Positions 1-64,000 of a stretch of DNA of 64,000 bases are shown piece after piece. Source of the DNA: Seison nebaliae. Taxonomy: Eukaryota. A model generated the notes under the pieces. The model ran no database searches. It was not told the origin of the DNA and saw only the letters and a program-made list of their open reading frames with translations. The first letter of the stretch is position 1; the number at the start of each line of letters is the position of its first letter. A program made the position numbers and the translations under genes. The stretch lies in NCBI GenBank assembly GCA_023231475.1, contig JALJEE010000987.1, positions 1 through 64,000 of the forward strand. The letters are read 5' to 3'.

Positions 1-1
1 T

Positions 2-295
2 TCTCCTCCACCGAAGTGTCCTAATCTACGATGTCGATATGAAGATGCATATTATGAGCCCGGTTCTTGTTGTCCTACTTGTCCTATTGGACAATGTTCA
101 AATGTTGTATGTCCAAAGTTAACTTGTGTAAACCCATTACCGATAGCAACTGGTCATTGTTGCGCTGAATGTCCTTATAACAAATGTAAAAAAGTTACCT
201 GTAATATAATCGTCGCATGCTCTAATGGCAAATTTCCAATCTTAAAAGATGATTCTTGTTGTCCAACTTGCGATAAACATAAGTTGTTCAACTAA
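2..295 (+). CDS. 3' end of a cysteine-rich protein with tandem truncated VWC-like repeats (partial; 5' end outside window)
   Basis: Frame 2 reads SPPPKCPNLRCRYEDAYYEPGSCCPTCPIGQCSNVVCPKLTCVNPLPIATGHCCAECPYNKCKKVTC...DDSCCPTCDKHKLFN*. It has three CCxxC motifs, and AATAAA overlaps the stop. Confidence 0.75.
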   Translation, partial: SPPPKCPNLRCRYEDAYYEPGSCCPTCPIGQCSNVVCPKLTCVNPLPIATGHCCAECPYNKCKKVTCNIIVACSNGKFPILKDDSCCPTCDKHKLFN

Positions 296-1245
296 TAAAA
301 AATAAATTTACTTTATTCTTCTTCTGTAACGATAATTTACATGTAACGAACTTCTACCTGAAATTTAGACGAATATGCAGTTACCCTAGCATACAAAATT
401 TGATAAATTGTAATGTTACAAATTAGGTTACTGTTCCGTTGAATCAACTGTTAATTTAACAAAAAGTAACTGAAATGTAACCCAAAAAAGACAAGAAAAA
501 AAGTAACTCTATAATGTTTAATTCGTTGGTTTATAGAGAGAATAGAGATTTTTCCGTTTCCTTAATAATTAACACGCTATATTAATATTTATAGAAATGA
601 GATATTCATCTTTATTTTTGTAACTAGCGGTTCCAAATTGTAACATTAAATTATTCTTCACTCCAAGGTACACGAATTTTTACGATTCGATCTCCTTCGA
701 CTCATAGTTTAATGAAAATTATAGTATTAGACTTCTAAGAAAATTATTACTAAATTAATCAGATGTGTAAAAAAGATGTTTTATCTATCTGTGTCTGTTA
801 AAAAGATAATAATTAAAATAAAAAAACTCTTTTTATTTCTTTATTTTTGGAAATTTTACTCTACAAAAATATATCGTATATTCCCTTTATTGGTTAGTTT
901 TCTCTTTATGACACTTCGACAAATGAACTCTTTTCAGAAAAGAACTATAATATTACTTCTGTGTATAATTTTGCGTTGACATTAGAATTACTTTTCCTAA
1001 AATTAAACGTTACTGTCATGATATGTTTTTAAGTTACTATAACGTTACAATCAGAATTTTTGTGTCAGGTCTATATTATATATATTATGGTATATTTTAT
1101 AAGTAATTAATTTGCGAATACGTTTATTTAAATGTTCCTTATCACGCAACATATCGTATAAGATTTTATAAAATACTAAACGCTAGAAAATTCAAATTTC
1201 AATGCACATCAGAAAGTTAAAAGGAATATTATTTCTAAAATTGTT

Positions 1246-1773
1246 TTAATTTCTCGCGGTTGTTGTTGCTGCTGCGGTTGTTGCTGTCGCGGTTGTTGCT
1301 GTCGCGGTTGTTGCTGCTGCGGTTGTTGTTACTGCAGCGGTTGTTGCTGCTGCCGCGGTTGTTGCTGCTGCCGTGGTTGTAGTATCGTCGTTGATTCCTA
1401 GGACATCATTCACGTTGTTTGAAATAGTGGAAGCAACTATATATGATGAAATTAGAATTTTAGATAAAATTAATATAAATTAATTAACCATCCAAAATTT
1501 CTTCATCTAGGTCACTTAAAGCTAGACGAATACTTGTTAGGAGAATTTATATTGACAAAAAATTAACTTCCTGTAACTGCCCCAGTAATACCACCAATAG
1601 CAGCCAAAATTAATAGTGCCGCTATAATCAAAGTTGCCATTGGCCCTAAAGCGCTTTTACGCTTCTGTTTTACAACTGGAGATTCAGTATTTCTAGCATA
1701 ACACAATAAAAAATATAAAATACGTATAGGATAGGAAAGTTCTAAACTCTATTGGTATCGAAATTGATGTCAT
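1246..1773 (-). CDS. Small type II membrane protein with Ala/Thr-rich C-terminal tail (4 exons; missed by the ORF track)
   Basis: GT-AG introns 1693-1747, 1522-1567 and 1437-1488 join an open frame MTSISIPIENTESPVVKQKRKSALGPMATLIIAALLILAAIGGITGAVTGTLSDLDEEILDVASTISNNVNDVLGINDDTTTTAAATTAAAATT...ARN*. A basic patch precedes a hydrophobic helix. Confidence 0.7.
1254..1382 (-). repeat. Coding low-complexity repeat (GCA/ACA/ACC codons; ~15-nt units)
   Basis: Tandem units of gcggttgttgctgct type on the + strand encode (TTAAA)n on the - strand. Confidence 0.9.
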
Positions 1774-2794
1774 GTTATTTTAGTATTTTTGTAAGTTTGG
1801 AACAGTATATCTTTCAACTGATATCTCATCAATGAAGATACCACTTTTATATTCATATTAATGACGTTCCTATTTGCGTCATAAGTTAAAAGTTGAAGTT
1901 CATGCTCTTTTATCGACCAAATTAGAAGGAATGTCAAATTTTCTTCTAACGATAGAGAGAAATACGTATTTATCTCCTTGAAACTAATTTTGCATTATGT
2001 TTCCAATTAGTTTGAAACATTTAAGATGTATATCAACAATTTAAATGAATTCAAGGTTTTATCTTTCAAACAATATTTGGTTGAGTATTTCTTAAATTAT
2101 TGTTCAACGGCTGCAAAGTCAACTCAAAAACTAATTTCGATTATTAAGTATAATCATTAAGATAATTATTGAACGATTTTCAATAAGTAACTATATCCAA
2201 GGTAATGAATTTAATTATTGCCATAATAATCAAACATCTTGTAACTAATTTCAACGGGTGTCATCCATCGTTGGTGTCATCGTAATGCGAACGATAAGGA
2301 TCTACTTCGTTTTGAATTTATCTTTAGAGGAAAAAATCCAGTCCCTGTTTCTTGTTTTCGACTTTTCGATCGACAGTTTTCAACCCTCATTTTAGACATT
2401 CCCGAACTTAATGTGCGACTTTGAACATATCTCTACCTTATAAATATTTAGAGTGTTGAATCATACAGATCTCAACGCTATAAGTAGTATTTCAGATAAA
2501 AATAAAATTGGTTAAATTAAATGAATTAAAATAAATAGTATTATCTCATGATTTCTGAATACGGTTCAGTATTTTTTCTGCTTAATATTTTATTAACTTA
2601 AATCCAGAAAATTAACGGAGCTTATATTATTTGACATACAAATGTACAATTGGAAAACCAGTAATCATCCATTAAATGTTTACTTCTTATAATTGGAGAA
2701 AAGAGTAAATGTAATTGAATGAAAATATTGAAATAAAATTATAGTTAGTAAATTTAGTTAATAAAAAAAACTATAGAATTAGAAAATAAAATCT

Positions 2795-4291
2795 TTAACG
2801 TCTCAATATTAAATTCACCGGAGTATCTATGAAAAGGATTTTAAATTCCTTTCGGAACTTCGTACTCATACAACAATATATAAGAAAATTTATAGCATTA
2901 TTCACTAACGCCATGACGTCAAATATTGGCCCGAGAGGAAGGTAAACGTATAGAAAAATATTCTTCTGTTTATATATATAACGTTCTATAAGAGCTGCCA
3001 TCAATATGATGCCCTGGGGGAGTTCTACAATGATGAAGAAGGCACAAACAACGGTCAGAAGTGCAGTTGTTTTTTGATGTTCATCCGAAGGCGATGAGGA
3101 TTTATATTTCTTCTTAAAGAAACGTAAGGCTCTTATTTGAGTTTTTGGTTTTTGATAAAACTGAGTGTTGCTCTTATCGCCATTATTAATTATGTTAACA
3201 TCGTCATTCGTTTTGGTCAACAAAATTCTTTCATCTTGATTACCATTTGCTTCCTTGCAGTAAGAAATATCGCTCTTTCTGTTCAACACTTTACCATGAG
3301 TGTTCCGTCCCATAATCTTCAAATGGTTTTTATGTGCTTTGCTTAACACTCTTATTAATATTGAACTTATCAAGATCAATAAGACAGATGGAATTATTTT
3401 CGCGATTAGTGCTTGATTGTAGAGATTAATTGAACTGTATTTTGAATGGTTCTTTGTATGACGACCTAAAATTATATTACAACATGTTCATATGCATAAG
3501 AAAAAAAAACCTGTGTAGAATTGTAAAACGGAATTATCATCCTTTCGACATTCTATATAGACAATTCGATAGAGAAAGAATGAAGGAATGCAGACAAGAA
3601 TAGTTATAATGGCTGATGCAATGATTGTTATGATGATGATAGGAATGCGATAAATCTTTCCTCCAATTCCATTGCTATGTTTAATAAAGAGGTAGCGATA
3701 TAGACCTAATATGACGGTTAACCAAATACTGAGAGTATGTGTCCAAATTGATAGTTGTTCGTAAAAAAATGTAAGGAACAGAACCCAAAGAAAATTGTAT
3801 GATTTTAAAAAAGTTAAAAAATCATTATTCACGATTTGTCTCTGGTGAGTGGTATAAATGAGAAAAGTACAGATAGTAACAAGATCCGAAACGGCTAGTC
3901 CATTCAATAAAGTATTTGTCGGATTCCTCATTTCCTTTTTGCTTAATACAATAATATTAAGTGTATTAAGAACCAATCCCAAGATGCATACCACTAAACT
4001 GACTGTTGCATGATATGGTCGATAAGATCGATTTAACTTCTGAGGAATATTTAACGTCTTATTTGCAAAAGAACTTTCACTTGACGACCTTAATAAACGA
4101 TAGGTCAATTCCATATTCGTATAATCATTCAATGTTTTACAATCAGCTATCATAGAAGGTTTTCCATCGGGAATTTTGGTTGTTGTCGTCCAAGGATATA
4201 AGTTGTTCAGTTGTGATAAATGTGCAGTAGTACCATTGGTGGTGGAGCCATGTTCAATAAGGAAAATAAATAAAAGTAAGATCATTCTCAT
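2795..4291 (-). CDS. Rhodopsin-class neuropeptide GPCR, myosuppressin/FMRFamide/DMSR (Srw)-like; 2 exons
   Basis: Seven hydrophobic segments and motifs NPTNTLLNGLAVSDL, HTLSIWLTVILGLYRY, ELPQGI, NFLIYCCMSTKFR. Intron 3466-3510 (45 nt) joins the two ORFs in frame. Confidence 0.9.
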
Positions 4292-6266
4292 ACAATTTTC
4301 CTCATGAATGTTCGTTGAAAAATAACTTGATAGGTTGATAAGTTTCAAAATTTATTTTTTTTCTAAAGAAATGATTACATAGATTAATAGACAAGCAATT
4401 GTTAATCTTTCGATTTATTTTTATTATCTAAGAAATTAAAATATAATGATAGAGAGTAAATAATTTAGGAGAATGTGTGGACGACTCCTAGTAAACAACG
4501 TAGATGTACATCTGTTAGACGCTTCCCAACCAGCACAAATAAAAAGTAGATTATTCGAAAAAAAATTTTTATGTTTTAAGGATTTTGTTTTTCTCGAAGC
4601 TTCAGTATACGGCTCATATGTAGATACTATTAGTATCAAGAACAGAGTTTAACCAATTCATTTTTATTGTCCAAATTATAAAAATGTTCCTAAAAATTGG
4701 TATTCAGTCCTTAATTACTTCTTTAAATTCCGAAATAAATAGTTCGAAATATGGAAATTCTTATATTTGAAGATATGAATTGTGATTAAGCAGTTAGTTT
4801 TCAGTAAATTTATTTTCTATCTATGAAAATTTAGACGACAAAATAAATTGTTCAAACTCTGTTCATGAGACAAATGTGAAAATTTTTCGAAAATAGGGTA
4901 TATTAACCGTAACCTGGAATTTCAAGAAAAGCGAAATCCTAAAAACATTGAACAATTTTTCGGACAATCTACATTTTATTTGCGTTCGTTCGGACAGCTT
5001 TAGCAATTTCATTCATAATATTCAACTTCTCTTACATTAAAACGATTTCTCCGTTTGTTTTATATTTTAATTATTATGTACATATTTTTAATTAGTGTAA
5101 TTCCGCAGTAAATCTCTTTAATATTTACTCTCAAACCTACCGGAACGTTTCGCTTGGCCGACAAGGAAACAAGTCGAAATCAGGCAAAAGTAATACATTA
5201 ACGACAGTTGACATTACTTAAAAATACTTATTTGGAGGATCTATTTAACATTTATTTGATAATATTGCTTAAACCCGTTCTTTTTATGTGAATGTCTAAG
5301 ATTGAAATAGTATTAATTAGATATAGAAAACATAGTCCACTGCCAAAATACTTCGTCAATTATCTTAAAGCTTTTTATGTCCCTAAATTCTTGAATAATA
5401 TACAAAATAATCATGTATTTATAGTCGAATAACGGTTGTCACAACGAAGGATTCGAAAAGCATTAATATAAATTTATAAATATTTCGCAATCTGTTAAGT
5501 GATTTAAATCTATAAAAGGAAAATCATAATTTAGTCATCATTTCCCACACCTTCATTAAACTTATGTAAAATAAATCACTCTTATTTTAAATTAATGTTG
5601 AGTACATCATAACGAAAACTCTCTTACCGAATATTATTATATTCGAAGAAATAGGAAACATACATGTATATACATATCAAACATATTACACATAGTGCCT
5701 GAAATTAATTTAGAAATTTGAGAGATTTAAGATTAATCTCCTACAATTTCTTCATGAGGAGGAATATCATAAAAGACATTTGGCGCCAAAACATTTCCTT
5801 ATGAAATTTGCGATGAATAAATAATTTGTGAACCAAATGGTTGACCTTCGGATCTCAAACATTTTAATTACTTAAGTTACATAATATAACTACGCATATT
5901 TGCAGGAAGGACGTTCCAATTGATAGTTACAGTACCCAACAGCGAACAAAATAGATATAAAGTTAAAGTTCTTTAAAAAACGGACTTGCTCCAGTTGAAA
6001 TTAGTAAATGAAATAATTAGGGGAAAGATCGTAATAATCTACTAAACATTTTTATTGGACAGTTCTCAACTCATAATTAGGACAGTTTTCGAATTATTCT
6101 TTTATTTTTTTCACAGTTCTTAATTTTCTACTAAATTTTCCGACAGTCTTTGACATTACAATATTTTGAAAGTTACCATAGTTTATACTTTCGAGAAATA
6201 TCTTCATAATTAAAATTAAAATTTATGATATTTAATTTAATAAACTTTAATAAAATTAAATTTAAA

Positions 6267-6743
6267 AATCCTGCTTTTTTGCCACCCTGTTTTATTCAAA
6301 ACGGTGATTTCGCCACCAACAAAACGGCGATTTCGCCAGCCTTAACTTAAAATTTTTAGGAATGCAATATTAAGAACCTTATGAAAATTTTGCGAACAAT
6401 TTTTACTTTTTTACTTTTAGATGAAAAATATATGTAAATAAAAACAGGTACTTAATGGAAAGCTTCATCAATTTTAGAGAAAAAAAGTTTTTGCTTAATT
6501 TTCAATTAAGCAAATCAAATATTGACGCAATGAAATATTGTTTCAGAATAAATATATTTTTTTGCCACCCTGTTTTATCCAAAACGGTGATTTCGCCACC
6601 CGCAAATTTACTATTTCAGTAAGCTGGGCACATCACGAAAATCAAGATCAAGAATATGGTGGCAAAATCACCGTTTTGAATAAAATAGGGTGACAGAAAA
6701 ATAGGGTGACAGAAAAATAGGGTGACGAAATCACCGTGATTCT
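6267..6743. mobile_element. Non-autonomous MULE-like element remnant with repeated subterminal motif AAAACGGTGATTTYGCCACC
   Basis: The motif occurs in direct and inverted copies. The right end (6721-6743), reverse-complemented, matches the element end at ~40425 that abuts a MULE transposase fragment. Confidence 0.75.
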
Positions 6744-7417
6744 TACCAAACGGTCGGTCTAAAAATGTATTTTTTTTCCAATAGAAAGTTTATATTGTAA
6801 AAATCATTTATGAATAAGAACTACATCATCACAACCACAAACAATAATGATAATATTCATTAACAGCAGTTATTAAGAAGAAAAAATGGTAAGTTAAAGT
6901 CAAGATGAATAAAATCTATCGATATTCAAGAATCTGTTTTAAAAATATAAGAAGTCTTGTCGAACATTTTCGATTAGCATTGTTTTAGTTATAAAATTAA
7001 ATTTTCTAATTCTATTATCTGCTTTCCGATGTTATTGAACAAATATTTATTTATTTCTTATGAAAACTAACGTGAATTAGATAAATGAACCAGGGTTATT
7101 TCAGAAAATGAGTAGCCGAATTGTTCTACTCCTTTTGATTTGTTATGTGAAAGAAGAACAATAAGAAGGACTACTCCTTTCGTTTCGTAGGGAAAAGAAA
7201 AGTAGAAAGGTCGACTGTTCAACTCTTTTCTTTGTTCTATGTAACGATCGCAGTATAACTGTCCTATTTCGCATAAGGATTAATATTTATTGGAGGTAAG
7301 TTGTTTTTTGAAGTAAATAATGCGATAAGGTTTGGATTTTTGTTTTCTATTCTTTACTAATTGAAACTCGATTACTAATTATCTTAAATTTACCACACTT
7401 GCAAAATTGTTAGATAT

Positions 7418-7561
7418 GGGGAACAGACAATTCGGAGACTGGACAATTCGGAGACCATAGAATATATATCATCTACACTATAGATAGTGTGTTTTAGGTA
7501 TTAGGGAGTTTATGAATTGTCCAGTCTCCGAATTGTCGAATCTCCGAATTGTCTGTCGTTC
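7418..7561. mobile_element. MITE, Mutator-type, with 9-bp TSD GTTAGATAT
   Basis: Terminal inverted repeats are built from ACAATTCGGAGA units. GTTAGATAT flanks both sides (7409-7417 and 7562-7570). Confidence 0.85.
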
Positions 7562-9958
7562 GTTAGATATATAAAATAGCAGTGACATAGCTGGTAATGG
7601 ATCCTAAGTGATCAAAAATTGGATAATGAAATGGAATACGAAATATTTTGATAAAAGTCGATATCGTAAAACTAAAATTAAAAAATTAGAAGAATAACAT
7701 AGACACATCGCTTTTGGAAAGTAATAGTTTTTTTAGTAGAATTCCCATCAGTCTAACGGGAAATTTCGATAATTCTTGAAGTTCCTATGTCTAATTACAA
7801 GACTTCTTCATTCCATTATTTCTTCTATCCATTATCTTAAGGAAATGTTTTATTGATTTTTCGCCTAATAGGTTTTTCCGTAGTTTCTCGATTTTCCTTC
7901 AATTATTTGATAATTTCCTACTTAATGCAGTTCCTGAAGTTCCAATTATGGTAATTCTATCGAAAAAAATTCAATGATTCATATTTTTGTTCATTATATA
8001 CTCAAAAAGTTTAGAAGTTGCGTGATATAATAATGGGAAGACCAAATGAAAGAAACTAACTAACGTAAGGAGAAACGATCATCTACAATATCTGAAAGAG
8101 TTTTCGAATTTTTAATCAAATATTATTTGATGCATCGTCTGATCTATATATTTGCAATGACGTACAAGTATATTTTCTATTAAAGAAAGTATGAGCAATT
8201 TATCACGCATCTCATTATAAACATATTAATATCTATATTCTTTATCATTAAATTAAACACACCAACATTTTATAATTGAATATATTATGCAATTAAAATG
8301 TTCATGACGATCGCCGTCATCCTTTGATTGAATTTTGTGGTGCATAAGAGATATTATGTACGTATATAGAACAAGTAATTGACATGACATAATCTCTTAC
8401 AAACTGCTATCAATCCTTAATGATTAGAGTAAAAATAATATCCTAAATCGCCATATTGATTTGAACTAATCAAATAACAAATATGTTTTAATTACAACAT
8501 ATACTAGGGTAATCCGACAGCTTGTAATCCTATAAAAATAATTTTCTGTCTGTCAATTTATCTGATAGATAGTTTAGTTTCAAATTGGAATCGAATATCT
8601 TCATTACAATGGTTACGCATAAATAAAAATTACAGGTATGTATTAGTGTACTTGAAAAAGTTTCATTTGGTGCAGACATTACTCCAATTTCAAAAACTAA
8701 ACTGACCTCAGGGTTGAATACTGAATTCTCTCAACAATACATTACGAAAATTTTCATATAATTCTTTTACCTTTTATGGTTATTATAAATGGAAATATGG
8801 CGTTGTCATCGATAAAAACCCCAACCACATAGAGTTCATAATAATCAACAGAAAATTTTTTAAATGCTGTGTAAAAGATGATTTTACATTCTTGTTTATT
8901 TATATTTCTCAAATAATAGATAATATATTCATCTTCCTTTATTGCGAATTAATTGCATCTTTCGTGTGATTTTCTGGTCGATGTCGACGAATGTTTCTTA
9001 ATTCAGAATTCAACCAACGATTGTCAGAATACACATTCATTATCATTTATTATGGCTCCAATTCTCATGCAAGATGTATGTCTAACAATGATTATGGTAT
9101 TGTAAGATTATCTATTTGTCATTGTGAATTACTGTTACGGTTTAGTTTAAATGCCCAGGGAGTTAAATCTTCCAATGATGCGTTGACCTTTACCTTACTT
9201 GATTGTGCACAATAATAGAGTCTCGTTTCGATTTCTATACATTCAATTCGAATAAAACTCCCTTTTTGTACTTGCTGTTTGTTTATGTAGTTGATAAGCC
9301 CCAATATGGCTGACCATCATGACAAATACTTGAAAATGATGATGTTGTCTCCTAAATGGTTGATGATAGTGCAGATATTGTAACTAATTGATCGTTTTAT
9401 GTCAACATTGAGAATATTTTCTGAGGAAGAAATTAATTTGGAGGTAGAAACCTCATTAATTCTTCACAGTTTCGTAAATTTTTTATGATCTCAAAAATCT
9501 AATATTTAGGATCTATACTGTAACAATAGTAATCGAAAAAGTTTAGATAAAGTATTTTGGGAATCCAGAAATCTTTTTGAAACATAAGCTATATTTCTAA
9601 TTCGATTAGTCGTTCCACATAGAACTCGATTTGCTTACACTTGATTTGTAATGTTTGATTTTGAACCGTTATTCTAGATAAACTTATGAATCTTGTGAAG
9701 TATATTGTCATGTGTATCTGTTAATAACAATATATTGGAAAATTAAATCAAGCTATATCCTGATTATGGTTTAATTATTGTCCTTTATAAAAGTTTTTAT
9801 ACATGCTTTGTAAGCATTGCTTATAATCTTTGTAGTTACATTTTCAATAGGTTGAAATTATAAATATCCATTCTCTCTCAATAGAAGGTTAAGAACTGTT
9901 CTAAACTGAAAAAAGAAAATTGAGAACTGTGGGAAAAGTTAATAGAAGACAGAACTTA

Positions 9959-10196
9959 CAAGGGAACCGCAACTACCTCGAACTCGAAATCGGACCTGAA
10001 ACTTCGCATAGTGATAGAACATTATTTATCATCGACAAAAATGATTTTTGCTAAGGTGCATTGTCAAAGTATAATGCACACATTAATTAAATGTTAAGTA
10101 TATAACATCAAAATGTATAGCTTTTGTACTGTGTACTTTTTTTACAAATTAATGTGCGCATCCGATTTCGAGTTCGAGGTAGTTGACGTTCCCTTG
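9959..10196. mobile_element. MITE with ~36-bp terminal inverted repeats
   Basis: The left end CAAGGGAACCGCAACTACCTCGAACTCGAAATCGGA matches the reverse complement of the right end, CAAGGGAACGTCAACTACCTCGAACTCGAAATCGGA. No clean TSD seen. Confidence 0.75.
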
Positions 10197-12736
10197 ACCG
10201 ATGTTCCCTGCCAGAACTCTTTCCCGAAAAATTTTATATAGGATTACTATCAGTCTTCCAATCACAACAGTTGTGACACAACTACATTTACGTGAATGGA
10301 TTTAATTTAATTATATAAATGAAAAATTTAATGGGAGCGAACATACTGCGGATCATGCACTCCACAACGGACAAAGTATTTCGTAAACAAGGTAAGTTAA
10401 GTAGAAAAACTATACTTAATATTTTTTCACAGTTCTATTATAGTCTTACAGATTAAGTGGGATCGTTTACAAGTATTAATGTCTAACAAGAATTATAAAC
10501 ATTCAGAACATGTATACTAAATAACTTATTATTGACATGATGAAAAATAATAACTTATGACTGCTAAGATCTTCTTAATGATGTGCATCTTGTAATTGAC
10601 TGTAATTATTTCTCAATTACTATCAAGGTCGTCACATGCAATTATTAGATTATCTATATAAACAGTTGCGCAGATGTGGATTTCATAAATTTTATTGACT
10701 TTAATTTTACAAGATGTTTTCCCGTATCCTTTCATCGTATACAAAATATCGTACATTGAAACGTAATAATTTCACATTTGGTTTAAATAGTGTATATTAA
10801 ACAGGTTGGGTATTTTCCGTTGAAGTATTATATTCTTCCAACTTAATAATATTACACATATAAAACATGTATACATTCGGTTATTACGGTTATACCTGCA
10901 CTTCCTATTGCGTAATAGGTTTTATTCGAATAACTGTTAGTGAAAGCTCAATCAGTCGGTCTAACTAATGTAAAAATTGATTAATAGGCGATAACATCCT
11001 TATCTTCGAGTAATTTTCTCGGAGTAGTTCTCTCAAAAGTATTTCTTCACCTTAGAAAAATGAATTGCTGTACAAGACACAATATCAGCATAAGGTGTAA
11101 AATATTGAAAAACTGAAGGTAACTATCTAATGCGGCAACTAAGAACTGATATGGTTCGTTTAATGAAAACGGGCACTAGTATTTTGTGTAATTGATTATA
11201 AATCCATTGATGATTGGAAGTGATTTACATATTGACAATTAAGATAATTGGAAATAAATAAAGGAACGATATTTAATCTATTTGCTTGTTCCATCTATTT
11301 GTTTGTTAAAGAAATTATGTTCGAAAGACGAATGTCTTCCATACTCCATGTGAAAAATAAATAAGAAAAATATCGACATATTTTTTTGATATTAACACCG
11401 TTCGAATCAATGGTACCAACGGAATTTCATCGACAAATTCAATTTCCATAATGGGGTTTCTTTATTCTTTTGTGTAAAAACATATTCCTTCCAATTTCGC
11501 TTTCTTTTCTTATATTCGTCGTTACGTTATATTATTCATTTGTTGTTAGAAAAGACTTGAAGATAGAAGTACGAGTCGTTTTATCTGAAATCGTCAATCG
11601 AATACGAAAAAGAACAATTGCTACGAATGATCTGTTATGTGTGTGAGACGTTTGGTATATGTACGTCATATGAATTCATTATCGATCCATTTCTGAATGA
11701 AGGATGGTGGAAAATTCCTCCTCCAACTATCCATTCTTTCTCATTTTTAGTTGATGTGACTCCTGTACAAATCATAAATTTATCAAAAATTAAATTTTGC
11801 ACAAATTCATCATTTCCTTTGATTATTTCACCATTTCTCTTCTTTTCGAAGAAGCCACTTTTACTAAATATGAAAGTTATTTCGATGATAAATTGAACTA
11901 GTTTTTTCTTCATTTATTACACAAACTTATCATCATATTCTATCTTCCATCATGCATTTGCAACTATCTTATCATTCTTCTCCATAACAAAAGTGGAGAT
12001 TGCTTAAGTGAAAAGAACGAACTATATCGAATAATTGAACTTCCATTATCGGATTTCTCATTATTGGACAATTATTCAACAAATGAATCTGTGAGACAAA
12101 CTAACAAAGTAAGGTAACGAGTATTACATTTGTTAGTTTCCTTGACTATTCGATAGTAGAAACATATAAAATTTTTGGGTAGAAAATGATTTCCATTATA
12201 TTTCTTTTAATGGAAAATGTGCAATTGTTCTTCCGAACAGGATTGTAACGAATGATAAATTAATATGCGCTACCTACCCATTATTATTATTCTCGAACAT
12301 ATGGTAATGTGTCAGTATGACTCGGGGGAAGTGTTATGATTGGGAAGAGAAAAACATCAATCCATCCTTCTGTTTTCATTAGTAAAAGAAAGAAATACGA
12401 ATAGAAGTAAAATATTTTTTAAAATTATAAAAATAAGATTCATTCAAGAATTTATTTTCTGTTCAAAAAGGAAATAATCTTCAAATGATTAATTTGATAA
12501 TATTGAAGACAAATGATAAATTAACAAAAAAATAAGTGGTTCATCAAAAAAATGAAATTGGATCTCATCAGTTTAACTTTTTTAAAGTTTTTTTTAAAGT
12601 AAGAATATATGGAAACTCTTCAATTTATTTTTATGTTAATTACATTTTTATGTAACACATTACTATAGGAATTAGAGAAACAACTTAATTGATTGGATAA
12701 TAAGAAAAATCTCTTGTCAAAACTGAAATGAGAATG

Positions 12737-15098
12737 TCAGAGAACACTTGTAGCAGTAGATGAAAAATTTTTCGAATCGTTCTCCAAATTATTCTGATCG
12801 ATCGTTGAAGGAAATCTCGTTTGTTGACTAAATATTACATCTTCATTATCTATATTGTCTGACAAGGATTGGACATTACTTATCCTTTCATTACTAATCG
12901 ATTGCTCATTAATTCCATTTGTCATATCAAAGTCATCGGTTGATCTTAAAGGCGAATATTCCATAGAATTATTTCGGAAAAAATTTTTCGATTTTGAAAT
13001 GAATCGACGAATATTTGTCGTACGTTGAATAGGCGCTAAATGTAAATTAGACAAATTAACAATTGCCATTCTCTCTTCTTCATTGTGAATGGTTGTTTGT
13101 TGGTTATTTGATGGTTTTGATACAATATTATCATTCGAGTTGTTTTCCAAATGTTGTGCAAGTCGCATATAACGTGGATTATCAAGAGTGGGTCGGAATT
13201 GATATCCGGTAATGACGAAGAAAATCGCAGTTGCTATTTCCGCAAACAGTTCATCCAGCCATCCCAAATCGAATGAAACGATTATCTAATTGTGAAAAAA
13301 GGAAATCAGTAGGAATTTGATTAGAATTTCAATTAACTTTTATAAGGAAAACGATGATGCGCGTGAAATAAATATAAATAATAATCGAAGTGTAAAAATG
13401 GCGAAAGATTCTTAGTTTTGCCAATGATGAATGTAATTTACCATCGACAACGGCAGCTCTCTGTAAATGACGAACTGACCAAATAATTGGAACGAAAACG
13501 GCTCCACAACAAAGTAGATCAACCAGAAAGAAGATGTTTCTCCATACTGTGACACTCTCTTCACTCCTTTCGCCTTCTTGAATAATGACGTCAGCAATGT
13601 TGGCAATTAATTGCAATGGAATAACTAGAAAGAATAATCGTTTTTCTCCCACTGAGAGAACGTGTTTAATGAACGACCATCCGGATCCCACCATCAACAC
13701 AGCAATGAACAATAATAAGCCTTTGCAAAGATGAACGATATAGTAAAGGATGGCCCACGCTCGTTCATGTCGACCATTAACGCCGATATAATATAAATTT
13801 AACTAAAATTAATATGTTGATGGGAAAAATTAAAGAAAATTTAAACTGAATGTAACATCAACGACAATGATTTTACGTAAATTAACGATAGCATTAACCA
13901 ATGTATTCGTAGAACTGGTGTGGCCGAAACGGCATTTGAGAATTTCTTATAAACTTCTTGTCGATTATTATCTATTCGATTATTAGACGATTGGGAGGAT
14001 GCAACCTTTGATTGTTGATGACGTTTAAGGAGAACGAATAACCAAACATTGGCAATGAGGAAGAAGATGACAGATAAAGCGAAATAGACATATGGCAAAG
14101 GCGCTTCATCTGCTGACAAGAAAGAACGATAATTTCTTTCATAGACATTCACGTGAAAATTCACAGAATAATCTTGAATTCGATGATTTGTTTTATCTGC
14201 GCAGTTTAGGAAATAGAATGAATATTGACCGGTCTCATCTTCGCGTTGAACAAGAACACTAAACTAATAAAATTCTAAAGAAGAAATTGAATCTTATAAA
14301 AAAAACTTCAAAATTGATTTTTGTTTTGTTCTCGGTAAATTCATACGATAGTTCTCTTGACAAAGGAATCATTGTCGAAATGTCAACAGTTGAAGAAGTG
14401 TGATGAATGGATGGATGAGATATATCACTTAAATCTTTTGTACCACTTGCTCTCATGAAAGAACTGATTCGACTATTCGCTGAATTCATCGTTTCAAATT
14501 TGTTCAACAACTGTAAAAATTCGACGGATTTACCTTTTCGATCTAATTTAATTCTAAAATAAAAGATTAAAATACATTTTCTTCTAATCTTCCAAATTGA
14601 ACTTTTTTTCATTATTTAAAAAAGTGAATATAACACTTCCTACATTCTTATCTTTTTTCGTTCTTGTCGTTCTTCCTCCACATGCTTCCATTCGCGTATC
14701 CTACGAATAAAATTCAACTATTCTTCATTAATAAAATAAAATACCAACACCATAATAATTGGCAGTCATATCTCTTCCATAACTAGTATATGTTCGTTCG
14801 AGAACAAATGAAAACTAAGAATGATTATAAACAAATCATAGAGCAACATCTAACTGGTACTGTTTCTTGAGTTGAGAATAAAGTATGATTAAAATTGGAA
14901 ATTTTAAAGGAGATTATTCCATTTTTTAAAAGTCCAAAAGATGCTAATGTAATTTTAGGACGACGGTCATTCTATGGAATAAAAAATTCAATTAAAACTT
15001 TTTAGAGAACTGGAAAAAAGAACATTAATATTGAATGAATGGATTCGACTATCTACATATTGAACAAAGTAGAATGTAACAAGTATAAAAAATTTCAT
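12737..15098 (-). CDS. GPR107: GPR107/GPR108-family (Lung seven transmembrane receptor) protein; 8 exons
   Basis: Spliced N-terminus MKFFILVTFYFVQYVDSRIHSFNINNDRRPKITLASFGLFKNG; motifs FLSADEAPLP, GSGWSFIKHVLS, LVDLLCCGAVFVPIIWSVRHL, FFVITGYQFRP. Seven short introns, all with GTT donors (e.g. 13286-13337, 13803-13846). Confidence 0.9.
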
Positions 15099-15315
15099 AT
15101 TGTTTCAGTACATTGCTTCGTTCGACATTGATCAAAAAAACAGGAAGCTTGTCCAATCCAAACAATTTCTGTCAATCAACAAAATAATAACTAGATTAAT
15201 AACAAGAAGAGAATTAGAGAGCGCTGAAAATTCATCAATGAATCTGACAATTGTCAGATAAAGAAAAAATGTTATGAAATGAAATTTTGAAAAATGATAT
15301 CGGTTTTTTTTCATA

Positions 15316-17085
15316 TTATCGATTCAGAGGTTCCAATTTTCGGTTCTTGCGATCTTGTAATTTCTTTTTGAAATGGAGTCGTTTCACTGAAGTGTTTTTC
15401 TGATTTTTCTTTTTTCGGTTTTGTAATGAATCAATACGATGTCGGAGAGATGAGGGTATCATATAAGAAGGTAAAGAAGTGAGGTTCGGTGGTGCATGTC
15501 TACCCGACCTCAGAAAACCATCACTACGGAGATAAGATAAATCTTGCGGATGTTCATCAAAGAATTGCTTAAGTTTTTTTGAATTAACGATCTCTTTCTT
15601 AATCTCATTTAATCGACATTTCCTAATGACCAAAGGTGTTAGCGAACTCAAAACATCAGTTGCTCGATAATTGAATGCGCTTAATTCTTCGATTTGAAAT
15701 TTGAAATCTTTGAAGATAATAAATTGGTTATCGTGCGATGTCGAAGGAATTGATCGATCTTCAATTTCTTCTGATTTCTCTTCTTTCTTTTCTGATTCTT
15801 CTTCTTCGTCTGTCGATATGTTCATCAATTCTGCCAATTCTTTATCAATATCTTTCACCAATTGCATTTCATTCGAATGTTCTTCGTCGATCATCAATAA
15901 CGACACTCCTTCGTCATTACCCCGTGCACACCGTCCAGCTTTATGGATATAATTTGAAGTAGAATCAGGAGCATCGAAATGAACGACATAAGTTAAAGAA
16001 GAATAATCAATTCCTCGAGCAAAGTTACATAATGGTTGATCAGTTTCTTTTTTCTTTTCATCTTTTTTCTTCGAAGTCTTCTGCTTCTTACTCTTTTCCA
16101 TTTCCTTTGTATCATTGTCATCCTCCTCATCGGAGATGTTCTCATTGCAACAAATAATAATATTATATGCATCGTCATTAAATTGTTGTAAGGTTCGAAG
16201 ACGACAATTAAGTGGCAACTTGTTATTCAAAGTACATGAACGAATTTTGAATCGTTCTAGGAATAATCGAACACAATACGCACGGTCAATACTTCGGACG
16301 AAAATGAGACACTTCCCATTCAATAATTTCAACTTTAGTAATGAATATAAAATTGTAAATTTCATAATATCATTCTCACAATTTAATTTGAAATGGGACA
16401 ACTGTTTTAAGTAAGGCAGAGGCGATTCCTTCAAATTCAAGAGAGTGGAATTATGCAATAAAAGCTTCTTCAGATTTGTCGTCGATTCGTTGAGAGTTGC
16501 TGAGCACATGAAAATTTGAATGTTCAATGGGAGATATTTCGACAATTTCTGCATTGAATCACCGTGACGGAAAGTGAGAATCAGATCCGCTTCATCTATC
16601 ACAAGGAATTGTAATGAATCTCTCAAATTCAAACAATGTTCTTCAATAAACTTTAATAATTTCGTGGGAGTGCATACAAGAACATTGGGTGGTTCATGTT
16701 TCAACATCGTTGCCATCGCATGTTCAGAAGAACAAATTGTCCCATTCATAACGTTTAGACGGCTGTATGTCATCAACTTCTCGCAAATCTTCATAACTTG
16801 ATGACATAATTCTTTGGATGGGAGAAGTATAAGACAATCGATTCCATTCGATTCTTTTTTTCTTTCCGATTTCCTCATTAAACGATTGATAATTGGCAAA
16901 AGATAAGCACCCGTTTTACCCGATCCAGTTCGTCCACGTGCCACAATATTACCATTCTTGTTAAATAAACGAATCGACTCTTCTTGGATTGGAGTTGGAC
17001 ATTCCCATCCTAATTCTGTAATCGCCTTCAACAATTTCTCATTGAAAGAGAATGCTTCAAATTTATCGCATTTTTCCTCCGTCAT
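15316..17085 (-). CDS. DDX56: DEAD-box RNA helicase DDX56/Dbp9; single ORF
   Basis: PTPIQ, GRTGSGKTGAY, LVIDEADL, SATL, ARGIDY and YIHKAGRCARG motifs; Dbp9-type C-terminus (IKKEIVNSKKLKQFFDEHPQDL). Confidence 0.92.
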   Translation of the reverse strand: MTEEKCDKFEAFSFNEKLLKAITELGWECPTPIQEESIRLFNKNGNIVARGRTGSGKTGAYLLPIINRLMRKSERKKESNGIDCLILLPSKELCHQVMKICEKLMTYSRLNVMNGTICSSEHAMATMLKHEPPNVLVCTPTKLLKFIEEHCLNLRDSLQFLVIDEADLILTFRHGDSMQKLSKYLPLNIQIFMCSATLNESTTNLKKLLLHNSTLLNLKESPLPYLKQLSHFKLNCENDIMKFTILYSLLKLKLLNGKCLIFVRSIDRAYCVRLFLERFKIRSCTLNNKLPLNCRLRTLQQFNDDAYNIIICCNENISDEEDDNDTKEMEKSKKQKTSKKKDEKKKETDQPLCNFARGIDYSSLTYVVHFDAPDSTSNYIHKAGRCARGNDEGVSLLMIDEEHSNEMQLVKDIDKELAELMNISTDEEEESEKKEEKSEEIEDRSIPSTSHDNQFIIFKDFKFQIEELSAFNYRATDVLSSLTPLVIRKCRLNEIKKEIVNSKKLKQFFDEHPQDLSYLRSDGFLRSGRHAPPNLTSLPSYMIPSSLRHRIDSLQNRKKKNQKNTSVKRLHFKKKLQDRKNRKLEPLNR

Positions 17086-17631
17086 TATTTCAATTAGTTC
17101 GATGAAAAATCCTCGTTCTTTTATCAAACAAAAAATAAATATGCGAATGATTCAACAATAAACGAGCGTTTTAATTTTATTAGAACGATTTCTTCCGAAA
17201 AAGACTTATGATTTGAATTGAAAATTCAATTATCTTCTTTCAATTTCATTGAATTCAATTCAATCTTAAATGTCATCAATTTCATATAGATGTTATTGGA
17301 TTGTATTTTCCTGAAATTATCATCGTTTTACTTCATTTTCTCTAATGTTTTGTTGGTTGGAATTGGAAAAATCGAATTTTCTGTGAGAAATAAATTTTAA
17401 TTAAAATTTATCAATTAATATAAAACTTCTGAACTTTGTAAATTGAAGAAAATGTATTGAAAAAATTAATTTAAAACTCGAAATATTTCTAGAAGACTAA
17501 AGTAATTCTCATTGAATGAATTATAATACAAATCTATAAAACTCTAAATGATAGAATGATTAAATATTTATGGTTAACCAAAATTCTTCTAATTATTCTA
17601 CGGTAGAATGGAAAGCTTATAAGTGTTTATT

Positions 17632-19164
17632 ATGGCATTATCTCCTTCCTCCGTCATCCGAGAGATCAAAAAGATTGATCGAAAAATTAGGAAACAAAAG
17701 AATGATTCATCGGAATTCCAATTGTTGGGCAAGAATGATGAAGAGTGGTCAAAGTTCTTCCATTATTACATCTTAAATGGAACAATGAAATGTGACGACG
17801 ATTTGTTGTTTTATGTAAAAAAGGAAGCAGATGGCAAAATTATCAAACCCAAAAACGATGAAGTTTTTCTATTTCTTCCCATCAAACTTTCAGTTCCATT
17901 CAATTTGGAGATAGTAGAGGTGAAAGTTTTCCGTCGAAATACAACGGCCATTCCATCATCGAAAGATCTGTCTTTTAATTGGAAAGATACGATCTTACTG
18001 AATATTATCATAAATAATGTTCTTTTTTCATCTTTTTCAATTTTATTATTCTTTTGTTGTTTGATGGAAGATGACATATAGATTAACATTAGCTATTTGC
18101 GCCATAAAACAAAAAGAATTATTTGTAATTGAAAAGAAAACAACCGTTTATCTTTTTCTCTTCAAGAACAATTAATGAATGAATTGGATTTAGGAAGTTT
18201 ATGCAACGCCTAGTCAACGTCAGATGAATGGTAAAGGTGTGGAAGAGAAAATGGCATTCCCGAACATTTACTTTCATATTGATGATTTTGAAAATGTTTT
18301 GTTTTCTTTAATTGTTCGTTAATTGAAATTGTGAGAAGACATTCCAAAACATTCGAATAAAGAGAGATCATATAGCTTGTGTAGAATTAGTGGGCGAGGT
18401 GGCTGATGAAGACAATAAAGTTCACGAATATGTTCTATTTATCGGAAGCATCAAATATGAGATCTTGAAAAATATTTATGATTCAAAGGTTCATTCATCC
18501 ATTGATCATGTCTCGATTATTTTGGATAAGGAATTGGAGAAATCGAACAAATCATCAAAAAGAAAAGAATTCATTCGAATGAAAGGACCGAATGTTTTTT
18601 TATTTCTTTTTTTGCAGTTTCAATTGATAAATTGATCATTTGCAGAGTGTTGGATTTGCAGAAATGGCCGTATCGAAGCCAATTAAGAAAATGTTAGTCA
18701 AAGGACGTCATTCCATGTCAACCAGACCATCAATTCAATTCGACCAAATGAAAGATGTTCCACAACCATCTGTAATGACGACGTCTTTAATGAATGAGAA
18801 TGTTTTCTCTGAGCCACAGTCTCCATACAAGTCGAAAATGAACCGAGAATATGAAAGAAAGACAATGTTCCAACCGAAATATCGTACTGATTCTCTAACG
18901 AATTGGTTCAGTACAGGAAAGGAGTTTGGCGGAAAGAACTTCATAAAAAGTATCCAAGATATGGCATACATGTCACTAAGTCGAATAAATAGTAAGAGTT
19001 CAGTGAATGAAGATGGAATGAATGATGATGATGATGATGAAAATGATTATAAGTACGAAGAGCAATTGAATGTCCAATTGACATATACGACTATTACCCT
19101 CCAGACTATAAGCACCATTCTATTTGCATTAAGTAGTCGCATTCCGATTTTGAATAAGAAGTAA
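17632..19164 (+). CDS. KIAA0930: KIAA0930 / DUF2045 family protein; ~7 exons
   Basis: Spliced product contains DDLLFYVK, VKVFRR, NWKDTILLNII, VYATPSQRQMNGKG, FPNIYFHIDDFE, CVELVG, LFIGSIKY, EFIRMKGP and GFAEMAVS. Six inferred short introns. Confidence 0.85.
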
Positions 19165-20434
19165 ACAAGTTTTATTTAAATGACAATTTTACGTTGTGCT
19201 CATTATCATTCAATTTTTTAATTTATTATTAATGTTATAATTCCCTATTAAATTCATGTTTATTTATTGATTTCTACTTAACATCTTTATTTATTATTTT
19301 CAATCAATAAATTATAAATTTCGAAGAGGTATTATCCTTCATAGAGAATTATATGTTATAATTATAGAAATTCCCCCGAAAAACTACATGTTTAGTAGCA
19401 TTTTTTCTGATGTTTCTCACAATATTTTGATGTGAGATAATATTTTTCGAGATAAAATTAAACATAGATTAGTGATAAAAATTGAAGGAAACGTAATTCA
19501 AATTTATTTCTTTCTTTCTTGTATGCCCAATCTGTCAAAGCTGAATTTCGAATAGTAATATACCAAATATTATAATTTTTTTACATAATTGGGTTCAGCT
19601 GGATGAATAGATTCTGATTTTTTAAACATTTTTATTAAGACGTGAAATCCCCATAGGATAAAGCATAAATAAAATCAATAAGGGAAGAAAAATTGCTACG
19701 GGAAATAAAATCACGACTGAAGTTGTCTACGAGCGCTTCCCAATCTTCCATGGAATATTATCCAGAGTGGAAAGATAGGATAATTAAAATTTTTCAATCA
19801 AGTTAAATTTTTTTTATATTTTGTATCGATTTTCCATACCTTCGAAACCGAATATTTTACTTAAATTGAGTAATTGTTAAAATTTATTGAGGTTTGATAA
19901 TTCAGAAAGAGAGAAAAATGAAGTTTGTTAATTAATGGGTTATCATCGGTTTTCCCGATGTTAGGACTATTAGAAAGAGCTTGAACAGGACTATCTAACG
20001 ATATGGTCCTTTAAATATATAATGGTATTTGAAGAAAGTGATGAGAATTTTAAAAAAATCTAATTTAGTCGATATATATATATTTTTTAAATGATATAGT
20101 AAAAGATGAATGAAAAGGGTTAAATTTTATTTGAAATTTCCCATATTTCCTACAATAAACTCTGGTCTTTCTCCGTTCTCATTACCGTTAATTGTTCAAT
20201 AATTAAAGATCTGTAATTACCTAATAAGTTCTTATGTTAAATGATAATATAATGAATAATACTGAATTCGCACACATGAACAAAGAAATGAATAAATTGA
20301 TAGAATTTGAAAGATATATGAAGTAAAACACACACTTTGAATAAATATAAACTCCTCATATAAATGTTCAATTGAACAGGAAAAACGCAAACAATTAAGA
20401 ATGATAATAAACGTTCGATGACTAATAAATGAAG

Positions 20435-22621
20435 TCAATTAGTTGTATTGAACCTAATTCTGGTTTCGCTTAATTTCGCTACTTCTGCTCTTCTAAGATC
20501 GATTCGATCATATATTACACCATCCACGTCGAACCCAATAATTTTTTCTCTTCCATTTGACGAATTGAGTTCGCTTCCCCAGACAAATACTTTTAGTGAA
20601 AGTCGTCGCGCATGCTCCACTTGTTGGGCGCCACTAGCTTTCAATAGATCTTCACTATGAAGAATCACTCCATCCAATCCGATAACATGAGCATATAATA
20701 TTGATTTGCTCACTTTTTGTGCTCTAATATCTAAATATGGATAATATTTTTTAGTTGGCCCTTGACTGAGAAGGAAAACCGAATAAACATTTTGTTTCAC
20801 TTTCATCATATTGGCAATATCTGGATCGAAACATGATAAGATAATGTGTCGCGATTTTGCATAGCAAAAGAGAACACTTAATATCATATCTACATATTCA
20901 TTTCGTTCGAAGAAATCTTTTATCTCATATCTTCCATCAATCAATTGCATCGGATATTTCACTTCCAAATTGAATCCGAGATTAGATGGTGATTTCTCCA
21001 ATATCTCTCTCAATGTTGGTAACGGTTTATCTTCCATCGAATTATGTTTGTCTATTGGAGAGTATGGTTGAATATCCTTCAATTGTTCCCAAGTTAATTC
21101 ATGAATTGGGTATGGTACAATTATTTCTTTATCACTCTCCTTCTTCTTCGGGAGAGATATTTTGAGAGTGAAATCATGATAAATAACTGGAATTCGATCT
21201 TTTGTCATAATGATATCGGTTTCAATAAAATCGGCACCATGCTTAAACGCTTGAGTGAAAGAGGCAATCGTATTTTCATTAACATCTGGTCGTTCGCCAC
21301 AAGCAACTTGGAAAGATGAACCCATTCCACGATGACCGACATGAAATAAAGGTTTCGTCTTTTTCAGAGTTCGAGAGAAAATGGCAACATTTCTTAATTG
21401 GTTATCGATCATTCGGAACTCATGTTCCGTTAAGATCGGTGCCCTTATAGACGTTCTGGATAAACAATCTATTTGTCTACGATTTCCTCTATTTAACATG
21501 CTATTAGTAGATGGTGTATCTGAAGTTTTAGCTTCAACAATTGTCTCATTTTCTTTTCCGTTATCATTCCTCTTACAACTATCGTCTATTCCCAATTTCT
21601 TTAAAGTCATAAGCGGAGACATTGATCTATCAGGTGTCCCATAAGTATAGAACAATCCGGTATATATCATTGTGTGAACACGTAACCGAGCTTGTGTTCT
21701 AATCAGATCATTTTGCTGCAACATTAAAGGCAAAATGTGAGTATTAAATGAAGAAGAATTCGAATGTTTTTTTGAAATGTGAATTGGACCAATCGACGTA
21801 TGCCCGATATCATCATCATGTGTTCCATCAAATAAATGAATATTGAAAGCGACATCATCAAATGTCGATCCTCTAGCACGAAATATTAACAAATCTTCAA
21901 CGTCGATAAATATTGCATCATTTTCGTTAAAATTTTTCCATCCAGTCGCCTCGTCTCCCCCAATTTTCGAATATTCCAAAATATAATTATTAAAATTGTT
22001 CGATTGATAGTCAGAAAGAGATCTGGTGGATGATCTCGGTCGCAATTCGTTTAAACTATATTGGCAATTACTCATCACCAATTTGGTGGCGGAGAATTTC
22101 ACTCGAATTTTTAATGCTTCATTTTTGTCTTTCTTCTTTCGTAACGACGATGGCAAATTACAAATGTTGTCAGTACAGGTGATGAAATGTGAGAGAGTAA
22201 ACCATGGACAAAAACTAATATGGATTTCTGTCTGACCGTGTAAAAGCCATCCGCGAATCAATGAAATTCTTTTTCCTTCAGTGTCTTCACCAAATTTATA
22301 TATCTTTTTTTCGGAAGTATTAAAATGACGTGGCGGTTCGTTTATTTCGATCAAATTCACAAAAATATCTCTATCAACTACAAAGGCAGTTAACAATCGA
22401 AAATAAATATCTTTGTGTTTCCCTACCAATTCAATACTTTTCTTGAATTGCTTTGTGGTATCGTTATTTTTCGTGATATCTTTATCGATACAAATGGCTT
22501 TATCTATTTGCCAATTACCGAGTTCGGGAATGTTTCCTACCAAAAATATTCCCTCCAGTGCTTGAAGTTGGTCTTTTTGAATAGAAACATTAATTTCTAA
22601 TTCATTTCCGTCCATCTTCAT
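20435..22621 (-). CDS. GPCPD1: Glycerophosphocholine phosphodiesterase (CBM20 + GDPD domain); single ORF
   Basis: N-terminal VGNIPELGNW (CBM20); VGHRGMGSS, ENTIASF, GADFIETDI, PVIYHDF and NLEVKYP motifs. Confidence 0.92.
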   Translation of the reverse strand: MKMDGNELEINVSIQKDQLQALEGIFLVGNIPELGNWQIDKAICIDKDITKNNDTTKQFKKSIELVGKHKDIYFRLLTAFVVDRDIFVNLIEINEPPRHFNTSEKKIYKFGEDTEGKRISLIRGWLLHGQTEIHISFCPWFTLSHFITCTDNICNLPSSLRKKKDKNEALKIRVKFSATKLVMSNCQYSLNELRPRSSTRSLSDYQSNNFNNYILEYSKIGGDEATGWKNFNENDAIFIDVEDLLIFRARGSTFDDVAFNIHLFDGTHDDDIGHTSIGPIHISKKHSNSSSFNTHILPLMLQQNDLIRTQARLRVHTMIYTGLFYTYGTPDRSMSPLMTLKKLGIDDSCKRNDNGKENETIVEAKTSDTPSTNSMLNRGNRRQIDCLSRTSIRAPILTEHEFRMIDNQLRNVAIFSRTLKKTKPLFHVGHRGMGSSFQVACGERPDVNENTIASFTQAFKHGADFIETDIIMTKDRIPVIYHDFTLKISLPKKKESDKEIIVPYPIHELTWEQLKDIQPYSPIDKHNSMEDKPLPTLREILEKSPSNLGFNLEVKYPMQLIDGRYEIKDFFERNEYVDMILSVLFCYAKSRHIILSCFDPDIANMMKVKQNVYSVFLLSQGPTKKYYPYLDIRAQKVSKSILYAHVIGLDGVILHSEDLLKASGAQQVEHARRLSLKVFVWGSELNSSNGREKIIGFDVDGVIYDRIDLRRAEVAKLSETRIRFNTTN

Positions 22622-23461
22622 TACAATACTAACGTTATTGTCTGAGAAAAATTAAGATAATTATTGTTTAATATTTGATGAGAATTAATAAAGAAAATTT
22701 TTTTCTAATCGAAAAATTATTTATGTAAATTATTCATGATAGTGAATCAATTATTTACAATGAACATTGTACGATGGTAGATTATAGGATCTACAATGTG
22801 GATATTTATATAATATAGTTAATGATTTATACAAGTATAATGGTCAGACTTCTATCACTAATATATCATTAGTCGTTTCATGTAAAATTACATAAAATAA
22901 AATTTGTATGTAAAATAAACAATTTTTATTAAACATTTAAAGCTTTCTACTTCACTTTTTATCTTCAAACAAATATTTATATTTCCTTTTCTTCCACTCA
23001 CTTATAAATACATCAGACAATTTATTAACACAGATGTCTACTATATCAAATATATTAAACATTCTTAAAATAAGAAGAAAAACTTATGAGAAGTTAGACA
23101 AGAAAATGATTCTCTTTCATTTGGGCTTACCGTATAAAAGTAGATCTTGGTTATTTTAATTATATTATAATTACAAGATGTGTTAGAGATACGTTCGTAA
23201 GTTGAAGCGCCTTGAAAGATTCAATTTGTCCATTATTTATATGAGAGATGTGTATTATAATCGACAATTAATTCGAATGAAAAGAAGAAAAAATATTTTT
23301 ATAAAAGATTTATCTAATTCGGGATGAAATGGAATGCTTACAAATAAACTACGAATTATTTCCAATGAAAATTAACGATGTGAATAAGGAAAGAAATGAA
23401 TGACACATGAATGTTATCCATTTAAATGAGATTCAATTAGATGAGGTTGTATTTGAAAGTT

Positions 23462-25340
23462 TTATTGTTCCATCGTATTTGTAAAATTAAGAATTGAGGA
23501 TGGTTCACCTTGAAGTTGACTCATACGAATGGCGTTCTCTTTATAAGCCGATTGGTATGATCGTCGAGGACCAGTCGTCAAATTTTTCTCTAAAGGTGAT
23601 TGTTCATTCACATCAACCAGACCGTCATTGCCTGGAGGGATGTAATATGCATATGATTTTTCATCTTAACAAAACAATTATTAAAAACACATAAAAGAAA
23701 AAAATAATTTAAACTATTATTTTCCGATTTAAATTGTCGAAATTGTTGATGTGTGAGAGGCGGTTGTTGTTTATCAATTGTATTTTGGTTTGTTATTTGT
23801 TGCTGGTTACTTAATTGTTCACCAGATATCTGACCACGTTGACCATTGGGAAAAGTTATGTCATTACTTGTATCTGCCAAGTTGGAATTATTGAAAATTA
23901 TAAAAAAAATGAGAATAACAATAATTAGTTCTTGGTGTTGCAGGAGGAATGTTTTCTTGTGTTGTAATATTCACATTATTTGGAACAATTGCTGATGATT
24001 GCATAGCTAGAACGGAATAGTTTGTTTTACAAATTAGATTGTTACATTTGAAAAAGAATATTTTCCCCTAATAATAATTCCAACTACAAAGCCAAACTAG
24101 TTGTGGAAATCGAGTAAATTTAGAGAAGATTTGTGCAAGGAAAAACAATCATTCTCACAACTAAATAACAGAAAGCGAGTTGATAGAATTCGATGACTTT
24201 ACCTGGATTCCTGAAACGAATATCACTAAAGTTAAATTCGCTTCCTGTTGCATTCGACTGACGAATAGTATAAGATGCAGCACTCGGCGTTAACATATGA
24301 CGTTCTGCATCTGTTTTTAATGAAAATGATTGAGAATAAGAAATATCAACGTAATATTCCATTAATATTAAGATCAGCACATATAAAATAAAAAAAAGTC
24401 AAAAATGATGATATAAACCTGCGTTAACGAAACCTTCAGTTACACTGTGGAAGTTTTTATCACTAAAAAGAAAATAAAAGATTTAAAGTTTTTGAGTTTA
24501 ATGAACTTCTTAAATTGTTCCTTCTCTTTTGCTGAAATGAGAGAGATATAAGTTATAAGGTTTAGTTATAAAAGTAAATTGTGCAAAATGAACCATAATT
24601 CTTTTTGTGTTTGACAACGCCAATGATACATCCGACTAATATTCCTAGTAATGCTAACACACCAAGAACAATGAACACAATTTTTAAAATTTCTTTCATA
24701 TAACAAGAATAATAAGAGAAAGTAAAAATGGAATTAAAACGGTATCTTTCTTCATCAATACGTTGATCATTTGTTAGGACTGGTTCTCCGCAAATACGAC
24801 CAGTTTCTTTCAAAACTTTTAAATTGAATTGTAATAAAAGAAAGAGAAATAGTTAGGAAAACTTGAAGTCGATTTTTCAATGATATTCAATTTAATACAT
24901 GGACCAATATTGCCTTGAATGGACGAGATGACACATTTAAATATTCTTGGTATATTTGAGTTTGCCGTTACTTCTTCTTTAGGGATGTTTAATCGTAAAA
25001 CTTTATCTGAATTACTAGTCGTCCAATTTCTGAAAGCTTTGACTTGATTGCCTACCGCTAACAACATCCATTCATCATCTCTTCTTAATGTCAATGAATA
25101 AAATTCATTATCATTATTGTTGTTGTTGGATATTCTGATATCTTTCTGAAAACCAAATCCGAGTAATACAACCGAATCGGCATTGACTGTTGGTAATCGA
25201 CAGTCGATTGTAGCTGGTTGACCCTCCCTTATGCAAATATGACGTAGTGATGAACACATTTGTGTGAAATCATTCTCATCACATACAACCAACAAATAAA
25301 GGAAGTATGAAATCAGGAAAGTTGAGATTAAATAATTCAT
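23462..25340 (-). CDS. Single-pass membrane protein with a divergent Ig-like ectodomain and a multi-exon cytoplasmic tail; ~9 exons
   Basis: Signal peptide, EGQPATIDC...FKC pattern and TM segment IVFIVLGVLALLGILVGCIIGVV. Eight inferred introns keep the frame open to ...FTNTMEQ* (e.g. 24693-24740, 24311-24418, 24007-24202, 23874-23919). Confidence 0.65.
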
Positions 25341-27026
25341 ATTTTTCGCTTGTAAAATTTGCTTTGTAGTAATGAGTAAGTTGGAATGATTGGAGATAAT
25401 TAATTGGTTTGATGATTAAGAGTAATAGATTAAGTGATTGATAAAAGGAAATATAAATGATGAAGTGTCTTGTTACTTTGATTCATTGAATATGAAACGG
25501 TAATATCAGTGATCGTCACAACGATGAAATGAATGAGAAATTCACATAATCACATATGACTAACAATTTATCGTTCTTTTGAAAGGAAATGCACTTCACT
25601 TCAATGAGTTACGTCTTCCGTCTTCTCTAAAATGTTCATTATTCTCTCTAAATGTTGTTCCAATCGTTTTCAGTTGTCAATTAATCTTCTTTCGCGTTCG
25701 GGACATTATCCTATTAACATTTTAAGTCTCTCTGAAACAACTTGCTGCACTCTTTACTTTTAAATCTAAAGCTTGTACAAACATAATTGTGTAAATCCAA
25801 ATTATTTTTAATTCAACTATTCAATCAATTTACCTTGACATTTTACCGTAATAATCGGTAATTTTCACTATAAAACATACATGGAGAGTGTGAACCGCAA
25901 TATGTGGGAATGAATAACACAAATGTTTGATTAAGCGAAACAAGACAAGAAATATCGATTAACAATTGTGGGAAAATATCGCTGTTCTATAGTAGGAATT
26001 CTGATGTAGAGATATTATTGTCATACAATATATATTGCATATACTATATGTATTATATAGTATTGTTACAATTGTAACCACTTTTACTGATAGACGTCAA
26101 GACATATTGATATATATGATAGATCGACCATTTATACACTGCTTACTGCTACAGATATCTTATACATTCTTGATATTTTTCACCAAAAATATTATATTAT
26201 ATGATGAAAATATTAATAAATCGGATGTGAATTTTGCCCGTTATTGGAAATTGAACAAACACATAGTTATTCTTTACTATTGACAATGTGAACTTTAATG
26301 TGAGTCATGAACTAATTGGTAAACTAAAAACTAAAGTCACCATTCGACGGAAGTTCATACATAATCATGCTATCTGTGTTGTTATTTTGATAAAATTATA
26401 AAAAATAGATATGGAAAAGATTTAGTTTTCTCGATAATTAAATGTGCGTATCTTTAATTTGAAATTCACCTTTTTTATGCACGTCTCTGAAATCTTCCTG
26501 TTCCTGAAATGTTATCGTTGATTCAAATTTATAAAAGATTTTTCGAAAAAATAAAAGAGTGAGACAAAGATGTATTTTCTTGTCCCATTGACTTGCGATT
26601 GGCGAGATTTTAATTTAATTTAATCAATTGTTATCAATTTAATCTCATTCGAATGAATAATCATCAATAATGAATTTAATAGTATACTATGTAGTATACT
26701 ATGAATTACTAGTGTACTCTATTATAATGAACTCAATTTGTCCAAGCCACGGATATGTTACTATCCTTTTATATCTGTCTTCATTTCTTTATTCTTTGTT
26801 GTGCAAAAATAAAAAATTATTCCTTTACACACTTTAAAATGAAAATATTTTATTTTCATTATAAATTTACTTTTCAATAATATTATATATTTAATATGTT
26901 ATAAGGTTAAAGATTGTCGTTTATTTCACAAAAGACTGGAAACCGTAGAAAAAATTAACAAAGAATAAAATACTTTTATAGAGATTTACGATCTGCTTCT
27001 CAATCGTTATTAGAGCGAAGAAAAGT

Positions 27027-27967
27027 TCAACAAGAAGATGCAATAACATGAAAAAAATAATAAATTGTATCAAATGGATGATAAAGTGCTACTTTGGTGT
27101 TGCAATGAGTACAGGAAACAGAAAAATAGTTAGTTTCATTGGATTCAGTCAAAATGTTTTCTTCTCTGATAAAACTGTTCCTTCTTTGCTTCTTCCATTG
27201 AATCTTTTTCAATTCATTTTTTGATAATCCATTTAATTGTACCTCATCATCGTAATTTATTTTACAGGAACTTAATACAAATAATGCACGGAACTGATTC
27301 TTATACATTTCATGTCTGCATATTAAAACGTTAATGGTAATAGTTTTTGAAAAAAAATAAGTACTAACTCTTGAGAAATAAGGCAAAGTAAAGTGGTACA
27401 ACATGGACAACTCAATCGTGCATCAGTTGGTAATTCCCCAACAATTGCAAGTTGCTCCTTAACCTCTTCTTCTAATTCTTTACTTAATCCATCAAATAAT
27501 TGAGACACTCGAAATTTTTGGGATTCCATCCATTTACCCGTTTTATCATCTTCTAAAGGATCATAGAACAAATCTAATTGTCCTTCATCTACTATTTCGT
27601 CCGTTTCGTTCACGTCATCTATTTCATTCGATGTTTCACCAACATTTTCTTCCTCAACTTCAACATCTTCATTTCCTGGGAACATAATTCTTTCTCTATT
27701 TGTTTTACGATTATGGCAAATTGAATCCATTTCATTTTCAAATAATTCGACTTTCCGTTTAATCAGTTCGTCGACTTCTTCGAAATCATTTGACTCAATC
27801 TCTTGTCTGATATATCGATTTTTTTGGAGTTCTGTTGCATTAACATAATCGCCATGACATTTCCGAAATAAGTTTTTCAGTTCATTCAAATGTTCTTTAG
27901 TTTCATATTGTGAATAATCTGAACATTTTGACTGGTTCGTTTCATCAACATTATCCATCGTTTCCAT
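27027..27967 (-). CDS. EAPP: E2F-associated phosphoprotein; 2 exons
   Basis: LFYDPLEDD..W, TDARLSCPCCTTLLCL, HEMYKNQFRALFV, VSCTHCNTKVA and YYFFHVIAS; one GTTAG...CAG intron. Confidence 0.9.
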
Positions 27968-28699
27968 TTTTTATTAGAAAAATAAATCAAATATATTCAT
28001 TGTTTTGGAAATAGAACATCTATTAACTTTTTCCCAAGACATTTATTGTTTAATTATACGGCTTACGTGACTTTTATTTAATTTAATTTAACGAAATTAA
28101 ACTTTCACTTAATATGATACAAATATAATTTTATAAAGGCAATTCATAGAGGTTGAACTACGAAGATTATTTGATAATCGGGTGTTTTATTGAATGTAAT
28201 CTGTCGACTATTTATAATAATCATTAATTATTTAATTTGGAGCATCCTACAGTTTTTAAAAGATTATTGCTGACGATCGATCATACCAATCCTACGATGT
28301 TATTTTTAGACTTTAGAACTTTTTAAGTTGTAAAGAAATAATTTGTCTAAATAAAACAAGACAATTATGAAACATTTTTGAAGTAAGGTTTTTTTATACG
28401 TAAGAAGTTAATATATATATATATGTAAGTTAATACGTAAGAAGTTAACTTCCCTTACTAATCCTTGTTGTCTTGACGATTTGTTTCTTTATTTTTATGT
28501 TTTTTATGAAGCATTAACTGACTGAGGTATAATTTCTCTTTTGTATGTAGAAATATGTGAATAGTATTGTTATCCAAAAAATTTATTATTGCAATAATAA
28601 ATTTTTATTAGATATTTCTACATAAATTAGATATTTCCATTATACATTGAAGATTTGGAAGAGAGTTGATTTATTTAAACTTTCTCACTATCATCAATC

Positions 28700-30982
28700 A
28701 TGCAAAGAAATGTTCGATTGGCAACTGTTACTTTGAATCAATTGGTGTTAGATTTCAAGGGAAACTATGAAAGAATACGCGATTCAATTTTAGAAGCTTT
28801 TTATATTCATCATGCTGATTATCGAGTTGGTCCGGAATTAGAAGTATCAGGATATAACTGTCAAGATCATTTTCTGGAACGAGATACGGTGATACATTCT
28901 TGGGAATGTCTCATACAATTGATGGAAGATACGAAACATCTTCCTATTATCTGTGATGTTGGAATGCCAGTTGAACACAAAAGTGTATTGTACAACTGTC
29001 GAATAATTTTTCGTCGAGGTATCATCTTATTCATTCGACCCAAAAGATATTTATGTGACGAAGGAAATTATCGAGAAACGCGTTGGTTTGCTTCATGGAA
29101 AAAACATGGAATTATGGAAACATTTCGTTTACCTTCCCAATTTGCTACAATTATTGGTCAGGAGGAATGTCAAATTGGCGATGTCATTATACAGTTCAAA
29201 GATACAACAATTGGATTCGAAATTTGTGAGGAATTGTGGGCTCCACGACCATCTCATCAAACTTATTTCATTAGGGGAGCTGAAATCGTTTTCAATTCCA
29301 GTGGTTCACATCATGAATTGAGGAAACATGATATTCGTGAACAATTGATACGAACAGCTACAAAGAATTGTGGTGGTGTTTATGTTTATTCGAATTTGAG
29401 AGGTTGTGATGGTGAACGAGTATGGTATGATGGAGGATCTTTTATAACAATGAATGGGAGAATATTGAGTCGAGGAGAACAATTCTCTTTGATGGAAGTT
29501 GAAGTTGTTTCAACCGAAATTGATTTAAATGATATAATTGTTTATCGTTCAACAAAACGATCTTTCCATCAACAAAATAGTGAAGAAGATAATATTCAAT
29601 TGTCTATTCTCAAAATCGAACAATTTTTCCATGAGACAATTGATTGGTCATCATTTAAATTGCCTAAATTATTTGAGAAACTTTCACTAATAGAAGTCGA
29701 TCAATTCATTAACAATTCCAATAATCAATCGATATCACAGGAGATTGCAAAATATTCTGTCGAAGAAGAAATTGAATATGCACCAGCTCAATTTTTGTGG
29801 GATTTCTTACGACGAAGTAATCAAGCTGGTTTTCTTTTACCGTTATCTGGTGGTGTTGATTCATCATCTACCGCTACATTAGTTTATTCGATGTGTCGTT
29901 TAATATTCCAACACTTAAATGGAAGTGAATCATTCAATAAGAATATTCAAAAGGAAATGTTAGAAATTAATCGACGAAAAGTTGTGGAGGATTTAAAGAA
30001 AAGTTTCTTCAAATCCAGTAAAGGAAATGATGAATCTACATTTCCAATATTATCATCCGAACAATTGTGTCATAATTTACTAGTTACAGTTTACATGGGA
30101 AAAATTGGTCATTCCAGTATGGAGACAAGAAAACGAGCAGAAACTCTCTCTAACTCAATTGGATCGACATTTCTTCAATTAGATATTGATCAAACGTTCA
30201 ATGCTCTCAAATCAACGGTAGCTGATACTTTGTCCATTGAACCGAAATTTGATGGTAATTCGACGGAACAATTATCTCTCCAAAATATGCAAGCGAGACT
30301 TCGAATGGTATTTGCATATTCGTTGGCGCAACTACAGTTGTTTTCTCAGGAGAAAATTGGTTCACGTTTAGTTCTTGGTTCGTCAAATGTTGAGGAATGT
30401 CTAAGGGGATACATGACAAAATATGACTGTTCATCTGCTGATGTCAATCCTATAGGTGGCATATGTAAAGCTGATCTCAAATCTTTTCTTCTCAAAATGA
30501 CCGACAAATATGAAAATTTGTCAATTCTGAAGGAAATAGTTGAAGCAACACCAACTGCTGAATTGTTGCCATTATCAAACGACGACAATTTGGTTCAAAC
30601 AGATGAAGATGAAATGGGACTGTCTTATGAAGAATTGAATCAATTTGCTCGTCTTAGACGTCAATGGCTATGTGGTCCGGTATCGATGTTTGAAAAGATG
30701 AAATCGAAAGAAATGAAATTAATCAATCAAGTTCCAATGAAACAGATTAGAAGTCGAGTCATAAGTTGGAGTGAAAAAGTCAAAAGATTTTTCTATTATT
30801 ATTCGATAAATCGACATAAAATGACGATAATGACACCTTCTTATCACGCAGAATCTTATTCGGCCGACGATAATCGATTTGATCAACGACCATTTCTATA
30901 TCCATCTGAATGGCATTGGCAGTTTAGAGATATTGATATTATCCTCTCCAAATTCTTAAACGAAACCGAAATATTGAAATAA
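28700..30982 (+). CDS. NADSYN1: Glutamine-dependent NAD+ synthetase; single ORF
   Basis: Nitrilase domain (GPELE, EICEELW) and synthetase domain (PLSGGVDSSS, QNMQARLRM, TKYDCSSAD). Confidence 0.96.
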   Translation: MQRNVRLATVTLNQLVLDFKGNYERIRDSILEAFYIHHADYRVGPELEVSGYNCQDHFLERDTVIHSWECLIQLMEDTKHLPIICDVGMPVEHKSVLYNCRIIFRRGIILFIRPKRYLCDEGNYRETRWFASWKKHGIMETFRLPSQFATIIGQEECQIGDVIIQFKDTTIGFEICEELWAPRPSHQTYFIRGAEIVFNSSGSHHELRKHDIREQLIRTATKNCGGVYVYSNLRGCDGERVWYDGGSFITMNGRILSRGEQFSLMEVEVVSTEIDLNDIIVYRSTKRSFHQQNSEEDNIQLSILKIEQFFHETIDWSSFKLPKLFEKLSLIEVDQFINNSNNQSISQEIAKYSVEEEIEYAPAQFLWDFLRRSNQAGFLLPLSGGVDSSSTATLVYSMCRLIFQHLNGSESFNKNIQKEMLEINRRKVVEDLKKSFFKSSKGNDESTFPILSSEQLCHNLLVTVYMGKIGHSSMETRKRAETLSNSIGSTFLQLDIDQTFNALKSTVADTLSIEPKFDGNSTEQLSLQNMQARLRMVFAYSLAQLQLFSQEKIGSRLVLGSSNVEECLRGYMTKYDCSSADVNPIGGICKADLKSFLLKMTDKYENLSILKEIVEATPTAELLPLSNDDNLVQTDEDEMGLSYEELNQFARLRRQWLCGPVSMFEKMKSKEMKLINQVPMKQIRSRVISWSEKVKRFFYYYSINRHKMTIMTPSYHAESYSADDNRFDQRPFLYPSEWHWQFRDIDIILSKFLNETEILK

Positions 30983-31569
30983 TAATGTAGAATTTTTCTT
31001 TACGATATCTTATTATTATTGAAATCAATTATATTTATATATATTCATCCCTCGTTCTCCATTCCTAAATGTGGTCTTTGTGGTAATTTCGTAATATCTT
31101 GTCTGTCTTATTGATATTCAAACTTCGTAAATTATCTTAAATATCTACTTGTCCATTAACAGTTTACTTTTTTAACGAAAAATTATAATTCTTTAAATAA
31201 AATATTTGTAGGATTTCTTTTTACATTTTATTCTTGCATTCGATCATCGAATCCTTGTATCATGAAGTGATATTTCCAGTTTCATAATTTTGAATTCTTC
31301 TTTATGAATAGCATTCTTTAAAGTGTTTTACGTTAGAGTATATCTAAATCTATAACGTAATATGGGAAGTTTCGATAATTATTAACCGACAAGTGGAAGG
31401 AAAATAATTGTTCGCTAAACTAGGCTTCAGAGAATAGATTTTGAGATATCATATTTTATTGTTTAATATTTTAAATATTATAAATTAAAAAAATAAAAAA
31501 AAATATTAAAAATTTACTTTTCAGATTTTAATCTTGTCAAACGATAATATCTGTTGTTGAATTCTTCCT

Positions 31570-33195
31570 TTAACGTTTCTTTAATGCTTTTGTCATACTT
31601 GAGAATATATTATCCGTAGTAATACTCGTAGTAAGTCCCTTCTTTTGTAAATGGTCCTCTAACATTTGTTGTCGACATAGTTCTCGGCTAGTTGCAACGT
31701 TGTTGATCATATCTTGTTTTTGAAGGTTCAGGAAATGTTTATCTTCCATTAATACTTGATATTCTTCAATAAAAAGCAATATTATAAATAAAATTATTTA
31801 AGAATGTTAACTTGATCCTGTATCAAGGTTAGACATTTCGTTAGTGGCTTCAATTTCATTGGAGTAAATTTTCAAGAATTTGCTGCCATCCATTTTCCGA
31901 TATTTGATTTGTGCTTGATATGGTATCTTCTTTTCCTTCCATTTAAGAATATTATCATTGCTTGTATCTTTTATCCGAATTTCGAATGTTTCTTGCACAT
32001 TTGTTACGACATTACCTTGTTCAACAATTCGAATGTTTTCTTCTTCGTTCGTTGCATCTATGACTTGGAAACCTTTTGGCATTCTAAAAGTAGTTTCTAC
32101 ATTCGACGCTATTTGTTCTATTTTTAACATTTCGGCAAAATCATTTGAATCAGTTTGAGGGTCAAATAACCGAACGTCTCCTTCGGTTAATAAAGCAACA
32201 TGGCCCAAATCTTTCAAATTGCAATCACAATTTTTTACAGACATTAGATCAATTATAACTCCACATTCTTTAGCCAATTGACCTAATTCATGATAAAATT
32301 TTTTATCACCACTATTTCCGAAGCCTACATTAGCCTGTCCATCAGTCAACATAACAACACGAGAACCCGGTGTCCGTGACGCATAACGAACTGCTGAATA
32401 GAGAGCAGGACCCAATGCAGTACAACCAGCGGTACGAAGAGAAGTGACAGATCTTGTTATTTGTCCATAACAATTCTTTATGGGTAGTGGTTGAATGAAA
32501 TCGGTTGCAAAGTCGGTCCATTCATTTTTCTCCGATAAACAACCGGCCTTCTCCACTTTTGCTTTCGATGAAAAATCTCCATAACATTTTACATTCGTTT
32601 CAAATGTTATCAACGACAACTTGTTCTCCGGAAAATTTTCTTTTTGGAAATTGATAGCTTTCAATGTCATATTTTTTACCGCATCTAAGACAGTGAAAAT
32701 TTGAACTCGATTGTAAAAAGCTCTTAATGCCACCTTTTTAACAGAATTCCACCAATTTTCTTTCATTTCCTTTACTTGAGCACCCATACTGCCACTAATA
32801 TCAATAACAAACACAACCATGACTGGATGTTCAGTTTTATTATCACCTGATTCGTCGGTCTGCGATTTAACTAAATTTTCATTTTTTACGATTTTTCCTT
32901 CTTCCAATTGATAAGACATGCAACCATCACTAGCCACGATATTTTCTATTTGATTATTGGACAAATGGGTAATGTCGTTAACATAAGAACAAAATTCGCA
33001 AGTCCATTTTCTTCCATTTACTTCTGTTATATTTTTTTGTGATAAGATTGAAAAAACCGCACCGCAATTACATCGAATGATCTCATCTGTTATTATGTCA
33101 CTTTTTTTCGAGAGATCATCATAATCTAGTTGAATCAATTGTAATGTACTTTTCGACTCCTTCCCAATATATAGGTTTTCTCTACCCGCCTTCAT
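31570..33195 (-). CDS. Sec23/24-like Zn finger + vWA domain protein (CPRas-like vWA module); 2 exons
   Basis: RCNCGA...WTCEFC Zn finger; VVFVIDISGSM MIDAS, TALGPAL and MLTDGQANVG motifs; intron 31764-31811. Confidence 0.8.
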
Positions 33196-33719
33196 TATTT
33201 ATTCTAATCAAGTAATTTTCTTATAAAATAAATAAACATGGAAAAGTTATAAATTAATATTTAGAATTTTACATTTGTAAAACTGAATAATAAATTGCAA
33301 TAATATGGTTAGCTTAATATTTTTCATCTTTTCCAAAACATGAACGATAAATAGTTATTTTGAAAAATTGTTAATGGAAACTATAATATCCTCCAGCAAC
33401 CAAAAGGAATTTATAAGAAATTATTTTTTTTCACAATCTTGTTTCACAATTTTATTACATAATTATGTTTCATAATTTTATTATGACTAATCAGTAATAT
33501 TTCTCATAATATATAGGAATTCTAATAAAATTGTGAAGAAACATTCAAGCTTCATTTTTCATCACTTCAATGAAATACTAGAATAGTTCTAATACTGTTC
33601 ATCAATTGTGCATCATTCCACCTTAATAATAACAGAATTATTTAAAGGGAATAATACAATTAGCTGGAGTTGCAGTAGAACCTGGATTATAAGAGAATGT
33701 TAAATATTTGAAATCATGC

Positions 33720-33902
33720 AGAGATTGCGGAATTGCTCTGTTAATGCATGAAATATTTTAATTTTTTCAAATTTTTTTGCACTATCTTTAAGAGCTTGAA
33801 TAGGGCTATTTCCATCTTAACAAAAAATACTTCATAGAACAGAAGTTATGACCTGTTTTATAAAAACGTAAAAGTGTCCGATTACTTTAAGTTTCTACTG
33901 TA
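33720..33902. mobile_element. Tc1/mariner-type element end (remnant)
   Basis: Ends GTCCGATTACTTTAAGTTTCTACTG|TA, a typical Tc1 terminus with TA target. The same core GTCCGATTACTTT occurs at 57447-57459. Left boundary approximate. Confidence 0.55.
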
Positions 33903-34174
33903 TACCAATGTTTTTCGGTAGTAAACTATAGGAAAAAGAATATTATAAACTGCGTTTCAAAACTTTAGAACCTATCGAAATACATGTATAACGAATAAAT
34001 TTTAAATAAGCGTGTCATATCTTTAGAAACTGCAAGATTAAATAGCAGAAAACTATGTAAAATTTAGTTTACAATGATAAAATTTCAATTTAACAATTTG
34101 TTAAATCTAAATATTTCGACCTACGCTATTATTTATATTTTGCAATCACATACTATAGCTAATCACATTTTATT

Positions 34175-34237
34175 ATGGGGAAAGCAAAAACATTGTCGGA
34201 GTTCGAAAAAGGACAGATAACGGCTTTATTGTCTTGA
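34175..34237 (+). pseudogene. Truncated N-terminus of a Tc1/Tc3-like transposase
   Basis: Encodes MGKAKTLSEFEKGQITALLS*, resembling the MGxxKxLSxFEKGQI start of the Tc1 paired-HTH domain. Confidence 0.6.
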
Positions 34238-35158
34238 TGATTTATTATTATGATGATTTATTAGTGATCAATGAAGTATTTACCATTATATTTATCATTA
34301 TTTACTTACCATTGTTAAAACAGCTACAACCTATATGGTTTTTCAGAAACCAGCATCAAAATGTATGAATAAGAATAATTATTTAAAAGTATGATATATT
34401 ATTTTAATAAACCATTCTTTTTGTTTTGAATTAAAAAGATCAAGTCGGCTAGAGATAAATTAAAACAAAAAGGAACCAGAAATAAGAATTTTATTCAATA
34501 ATAAAAAAGACTTTTTTTGAAAATTCTTTTCCCACTTAAATGGACAAATTACTACTGGAGTAATATATCAGCAGAAAAATTATTTTACAGGAGAAAATAA
34601 TATTATTTGAAATGAAATACTTTAATGATAATATAAAAAGATATCAAAGATCAAAGAAATCCAAAAAAAGGAATATTTTGGCGTTTTGGGAAATCTGCTA
34701 GATCTGACAGAGATTAAAAACGATTTTGATAAATAACCAATTTTTTTCCAAATAATGATAATTTCATCTATTCGATTACAAATAATCGGCAAATTGTATA
34801 TACTTACAATATCAAATACTATTTACATCACTAGAACGATTAGTTACGATATCAGCAATGCGAATTGCTGAGTTCTTTAATTGATTGCGAGAGTAGCGAA
34901 AAATGTCGAATTTTCAGATATTGTCTATGTCAAAAAATTTCCAAAGATTAGGTTATGGAATAAGTACCTGAAGACTGGGAACTTGTTTTTTTTAACAATA
35001 TGATAATTAGGATAAAAAGAACTGATTTTGATTAGACAAATTTTAATTAAATATTTTTAAAAAATTTATTAGTTAAAAACTATAATTGTAATTGAGATGG
35101 TTGTGTGTTGGTAAGGACTGAGATTAACTCAATGTTGTCATAGTTTAAGAAAAGAACT

Positions 35159-37623
35159 TTAGGATAACAAATAATCTGATTCATTTTCATACATTCGATC
35201 CAATCGTCTTTGACATTTAGGGCAATGGAAAAACGAATTATTCATTTCATTATTCATCCAACATTCTTGATGATACACATTTCCGCAAGTTTGACAACGA
35301 TGAGTACCATCAGTAAATGGGTAAATTATCATATTGATGTTGCACAATTCGCAGACGAAACCTTTCAATCTACAAGTTTCACAATCTTTCAAAATATGAT
35401 TTTTTCCAATTTTCATGATTAAATTTAATTTTTCAACTATATCTTTTGCGTTTATTAAATCCATCAAAGAATACCAGGTGGAAGAATCAATATAATATTC
35501 TCTGTTTCCGAGAATTGTTTTTATCTGTTGAACAATCGATTCCTTCGCAGTAGAACATTTGGATAAATATTCCATAACTTGACAAAATTCTGTTCTTAAC
35601 TTATTCGATCTTTTAAATTCTCCCGATGCTACTGCAAGCATGCATTCATATTGCATGATATTTAAACATGGTCGTTCTAATAACAATTCAATGATATCCT
35701 TCGCATCGTTGCAAACAGGAAATTTATTGAAATCCCATAAATTCACAACATAAAGTGGAATGATTGAAGAATTTTGATGGTGACATTTATAACAGAAGAT
35801 TTCCTGATAATAATGACATATAAACTTATTTCCAAATCCATCAATCTTTGCTTTACATTGGAAGCAAGATGTGACATCTTTCCATTTCATTTCCTTTTCA
35901 TGAATCGAAAGTTGCACCATGTAACCTAACAAATTATCACCATTTTGCTCAGAAGAATCCGGACAAAATAATTTCTTTCTAATCGGGAAACAATTACCAC
36001 ATGTCTCGATAGAAACGGAAATTGTATCATCGGAATCATTTCCCGTTTCTGATGATCGAACAGGATTCAATTCAATAAAAACTTCTTTTTTTATCGGATT
36101 TATTAGAGATTGCGTTATTAAAAATTTACAAATTTTTCCTGCTTCATGTGAAGTAGAAAAAGATGAAATGGGAGGTATTGTTCTCGGGTTTACCAAAATA
36201 TTCTTCGTACCCAATGTCGCCAATCTCATTTTATTCTCATTATTGTAAATTTCTTTCGAATATTCAGAAACATCATCTAACGTACTCTCATCACTGTAAC
36301 TTGTAGATAATTCGTTCACATCTTTGCCATTCAAGTTGATTTTATTAACATTTGATAAAACATTTTCATTCAAACTCCCTGTAATTTCTTCAAAAGATGA
36401 AAGAGCAATCTGACGATTTCTGTAATCTTCAAAAGAATTTGGTGATTTCCCAATATGCTTTTTTTCTTCTTCATTTTTGATGAAATTTTCGATTGTTTCT
36501 TCTTCTTCTATTAATTCTTCTTTACCTTGTTCCACGTCCACTAAACATCCTTTATTATCCATTAAATTTTCATTAGATTTGTCATCTTCCACCAATTCTT
36601 CAATTTCTCGCTCATGTTCTTTTAAATTTTCTTTTTCTTCAAATAATGTACAACTTTCTTCACATTTTTCTTCCATGTCAGAAGAATGACGGACAATTAT
36701 TCTTGTCATAAATTCATCAATTGCTGGATCACATTCTACAACAGTTTCCGACAACTGTTTCTCCGTTTTTGTAAGAACTTCATTTTGATTTGGAAGAGTT
36801 CGTTCCATTTCAGAGTATTCTATTGACATCGAATCTAATTTTGTTGGTTTATTTAACGAATTTAAAATTTCAATAATGTTATTCGGCCAATTAACATCAA
36901 GTTGTTTTTGTACATTTAATTGGAAATTAGGTAATTCGAATTCTTAAATATAGGGCAAGAATGAAAAAAATAGTTATAAATTTCGATAACTTTTTGCTTC
37001 TTTACAGAATTGAGCCCAATAGATTGGATGACGTAAATAAGCTTCCGAGGTATAGAACAAAGTGATAATTGGCTCCAATCGATTAATAGAAATATGTTGA
37101 AGCGCAAATGATAATTCTTTCTGGTTCAACATGTAATATATCCAAAGCTGATAGTTGTGATCTTTAAGAATGAAGTAGCAAATCAAAAAACTTTAGATTG
37201 AACGATTGACCGATCTGTATTATCGATAAAATGCTTCCCCAAACTTTCGATCTCTTTCAACATACTGTGATGAGTAAATTGTCTAATAAAATCATAAAAC
37301 GATAATCGAGACTGCAATTAATTTCTCAAATTGCTTATTGGATAATTTGAAGAAATAAACTTTCAGTTCAGATTCATCAATTCGACTCCAAAGTAAATTT
37401 TTCAGTTGATACGAAATAGGAATGTTCAATCCATGAAGGAAAACAACATAGAGAAATTGTACAACTTCATTCTTATCTTCTTCCCTTCAAATATTTCGTT
37501 CATTTTATTGCCAATAATAATAATTATTTAAATTCAACTCAACAATAATTTAAACTTTTTGATTAAATGAGAATCTTTCAAACGCTTTAACCGTTTAATC
37601 AATCGCTTATGAAAATTCTCCAT
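35159..37623 (-). CDS. PLEKHM1: PLEKHM1-like protein: N-terminal RUN domain + C-terminal Rubicon-homology (zf-RING_9) domain; 4 exons
   Basis: Spliced N-terminus has RUN motifs LYVVFLHGL, FYDFIRQFTHH, LWIYYMLN and FYTSEAYLR. C-terminus has CHYYQEIFCYKCH, IIPLYVVNLWDF, KGFVCELC, IIYPF and CPKC. Three GTT introns. Confidence 0.8.
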
Positions 37624-38353
37624 TATGTTCTGTGTCACTGTTGAATAATTTAATTATATTATATAATATTGGTAAACGTGAAAAAATAGACAAAAACATA
37701 TTTCAAATATAGGATTCGACATTAGTGGTAAATATTCTAAATTCTTAAGAAAGGTTCTTGTTAGAAAATAAACTAATTAAACAGATTCTTAATTTTGATT
37801 AACAGGCTCCATTGTTGAGTTTGCTTAAAATATTTTCGTACATTTCTAATTTGTAATATTATTGGAACGGTTATGTATATGATCTGATATTTTCAAACTT
37901 CCATATTATATAAGAAAGATTCATCATTTCTGTTTTTTTAATGATTTTTAAATTAAGGAAAAAATAATATATGTAATGTCGGAAAGAATTTGTCAGATAA
38001 TACTAAAAATATAACGAAATAGTGAACCTTATACAGGATATTTAATAAAGAATAATGATTTTGGAAATTAATTTTTCACACAAAATTTCTTCCATCATTC
38101 ATTTATTTCTCTTTAATCTTACAATGTTTTTTAAGAACCTTCTTAGTAAAACTTACATTAACTCTGAAAATTTTTTTTGGAGAAAAGGATCCCTCTCATT
38201 CCCTTTTTTCAACATTACTTTGCACTTTCTTTATATGTCGCTATCTTTTAATTCCATTTCTTTTCCCTTCTCTAATTACTTTTTTCAGTTTCAGTAAGTC
38301 ATCTCCATTACATTATAAATAATCGAACATTAAGACAAAAAAAATATTGACAA

Positions 38354-40168
38354 ATGTATTTGGAACACCAGAAACGTTGTGAAGTTTTCATTTAGAAATT
38401 AAATTTTTGAAAGTTTTTCATTTTTGTACTTTAAGGTTATTCTGAATGAAATCAGTGGAAGTGTCGAATTGAACGAAAATAATGGTGATATCATTTTCAC
38501 AAATGAAGAAGACGAAGAGGCATTCCAAAAAGTTCACGCCATTGATAAAGGTAAGAATCGGTCGTTGGAGAATGTGATTCGTCGAAAATTTCTCCGTATC
38601 TGTCAAGATTTGACTACTACTAACAGAAGAAGATTACTATTGAATTTGTGGAATATTTGTATTCGATGTGTTTATGATGGGATAGTTGGAGATGTGTTAC
38701 CTATAATTTTATTACATGATCTTTATTCATGTTCATCGCTCGATGATTGTGAAGAGATGTTTTTCCTATTAGAGAAATATTCGATTGTTTGGAAGAAACG
38801 TATAAATTTTTCTCATGTGCAGAATAACATTCTTCGGTTATGTAATGGTTGGTATTTTTTTGATTAAGCTTTAAGAAATTTAAGAAATTTTCAGATTTAT
38901 TGAAACAGTTTCATAAAATTGATAAAAATAATTTTTGTGGGAAAATTCAAATGTTTTTAGCGAATCTCTTCCCACTAAACGAACGGTCAGCACTCAATCC
39001 GATGGGAGCGATCAATGTTGAAAATGTGACGCATTACATTGAGAATGATAAAGAATTTGAAAAAGATATTCAAAGAGAAATCAATTTGAGAATGATGACA
39101 CATCGTGAGAGTGACAATAAAAATATTCCTTTTGGATTTTATATGAAATTTTGGTCGATTCAAAAATATTTCTATAATCCTCATCTCCTCAATAATCGAA
39201 GTAGTTGGTTGAAATTTGTGGACAGTATCAATGAAACGTTGCAAAAATTCCATATGACAAATGAAAAAAGGAACGAAAACGATAAACATTATCTCAATCA
39301 ACTTCAATTTAATATGAATAAATCCATCGATCTATTCAGATCAGAGAAGGATGTTGATTTTTTTTCGTCCAAATATCTGACTAGTGCCAGTTTATTAGCA
39401 CGTCAATTTGAGGATGTAACTTTTCAACGAAACCTTTTAATTCAATTCTTAATATTTTTCCAATATTTCCATAAACGGAATCGACATCAAACTAATATTC
39501 ATTTATGGAATGAACAACAACAATTCATAAATTCGATAACGAAACTAATAAAATTTACTTTGGAACATTCTTCAAATAATTTCAATTTAGTATTGACAAT
39601 TGATAATATTTTAGAACGTGAACAAATTTGGAATGAATGGAAATTGGGCGGATGTGTATCATTTCTTCGAAAAAAGAAAGAAAAGAAAAATGAGAATATG
39701 AAAAGGAAAAGAACGTTAGGTGAAGATGTTGAGCATCAGTTACAATTAAAATATACAAAATTGGGTAATGTTGAATTGGATCAATTGTGGAATTATCGAT
39801 CGGATAATCTATTGGCATGTCAAGCCACACCAGACAAGTTAATGCCAAACAATCGCGATTATTTTGAGGAAGCTATCATGCAATCTGATCCAAGTAGTGG
39901 AATAGAGAAAGAATATTTATTGATCAAACAACCTCAATGGGCATGGAAAGCTTTAAGATTGTTATCTTATTCTTTAGCGCCATATGTTACTGCCAACAAC
40001 AAAATGTTATCAGGCGAAGATAGTTTGAAACTTTATTGCGAAAAACAATTGAATGAAAAAACGAGTAACAAACAACAAAGTCGAACATTATCATTAAACA
40101 ATAATATTCCAACTCCAGTTCTTCCCATTTCTACTGCTCCTTCTAAAATAGTTAATGGTCAGAAATGA
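38354..40168 (+). CDS. THOC1: THO complex subunit 1; 3 exons
   Basis: ILRLCNDLL, FCGKIQMFLANLFPLNERSALN, FYMKFWSIQKYF, KYLTS and ILEREQIWNEWKLGGC; introns 38384-38435 and 38848-38894. Confidence 0.92.
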
Positions 40169-40420
40169 TATTTTATTCAATTTCTTTCTTGATTTATCAT
40201 GGAAATTAGATGTCCAAAATTTTTCATAATTAAAATTCAATATCTTTATTTACACATCTTCGTTACAACTAATTAGTGATGTCCAAATGGTAACAAAGAC
40301 GACGAGCTCTAAAACGATTTTATAGAGGAAGAGAAAAAAATCCAGACACTCGTTTTTGCCTCGTATACATACACTATTTGTTCTATTTTGACCAAAAACA
40401 GAATGGTCAGTAAGCGACAA

Positions 40421-41384
40421 GGTACACGGTGATTTCGTCACCCTATTTTTTTGCCACGGTGTTTTGTTCAAAACGGTGATTTTGCCACCCACAAAACGGT
40501 GATTTCGCCACCTTTTTGTAGGAAAACGGTGATTTTGCCTCCCTGTTTTATTAAAAACGGTGATTTTGCCACCCTGTTTTATTAAAAACGGTGATTTTGC
40601 CACCCTGTGCAAAATATATGAATATTTCCATAATACATATATTGGGCACAATAATGGTGTTTTTGTCCCTCCATCATTGTGGAATAATCGTTCGAGGGTT
40701 ATGAACAATCTCCCTCGAACGAATAATCTAATGGAGGGAAAAAATAATGGATTAAGATTTCTAATAAAATATGACAATCCATCCATGTCATCCTTCGAGA
40801 ATCAGTTGAACAAAATATTCAACTACGAAGAACTCCAATATACGTTATTCAAAAATAATCAAAAGAAGCGAGTAAAACGAGTTGAAAGGGAAAAAAATGA
40901 GCGGTTGCAAGTAACAATTCCAAATTTTAGTATCGACACTCTCGAAGATAATCTTTTTACTATTGACAAAATTTTCCATTGAATTTTCTTTCCTTCTTAT
41001 ACATTTTATATGGTCATTTTTTTAAAATTACTTGTTATCGCTTAAATTAAGATAATATCATATACCGATAAAAAATAAATAATAAATATAAGATATATCC
41101 GAAATAATTAAATTAATCTACTCAAATATTAGACTAGAATTAGGAAATCTCACAATGTCAAGAATAAGAAATAGAAGGTGAGAATATTTCCATTTTATAG
41201 AGCAATGGGTGAGGAAACTTCCATTTAATAGATAATATGGTGAGGAAACTTCCATATTGAAAAAAATGGGTGAGGAAACTTACATATTGAAAAAAATGGG
41301 TGAGGAAATTTCCATAATGAAAAAAGTGGGTGAGGAAATCACCGTTTCGCTGCTAATTTTAGGGTGAGGAAAAGTCCGGCAACC
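40421..41384 (+). mobile_element. Internally deleted MULE (Mutator-like) DNA transposon with repetitive ends and a transposase C-terminal fragment
   Basis: Left: tandem AAAACGGTGATTTTGCCACCC units. Middle: ORF YFHNTYIG...PPSLWN...LPRTNNLMEGKNN (MULE RTNNxxE motif). Right: tandem GGGTGAGGAAA units at 41207-41372. Confidence 0.8.
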
Positions 41385-41453
41385 AATCTGCCATAGGGCA
41401 GAAAAGTGGAAAAATAAGTAATTTAAAATTTATAAACGGGCAATGTAAAGAAC

Positions 41454-41759
41454 AGAAAAAAGAACATTTCATGAAGCATCAATAAATGTCATGAATCACA
41501 AGCAACTAAACAAATAAAGAAAAAATTGAATGGTAATAATAAACATTTTGACTAATATTTCTAAATGACACTGTGTTTATGAACATAATAAGATGAATAT
41601 ATAGTATTTTATTATTAATACTTATTATGTTCATAAACACAGTGTCATTTAGAAATATTAGTCAAAATGTTTATTATTATCATTCAATTTTTTCTTTATT
41701 TGTTTAGTTGCTTGTGATTCATGACATTTATTGATGCTTCATGAAATGTTCTTTTTTCT
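41454..41759. repeat. Near-perfect long inverted repeat (139-bp arms, 28-bp spacer)
   Basis: 41454-41592 is the reverse complement of 41621-41759 with one mismatch seen. Confidence 0.95.
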
Positions 41760-41804
41760 TAAATTAAAACAATACAATTTTTACAATAATTTTACGAGAA
41801 TTGA

Positions 41805-42716
41805 ATGTATTTCAAATTGTTTATAATTATTAATTCTCTATGTTCTCTTTTACCAATTTATTCTAATATTTTACCCTCCAAATGTGGATTAACCCCGTTT
41901 TATTCGAATAAATTACCTGACACACGCATAAAGGGCGGGAGAAAAGCAAAAATCGGTTCATGGCCATGGGCTGTATCGATAGCGGTATATGGTAAACCAA
42001 GATGCGGTGGTACAATTATACATGAACGATTTGTATTAACTGCAGCTCATTGTGTGTTTCAATATGGTGAAATACCATATGTGTTTCCAATTAACGCTTT
42101 TACAATAATTGTTGGTAGTATCGATCGATTTAAGGAAGGAAATAGGAAAATTCCTGTTGTTGGTGTATATCCCCATGAAGAGTATAGACATAAAAGACCA
42201 ACCAATGATATTGCATTGATAAAATTAGCTTGCTCAGTTCCATTAGAGAACAAAACCACTAAAATTGAAGGAAAAATCGTGCCTATTTGCCTCCCACCAA
42301 TATACCAAAAATACAATAAAAATACGGTTTGCTTCGCTATTGGATGGGGTTTTTTAGACACCACCCAACGTCCAGCTATTTTGCGAGAGAAAAAAGTAAA
42401 TCTTTTTGAACATAATGCTTGCAAAAGAAATTTATCTACTCATTTTGCAGATAAATACACATTATGCAGCATCAGTGACTCTAAGAAGGCATCAGGAGCT
42501 AAGGGAGATTCAGGTAGTTCAGTGGTATGCCGTTCTTATAGAGATAAATGGTTTATTGCTGGCATATGTGTAGGTGGAGTTGGTCGTATGACATTATACA
42601 CAAAAATTTCTCGATATCTTGGTTGGATTGAAAGTCTAGTATATTATATGATAGAGAAATATCCAAATCAACTAACAGAACCTGTATTCCATCATACGAT
42701 AATTCCATTGTCATAA
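41805..42716 (+). CDS. Secreted trypsin-fold (S1A) serine protease; single ORF
   Basis: Signal peptide, CG...R/IKGG activation site, WPWAV, CGGTII, LTAAHC, NDIALIKL, PICLP and GDSG. Confidence 0.92.
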   Translation: MYFKLFIIINSLCSLLPIYSNILPSKCGLTPFYSNKLPDTRIKGGRKAKIGSWPWAVSIAVYGKPRCGGTIIHERFVLTAAHCVFQYGEIPYVFPINAFTIIVGSIDRFKEGNRKIPVVGVYPHEEYRHKRPTNDIALIKLACSVPLENKTTKIEGKIVPICLPPIYQKYNKNTVCFAIGWGFLDTTQRPAILREKKVNLFEHNACKRNLSTHFADKYTLCSISDSKKASGAKGDSGSSVVCRSYRDKWFIAGICVGGVGRMTLYTKISRYLGWIESLVYYMIEKYPNQLTEPVFHHTIIPLS

Positions 42717-42943
42717 AAACTATATTTTTTATCCTTGGCTTTTATTAAAAAAAATTGTTAATCCCCTAATATGAGTATAACTCAAGTTTAACTATTTGTT
42801 TATACTACTACGATTTACAATTAGTTGTTAGTGGATATTCACTCAAAACTAACAAGTAGGTTAGACTTGTAAGTTAGAAATTACAGCCAAAGAAGAAAAT
42901 TGATAAAGTAAAAAATGAAAGTAACAATCATTCTTAATTTATA

Positions 42944-43098
42944 TAATTTCTAACAAAGTTTTAGGAATTATGGTAATGAAATTTTCGGACAATTGAGCCA
43001 GATCGAGCTAATTATTGTTATATTTATTCCAAATTTGTGAAAAGCTAGATTGTCCGAAAATTCCATAAATATTTCTCTTAAAAATTTGTTAGCAATTA
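42944..43098. mobile_element. Degenerate MITE / imperfect inverted repeat
   Basis: AATTTTCGGACAAT pairs with ATTGTCCGAAAATT; the outer TAATTTCTAACAAA pairs imperfectly with TTTGTTAGCAATTA. Confidence 0.5.
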
Positions 43099-43333
43099 TC
43101 ATAATATCGTCGATTTACTAAATCATAAAAAGAACAAGAATATAGGTAGAGCGTGAATCGAGCGATAATGTAGGATTTGATATATAGATATATATAAATA
43201 AATAATTATGTATACAATGTCACTATTATGTGACCATGATATATTGTCAGTAGAATGAAACAAGTTTAACTAATTTGTTAGCTTTGTTGTTATCATTTTC
43301 TTTAAACACGTCCCAATTTTCACAATAATAATA

Positions 43334-44629
43334 ATGGCATTATCCGTAAATTTATCATCATCCGAGATCAGTCGATATTCCCGACAAATTCTCTTAAGCG
43401 AAGTGGGAATTGATGGACAAACTAAACTGAAGAATAGCCGAGTTTTAATCATTGGTTGTGGAGGACTGGGCTGTCCTTCAGCGCTATATCTTTGTGGGGC
43501 TGGTATTGGGATAGTTGGATTGTGGGATCATGATATAGTCGATGTGAATAATTTGCATCGACAAATTGGCCATGAAGAAGGGAAAGTTAATCAATTAAAA
43601 GTTGATTCGTTAAAAGAGAAATTATTAAAATTAAATTCAACGATTCAAATCGAAACATATTCATTGCCATTTGGAAAGGACGAAAAACAAAATGAAATTC
43701 TTAGAAAATATGATATTGTTTTAGACTGTACTGATAACGTTGCAACAAGATATCTTTTGAATGATTTATGTGTCAAGTTTGATAGAATATTAATTTCTGG
43801 TAGTGCCATTCGAATGGAAGGGCAATTATCAATTTTCAATTATTCAAGAAAATTTTTAAACATAACAGATGATGTTACAAGTTATGAAGGAAACAATAAT
43901 TTATGTTATCGATGTTTATGGCCAGTGCCGTCACCAAAACAATCGATTAAATCATGTTCTTCTTCAGGAGTTCTAGGAATGGTACCCGGCACTATCGGAA
44001 CATTACAAGCAACAGAAACTATTAAAGTCTTATTAAAGTTTCCTCCAGAAAATTTATTATGTGGAAAACTCTTAATTTATGACGCAAAAAATTTAATTAT
44101 GAAAGTTATTAAATTGAGAGGAAAGGATCCTAATTGTAAATCGTGTTCTCTTCGACAATTTCCTCCTTCAATGACATTAGACGATTATGAAAAGATCTAT
44201 GGTGGATTAATACAATGTGATTCTAAATTAGAACTCTTATCAAAAGATGATCGTTTAAATTGTGATCAATTTAATGAAATGATAAAGAAACAAAAGAAAA
44301 TACTTTTGATTGATACAAGAGAGAAATGCGAATTAGAATTAGGAAAGATACAAGAGACTGATCAATTGCATCAATTCCATTATTCCTTGTCAGATATGCA
44401 AACAGACAAACAATGTCATTTGAAGAAATTGGAGAAATTCTTAGGAGAAAAGGTCGAAATTTTTGAATTTATTGTTTGTGTATGTCGTCGCGGAAATAAT
44501 TCACAAGAAGCGGTTGATATTTTGCAGAGTATCTGTTTAAACAATGAATCTAAAATGAAAATTAAAGATTTAATTGGTGGACTAATGGAATGGAGATTGA
44601 AATATGATCTAACAATACCAGAATATTAA
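43334..44629 (+). CDS. MOCS3: Adenylyltransferase/sulfurtransferase MOCS3/UBA4; single ORF
   Basis: RYSRQILL, GCGGLG, NLHRQ, DCTDN, CYRC and a rhodanese domain with CRRGN. Confidence 0.95.
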   Translation: MALSVNLSSSEISRYSRQILLSEVGIDGQTKLKNSRVLIIGCGGLGCPSALYLCGAGIGIVGLWDHDIVDVNNLHRQIGHEEGKVNQLKVDSLKEKLLKLNSTIQIETYSLPFGKDEKQNEILRKYDIVLDCTDNVATRYLLNDLCVKFDRILISGSAIRMEGQLSIFNYSRKFLNITDDVTSYEGNNNLCYRCLWPVPSPKQSIKSCSSSGVLGMVPGTIGTLQATETIKVLLKFPPENLLCGKLLIYDAKNLIMKVIKLRGKDPNCKSCSLRQFPPSMTLDDYEKIYGGLIQCDSKLELLSKDDRLNCDQFNEMIKKQKKILLIDTREKCELELGKIQETDQLHQFHYSLSDMQTDKQCHLKKLEKFLGEKVEIFEFIVCVCRRGNNSQEAVDILQSICLNNESKMKIKDLIGGLMEWRLKYDLTIPEY

Positions 44630-44777
44630 TTTTTATGTATTTTTCTGAGCTTTTATTTCAGTTTCATAATATTTGTCATTTATTTAATTTTATTAAAATT
44701 TCATACTGTTCAACACTTAATCACCATTGTCAATTACGTAAACAAACTCTGAAATAATATTATCGTAATTAGGCAGA

Positions 44778-45601
44778 ATGTTGAAAACAACTAAACCAGA
44801 AAGTTATTAAATTCTAATTACCTTTTTGTTTTTCTTTAATTGTTAATCATTAGCTTGGTATATCCACGAAATTCCAAAAAAAAGATCAGTTTCGGCTTAT
44901 GCGACCAGATTATCTGAATCGTGGAGAATCTTTGACGATTCTAATTTGCCAGACGATGGAAGAAAACCGGGAGAAGTTTGGATAAAGGAAAGTGATTCAG
45001 ATTTTGTTCGACTTTGTAAGTTAGGCGGCCGACCGGGTTTACTAAAATTCCACCCTGGTAAAAAAAGCTCAAAGCCGGTTGGATATCCACGACCTGATTG
45101 GTTTGCTCATCCAACTACTCAATCAGCTATTGCTACGGAAGAAAAGTTGAACTTATTTATTGTGAAAAACTAAGTTTTTATTTTCAGGTTTGAATTTGGA
45201 CAACCGAGTTGGATGCATGTAACCGAATTAGACATAGGTTGTCAAAAGAACAAGAAGAAACAAGTTCGAAGAAATTTTTCGAAGACGGCTGCTCCTCGAC
45301 GTTACACTAGAATGCAAGAAATGGAAAACATAAGGAAAGTTGAACAAATTATACCTAATAGCTACTTGATGCAACAAGAACGTCAACGTCAAAAATTAAA
45401 AGAACGTCTAGCTCTTAATAAAACAGCTGTAACGTTAGTCATCATTGTACAGTTAAGTCCCGACATTTAATAGAAAAAGAATGAATAATAAATTTTTGTG
45501 TATTAACTTTTTTTAAATGTTTCTATCTTCCGCTTTATAGGAAAGATGATGGAGATACTACTATGAAAGCAATACTTTCTAACCAATATGCACGTGGATG
45601 A
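44778..45601 (+). CDS. C7orf57-like protein; >=4 exons
   Basis: Spliced MLKTTKPETWYIHEIPKKR...WIKESDSDFVRLCKLGGRPGLL...YPRPDWF...MKAILSNQYARG*. The DSDxVxLxKxGGRPxLL motif is recalled from C7orf57 homologues. The last intron may hide a micro-exon. Confidence 0.65.
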
Positions 45602-45968
45602 GTAGAATTAGAGAAGTAGAAGTGAAAGTCAAGTTCCCTATTATCAATAAATATTGACAAATTTATTTATAAATAAAAACGACTATTTGTTGACGACTTC
45701 ACATTAGAACCCCATCTGTTACTGGAATCAACCATCTGCTACCAACCGGCAGCGTATAATAATATTCTCATTTTTATTCGCTTTTTCATTCCACTATTTC
45801 AACTTTATATTCTTTCATGAAATATTTTCTTTCCAATTTCCAATCATCAACTTAATAAATGCGAATTGTTCAACAAAATTTCCTCCATAACTTTCAAACA
45901 TAATACCGATTAATATATATATAATATAATAGAGTAGAAAAACCTTTTTTTTTAAATTAATAAAAACT

Positions 45969-47449
45969 ATGAGAGAAATCATTCACATACAAGCTGGTCA
46001 ATGCGGTAATCAAATTGGTTCAAAATTTTGGGAAGTAATTTCTGATGAACATGGAATTAATCCAAATGGAGCTTATATCGGCAATTGTGAAGCTCTACAA
46101 TTAGAGCGAATTGATGTTTATTTTAATGAAGCTGCCCAAAAAAAATATGTCCCACGGTCAATTCTTATCGATTTGGAGCCGGGTACCATGGACACCGTAC
46201 GTACTTCTGCATTTGGTCGACTATTTCGACCTGATAACTTTATTTTTGGTCAAGGGGGTGCCGGTAATAATTGGGCGAAAGGACATTATACTGAAGGTGC
46301 AGATTTAATTGATGGTGTGATGGACGTTGTAAGGAAAGAAGCCGAGAATTGTGATTGTATTCAAGGCTTCCAAATGACCCATTCAATTGGTGGAGGTACG
46401 GGATCTGGTATGGGAACATTATTAATTTCAAAAATCCGCGAAGAATTTCCTGATAGAATGATGTGTACTTATTCAGTAGTGCCATCTCCAAAAGTTTCGG
46501 ACACTGTGGTCGAACCATATAATGCCACATTATCCGTACATCAACTAGTTGAGAATACGGACGAAACGTTTTGTATTGACAATGAGGCATTATACGACAT
46601 TTGTTTTAGAACGCTAAAACTTACATCACCTACATATGGCGATTTAAACCATCTTGTATCAATGACAATGTCGGGAGTAACAACGTGCTTAAGATTTCCC
46701 GGACAACTTAATGCGGATTTAAGGAAACTTGCAGTTAACATGGTACCGTTTCCTCGATTGCATTTCTTTATGCCAGGCTTTGCTCCCTTAACATCCCGAG
46801 CTATTAAGTCATACAACTCATTATCAGTTCAAGAATTAACACATCAAATGTTCGACGCTAAAAATATGATGGCCGCTTGTGATCCAAGACACGGTCGTTA
46901 CCTTACCGTGGCTACAATCTTTCGTGGACAGATGAGTATGAAAGAAGTTGATGACCAAATGCTCCATATTCAGAATAAGAATGCAGGATTGTTTGTTGAA
47001 TGGATTCCAAATAATGTGAAAACGGCAGTGTGTGACATACCTCCAAAGGGCTTGAAGTTTTCGGGCACATTTATTGGTTGGAATTTTATTTTCCTTAATC
47101 TATTCTACTCTGAATATTCGAAAATTTCTTCAATAGGTAACTCCACGTGTATCCAAACACTTTTCCGACGAGTTGCTGAACAATTCACTGCCATGTTCCG
47201 ACGGAAAGCTTTTCTTCATTGGTACACTGGAGAAGGAATGGACGAAATGGAATTTACTGAAGCTGAATCGAATATGAACGACTTAGTTAGGAGACTATTA
47301 GAAATTGGATGATTATTTATTTTAAAATTCAGATAAGTGAATATCAACAATATCAAGAAGCAACGATTGATGATACGGTGGAAGATGAACCGGAAGATGA
47401 GCCAATTCCAAAAAAAATGGATACTCAAAATAGTGTTGAAGAAGAATAA
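45969..47449 (+). CDS. TUBB: Beta-tubulin, divergent isotype; 3 exons
   Basis: MREI start, GGGTGSG. Introns 47077-47136 (60 nt, read through in the ORF track) and 47286-47332 restore FIGNST and [14 protein letters not shown]. Confidence 0.96.
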
Positions 47450-47619
47450 ACAGTGCAGTAAAACAAACGAAATTTCTAAATTTTTAAAATCTTTTTTGTT
47501 TATTTTTCAAACTAATTGAAATAGATTAGCTGACATTTACTCCAACAATTTTGCAGCGAAAAAATATTTTGAAAAAAAAATTCTTAAATTTCTTTACTAT
47601 TTTTCTTCTTCCAAACTTA

Positions 47620-49931
47620 TTATTTTATGTTTATAGTTCTCAATAAAGCATCTGCTTCTGCTTTTAAATATTTCGCTGGTTGACTAGCTTTCCTTATTAA
47701 TCGGAAATAAAGCATTACCATACAAGAATAAATAATCTCAATAAATAACAATCCTGCTACTAAACTACCGAACATGGAAATCGCAACAGCATAACTTTCT
47801 TCACGACAAGTATTATCAGTATTCTTCCGATAAATTATACTCATTTTAATCATCTGGTATTCTTTCTCCTCTTCAATCGGTTCTCGTTCATGCATTTCGT
47901 CTGATGGATATAATGTATCTTCCAAATCTGTGTCGACAACGTTCGAATAATTATTATAAGCGGTGCACTTAAATCGTAATATTATAGGTTTGGTTAACTT
48001 TTCAACATCTACAAAATTAAGATGAGTTTATTGTGACGAATAAAAACGAAACCATAATCGTTCGTATGTAAATTATATAAAGGTGGATTGTCACTCTCTC
48101 GAAAGATTTCCCCGATGTGTACGAAATCAATTAATTTCAATTTACAAATCGGAATCATACCTTCCTGCCACCAACTTTCTGCCAATAATTTCTCACAATA
48201 TCGTGTGATATTGATGAAGCCGCCCGTATTTCCTTTAACATAATAAAAGTTGTATATTGGAATAGGATTTCCAACAATTTTACAAGGAACATTTAGGTAA
48301 TAATCTCGAATATTTTCATTTTCATCAATAGTTTTTATATAAGTAATATGGCGTCTGGAACATGGTACGACGACTGGTGCAAAATGAACATTAATTCTCA
48401 ACGAATCATAATATGGAGTCAATGTCAAATCAGACTTGTCCATGTATTTTCCATGACCATAAATATGGTCGATAACGTCGACAATTTCCTTCAATTGAAA
48501 ACTTTGTTTAAATAATTTTCCTTTCGGATAAGTGAATAAGTTGAGAACATCTGAAGTTAGGTCATCGCCGAACAATATTTGAACTGATTTACTATCAGTA
48601 AACTTATGTTTTTTCAAGTAATAAGAATATGCACTGAAATTGGTAACTAATCCTGTCGACTTTAAAATATCTACTGAATATAAATATTTTGCAATAGGTA
48701 AACCTGAATTATCCCCATATATTTTCTGATGTATAAACTTATACCGAAAAGGCCAATTGTCGGGTTCATTAAAAAAGATATCTACATTAAATCGGAATAG
48801 TTTTTTAAATACTTTTAATGAAAACATATCACCAATGAGACAACGAAATTGATGAGAATGATCAATGTAAGAAAATCTTCGTTCAATTATTGAAAAGAGA
48901 TCCACAATAAAAATAAAGTTTCTATCATTATCAAAAGTGTTGAAAATGCCACCTTGACTCCGATTGACATCGGCGTAAATGTATTTTAGATAATCATCAT
49001 TAACAGTCGATTGAAGACCACCCCCATAAATATTCCATAGAGCAATGAATCTATCAAGATAATGGTTGACTTCTTTTGAAGTATGTTCTTTTTGTGGGAA
49101 TGTCGCATATTGTGGTTGCATGATATAGGCGATTGAACTGGAGAATATTGAACTTTCAGCTTGACGTCTTTTAACAGACGACGTATCAACAGTTAAAGCT
49201 GATTCGATAGTTAATAAATCTTTGATTTTGGTGAAGGAAGTGTTATACAAATAACTAGAGATAGCTATTCTCGCTTTACAAGTGAGTCGACCGAAACCCG
49301 AATTTTTTATAAATTTTTTCTTTTCTAATCGACTCTTGTTGACATCAATGAAAATTCTCTTACTTATACCAACAATATCCAGATCTGGTGGATCGACCAA
49401 AACAATGACTTCAATAACTCTTAATCTTTCCCGCCAAAATGGACTGGGACTTTCATAACGACCTGCATTTTCTGATCGGACTTCTTTAAAAAACTCGATC
49501 CACACTTGGTTTGTTTCGGACGTTCTCCAAATACTAGAAACGGTGTGAGACGAAATTCCATTTGCTGTCCAATACATCAATTCACTTGTATTAGATAGAG
49601 ACATACTAGTAAGAAAAATACGATCGGCAAATATCCATGCGTCTTGCCATGTGTCAAACTTGACTGCTGTTCTATCTCGAAATGTTTTCGATATATCAAA
49701 TATTAGAGGTTCGCCTTCCTTCACTATAAAAACTGAAATTCCTTTATGTCGCCGTGCATATGATAAATATGCCTCATAATTATCTTTTACTGTTTCTAAA
49801 TTTTCTGCTTCATTCGAATAATCAAGATATGATGGTAGAAATGATTCGAATGCATCCAGTTTCGAAATTTTTTCATTTTCACTAATTTTGAGGAAAATAA
49901 GAAAGATCAAAACTATTTTTAATATACACAT
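47620..49931 (-). CDS. Type I membrane protein with divergent Ig-like domains; 2 exons
   Basis: Signal peptide, ENAGRYE, LTCKA, FRC, CKIVGNPIP and (after a GTTTC...TAG intron) FKCTAYN. C-terminal TM segment AVAISMFGSLVAGLLFIEIIYSCMVMLYF. Confidence 0.65.
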
Positions 49932-50030
49932 TATGCTCGCTATCAATCAGTATCATCCAATTAGAACTTAACGGTTGGAGCTTACGAATAAATAAATTAA
50001 ATTTTTATTGAAAGTGAAAGTTAAATGAGT

Positions 50031-51789
50031 TTAGTTGAATAATAAATCATTAAAACGTTCCAATAACATAGCCATTGATGTTCGATAAGTTGTTAACGTT
50101 CTGACAATTCGGAAACGATTGGCTCGTTCAAAATTCGATTTTACTAATTCATAATATTCTCCATCACAAATGGTAAAAGATCTTAGACGGCTACATCTCA
50201 ATCTTAAGTGGTCGATAAATTTTGAAGATTTGTTGTTGAATCGTAAAGTTTCCGTATCCCATTGAACCTCAAACCGCCTTAACGATGGACAACTTAAGGC
50301 GACTGCTTCGATAATTTGATCGATATGAACTCTAGCGGATATTTGACGATAATTTCCATAAGCAGTTCCCACGATCAGAACTCTTAAATTTAAATTTTGT
50401 TCAAACTAGTGGAAATGCAAAAATGTTAACTCTACATTTTTTAAATAGCAGATTGTGCTATTCCAAAATTGTTCCGTCAATTTTGGATTACCTGCATAAC
50501 AGAAACCCTTCAATTGTTTCCCATGAATACTGATAAATCGTTTAATTGCATCGCCGCTTGTATGAATAGTATGACTGAGATTGAGCGCTTTCAACATTTT
50601 AGAACGTTCTCCTAATAATGACAAAACCTGTTAAGAAGTGGTTAATGTTGATAATAATAATTTATTTAATTGAAAACTTTGTCTGTAAATCCATCACAAT
50701 AGGCGACGTTCAAATAAGTAAATCCGTGAGGCAATTTCCGCACTATATTTTCTATGCAAGATTCAGATAATTCGGTTGAACAGATATCTAATTCTCTAAT
50801 ATTATTTGCATTCTCCCAATCGATTGAATTAAATGCATTGTCTTCAATTCCTGTAAAGAAAAACATTAAAAGTAATATCATAAAATACGGAACCAGTATT
50901 TCTTAATAATAAAGTTCTCATTTTTTTACATCTGTTTAATAGTGTTACGAAGGAGTATCCTTTCAGTTTATGGCAATAGTGAACAGCGACAACTTCCAAA
51001 TGAATGCAACCACTGGCAACAGCTTCGATATGAGCGTCATCGATGAAACCGACACCAAATAAATTCAATATTGTTAAATTAGGTGTATGTTGTTTAATTT
51101 TAATGATGTTAATTGTTTCATATGGTTCTTCATCATAAATCGAGTAATCTGTCGTTCCAATTAAAGTCAATATTTCAATTGAAGATAAGGAAGTATATAC
51201 ACAACGCATAAATCCTTCTAAGAATATGACTTCACTCAAACAAATGGTTAGGTTCTTTAAATTGCATGGAAATGAATTTAGATCATTGAAATCATGTAAT
51301 TGCATAGCTGTCGAAAAGTCTAATGTCATATGTTTCAAATATGGACATCGATTGGCTAGAACATGGAGAACGTTTGCTGTAATCAATTCACATGATAATT
51401 CGATATCACTATATTACAATATAATGAATTTCATCAATCAGTTAAAAGAAGAAAAATTTGAAAATTAACGTCAAAGTGTGACAAAGTTTTTTACTTAAAA
51501 CTTTTAGAAACAAATCCACATTTCTTATCGTTAATGTTTGGTCATATAATAATTGTTCCTTCCGAATATCAATATCATCATTATTGTTTTGTGGAATACC
51601 ACGCAGGTTTAGATATGTCCATAATCTCGTGTCTTGGATCAGATGATGCCATTTCTTACAAACTTTCATGCATGTCAAATGTTGAGCATGCGTCAAATAA
51701 GAAAAGCAGCGTAATAAGATTTTATCATTCAATTGATTGATATTCAACTGCATTGATTGTGATAGATCATTAAATGAAGAAATTGGCAT
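50031..51789 (-). CDS. F-box/leucine-rich-repeat protein; 5 exons (upstream exons possible)
   Basis: F-box INQLNDKILLRCFSYL...VCKKW followed by cysteine-containing LRRs. Four GTT introns join the five ORF pieces in frame. Confidence 0.88.
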
Positions 51790-53470
51790 ATTCCAAAAAT
51801 TTCCAGAAGATAATTATAAGAATGATAATGATAAAGAAGAAAATGAATATGAAGGATAAAGAGAAAATGCACAACGGCTAATAAAGAAGTAAATCAGTTC
51901 TTATTCATAGTAGTAACTCCTCTTAAGAATAATGAACGGTCTACATTTCGTTTTTCTTCCAAAGGAAGAGAAATGAGAAAAATAATGGAAAATATGATTC
52001 CGTATTTCGCTTGTCATACGAAATAAGAAATGAACGAAATCATTACACTAAATTATGTCTATTACCATTACTGATGAATAACAGGGAGATATGTATCGAA
52101 CAGGAGATGATCGTTGTTAATGTTACGGCTTCTTTCCATGGATAATAAATGTGGAAACTCTATCCATAAACTGTGTACATTTTCTCCTTATACATGTCTA
52201 TCTATGTTGTCTAACAACAAATAACTTATATTTTCTTACACAATCTTTCATGGACTTCACTTAATTCTATTGCTGATTTATATGCTTCTAAACCTAATAC
52301 GAACGTTCCATAATGTTACTTCACATACGAGGAAGGATGCGAATGTTCTACTTTAAATATCTGACAGCAATCATACCTAACATTAAAATCGGAAGGGACG
52401 TTATGTGCAAAGAATATATTTTAAAGATTAAATTTATTTAGAATAAATATTTATCTTCATCTACATAATTCCTTAATCACCAGCAATAACGATGTATAAC
52501 TTTGATTCAACTATTTCATTCTGTATAATAATAAAAATTCTTATTGTTTAATAGACCAGATGATATAGGAGTTCTTACAAATTCTCACAAAACTATAGAA
52601 AAATTCCTTTAAAACATCATTAAATTAACATTAATAAGAAGATAAATGTTTATAGAAATAAAAATTCAGAAGAATAAGGTTAACTCGTGATTTGGATGAT
52701 TTTAGCTGATGTTCAGATCTTGCACCAAAAGTCTCACTTGCTATTTCAGGTAACAGACTCAATGTTAATTCATCCATAACATGCAACGTTTCACCAATTG
52801 AATAAATTATAAAGCTGTGAAAATGGTTTTATTCTCACTCAGAATAAAACAATTTTATGAAAGATACAAAGATGATATGAACATTGAACTGATCACAAGA
52901 GTAAAAGGATGAACACCCTTTTGGTCAATAGTGATATCTTACTTTGTTTCCGATTAATATCAGAGGAAAAGAAGTATAATGTGAAGAAGAAAAATAAATA
53001 AGTGAAAGAGAAGTAATAATGATTTATAATTGAAGGTTACTACGAATACTGGAGATAAGACTACGGAAAGTAAATCATTCAAAGTCCGTCGATTCCAAAT
53101 AATCGATGAATGCAGAAGAAAAAACCTAATATGCTAAACTATAAACTTCGGAATAATTTAATGCTCTATATATTTACTGTTAACTTCATCAAATAAGTAT
53201 ATTATATTGGAAAGTTTTATTGAAAGAATCATCATATTGTACATATTGTACCACATTCTCCTAATAAGATTAAATTAAGTCAATCAATTAGTTTAAACAT
53301 ATATAAGTGAGAATTTTATTTTTCCAACGTTTCATCGAACTGTTATAAAAAATATATAATAATTTTTACATATAGTAATAAAAATATAAGTAAAGATATG
53401 TTGAGCGCACAAAATTTAGAAAGTTTGTAAAAGATTCTCGGTAGTTTGTTTGTAGATTTGAAGAAGGAAA

Positions 53471-56400
53471 ATGGAAGAATCAAACGAGTTTATTTATCCC
53501 CAGGATAACCTGGGTGATTTTATAACAACTGTCGTTAAAAAGAGAATACGTGATTCAAAGCGTTCGTCTAAAGGAACTTCTGTTTCATCTCCAAAAAGTA
53601 AATCATCACATAACTCTTTGATCGAAAGCGTTGATTATGCTCGTTTTATTTTATTCAATGAGGATGATATTAGTCAAATCAATAAATTAGATTCGGAAAG
53701 TCCTGTAAAGCAATCCTGTGAAAAAGTTAATGAAAAAAGTATTGGTAATTCCGGTACGTCTTGTGGTAAGTCATCTGATCGATTATCAGATGGAATATTC
53801 GACGAAAGTGATATGGAAAATAAAGATACCGAAATCGAAGAAGAACAACGTGAAGCAGAAAAATTAAAAGAAGAATTTCTTTTAAAGACCATTAATGGAA
53901 ACAATTTAGATGAGAGTTCTTCTGAAATTCCTGAATTTTTGAACGATGACTCTTACATTTGTGATTCAATAGATGAAGCTGTAGATGAACCGTCTAGTTC
54001 GGATAATTCTCCAAACCAATACAAATCACTTATTATCGTCAAAGGTGATCCAGAACAATCGGTGATAAAAATTCCCACATCAGAATTAAGAGAATATCTT
54101 AATATAACCCCGAAAGCGTCAAAATCAGATCATTCAAAAATGATTACGATCAGAAGCAGCAAAATGCAATTAAATGAAGGAACACCTAAGGATGACTTAA
54201 GCTGTGACATATTCGATAAACCAGAAGAATGCTTTTCAATGAAAAACAAGGCATGTTATAATGAATTGAAATTGATTCAAAAAACAAACCAGGAACAAGA
54301 ATATCCCAAAAGTGCTCCATCAAATTCATCTTTTAAAAATCCACAATATTTCCAAATAAAACCTCCAAACGTGCATCCTTCAAAATCATCAATAATTAGA
54401 TCTCTATTAAAAAAATCGGAGAATACTTCTGTTAAGGTGCCAACTTGTGATCCACCAAAATTACTCATCACAAATTCGAAAACCATTGAAAACTATTTGT
54501 CAACAACATCAGTTAGCAGTTCTTCAACTGACTCATTTATTGACAATGGATCGTCCTCGTCCATGACAGATTTTCAAATTAAATCCGAAGAAAAGTATCC
54601 GACAACATCGGCAAGTGTCTCACCAACCACAATCGTAACCAGATCTCCAACATCATCTGATACCGGATCCATTTCAACATATCCTTCAACTCCGATTGAC
54701 AAATCACGTTTAAAAATAAATAAGAAATTATCACGACAACACAATAAATCTACTCTTAGGTCAATTCGAAGATCTTCTTCAAGATCAAAAAGATCTCCAA
54801 TTAATATTATCCAGGAATCAAATACAATACAATGCAAAGTAAAACCATTAATCGATATATCCAACAGTACAATCAATCAATCGATAGAGAAAGAAGATTT
54901 TAGTATTACCGAAACAACAACTCCACAGAAACAAACTGAAACAATTGCAACTCAAACATTGTTTGTATCTAATAGTGTTATATCAAAGCCACCGCTTGTT
55001 AGAAGATCTCGTAGTACGCAATATCCAATTCAACCCGCTTATGATTCTATTTCTGATAATGAGCTTTTATACGAATCTGGAAGATCAATTGTAAAACATC
55101 CGAAATGCAAATATGCGACTGAAAATCGAAGAGTGAATCGAGTGCGAAGTATGACACCTCGAATCAAGAAAATTGCTGTAGAACCGATCATCTCAACAGA
55201 TAATAGTATCGATTCGATAAGTACTATCCAAAAGAATATTAAAATGATAGATTATGAGCGTCAAATACTGAAATTAAAGAATGAAAATGAAGAATATCAG
55301 GAACATCTTAGAGAAATGAATCAAATGTTAAAGAAGAAAGATATGACAATTGAAAAGAATGAATCCATCATCAAACGTCTTGTTTCAGATATGAGAGATG
55401 TTTGTTTAGGTAAGTCGCTTACTTTATCGAAAGTATTGGAAGAAAAAGAAACCGAATCAATAGACTGTCAAACTAATCATATGATATCAAGTATTAATGA
55501 ACTGTTATTGAAGAAAGATTACAAAGCGAATGAAAGCGATCATCTGAAGGATAGGGAAAAATTAAAGAAATATGAAAAACAATTGGAATTGGGATTGATA
55601 AGAGAAAAAGAGTTAATAAAAGAAAATGACCGATTAAAATCCGATAGTCGATCCAAAGAAATGGAACTGACCAAACGTATTGAACGAACAAAAGAAGAAC
55701 GTTATTTAACAGAAAACGAAGTTTTTAAAGAAATTGAACAGTTAAGGGAAACGGTTCGTATGAAAGATTCTAGTCATATGAAGGACGTAGAATTTTTGAA
55801 GACGATGGAACTTCATAAATCAAATGAGAGATTGCAAGAGATGGAGTTAATAAAACAAAGGGCAGATACTAATGAAAGTGAATTAATGAGAAGAATAACA
55901 AATTTAGAAGAGAATAAAATATTATTAGAAGAACAATTGGTCGAAGGTGCAACAATAATCGAAACATTCAAGCCTAATATACTTAATCCCGCCTTTGAAA
56001 AAAATTACAGTACTTGTCTTTTAGTTGCTAAAGAGTTACATAAGATCAGTGTTAGTTCTTTATTAGAATTGTGTGAGGTGTTGAAAAATTTCAATATAAA
56101 TGAAGTAACTCAATTTTATCCGACATTACAATTGTGCTCGGATTTAGTCATACCCATTGATATCGACGACACACAAATAAGTAATCATTTTAAAACCTTA
56201 AAAGAGACTGCTGGCATGTTAGTAGCATTTGTAGGTAACACCATTTTAGATAAACTGTCAATGATTAATGAATTGAATGAACAGTTATTAGATCAACATC
56301 GATCAGTCGAACTGATCCATGTTCTTCGAAATCAATTGAATAAATCAAACGGGAAAAATGAAAAGTTAAAACACTTTGCCGAATCTAGTAAAGAAAAGAT

Positions 56401-56836
56401 GAATATATATAAAAGAACCATATTGAAAACAAGGAAACAAAACGAATTCGAAAAAAAAAGAATTCAAAAATTGCGGAATCTAAAGATTAATAATATTACC
56501 GAAGTTATTGCGAAAAAATGCTTATCCGTCTATGCAGAATCTCATCGTAATGAAAAATCTAATAAACTCAAATTTGATAATATTGTATTGGAAGCAATCA
56601 AGCCTCCTGAAAAACCTACAGAACAATTAAAATGGAAAGACAATAATAAGGTGGAGCTTTACTTGAATTGCGAAGATATTAGCAATAGTTTAGGAGGGAA
56701 ATCTATCGGCAGTTTGGCAATCAAAAGAAATCCTAATCAGTTTGGAGAGGATCATTTTAAAAAATTGGATAGGATTGAGAAGATACCGAAAAAAAATTTA
56801 AAATGTAGTTCATCATTGTCGTCAAAAAGGTCTTAA
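53471..56836 (+). CDS. Large uncharacterised protein: Ser/Thr-rich N-half, coiled-coil C-half; single ORF
   Basis: 1121-aa uninterrupted ORF in very AT-rich DNA, E/K-rich heptad region, and AATAAA after the stop. Confidence 0.8.
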   Translation: MEESNEFIYPQDNLGDFITTVVKKRIRDSKRSSKGTSVSSPKSKSSHNSLIESVDYARFILFNEDDISQINKLDSESPVKQSCEKVNEKSIGNSGTSCGKSSDRLSDGIFDESDMENKDTEIEEEQREAEKLKEEFLLKTINGNNLDESSSEIPEFLNDDSYICDSIDEAVDEPSSSDNSPNQYKSLIIVKGDPEQSVIKIPTSELREYLNITPKASKSDHSKMITIRSSKMQLNEGTPKDDLSCDIFDKPEECFSMKNKACYNELKLIQKTNQEQEYPKSAPSNSSFKNPQYFQIKPPNVHPSKSSIIRSLLKKSENTSVKVPTCDPPKLLITNSKTIENYLSTTSVSSSSTDSFIDNGSSSSMTDFQIKSEEKYPTTSASVSPTTIVTRSPTSSDTGSISTYPSTPIDKSRLKINKKLSRQHNKSTLRSIRRSSSRSKRSPINIIQESNTIQCKVKPLIDISNSTINQSIEKEDFSITETTTPQKQTETIATQTLFVSNSVISKPPLVRRSRSTQYPIQPAYDSISDNELLYESGRSIVKHPKCKYATENRRVNRVRSMTPRIKKIAVEPIISTDNSIDSISTIQKNIKMIDYERQILKLKNENEEYQEHLREMNQMLKKKDMTIEKNESIIKRLVSDMRDVCLGKSLTLSKVLEEKETESIDCQTNHMISSINELLLKKDYKANESDHLKDREKLKKYEKQLELGLIREKELIKENDRLKSDSRSKEMELTKRIERTKEERYLTENEVFKEIEQLRETVRMKDSSHMKDVEFLKTMELHKSNERLQEMELIKQRADTNESELMRRITNLEENKILLEEQLVEGATIIETFKPNILNPAFEKNYSTCLLVAKELHKISVSSLLELCEVLKNFNINEVTQFYPTLQLCSDLVIPIDIDDTQISNHFKTLKETAGMLVAFVGNTILDKLSMINELNEQLLDQHRSVELIHVLRNQLNKSNGKNEKLKHFAESSKEKMNIYKRTILKTRKQNEFEKKRIQKLRNLKINNITEVIAKKCLSVYAESHRNEKSNKLKFDNIVLEAIKPPEKPTEQLKWKDNNKVELYLNCEDISNSLGGKSIGSLAIKRNPNQFGEDHFKKLDRIEKIPKKNLKCSSSLSSKRS

Positions 56837-56949
56837 AAATAAATTTAAAACATTTTCAATAAAGGTATTTAGACAAGGTATGTTATGAATTTTAATTGTC
56901 AACATCAATAAAAGAATTCTTCATTTTCGATAGCTGTTATCTGATTAAA

Positions 56950-57277
56950 AAGATCGATCTTTTTAATGCGATCGCAAAAAATAGCGATTTCATACGCAAA
57001 TTTCATGTCAATAGCGTCAATATTCTTTATTTTATGGATAAAAGTATAAGAAACATTTTTTAAGTTTTTCGCTAATTGTTGACTAAAAAGTATTACTTTA
57101 GTAGTATTTTAGCATTTTTAGTACTTTTTAGTCAAAAATTAGCGAAAAACTTAAAAAATGTTTCTCATAGTTTTATCCATAAAAAGAAGAATATCGACGT
57201 TATTGATCTGAAATTTTAAACATAAGTTAAGAAATAATAGACGATCAATTTGCGATGCATTTTATAAAAATCGATTC
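56950..57277. mobile_element. Foldback-type imperfect long inverted repeat (MITE-like)
   Basis: Core arms ~56998-57097 and ~57119-57216 are complementary with scattered mismatches. Weaker outer pairing ATCGAT...ATCGCAAA / TTGCGAT...ATCGAT. Confidence 0.75.
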
Positions 57278-57329
57278 CGAATTAGGTACTGTGCTGAGCG
57301 TTTAAAGCACAAAAAATGTAAAACAAAAT

Positions 57330-57473
57330 ATGGGTGTATGTTACCAATTTTAATAAGAATATGTATTTCTGGGTTATCCATGGTGCTGAAGAAAGCATAA
57401 AATGCTATTTGACGAAAGTTATAAACATTTTTTTAAAAAAAATTTTGTCCGATTACTTTTGAATATACCTGTA
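57330..57473. mobile_element. Tc1/mariner-type element end (remnant)
   Basis: Ends GTCCGATTACTTTTGAATATACCTG|TA and shares its core with 33876-33902. Left boundary approximate. Confidence 0.5.
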
Positions 57474-58040
57474 TTTTACAATTCTACTTCGAATCAAAAA
57501 TTTCATCTCAAATAAAATGGGTTTTCCCCCTTATCATAAGTTGGGTATGTATAGCTCGCGAAAGGAAATGTTTGGAATTATTTCATTTATTAAAAGGAGA
57601 ACGAAGTAAATCATTTCCCTTCGCACTTCGTATTTCTATCACTAAATCATCAATATGTAACACCCAAATCTTAGGAAATATTCAACAACCTTAATAAAAC
57701 ATGTACCTGTCGGTTTATGTATAGATATAAAACATCTTGTTCGTTCGTTCTCTCTTATTGCCACACTTTTTGCGTAACTGTAAATTACTCTTGATGCAAC
57801 TATAAACTATAATCTTAGATGTTCATCCCCCGATTACATCAATAAACGGTCGCCTGATGTTTAGAAAACAACTTGTCCCCAAATTTTACATTTGATTAAC
57901 GTCCCAATATTTAAAGAATAAACTTGTTCAATTTACTTCGTTTAAACTTCACATAGGATTATTTGAAAGTTATCTGCAGAAATATATAAAAGAAATAAAA
58001 CTTTGTATTGTAATACTGGTATAATTTCTTGTTTTTCGAA

Positions 58041-58235
58041 GTACCATAAACCTCCTAGTTCTGCTTATCCGTTCAAAGGGCGAAGTTTCCTGTCTACCCG
58101 GACTATGTTTTAATTGGTATTGGAGGCGTCCCCTTCTTGGTAGACAGGAAACCAGAATCCGACCTGTATGAATAGAAGAAGGTACAAGTTTTTGTTTCGG
58201 TATACATAAATTATATTAATATATTATGCGAAAGA
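58041..58235. ncRNA. Candidate structured non-coding RNA, family unassigned
   Basis: Locally GC-richer. Perfect 14-bp stem 58085-58098/58139-58152 with nested and flanking stems; no ORF. Confidence 0.3.
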
Positions 58236-58916
58236 AAAATATCGATATCTATCGATATTATATTTGCTGATATAATTTAAGTTTATTCATCGTTCCTCCT
58301 CTATTGATCGTCAATTACGACGATTAACACCCTTCTTTGGGTGTTTAACATCACGCAGGCGTAGTTTTATGATGGTGCTCATAGCCGCATCAGTATGGAC
58401 ATGGGAGTCCCAAAAAGAGCCACATACGCACTTCATACTGCGATGTTATACTTGGAAGTAAGTCTCTTCCATTAAGTCACATCTTACTCTCAAACTTCCG
58501 CAATATAATACAATTAATTAATAAGACAAATTAATTATCGCATTATTATACGGAGTTGACAGAACTTTATACGAACGATACTTATCTTCGGTATGAGTTG
58601 TACGAAAGGGAAGATGTTCCGTATTCGTTAAATTGAAATATAATAAAACATTGAAATTAACAAAATGCACACATTTGAATTAGAATCATATATACTTATC
58701 TATAAAAATCAAACTTAAAAATATAATACATATCTATATATACGTATAATAAATAAAATAAATGTTTTAAAAAGAAAAGAAACAAATATTCATTGAAATA
58801 AATTTCGAAATAATCATCTTCCGAATGGTTTTAAATTTTCTTTAAATGGTCCAAAATCTTCTTCATTAAAATTTTAGAAAAACTTTTTTAATCGCATTTA
58901 TTTGACAATATCTTAT

Positions 58917-58972
58917 GGGGATGTAACTCAAATGGTAGAGTGCTTGCTCAACAGGGATATCTGGCATCTTCA
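58917..58972 (+). pseudogene. Internally deleted tRNA-Ala pseudogene
   Basis: GGGGATGTAACTCAAATGGTAGAGTGCTTGCT matches the 5' half of animal tRNA-Ala and ...GGCATCTTCA matches the 3' acceptor strand. The anticodon 3' side and most of the T arm are missing. Confidence 0.75.
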
Positions 58973-59743
58973 GCAAATTCTTGACTGGATCATTCTTCAA
59001 TTGAATGAACAACATCAACAACATTAACGGCATTTGAATTCATGTGTTCTCTTCACTTGTCCTCCCATTATACGGACTCGATTCTCTTAAAATATTCGTC
59101 TCCAACAGCTCATTCGTCAAAATGGACTGAACTTACAACAATCGTAATCTTATTTTCGCAGTCACCGACATATCTCCATTTCCTATTCTCTATTGTCTAC
59201 GCATTTTCCGCGTCTTACAACTTTTCAGCATCGGGTCTCTTCACCAACATATCATGTCTTATTCAACGCTCTATCAAATCGAATAATTCCGTCTTTTCTC
59301 ACACCATTGTACACTATTCGATAGATCACTCACCTCTTTCAACAGAATTTCGTGAGTTCATCTTCTCGTTTTCATCAGTGTCTCGGTTAGTTGGCTGCCT
59401 TAAATTCTGTCAAAAATTATCCAATACCCTGATATTAAAAAATCAACCTAGGGCCTTGAACATTTTCCGCGAAAGCAACGTTTGAATTGTCCCTGTATGG
59501 GAATTTACAGACTTCTTTTTTCTTTTTTTACCTTTATAAATTTTTTCCTACGTAAGATTACTGGATTTGTCTGTAACTCTATTCAATCTTATTCCTTTTT
59601 TTCTCTTTTTCTTTCTTTTGCCTCTTATTAAAAATAAATAAATAAATATTATTTAAATTGTTTTTATTGAAACTTAAATTAAAATAGTTAGATGAAAACT
59701 GTAAATAATATATGATAATTATTAAGAATTAGTTTAAATCAAA

Positions 59744-62700
59744 TTATTGGGATGCTGATTGAGATTGAACTTCTTCGTCCATAATCATAGCCTGCCCTGC
59801 TGCAGCATACGAAAATACACAAAGAATGGAGTAACATATTCGATCGGCTTCTTTCTACAAAAAAAAGCAGGTTCAAATAAAAATAAATTCACTTCTGCAG
59901 ATACTAATCACAATGAAATAACGATTCATAACAATTTGATGAAAGTAATAAAATATTGAACTAATTTGGAATAATAATAAAAATAAGAAAATTTCACTGG
60001 TATTTAACACTCATACGAAGAAGAGATTATGGAATGTTTGATGTTATTCGAATATTCGAATGTTAATGGAAAGTGTTTGACATTCATTCAAAATTAGATG
60101 ATAATTCTAATAGAGTTGAAGGACGTCTTTCCAAAGAAGCTTCGGCTTCTCCAAGCGCTGCTGAATTTTCATTCTCTCCATTATAATCCCCTTGGTCGTC
60201 ACAATATGGCACATTCATACTTGTTGTGATGAGAGTGATTGACGGAGTATCACCTAATTTTCTTGGTAATAATATTGAATTTCTTTTCATAATTTGTGGT
60301 CGATTATGTTTCCTTGAATTATTATGTTGGAACACGATGGAAAATATTCGATGTAATTTTAATGCAATATCTTGAAACTACACAATTTTTGCACAAGATA
60401 CACAATTAATATCACAAAAATCAGCACAATAAAGACAAAATATAAAATAAAACGTAGAAAAAAATTACTTACAGCGATCGAATAATATTCCTTTTCGTAC
60501 AATTCTCCTGAAATAATATCGAGCACTTCTATGACGAAAATATTTCCCTTCTTTGTTGTACATTTTTTGATACGAGACAACTCGATAAATTCCTGTAAGA
60601 GAAAATTGAAATTTTGAAAAGAAAATTAAAAAACGGAAAATGTAGGGTAATTAAATTGAAGTCCCTCCAGACAAATTTCAACAATACCATTCTCTTTGCT
60701 TTCCAAATCAGTTATCTTGAAGTTTCCTCCCAATTCTTGTCCTTCATTTAGAATGATAAATAAATTTGTATACACGTGAATTTAAGAAGAATGAAGACCT
60801 GGAATTTTTTCTTGCATACGTATCGCCGCATTCTCCATTGCATCTTTTATTGAAAAGTACAGATCTTTACTTTGCTAAAAAGTTTTTCTTGTCGTGAATA
60901 ACTAAAAGGATAAATAGGAGATAACTTTTCTTGTATAAAATTTTGATAATTCAGTTTCTCCATCAACATTCGTCCATAAACATAGCACTTTAGTTTTAGG
61001 ACAGAATGTCATATTCACTAATTTCTCGTACCACCAACGTTCTTTGATCTCACCTAGAACACTTCTAATAATTATACAATCATCACAAACCTTTTAATTA
61101 AAGATAATTTGAATATGAAAGTGAAAAGAAAAGAAAAGAAAAGAAACTTCCATAAACATTAATTCACCAGAGTTGTCTGTTCCTAAATGAGCGGCGAATG
61201 AACTTTTCGATATTAATCGACTATTGGCTGGTTTTAAATCTACATCATTTCCATTTAATTGACTAATATGATCAGATAATTCATTTATTTGTTGAGATAA
61301 GACGAGACCAATATGACATTTCCCTAATAGTCGTCGTACCTTTCGACGAATATCTTCTCGATTCACTTTCATCATTATCATAAAAGCAATGAGATTGTAG
61401 AGGAAAACTGTCAACAATTGATCTTCATCTAATTCTAATCGTTTCTTTTCCGCTAATTTTAAAGTTAAATAACGATCCATCATTTCGCCTGGTCCTAAAG
61501 AAAGATGAGGAAAATATTTTGAAAATTAAAAAGAAACCTTGATCCATTCCAATCATGTCACGTTCTTGAGCAACGGCATCAAGAAAGGCATCTTCCCAAA
61601 ATTGCATAGAATCCCATAAATGAGAACGATTTGTAAGTAAATTCTCAAACACATAAAACTTGTCAGGACTGACACTCGTCGTTAAAATCGTTCCATACCG
61701 ATAACGATATCCACTGGAGATATTTGATTTGGCTGTCGGCAAACCATAATTCATAGACATGGTATAATTGTATGAAATGTTTGAATTTTTTATTCGACTG
61801 GAATTAATTGTTGATGAAATAGAACTATTGTCACTAATCATTGATGTGGTGAGATTGTTGAATGATTTCTTATCATTATTACCAGACAAAGAATTCATTG
61901 TGGTAGATGGGACGGTTGAATTAATATTTTGTGATGATGCTTTCTCAATTTTCTGCCAAAAATGCGTATGAGCTAATTCCAATAATTGGAATGCACTTGC
62001 CATTCCTCCCAATCCATTATTTGCGTACGTCCGTTCCAATCCATGAATGATGAGTTGACACAGTTTTACTGTTCCTTTATAAACTTCTTTCGATATTAAC
62101 TAGAAAAAATGGAAATAAACGATTATAAAGAATATTAACCACATCATCGATATGTTCATCAGCATGCTTCAATCGACGATTTAATGATGTATTCAAATGA
62201 GATAAAATAAAATTACGATAATTCTCATCTTCCATCAAGCGTTTCGTTCGTGTAATTTTCAACCATGGAACACCTTCTCCTTTCAATACACTAATAACAA
62301 CTTCTTTCAAAAATAACTGATTATCACTAAAAAAAATAAAGAAACGAATCAATGATCAATGAACAAACGATGAGTAAAATGAACCTGTGAGTAGCACTTT
62401 GTATTTCCATACTATGTTTCCGTTGGATATCACCATGATCTTCATCCAACAAATTCTTCGAACTACTTCGACTTATCGAAATCTTCTTATTTGGCACATC
62501 ATCTTCTGTTGTTCCATGTTTCTGCTGTATTCGTAACAATTGAGGAGAATCAATTCGATCACTAGGCAATGTTTTTGGTTCATTCTTTCTCAATGATATC
62601 CAATCCTGAAATGTCGCTTTCGCTCCATTACTCGCATTCTTCATCACATCTGCCAAATCATCACCAATTAATGCAATTACTGATTTACTTTGTTGTTGTT

Positions 62701-64000
62701 GTTGTTGTTGTTTATTGATATCTAAATATTTTTGTTTTTGTTGTTGTTGTAGTTGTTTAACAGGAGATGTTTGTTTTGTGTCGAATGGATTCGTTGTATG
62801 TTTTTCTTGTTGATTCAATGTTAAATTAGAAATAGCCTTATTCTCATTGAATTGTTTTTCCTGTTGTTCTAATGATGATACATTCGATTTTTTTTCGTTA
62901 TTCAATTTATTATAAATAACATTCATATCATCAATCGAAATATTTTTTTTCATTAATGATGTTGATGGTATCATAGATGATGACTGCTCATTAGTACTCA
63001 AACTTTGATTAGGTGATTTCTTCATAAAATTAGGATTGCTACCATTAGCTAATGGTGAAAAAGATGGTTGTTGTGATTGTTGTTGACCAGATGTTGAAAG
63101 AATTCTTTCACGATTCTTATTAAGAAAAGTTTCTGGAGAAGATTGAATGGTTTGTTGGAATAGTACTTGATCATTATCTGAATTTTTTGATGATGTCGAA
63201 TCACTGATTGTTGACTGATGACTGGATGAAGAATCTGATGTTAATAATGCTTCATCATCCTCATCGTGGTCATGAGTAGGATTTAATAATTCTTCATTCT
63301 CTCCAGGTGATGAACGGTGGTGTATTTTCGATGATTTTATTCGTTTCACTCGCTTCGGCGCCTCATAATCAGAATATTCTACACATTTAGTTAATAATTG
63401 TTCTTTTGGATACATATCTGGTCGAGTTTTCGATAGTATATTTGTATCATTAAATTCTAAATCATTCGCCGAATCATTCATCATCGAACTTTGACTATTT
63501 AAAGAACGATCATTGTTCTTTCTTGATGATGTTTTTGGTGTTGTAGAACTATTTTGAGTTTTAGATAAAGTTGTCGTTAAAATCGAATTCATACTATTAT
63601 CATTAATCGAGTATAATTCATCTTGAATGTGATATGGAGATTTTGCAGCATTTTCTGTCGATTCGCTAATCGATGATTTCAATTTCATTTCTTCAGTTTT
63701 CAATTCAAGATCATTTAAATAATCCACCATTTTCTTACCATCGTCAACTGGTGAGAATGATGTCGATTCAGCTGGAGATCCATCGTTATCTACCAATAAC
63801 AATTGATTTTTCATCGCTAGAGTAATGGAAGAAGAAGATGATGATAATAATAATTGTTCATTCGTTGCAACGGAAAATTTCAATGTCTTACAATTTCTAC
63901 TATACCATTTAGATTTATCACCAATTAACGATGGGTCAATAACTCCAGTAAATATTCTTTGAAATGCAACATTCACAGGATTTAAGAATACTTCAGCAAA
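59744..64000 (-). CDS. MADD: MAP kinase-activating death domain protein / Rab3 GEF (3' part; 5' end outside window), with two alternative last exons
   Basis: [68 protein letters not shown] and [14 protein letters not shown]; eight donors reconstructed. Confidence 0.95.

What the first reader, a model, noticed from the sequence alone, without database searches (positions are those of the whole stretch)
1437..62387. Genome-wide-looking switch of the 5' splice site to GTT, with no U1-type consensus beyond +3
Seen: of 50 introns reconstructed by hand in 14 genes, 47 start GTT (GTTTT, GTTAA, GTTCA, GTTTA, GTTAG, GTTAT, GTTTC, GTTGG and others), 1 starts GTC and 2 start GTA. Many are fixed by conserved proteins, e.g. 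beta-tubulin 47077 and 47286, THOC1 38848, GPR107 13337 and 13846, GPCR 3510. Positions +4 to +6 show no AGT consensus, and most introns are 40-70 nt. Established: animal donors are usually GTRAGT, read by the U1 5' end (ACUUAC) and the U6 ACAGA box, and U at +3 is normally uncommon. AT-richness alone would favour GTA as much as GTT. Inference: the spliceosome here has altered specificity (variant U1/U6, or protein- and length-driven short-intron definition). I cannot check whether this is already described for this lineage.
Basis: partly seen in the sequence, partly recalled or inferred. Interest (0 to 1): 0.9.

Follow-up and report, generated by a model that had tools for sequence, protein, structure and literature searches.

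The report
Animal introns that start with GTT
In this stretch of the rotifer relative Seison nebaliae nearly every short intron begins GTT instead of the GTA or GTG usual in animals, a start that matches the standard U1 splicing RNA no better than nearby decoy sites, so this animal has likely changed how its splicing machinery reads intron starts.

Summary
Confirmed for the window. It is Seison nebaliae DNA. Published transcript alignments (PMC8351084, supplement 2) give 43 junctions with 41 donors: 38 GTT, 2 GTA, 1 GTC. With 12 modelled introns the count is 50/2/1 of 53, against about 50% T inside introns (P = 3e-12). Positions +4 to +7 are near background and exon ends are A-rich. Short-intron donors match canonical U1 no better than decoy GTs (4.08 vs 4.04 of 9). 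Bdelloid MADD introns of similar length and base make-up are 70 of 86 GTA, including positions shared with Seison, so old introns switched. New here: both GTA donors sit on long, alternatively spliced introns, and the MADD one is GTAAGT in bdelloids too, hinting that canonical U1 survives. Most likely mechanism (inferred, about 45%): a variant U1 with A opposite +3 serves length-defined short introns. U1, U6 and the genome-wide logo could not be examined. The closest known case is Entamoeba (GUUUGU, coevolved U1); ten literature searches found no report for Seison. This scan earlier noted GTT donors in protists, but of a shifted-register type that is not enriched here.

The parts
292..351 (-). 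60-nt intron, GTT donor at 351, in a transcript antisense to a VWC-like ORF
   Evidence: transcript row
1437..1747 (-). Threonine-rich membrane protein gene: 3 introns, donors 1747, 1567, 1488, all GTT
   Evidence: transcript row matches model
3466..3510 (-). GPCR (Srw/7tm_1) intron, GTT donor at 3510
   Evidence: frame logic only, Pfam; no transcript row across it
13286..15023 (-). GPR107: 7 introns (donors 15023, 14854, 14748, 14602, 14306, 13846, 13337), all GTT, 40-52 nt
   Evidence: transcript row; homologues for three
17381..17426 (-). 46-nt 5'UTR intron of the DEAD-box helicase gene, GTT
   Evidence: transcript row
17863..18645 (+). DUF2045 gene: GTT donors at 17863 (transcript-supported, GAG acceptor) and 18019, 18146, 18296, 18594 (modelled)
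23665..25564 (-). Unnamed membrane protein gene H: GTT donors 25564, 24862, 24740, 24593, 24506, 24418, 23919, 23714; cassette exon 24203-24310
   Evidence: transcript rows
24007..24202 (-). Exception 1: 196-nt intron with CAG|GTAAAG donor, downstream of the cassette exon (skipping isoform joins 24418 to 24007)
27316..27368 (-). EAPP intron, GTT
   Evidence: transcript row, Pfam continuity
31764..31811 (-). VWA-domain gene intron, GTT
36943..37555 (-). RUN/Rubicon-homology gene: 4 introns (donors 37555, 37360, 37191, 36990), all GTT
38384..38894 (+). THOC1: GTT donors 38384 (frame logic) and 38848 (human homologue)
   Evidence: no transcript row across them
44803..45540 (+). DUF5524 gene: modelled GTT donors 44803, 45146, 45452 (the last ambiguous)
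   Evidence: no transcript row
47077..47332 (+). Beta-tubulin: GTT donors 47077 (60 nt) and 47286 (47 nt)
   Evidence: three non-Seison homologues; NCBI model P0017 agrees
48009..48052 (-). Intron of unnamed membrane protein gene O, GTT
50383..51469 (-). F-box/LRR gene: 4 introns (donors 51469, 50893, 50677, 50430), all GTT
60593..62384 (-). MADD: GTT donors 62384, 62139, 61537, 61147, 60925, 60634; GTC donor 60798
   Evidence: homologues and transcript rows
59855..60472 (-). Exception 2: MADD donor GCT|GTAAGT at 60472 serving two alternative last exons (acceptors 60378, 95 nt; 59855, 618 nt)
   Evidence: both isoforms in transcript rows; same arrangement in bdelloid loci

Best explanation
In this window of Seison nebaliae short introns start GTT after an A-rich exon end, and they are likely read by a variant U1 snRNA that would carry A opposite intron position +3, with intron length and U-richness probably doing the rest of the recognition. 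Shown: the donor pattern; its match to canonical U1 at decoy level; GTA at the same intron positions in bdelloids; GTA kept only on two long alternative introns. Inferred: (1) the rotifer ancestor already had short introns with a weak +5 (bdelloid +5G 29 of 86); (2) in the Seison line a U1 copy changed at the base facing +3 and old introns followed by point mutation; (3) a canonical U1 persists and serves long or regulated introns; (4) the A-rich exon end pairs with the U5 loop 1 uridines and makes up for the missing +4 to +6 pairing with U6.
For: 38 of 41 transcript-supported donors GTT; 49 of 50 introns under 90 nt GTT and none GTA. U is preferred over C (1 C among 51 pyrimidines vs 19.7% expected, P = 2e-4), as an A partner would give and a G partner would not. 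Canonical U1 does not separate real donors from decoys (AUC 0.53); a +3U-complementary U1 does (AUC 0.76; largely by construction). At 6 MADD intron positions shared with bdelloids Seison has 4 GTT, 1 GTC, 1 GTA, the bdelloid loci 22 GTA, 2 GTT, 2 GTG of 26. Both GTA donors are among the 3 donors of introns of 90 nt or more (Fisher P = 0.004, transcript set) and score 7 and 6 of 9 against canonical U1 vs mean 4.08. Exon -3 to -1 are A-rich (27, 27, 25 of 48 vs about 17.5 each). Precedent: Entamoeba and Mastigamoeba U1 changed to match their donors, and Physarum is said to hold standard and modified U1 side by side (bioRxiv 10.1101/2022.06.08.495308).
Against: No Seison U1 sequence was seen. 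Even a +3U-matched U1 would pair less (mean about 5.1 of 9) than canonical U1 does in bdelloids (5.97) or other animals (6.35). -1G is at background (12 of 48 vs 8.9) and +4 to +6 nearly so, unlike Entamoeba, where a changed U1 goes with a strict hexamer. The same paper reports that most lineages with atypical donors (+4 changes) kept a standard U1. The long-intron link rests on 2 donors, found after looking, and a weak donor could be kept simply to allow alternative splicing; length vs U1 match over all 53 is not significant (rho 0.24, P = 0.08). The exon-end result is from 18 uncorrected tests.
Confidence: 0.45

Rival explanations
1. The snRNAs are unchanged. U1 base-pairing is bypassed or relaxed for short introns, which are defined by length and U-rich-binding proteins (TIA-1-like, U1-C, LUC7; names recalled or from PMC11732430); +3U is read by a protein pocket or by a G-U wobble with U6 G44, and the exon end by U5 loop 1.
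For: Little information beyond +3 (0.01-0.13 bits per position at +4 to +8); introns U-rich from +4 on (55% T vs 31% in bdelloids); canonical-type donors on long introns; the one short non-GTT donor is GTC, which could pair with G44. PMC11732430 (passages) says +3 A/G interacts only weakly with U6 G44 and that C. merolae splices without U1; the Entamoeba preprint notes GUU could pair better with an unchanged U6 ACAGA.
Against: G44 pairing should accept C at least as well as U, yet C is depleted (P = 2e-4). A general U-tract signal would not single out +3 (94%) while +4 is at background (18 of 41). Flanks outside +1 to +3 still match U1 slightly better than GTT decoys do (2.08 vs 1.55, P = 0.002).
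Confidence: 0.35
2. U6 changed: the ACAGA box carries A in place of G44, giving a Watson-Crick pair with +3U at activation; U1 is standard.
For: Explains the U-over-C preference at one position only; donor commitment is thought to occur at transfer to U6 (PMC11732430).
Against: The box is close to invariant (recalled); Entamoeba kept ACAGA despite GUUUGU. The gene H donor CAG|GTAAAG would then have no U6 pair beyond +2 yet is spliced.
Confidence: 0.1
3. The pattern is real but local to this contig or region (as in genomes with an atypical chromosome), not genome-wide.
For: All 53 donors come from one 64-kb window.
Against: 16 unrelated transcription units agree; window GC (about 30%) is near the assembly's 31.9% (PMC8351084); gaps on other contigs in the rows seen are in the same short size class. 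A diverged second version keeps the GTT at 60925 (one contig, depth under 4).
Confidence: 0.07
4. Composition or modelling artefact (T-rich introns, hand-picked donors), or recent GTT-bearing introner insertions.
For: Introns are 50% T; 43 of 103 rejected frame-compatible donors were also GTT.
Against: Transcript junctions give 38 of 41 with a single GT-AG reading each; bdelloid introns with 41% T are 8 of 86 GTT; 6 of 8 MADD introns sit at positions shared with bdelloids.
Confidence: 0.02

Closest known systems
Entamoeba GUUUGU donors with coevolved U1 (ACAAAC); Roy and Bowser, bioRxiv 10.1101/2022.06.08.495308 (passages and section 22 read)
   Same: U at +3 in nearly all introns; loss of pairing with standard U1 at +3.
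   Different: Entamoeba is intron-poor with a strict GUUUGU hexamer (88-90%); Seison has several introns per gene here, no +4 to +6 consensus, an A-rich exon end and canonical donors kept on long alternative introns. It is an animal.
U5-class (AG//GUNNN) 5' splice sites; Parker, Fica and Simpson 2025, PMC11732430 (passages read)
   Same: Weak intron-side (U6) pairing with information on the exon side.
   Different: That class has -1G and still A/G at +3; here -1G is at background, -1 is mostly A, and +3 is U.
Bdelloid rotifer short introns (measured here, MADD loci)
   Same: Median 56 nt, AT-rich, weak +5G, TAG/CAG/AAG acceptors, shared intron positions.
   Different: +3 is A (70 of 86), -1G 53 of 86, A-rich at +4 to +12.
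Shifted-register (+1) donors GTTNNGT
   Same: Intron starts GTT, often after a non-G exon base.
   Different: No +6G/+7T excess here (4 of 48 GTTNNGT; +6G 6 vs 3.5, P = 0.14).
Minimal-signal short-intron definition in ciliates; non-canonical introns of the tunicates Oikopleura and Fritillaria (all recalled, not read)
   Same: Compact genome, narrow intron length peak, few conserved donor bases.
   Different: Ciliate donors keep +3A; the tunicate cases change the terminal dinucleotides, which stay GT-AG here.

Membership tests
U2-type (major) spliceosomal introns | GT...AG termini | tested here: met
   43 of 43 transcript junctions read GT-AG
U2-type (major) spliceosomal introns | Donor consensus complementary to standard U1 (GTRAGT, -1G) | tested here: not met
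   Short donors 4.08 vs decoys 4.04 of 9; met only by the two long-intron GTA donors
U2-type (major) spliceosomal introns | Branch-point motif near the 3' end | tested here: inconclusive
   Of 8 four-letter motifs only TTGA (13 vs 8.2, P 0.02) and TGAT (P 0.03) were slightly above shuffles
U12-type introns | RTATCCTT donor (recalled) | tested here: not met
   None among the 53 donors listed
Entamoeba-type transformed donor with coevolved U1 | +3U in nearly all introns | tested here: met
   50 of 53
Entamoeba-type transformed donor with coevolved U1 | Strict +4U +5G +6U | tested here: not met
   +4T 18, +5G 6, +6T 23 of 41
Entamoeba-type transformed donor with coevolved U1 | U1 snRNA with a complementary changed 5' end | not testable with these tools
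   No genome held; no Rfam hit in the window
Shifted-register (+1) donors | G at +6 and T at +7 | tested here: not met
   +6G 6 vs 3.5, +7T 24 vs 24.3 of 48
U5-class donors (AG//GU) | -1G with -2A | tested here: not met
   -1G 12 vs 8.9 expected; -2A is enriched, 27 vs 17.7
Introner-derived introns | New positions not shared with relatives | tested here: not met
   6 of 8 MADD positions shared with bdelloid loci, a seventh with mite-like loci
Introner-derived introns | Sequence similarity among introns | not tested
   No all-against-all comparison was run

The most novel reading that the evidence does not exclude
Seison is an animal running two donor-reading routes in its major spliceosome: a new one (variant U1, or no U1 pairing at all) for the roughly 95% of introns that are short and read AAR|GUU, and the ancestral U1 route kept for long, alternatively spliced introns. 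Tens of thousands of old introns would have been rewritten at +3 since the split from bdelloids.
Probability: 0.4. Interest if true: 0.9.

Novelty: new variant of a known kind. Interest (0 to 1): 0.78.

Why it matters
The +3 purine and U1 pairing are treated as fixed in animals. Coevolution of donors and U1 has been described in amoebae with few or moderate intron numbers; an animal with several introns per gene that flipped +3 from A to U across old introns would show how a core signal can be rewritten while many substrates depend on it. The assembly and RNA data are public, so U1/U6/U5 and a genome-wide logo can be checked in a day, and close relatives give the ancestral state. It also matters for annotation: the NCBI GPR107 model holds an intron that the transcript row and homologues do not support.

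Tried and rejected
No whole genome held, so no genome-wide logo and no snRNA or splicing-factor survey. Run search: no RNA holder listed; laying X1, X2, X3, X6 on 44700-64000 gave no splice joints at the window's introns; neither is used as evidence. Rfam found nothing in the window or in 8 related loci. The remote profile search never ran, so the F-box and DUF2045 genes lack homologue checks from it. PDB searches for DUF5524, EAPP and the F-box gene gave no junction-level alignments. My first length-pattern search of the supplement failed because rows run in + strand order. Dropped from my own 48 models: the RUN-gene intron 37447 (replaced by 37555) and gene H 24146-24068 (no transcript support; replaced by 24202). 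False introns from donor-blind prediction (for example 60124, 59911, 31625, 45498) were not counted in the curated set. Shifted register, U12 type, introner origin and composition were tested and rejected. Intron length mod 3 is even (17/21/15); stop content was not tested. A +3/-3 coupling is only a hint (purine at -3 in 11 of 43 vs 11 of 86 bdelloid, P = 0.08) and the paper I recalled on it was not held. Supplement 1 of PMC8351084 has no splicing terms.
Full report
Identity. The window's beta-tubulin is 100% identical to NCBI SNEBB_002317 of Seison nebaliae, and the best GPR107 hit is SNEBB_002304 of the same species and contig length. A quick tree of MADD (careful search unfinished) places the window's protein on a long branch in a rotifer clade with support 98. 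Seison is an epizoic member of Rotifera-Acanthocephala with a genome of about 46 Mb (PMC8351084, passages). No whole genome was available.

Gene models without transcript data. A predictor that scored every GT alike gave 40 of 49 and, with a length and acceptor prior, 43 of 51 GTT donors. A protein-to-DNA aligner with a flat donor fixed 2 tubulin, 3 GPR107 and 8 MADD junctions from non-Seison homologues; human THOC1 fixed 38848. My curated 48 introns in 14 genes were 46 GTT, 1 GTC, 1 GTA; the 16 homology-tier ones 14 GTT. These counts involve choice among frame-compatible donors, and a random choice would already give about 31 of 48, so independent junctions were needed.

Transcript evidence. 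Supplement 2 of PMC8351084 is a GMAP table of genome-guided Trinity transcripts (methods passages). The held copy is cut at 19,906 rows. Forty rows (numbers 9278-9318) have coordinates that coincide with the window's. I parsed 15 transcript paths that contain every distinct gap; gaps between consecutive rows of one transcript were taken as introns. All 43 junctions have exactly one GT-AG reading; the 41 distinct donors are 38 GTT, 2 GTA, 1 GTC. 35 of my 48 models matched to the base, one was unsupported and dropped, 12 were not covered (tubulin, THOC1, GPCR, DUF5524, four DUF2045), and 8 junctions were new. Rows beyond the cut may cover those 12. Read mapping favours GT-AG but to my knowledge not +3.

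Chance. P = 3e-9 for 38 of 41 and 3e-12 for 50 of 53. GT decoys within introns are followed by T 36 of 68 times.

Anatomy. Of 53 introns 48 are 40-71 nt. Among 41 transcript donors +4 is A 15, T 18; +5 is A 18, G 6, T 13; +6 is T 23. Only the +5 purine count exceeds background (P = 0.005). Information is 0.70 bit at +3 and at most 0.13 at +4 to +8. Exon ends are A-rich at -3 to -1 and at background at -6 to -4; -1G is not enriched (18 uncorrected tests), and real donors have more A there than GTT decoys (1.70 vs 1.02, P = 1e-4). Scored against canonical U1 (-3 to +6), 50 short donors average 4.08 and 125 decoy GTs 4.04. Excluding +1 to +3 a small U1-like excess over GTT decoys remains (P = 0.002). 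Acceptors are TAG 22, CAG 10, AAG 10, GAG 1 of 43. No clear branch motif.

Relatives. A metagenome scan with a rotifer MADD alignment returned 53 loci. I aligned all 53 and kept introns with both six-residue flanks gap-free and scoring at least 10, dropping near-duplicate loci (L001, L006, L026, L031, L032), L005 (no such intron) and repeated donors. Twelve bdelloid-like loci (10 inside the bdelloid clade, support 99; L019 and L021 by best hit) gave 86 donors: 70 GTA, 8 GTT, 7 GTG, 1 GTC, median 56 nt, 41% T inside. These repeat orthologous positions and are not independent. Three loci of an unnamed sister clade, probably monogononts (inferred), gave 3 of 3 GTA; other animals 7 GTT of 78. Six MADD positions are shared: Seison has 4 GTT, 1 GTC, 1 GTA where the bdelloid loci have 22 GTA of 26. 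So GTT is derived, hit old introns, and is not a by-product of short AT-rich introns. Acanthocephalans were not sampled. Runs X3 and X4 also hold a low-depth diverged version of MADD whose aligned blocks end at or within a few bases of my intron ends; in intron 60925 it shows 14 substitutions and 6 indels but none at the GTT among the 40 of 115 rows shown (one contig at depth 3.9). PMC8351084 reports two lineages in the species, which would fit.

The exceptions. Both GTA donors are on long alternative introns. MADD 60472 (GCT|GTAAGT) splices to either of two last exons, 95 or 618 nt away, and both isoforms are in the transcript rows. The same tandem exons occur in six bdelloid loci (four distinct), with GTAAGT in three and GTAGGA in one. 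Gene H 24202 (CAG|GTAAAG, 196 nt) follows a cassette exon. The third donor of an intron of 90 nt or more is CAG|GTTTAT. No intron under 90 nt has GTA (0 of 50; Fisher P = 0.002, 0.004 on transcripts alone). This is two donors and was noticed after looking.

Mechanism. +3 faces U1 position 6 first and U6 G44 later (U1 numbering recalled; G44 from PMC11732430, passages). The strict U-over-C bias (P = 2e-4) fits an A partner or a U-specific protein pocket better than G44. A changed U1 has precedent (Entamoeba preprint, passages and section 22), so I rank a variant U1 beside a surviving standard U1 first (0.45), unchanged snRNAs with protein- and length-driven definition second (0.35), a changed U6 third (0.10). 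No snRNA or splicing protein of Seison was seen.

Literature. Ten full-text searches found no description of Seison donors; 'seison' with 'spliceosom' gave 0 papers. The genome paper mentions introns twice and splicing once, none on consensus. PMC10125929 (passages) notes alternative splicing of Seison lamins only; PMC4901422 (passages) concerns GC-AG donors in cyst nematodes. Other papers were seen as listings only. Subscription journals are mostly not covered, and broad intron surveys may hold Seison in tables I could not see. Earlier notes of this scan describe GTT-NN-GT shifted-register classes in protists; none concerns this genome or look-alikes of its first 12 kb, and that pattern is not enriched here.

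Verdict. Real and transcript-confirmed in the window (about 0.97), probably genome-wide (about 0.9, untested), derived within rotifers, apparently undescribed. It is a new variant of the transformed-donor phenomenon whose molecular cause is open and cheap to test.

Noticed in passing
window 59744-60472 (-); L002:14306-14620, L007:15601-15840, L010:1602-1967, L013:1709-2099, L015:16569-17414: MADD has two tandem alternative last exons in Seison and bdelloids; a non-rotifer locus (L015) shows a weak match to the first exon as well as the second, so the arrangement may be old in spiralians.
   Followed up: partly
window 13554-13700 (-): The NCBI model SNEBB_002304 removes a transmembrane stretch of GPR107 as an intron; homologues and the transcript row show it is exon.
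   Followed up: yes
window 21-506, 23255-25673, 26919-27960, 31461-33221, 35100-37704, 47530-49547, 59652-60491: Many transcript rows retain one or more introns; could be nascent RNA, DNA or slow splicing of minimal donors.
   Followed up: no
window 21-506: A transcript with a minus-strand GT-AG intron (351-292) overlaps the end of a plus-strand VWC-like ORF (35-274): possible antisense RNA.
   Followed up: no
window 17863-17910 (+): In-frame 48-nt intron ending in a GAG acceptor; AAG acceptors are also frequent (10 of 43).
   Followed up: partly
window 15316-17085, 20435-22615, 28700-30982, 41805-42716, 43334-44629, 53471-56836: Several long genes (DEAD-box helicase, GDPD, NAD synthetase, trypsin, ThiF/rhodanese, a coiled-coil protein) have no intron in the coding region, next to genes with 7-9.
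   Followed up: no
window 56936-57610 and 58868-59511; also 6280-6740, 40420-40600: High-depth repeats in the laid contigs and short tandem-like repeats in the intergenic stretches; probably transposon remnants.
   Followed up: no
window 47178-47339: Paralogous beta-tubulin contigs in X1-X3 lack the 47286 intron.
   Followed up: no

Follow-up and report, generated by a model that had tools for sequence, protein, structure and literature searches.

Two GTA splice donors at probable splicing choice points in a GTT-default stretch of the Seison nebaliae genome

The stretch of Seison nebaliae DNA analysed here (64,000 nt, referred to below as the window) carries, among other genes, the orphan gene SNEBB_002308, a GOST gene (SNEBB_002304) and genes for THOC1 and MADD. 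Forty introns were catalogued within it, of which 37 begin with GTT, 2 with GTA and 1 with GTC. The two GTA donors lie in SNEBB_002308 and in MADD, the former gene being organised as follows.

23462..25259, minus strand: gene SNEBB_002308, whose product is a type I membrane protein classed as an orphan; eight introns (seven GTT, one GTA) separate its nine coding exons
24007..24202, minus strand: 196-nt intron, GTAAAG...TTCTAG; the exon model containing it equals protein P0242 exactly
24197..24202, minus strand: GTAAAG donor, cag|GTAAAG, phase 1, read from the sequence; junction present in P0242
24203..24310, minus strand: cassette exon of 108 nt (36 codons), present in P0242 and absent from P0241
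24311..24418, minus strand: 108-nt intron that precedes the cassette exon, donor GTTTAT; the longest GTT intron catalogued
24007..24418, minus strand: 412-nt intron of the skipping isoform, GTT donor 24418 paired with acceptor 24007; the model without 24203-24310 equals P0241 exactly

When the nine exons are joined, including the junction from 24202 to 24007, they translate letter for letter to P0242, the 398-aa product of SNEBB_002308, and the original prediction that the GTAAAG at 24202 on the minus strand opens a 196-nt intron is thus borne out by an exact protein match. A 79-nt GTT intron that our gene finder had placed there instead is refuted by the same protein. P0241 (362 aa), which carries the same locus tag, is identical to the model lacking the 108-nt exon; the length of this exon is a multiple of three, and both its inclusion (P0242) and its skipping (P0241) are on record. 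Upstream of it, the GTT donor at 24418 pairs with two acceptors, 108 nt or 412 nt away. The annotation thus places the GTA donor at 24202 at a point of alternative splicing, next to a cassette exon whose two isoforms are presumably both made in vivo.

The 196-nt intron is 41% T and 30% GC, the short introns being richer in T. A divergent, low-depth DNA copy aligns to 24182-24315 only, with 7 of the 9 listed differences falling at third codon positions, and the sequences aligned across 23462-25259 are DNA contigs, with no spliced form among them. A homologue search against 1.84 billion representatives gave 1 match, and none was found besides the gene's own two public proteins, whose annotated starts both fall downstream of a likely signal peptide.

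In MADD, the features that surround the second GTA donor are these.

60742..60798, minus strand: 57-nt intron with a GTC donor (GTCTTC at 60798), placed where P0004 and P0011, aligned by tblastn, leave an in-frame gap
60473..60592, minus strand: shared exon before the choice, with a PH-like domain (Pfam PH_MADD, 1.6e-08; tblastn) and ending ...EKEYYSIA
60467..60472, minus strand: GTAAGT donor, gct|GTAAGT, phase 0, from the sequence and the frame of both downstream exons
60378..60472, minus strand: 95-nt intron leading to terminal exon B, from the sequence and C-terminus scores
60084..60377, minus strand: terminal exon B, stop codon included; encodes the B-type C-terminus shared with bdelloid rotifers and with Tachypleus isoform X2
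59855..60472, minus strand: 618-nt intron leading to terminal exon A, with exon B inside it, from the sequence and tblastn
59744..59854, minus strand: terminal exon A, stop codon included; encodes the A-type C-terminus shared with Capitella, arthropods and frogs

Both downstream exons stay in frame only with a phase-0 donor at 60472. Exon A matches an A-type MADD C-terminus with 75% identity over 20 aa (tblastn, E 4.9e-05), and against A-type C-termini the version ending in it reaches local scores of 113-152, versus 68-105 for the other version. Compared with three B-type C-termini from bdelloids, the version ending in exon B conversely reaches 124-130, the baseline contributed by the shared exon being 98-99, as measured with exon A swapped in. 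Reading through the donor at 60472 was considered as well and scored 109-115 against the bdelloid C-termini, below exon B. Eleven full MADD C-termini were inspected, 6 of them B-type and 5 A-type, so that exons A and B are both open, lie downstream of one donor, and are each homologous to one known C-terminal form. The acceptors 95 nt and 618 nt away that had been attributed to this GTAAGT correspond to 60378 and 59855, both of them frame-compatible and followed by homologous exons. On this basis, the donor at 60472 appears to be the choice point for alternative terminal exons, and their conservation suggests that both are used in Seison. The GTCTTC intron further upstream in the same gene has a third non-T donor, in this case on a short and apparently constitutive intron.

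Across the catalogue, GTT is the default donor of S. nebaliae (37/40). The share of T among all GTN of the window is only 41.8%, against which the observed proportion gives a binomial p = 2e-11. A purine at +3 is found in GTAAAG at 24202 and GTAAGT at 60472 alone, the other 38 of the 40 donors having T or C, and it had indeed been claimed beforehand that these were the sole GTA donors. Beyond +3 there is little signal: positions +4 to +6 hold at most 0.2 bit each, with T at +4 in 17/40 donors and G at +5 in 5/40. The junctions are backed by outside evidence in 24 of the 40 cases and by the reading frame and our own gene finder alone in the other 16. The gene finder used is blind to the +3 base, and it returned GTT in 25/26 introns in a strict run and in 39/45 in a loose one. 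The origin of the window in S. nebaliae is established by exact matches of two named public proteins from this species. The same origin is supported by the GOST gene, where P0121 (SNEBB_002304, Seison nebaliae, 641 residues) and our spliced model share an identical prefix of 370 residues and suffix of 261. The public annotation has its flaws, since for P0121 it removes two GTT..AG introns from a conserved transmembrane exon.

The gene finder is unreliable at single junctions, and several of its picks were overruled. A GTATAA donor (95 nt) in THOC1 gave way to GTTGGT at 38848, required by the alignment to human THOC1 (7znk); a GTTGAA donor (90 nt) in MADD gave way to GTTTTT at 60634, required by homology; and GTTTTC at 13352 was replaced by GTTAAT at 13337, as P0121 and its homologues require. 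A scan of reading frames of at least 100 aa for hidden in-frame introns gave none that was convincing and no strong GTA case, and the ORF-poor regions of the window are without coding potential able to conceal long-intron genes. The hexamer GTAAGT is itself neither enriched nor depleted in the window (23 observed, 21.4 +/- 4.6 expected), and three copies, at 45016, 53766 and 55410, remain unspliced within long reading frames, on their coding strand.

With regard to length, the GTA introns are the longest (196 nt) and the third-longest (95 nt) of the 40. Only three introns reach 95 nt or more (95, 108 and 196 nt), all of them flanking the MADD or the SNEBB_002308 event, while the other 37 measure 40-62 nt; GTT introns span 40-62 nt, plus the single one of 108 nt. 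The association of GTA with long or alternative introns in the window has nominal significance (Fisher p = 0.0038, post hoc and with two GTA donors), and a rank test of GTA against length over the 40 introns gives p = 0.012, again with n=2. The predicted confinement of GTA to long or alternative introns is upheld for both 24202 and 60472, within the limits of two cases in a 40-intron catalogue. It had also been stated that GTT introns do not exceed about 110 nt, which agrees with the catalogue and with the inclusion isoform (maximum 108 nt) and fails for P0241, where 24418 is joined to 24007 over 412 nt. As a GTT donor spans this distance within a cassette event, long and alternative use is open to GTT donors too, and this annotated junction contradicts the further idea that T at +3 serves to exclude introns from long-range pairing.

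In nearly all eukaryotes donor position +3 is occupied by a purine, owing to its pairing with U1 and its later contact with U6. The standard U1 end is given as ACUUAC in the available text of the Entamoeba study (bioRxiv 10.1101/2022.06.08.495308). Measured against this end, from which the U1 of the species may differ, GTAAGT pairs from +1 to +6 and cag|GTAAAG from -3 to +4, so that both GTA donors reach at least five contiguous pairs, a criterion for canonical U2-type GTRAGT sites. Typical GTT donors form 2-4 pairs with the same standard end, and thus some altered recognition must exist. No snRNA was found in the 64,000-nt window, where Rfam yielded 0 matches at gathering thresholds and three sub-threshold matches at E <= 1, none of which is an snRNA. 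On the strength of the homology and the public proteins, both GTA donors can be taken as real splice donors.

DNA of relatives was available as three metagenome contigs of 1.2-1.5 kb, none of which extends to the alternative terminal exons. Two of them (L001 and L003, whose MADD is 55-66% identical) have GTA in 5/5 inferred donors. At one orthologous MADD intron the relative has GTAATT versus GTTATC in the window, and at the donor orthologous to 60472 the metagenomic relative has GTAAGT. Since the relatives use GTA at orthologous introns, GTA would be the older state, and it appears to have been retained at the MADD switch.

We therefore favour, at even odds (a probability of roughly 0.5), an explanation in which the GTA donors are real and located at choice points in a genome that uses GTT by default, are likely ancestral and selected, and are probably served by the same spliceosome as GTT. 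Given that the sole two GTA donors both lie at choice points, the ancestral signal was likely kept only where splicing must be chosen, although two cases prove no rule. Selection would keep GTA where a splice site competes for partners or acts over a longer distance, U1 or exon definition being the reason that we infer for such retention, and a single spliceosome, not a separate pathway, would probably handle both kinds of intron.

The most serious competitor is chance, by which GTA would be a residual of a few percent, randomly distributed while the genome drifts towards GTT, and its coincidence with choice points an artefact of small sample and ascertainment. We hold this possible, at clearly lower odds than selective retention. 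The GTA donors number only two; an ordinary 57-nt intron carries the third non-T donor (GTCTTC, 60798); a GTT donor takes part in the cassette event too; and isoforms were looked up for the two flagged genes only, a bias under which other genes with GTT donors may be alternatively spliced as well. However, both GTA introns are within the three longest of the 40, with the Fisher value given above, and both are at alternative events, and the MADD donor equals the GTAAGT of the relative while the neighbouring orthologous intron went from GTA to GTT.

An unlikely explanation reverses the polarity, supposing that the spliceosome has adapted to U at +3 through a co-evolved U1, so that GTA is now suboptimal and, for that reason, permits skipping or choice. 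Alternative exons commonly carry weaker splice sites, which counts for it, and it is the exon bearing GTAAAG that P0241 skips. Moreover, U1 has co-evolved with U at +3 in Entamoeba, according to the part of the study available (bioRxiv 10.1101/2022.06.08.495308). Against this, the MADD donor is a full GTAAGT, conserved with an all-GTA relative, and resembles a retained strong ancestral site, and the GTT donors do not show the extended consensus that tight co-evolution with U1 would lead one to expect, as their composition at +4 and +5 indicates. About as improbable is a reading in which this animal has shifted nearly all its introns to a GTT donor unable to pair with standard U1 and has reserved the ancestral GTA for marking regulated choices. 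A second route of recognition, for instance through another U1 variant or through exon definition, would then read GTA, and the +3 base would encode constitutive versus regulated splicing. The original prediction of two separate routes, with canonical U1 serving long or regulated introns, a distinct GTT route (perhaps with a second U1 variant) serving short constitutive ones and T at +3 being selected so that short introns stay off the long-range route, is the most doubtful of all: the association of GTA with long or alternative introns, the poor pairing of GTT donors with standard U1, and the standard and modified U1 candidates described for Physarum in the available text (bioRxiv 10.1101/2022.06.08.495308) speak for it, but the GTT donor of the annotated 412-nt junction chooses between two acceptors, and one spliceosome with a relaxed or altered reading of +3 accounts for the same data.

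An animal that is nearly all GTT, with related rotifers using GTA at the same introns, constitutes a natural experiment in 5' splice site recognition. If GTA is concentrated at alternative or long-range choices, a single base would separate sites that still depend on classical pairing from sites defined across an intron of 40-60 nt, and one could then test directly how intron definition and U1-dependent choice share the work. Should chance be behind the pattern, two ordinary minority donors remain.

A literature search returned no paper describing GTT donors for any animal, and the Seison papers PMC8351084 and PMC10125929 say nothing of donor sequence in their available text. The closest parallel is Entamoeba, whose donors, in the accessible part of the report, are GUUUGU[U], with GUUUGU in 87.9-89.5%, and whose U1 has co-evolved, an ACAAAC end having been demonstrated (bioRxiv 10.1101/2022.06.08.495308). 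As far as that text goes, both systems have U at +3 in nearly all introns (GTT in 37/40 in Seison) and have lost standard U1 pairing, whereas the protist Entamoeba has few introns and a rigid consensus of 6-7 nt, and Seison is an intron-rich animal in which GTT alone is conserved. The extended Entamoeba-type consensus (U at +4, G at +5, U at +6/+7) is missing from the Seison donors, as the counts at +4 and +5 make plain, and Seison differs too in having a GTA minority at alternative sites.

U12-type (minor) introns are the established case of two classes with two spliceosomes and likewise form a small minority with a different donor; their signature (a /RTATCC(TT) donor and a TCCTTAAC-like branch site) was found in 0/40 introns. 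Shifted-register (+1) donors, reportedly described by Roca and Krainer in 2009, are GTTNNGT sites in which a shift by one base downstream restores GTNNGT-like pairing; they share the GTT start, but GTTNNGT fits only 3 of the 37 GTT donors here. Human MADD has alternative 3' exons, and among the alternative C-termini of MADD/DENN proteins Seison possesses both the A-type (…ICYSxLCVFSYxAAG) and the B-type (…HRxxSIV…), with one donor for both; it differs in that its dual use is suggested by conservation. Finally, in human genes two major classes of 5' splice site, which pair preferentially with either loop 1 of U5 or the ACAGA box of U6, are described in the available part of the source (PMC11732430). 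As presented there, this is likewise a case of two donor classes in one genome, tied to splicing complexity, with the difference that both human classes are GTR and use one machinery, while in Seison the split is at +3 (T versus A) and the minority amounts to ~5%.

Among the 40 introns curated within the window (3466-62384), 37 open with GTT, two with GTA and one with GTC, an excess of GTT with a binomial p of 2e-11, taking into account that T follows GT in 41.8% of all GTN trinucleotides in the window. Positions +4 to +6 of the donor are uninformative (at most 0.2 bit), a shifted-register form, GTTNNGT, is matched by just 3 of the 37 GTT donors, and none of the 40 introns looks like the U12 type. 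The median length is 48 nt, with 37 introns of 40-62 nt, and the three of at least 95 nt (95, 108 and 196) all flank the events in MADD and SNEBB_002308 described below. Candidate introns were obtained with a small gene finder of our own, based on dynamic programming and blind to position +3 when scoring donors; GTT opened 25/26 introns in a strict run and 39/45 in a loose one. Since this program was wrong at single junctions, the catalogue was curated.

Support for the catalogued junctions
8 junctions: exact reproduction by P0242, a public protein of SNEBB_002308
7 junctions: reproduced by P0121, the public protein of SNEBB_002304
8 MADD junctions: delimited by tblastn alignments with MADD proteins from rotifers and annelids
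1 THOC1 junction: fixed via alignment to human THOC1 (7znk)
16 junctions: reading frame and gene finder alone

The window has a G+C content of about 30%, and Pfam identifies compact animal genes across it, encoding MADD (Death_MADD, 5e-34; PH_MADD, 1.6e-08), THOC1, beta-tubulin, NAD synthase and a GOST/GPR107-type receptor. Each exon of P0121 (KAI3386633.1, Seison nebaliae) aligns to the GOST gene with 100% identity, and the protein's 641 residues share with our spliced model an identical 370-residue prefix and 261-residue suffix; the window is thus Seison nebaliae DNA, from a contig of 69,367 bases. Within a conserved transmembrane exon that is unbroken in other species (13338-13802 (-)), P0121 has two GTT..AG stretches spliced out and a frame-shifted micro-exon (GRKTIILS) translated, owing either to an error of annotation or to cryptic splicing at GTT sites of low information. 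Several other features were observed.

1254-1380: imperfect 15-18 nt GTTGCTGCTGCG-type repeat giving Cys/Ala/Val-rich frames on both strands, within a weakly predicted gene
3466-3510 (-): 45-nt GTT intron containing the one in-frame stop that splits an Srw-type GPCR reading frame into two halves
4400-12700: about 8 kb without frames of coding character, the rest of the window being gene-dense
40253-40979: overlapping reading frames on both strands, without a Pfam match
40449-40608: tandem array in the interval that separates THOC1 from a trypsin gene, about 4-5 copies of a 31-nt unit
41204-41338: tandem array, 30-nt unit, 4.5 copies, in the same interval
57052-57162 (+): hairpin-like sequence matching MIR9563, a plant miRNA family, at 50 bits (gathering score 90), probably an AT-rich inverted repeat

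In MADD relatives on three short metagenome contigs (best aligned segments 55-66% identical), all five inferable donors are GTA, one of them in the intron orthologous to a GTTATC intron of the window, which indicates that the GTT donor is a change within the lineage of Seison nebaliae.

The two GTA donors belong to the following features.

60472 (-): MADD donor, gct|GTAAGT, after the exon ending ...EKEYYSIA
60084-60377 (-): MADD exon B, with stop codon, acceptor 60378 (95 nt)
59744-59854 (-): MADD exon A, with stop codon, acceptor 59855 (618 nt)
24007-24202 (-): SNEBB_002308 intron, opened by cag|GTAAAG
24203-24310 (-): 108-nt cassette exon of SNEBB_002308

Both MADD acceptors keep the frame. 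Fifteen homologues were inspected, and in the 11 with a complete C-terminus the B type is found in six (four bdelloid rotifers, a metagenome protein and Tachypleus isoform X2) and the A type in five (Capitella, barnacle, mite, frog and locust). Exon A is 75% identical to Capitella over 20 residues (E 4.9e-05), and local scores against A-type proteins reach 113-152 with exon A and 68-105 with the B version. Against the three best bdelloid proteins, exon B scores 124-130 and the A version, a shared-exon baseline, 98-99; read-through of the donor was rejected, its 109-115 lying below exon B. Since each exon is conserved and undisrupted, it is very probable that the two terminal exons share this donor, and from these comparisons both would be used in RNA. 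At the orthologous donor, the metagenome contig L001, encoding a MADD relative, also carries GTAAGT.

SNEBB_002308 encodes an orphan membrane protein, the sole match of which, in 1.84 billion representatives searched, is itself. The original prediction had questioned the 24202-24007 junction, which is now corroborated, since the nine-exon model equals P0242 (398 residues) residue for residue; the same exons without the 108-nt exon give exactly P0241 (362 residues, same locus tag), placing the donor in an annotated cassette exon. These isoforms presumably rest on transcripts, in a public annotation flawed elsewhere. A divergent, low-depth DNA copy of this exon (runs X1 and X2; about 3x vs 13-26x) aligns at 24182-24315 only, with about 89% identity, and may represent another allele, another strain or a paralogous gene. 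Seven of its nine listed differences fall at third codon positions and one contig continues for 139 unaligned bases past 24182, indicating that the exon is coding and that the similarity stops close to the donor. Both proteins begin MCSS..., and an in-frame upstream ATG encodes a typical signal peptide (MNYLISTFLISYFLYLLVVC, 25260-25340 (-)); the true start probably lies upstream of the annotated one.

The most likely of four readings, with a probability of about 0.5, is that the two GTA donors are of ancestral type, kept at sites that face competition or span a long distance, and that they would act within one spliceosome. The association of GTA with long or alternative introns, as originally predicted, is nominally significant (Fisher p = 0.0038; rank test p = 0.012) in a post hoc comparison with two GTA donors and an isoform look-up covering the two flagged genes, and coincidence by chance is a lesser but real possibility. 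A model of reversed polarity, with GTA as the weaker donor, is unlikely; L001 keeps GTAAGT at the MADD donor. Least probable is the proposal of a canonical pathway for long or regulated introns beside a GTT pathway for short ones: both GTA donors fit it, and against a strict split count a GTT donor (24418) with acceptors 108 and 412 nt away, a GTCTTC donor opening an ordinary 57-nt intron, GTAAGT hexamers at chance rate (23 observed, 21.4 +/- 4.6 expected) and three GTAAGT hexamers that stay unspliced within long coding frames. The four readings are not mutually exclusive in every detail.

The literature search found no description of GTT-default introns for Seison or any animal, and the accessible portion of the Seison nebaliae genome paper (PMC8351084) does not mention GTT donors. 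The nearest precedent found is Entamoeba, in which, according to the available part of a preprint, GUUUGU donors are accompanied by a co-evolved U1 (bioRxiv 10.1101/2022.06.08.495308).
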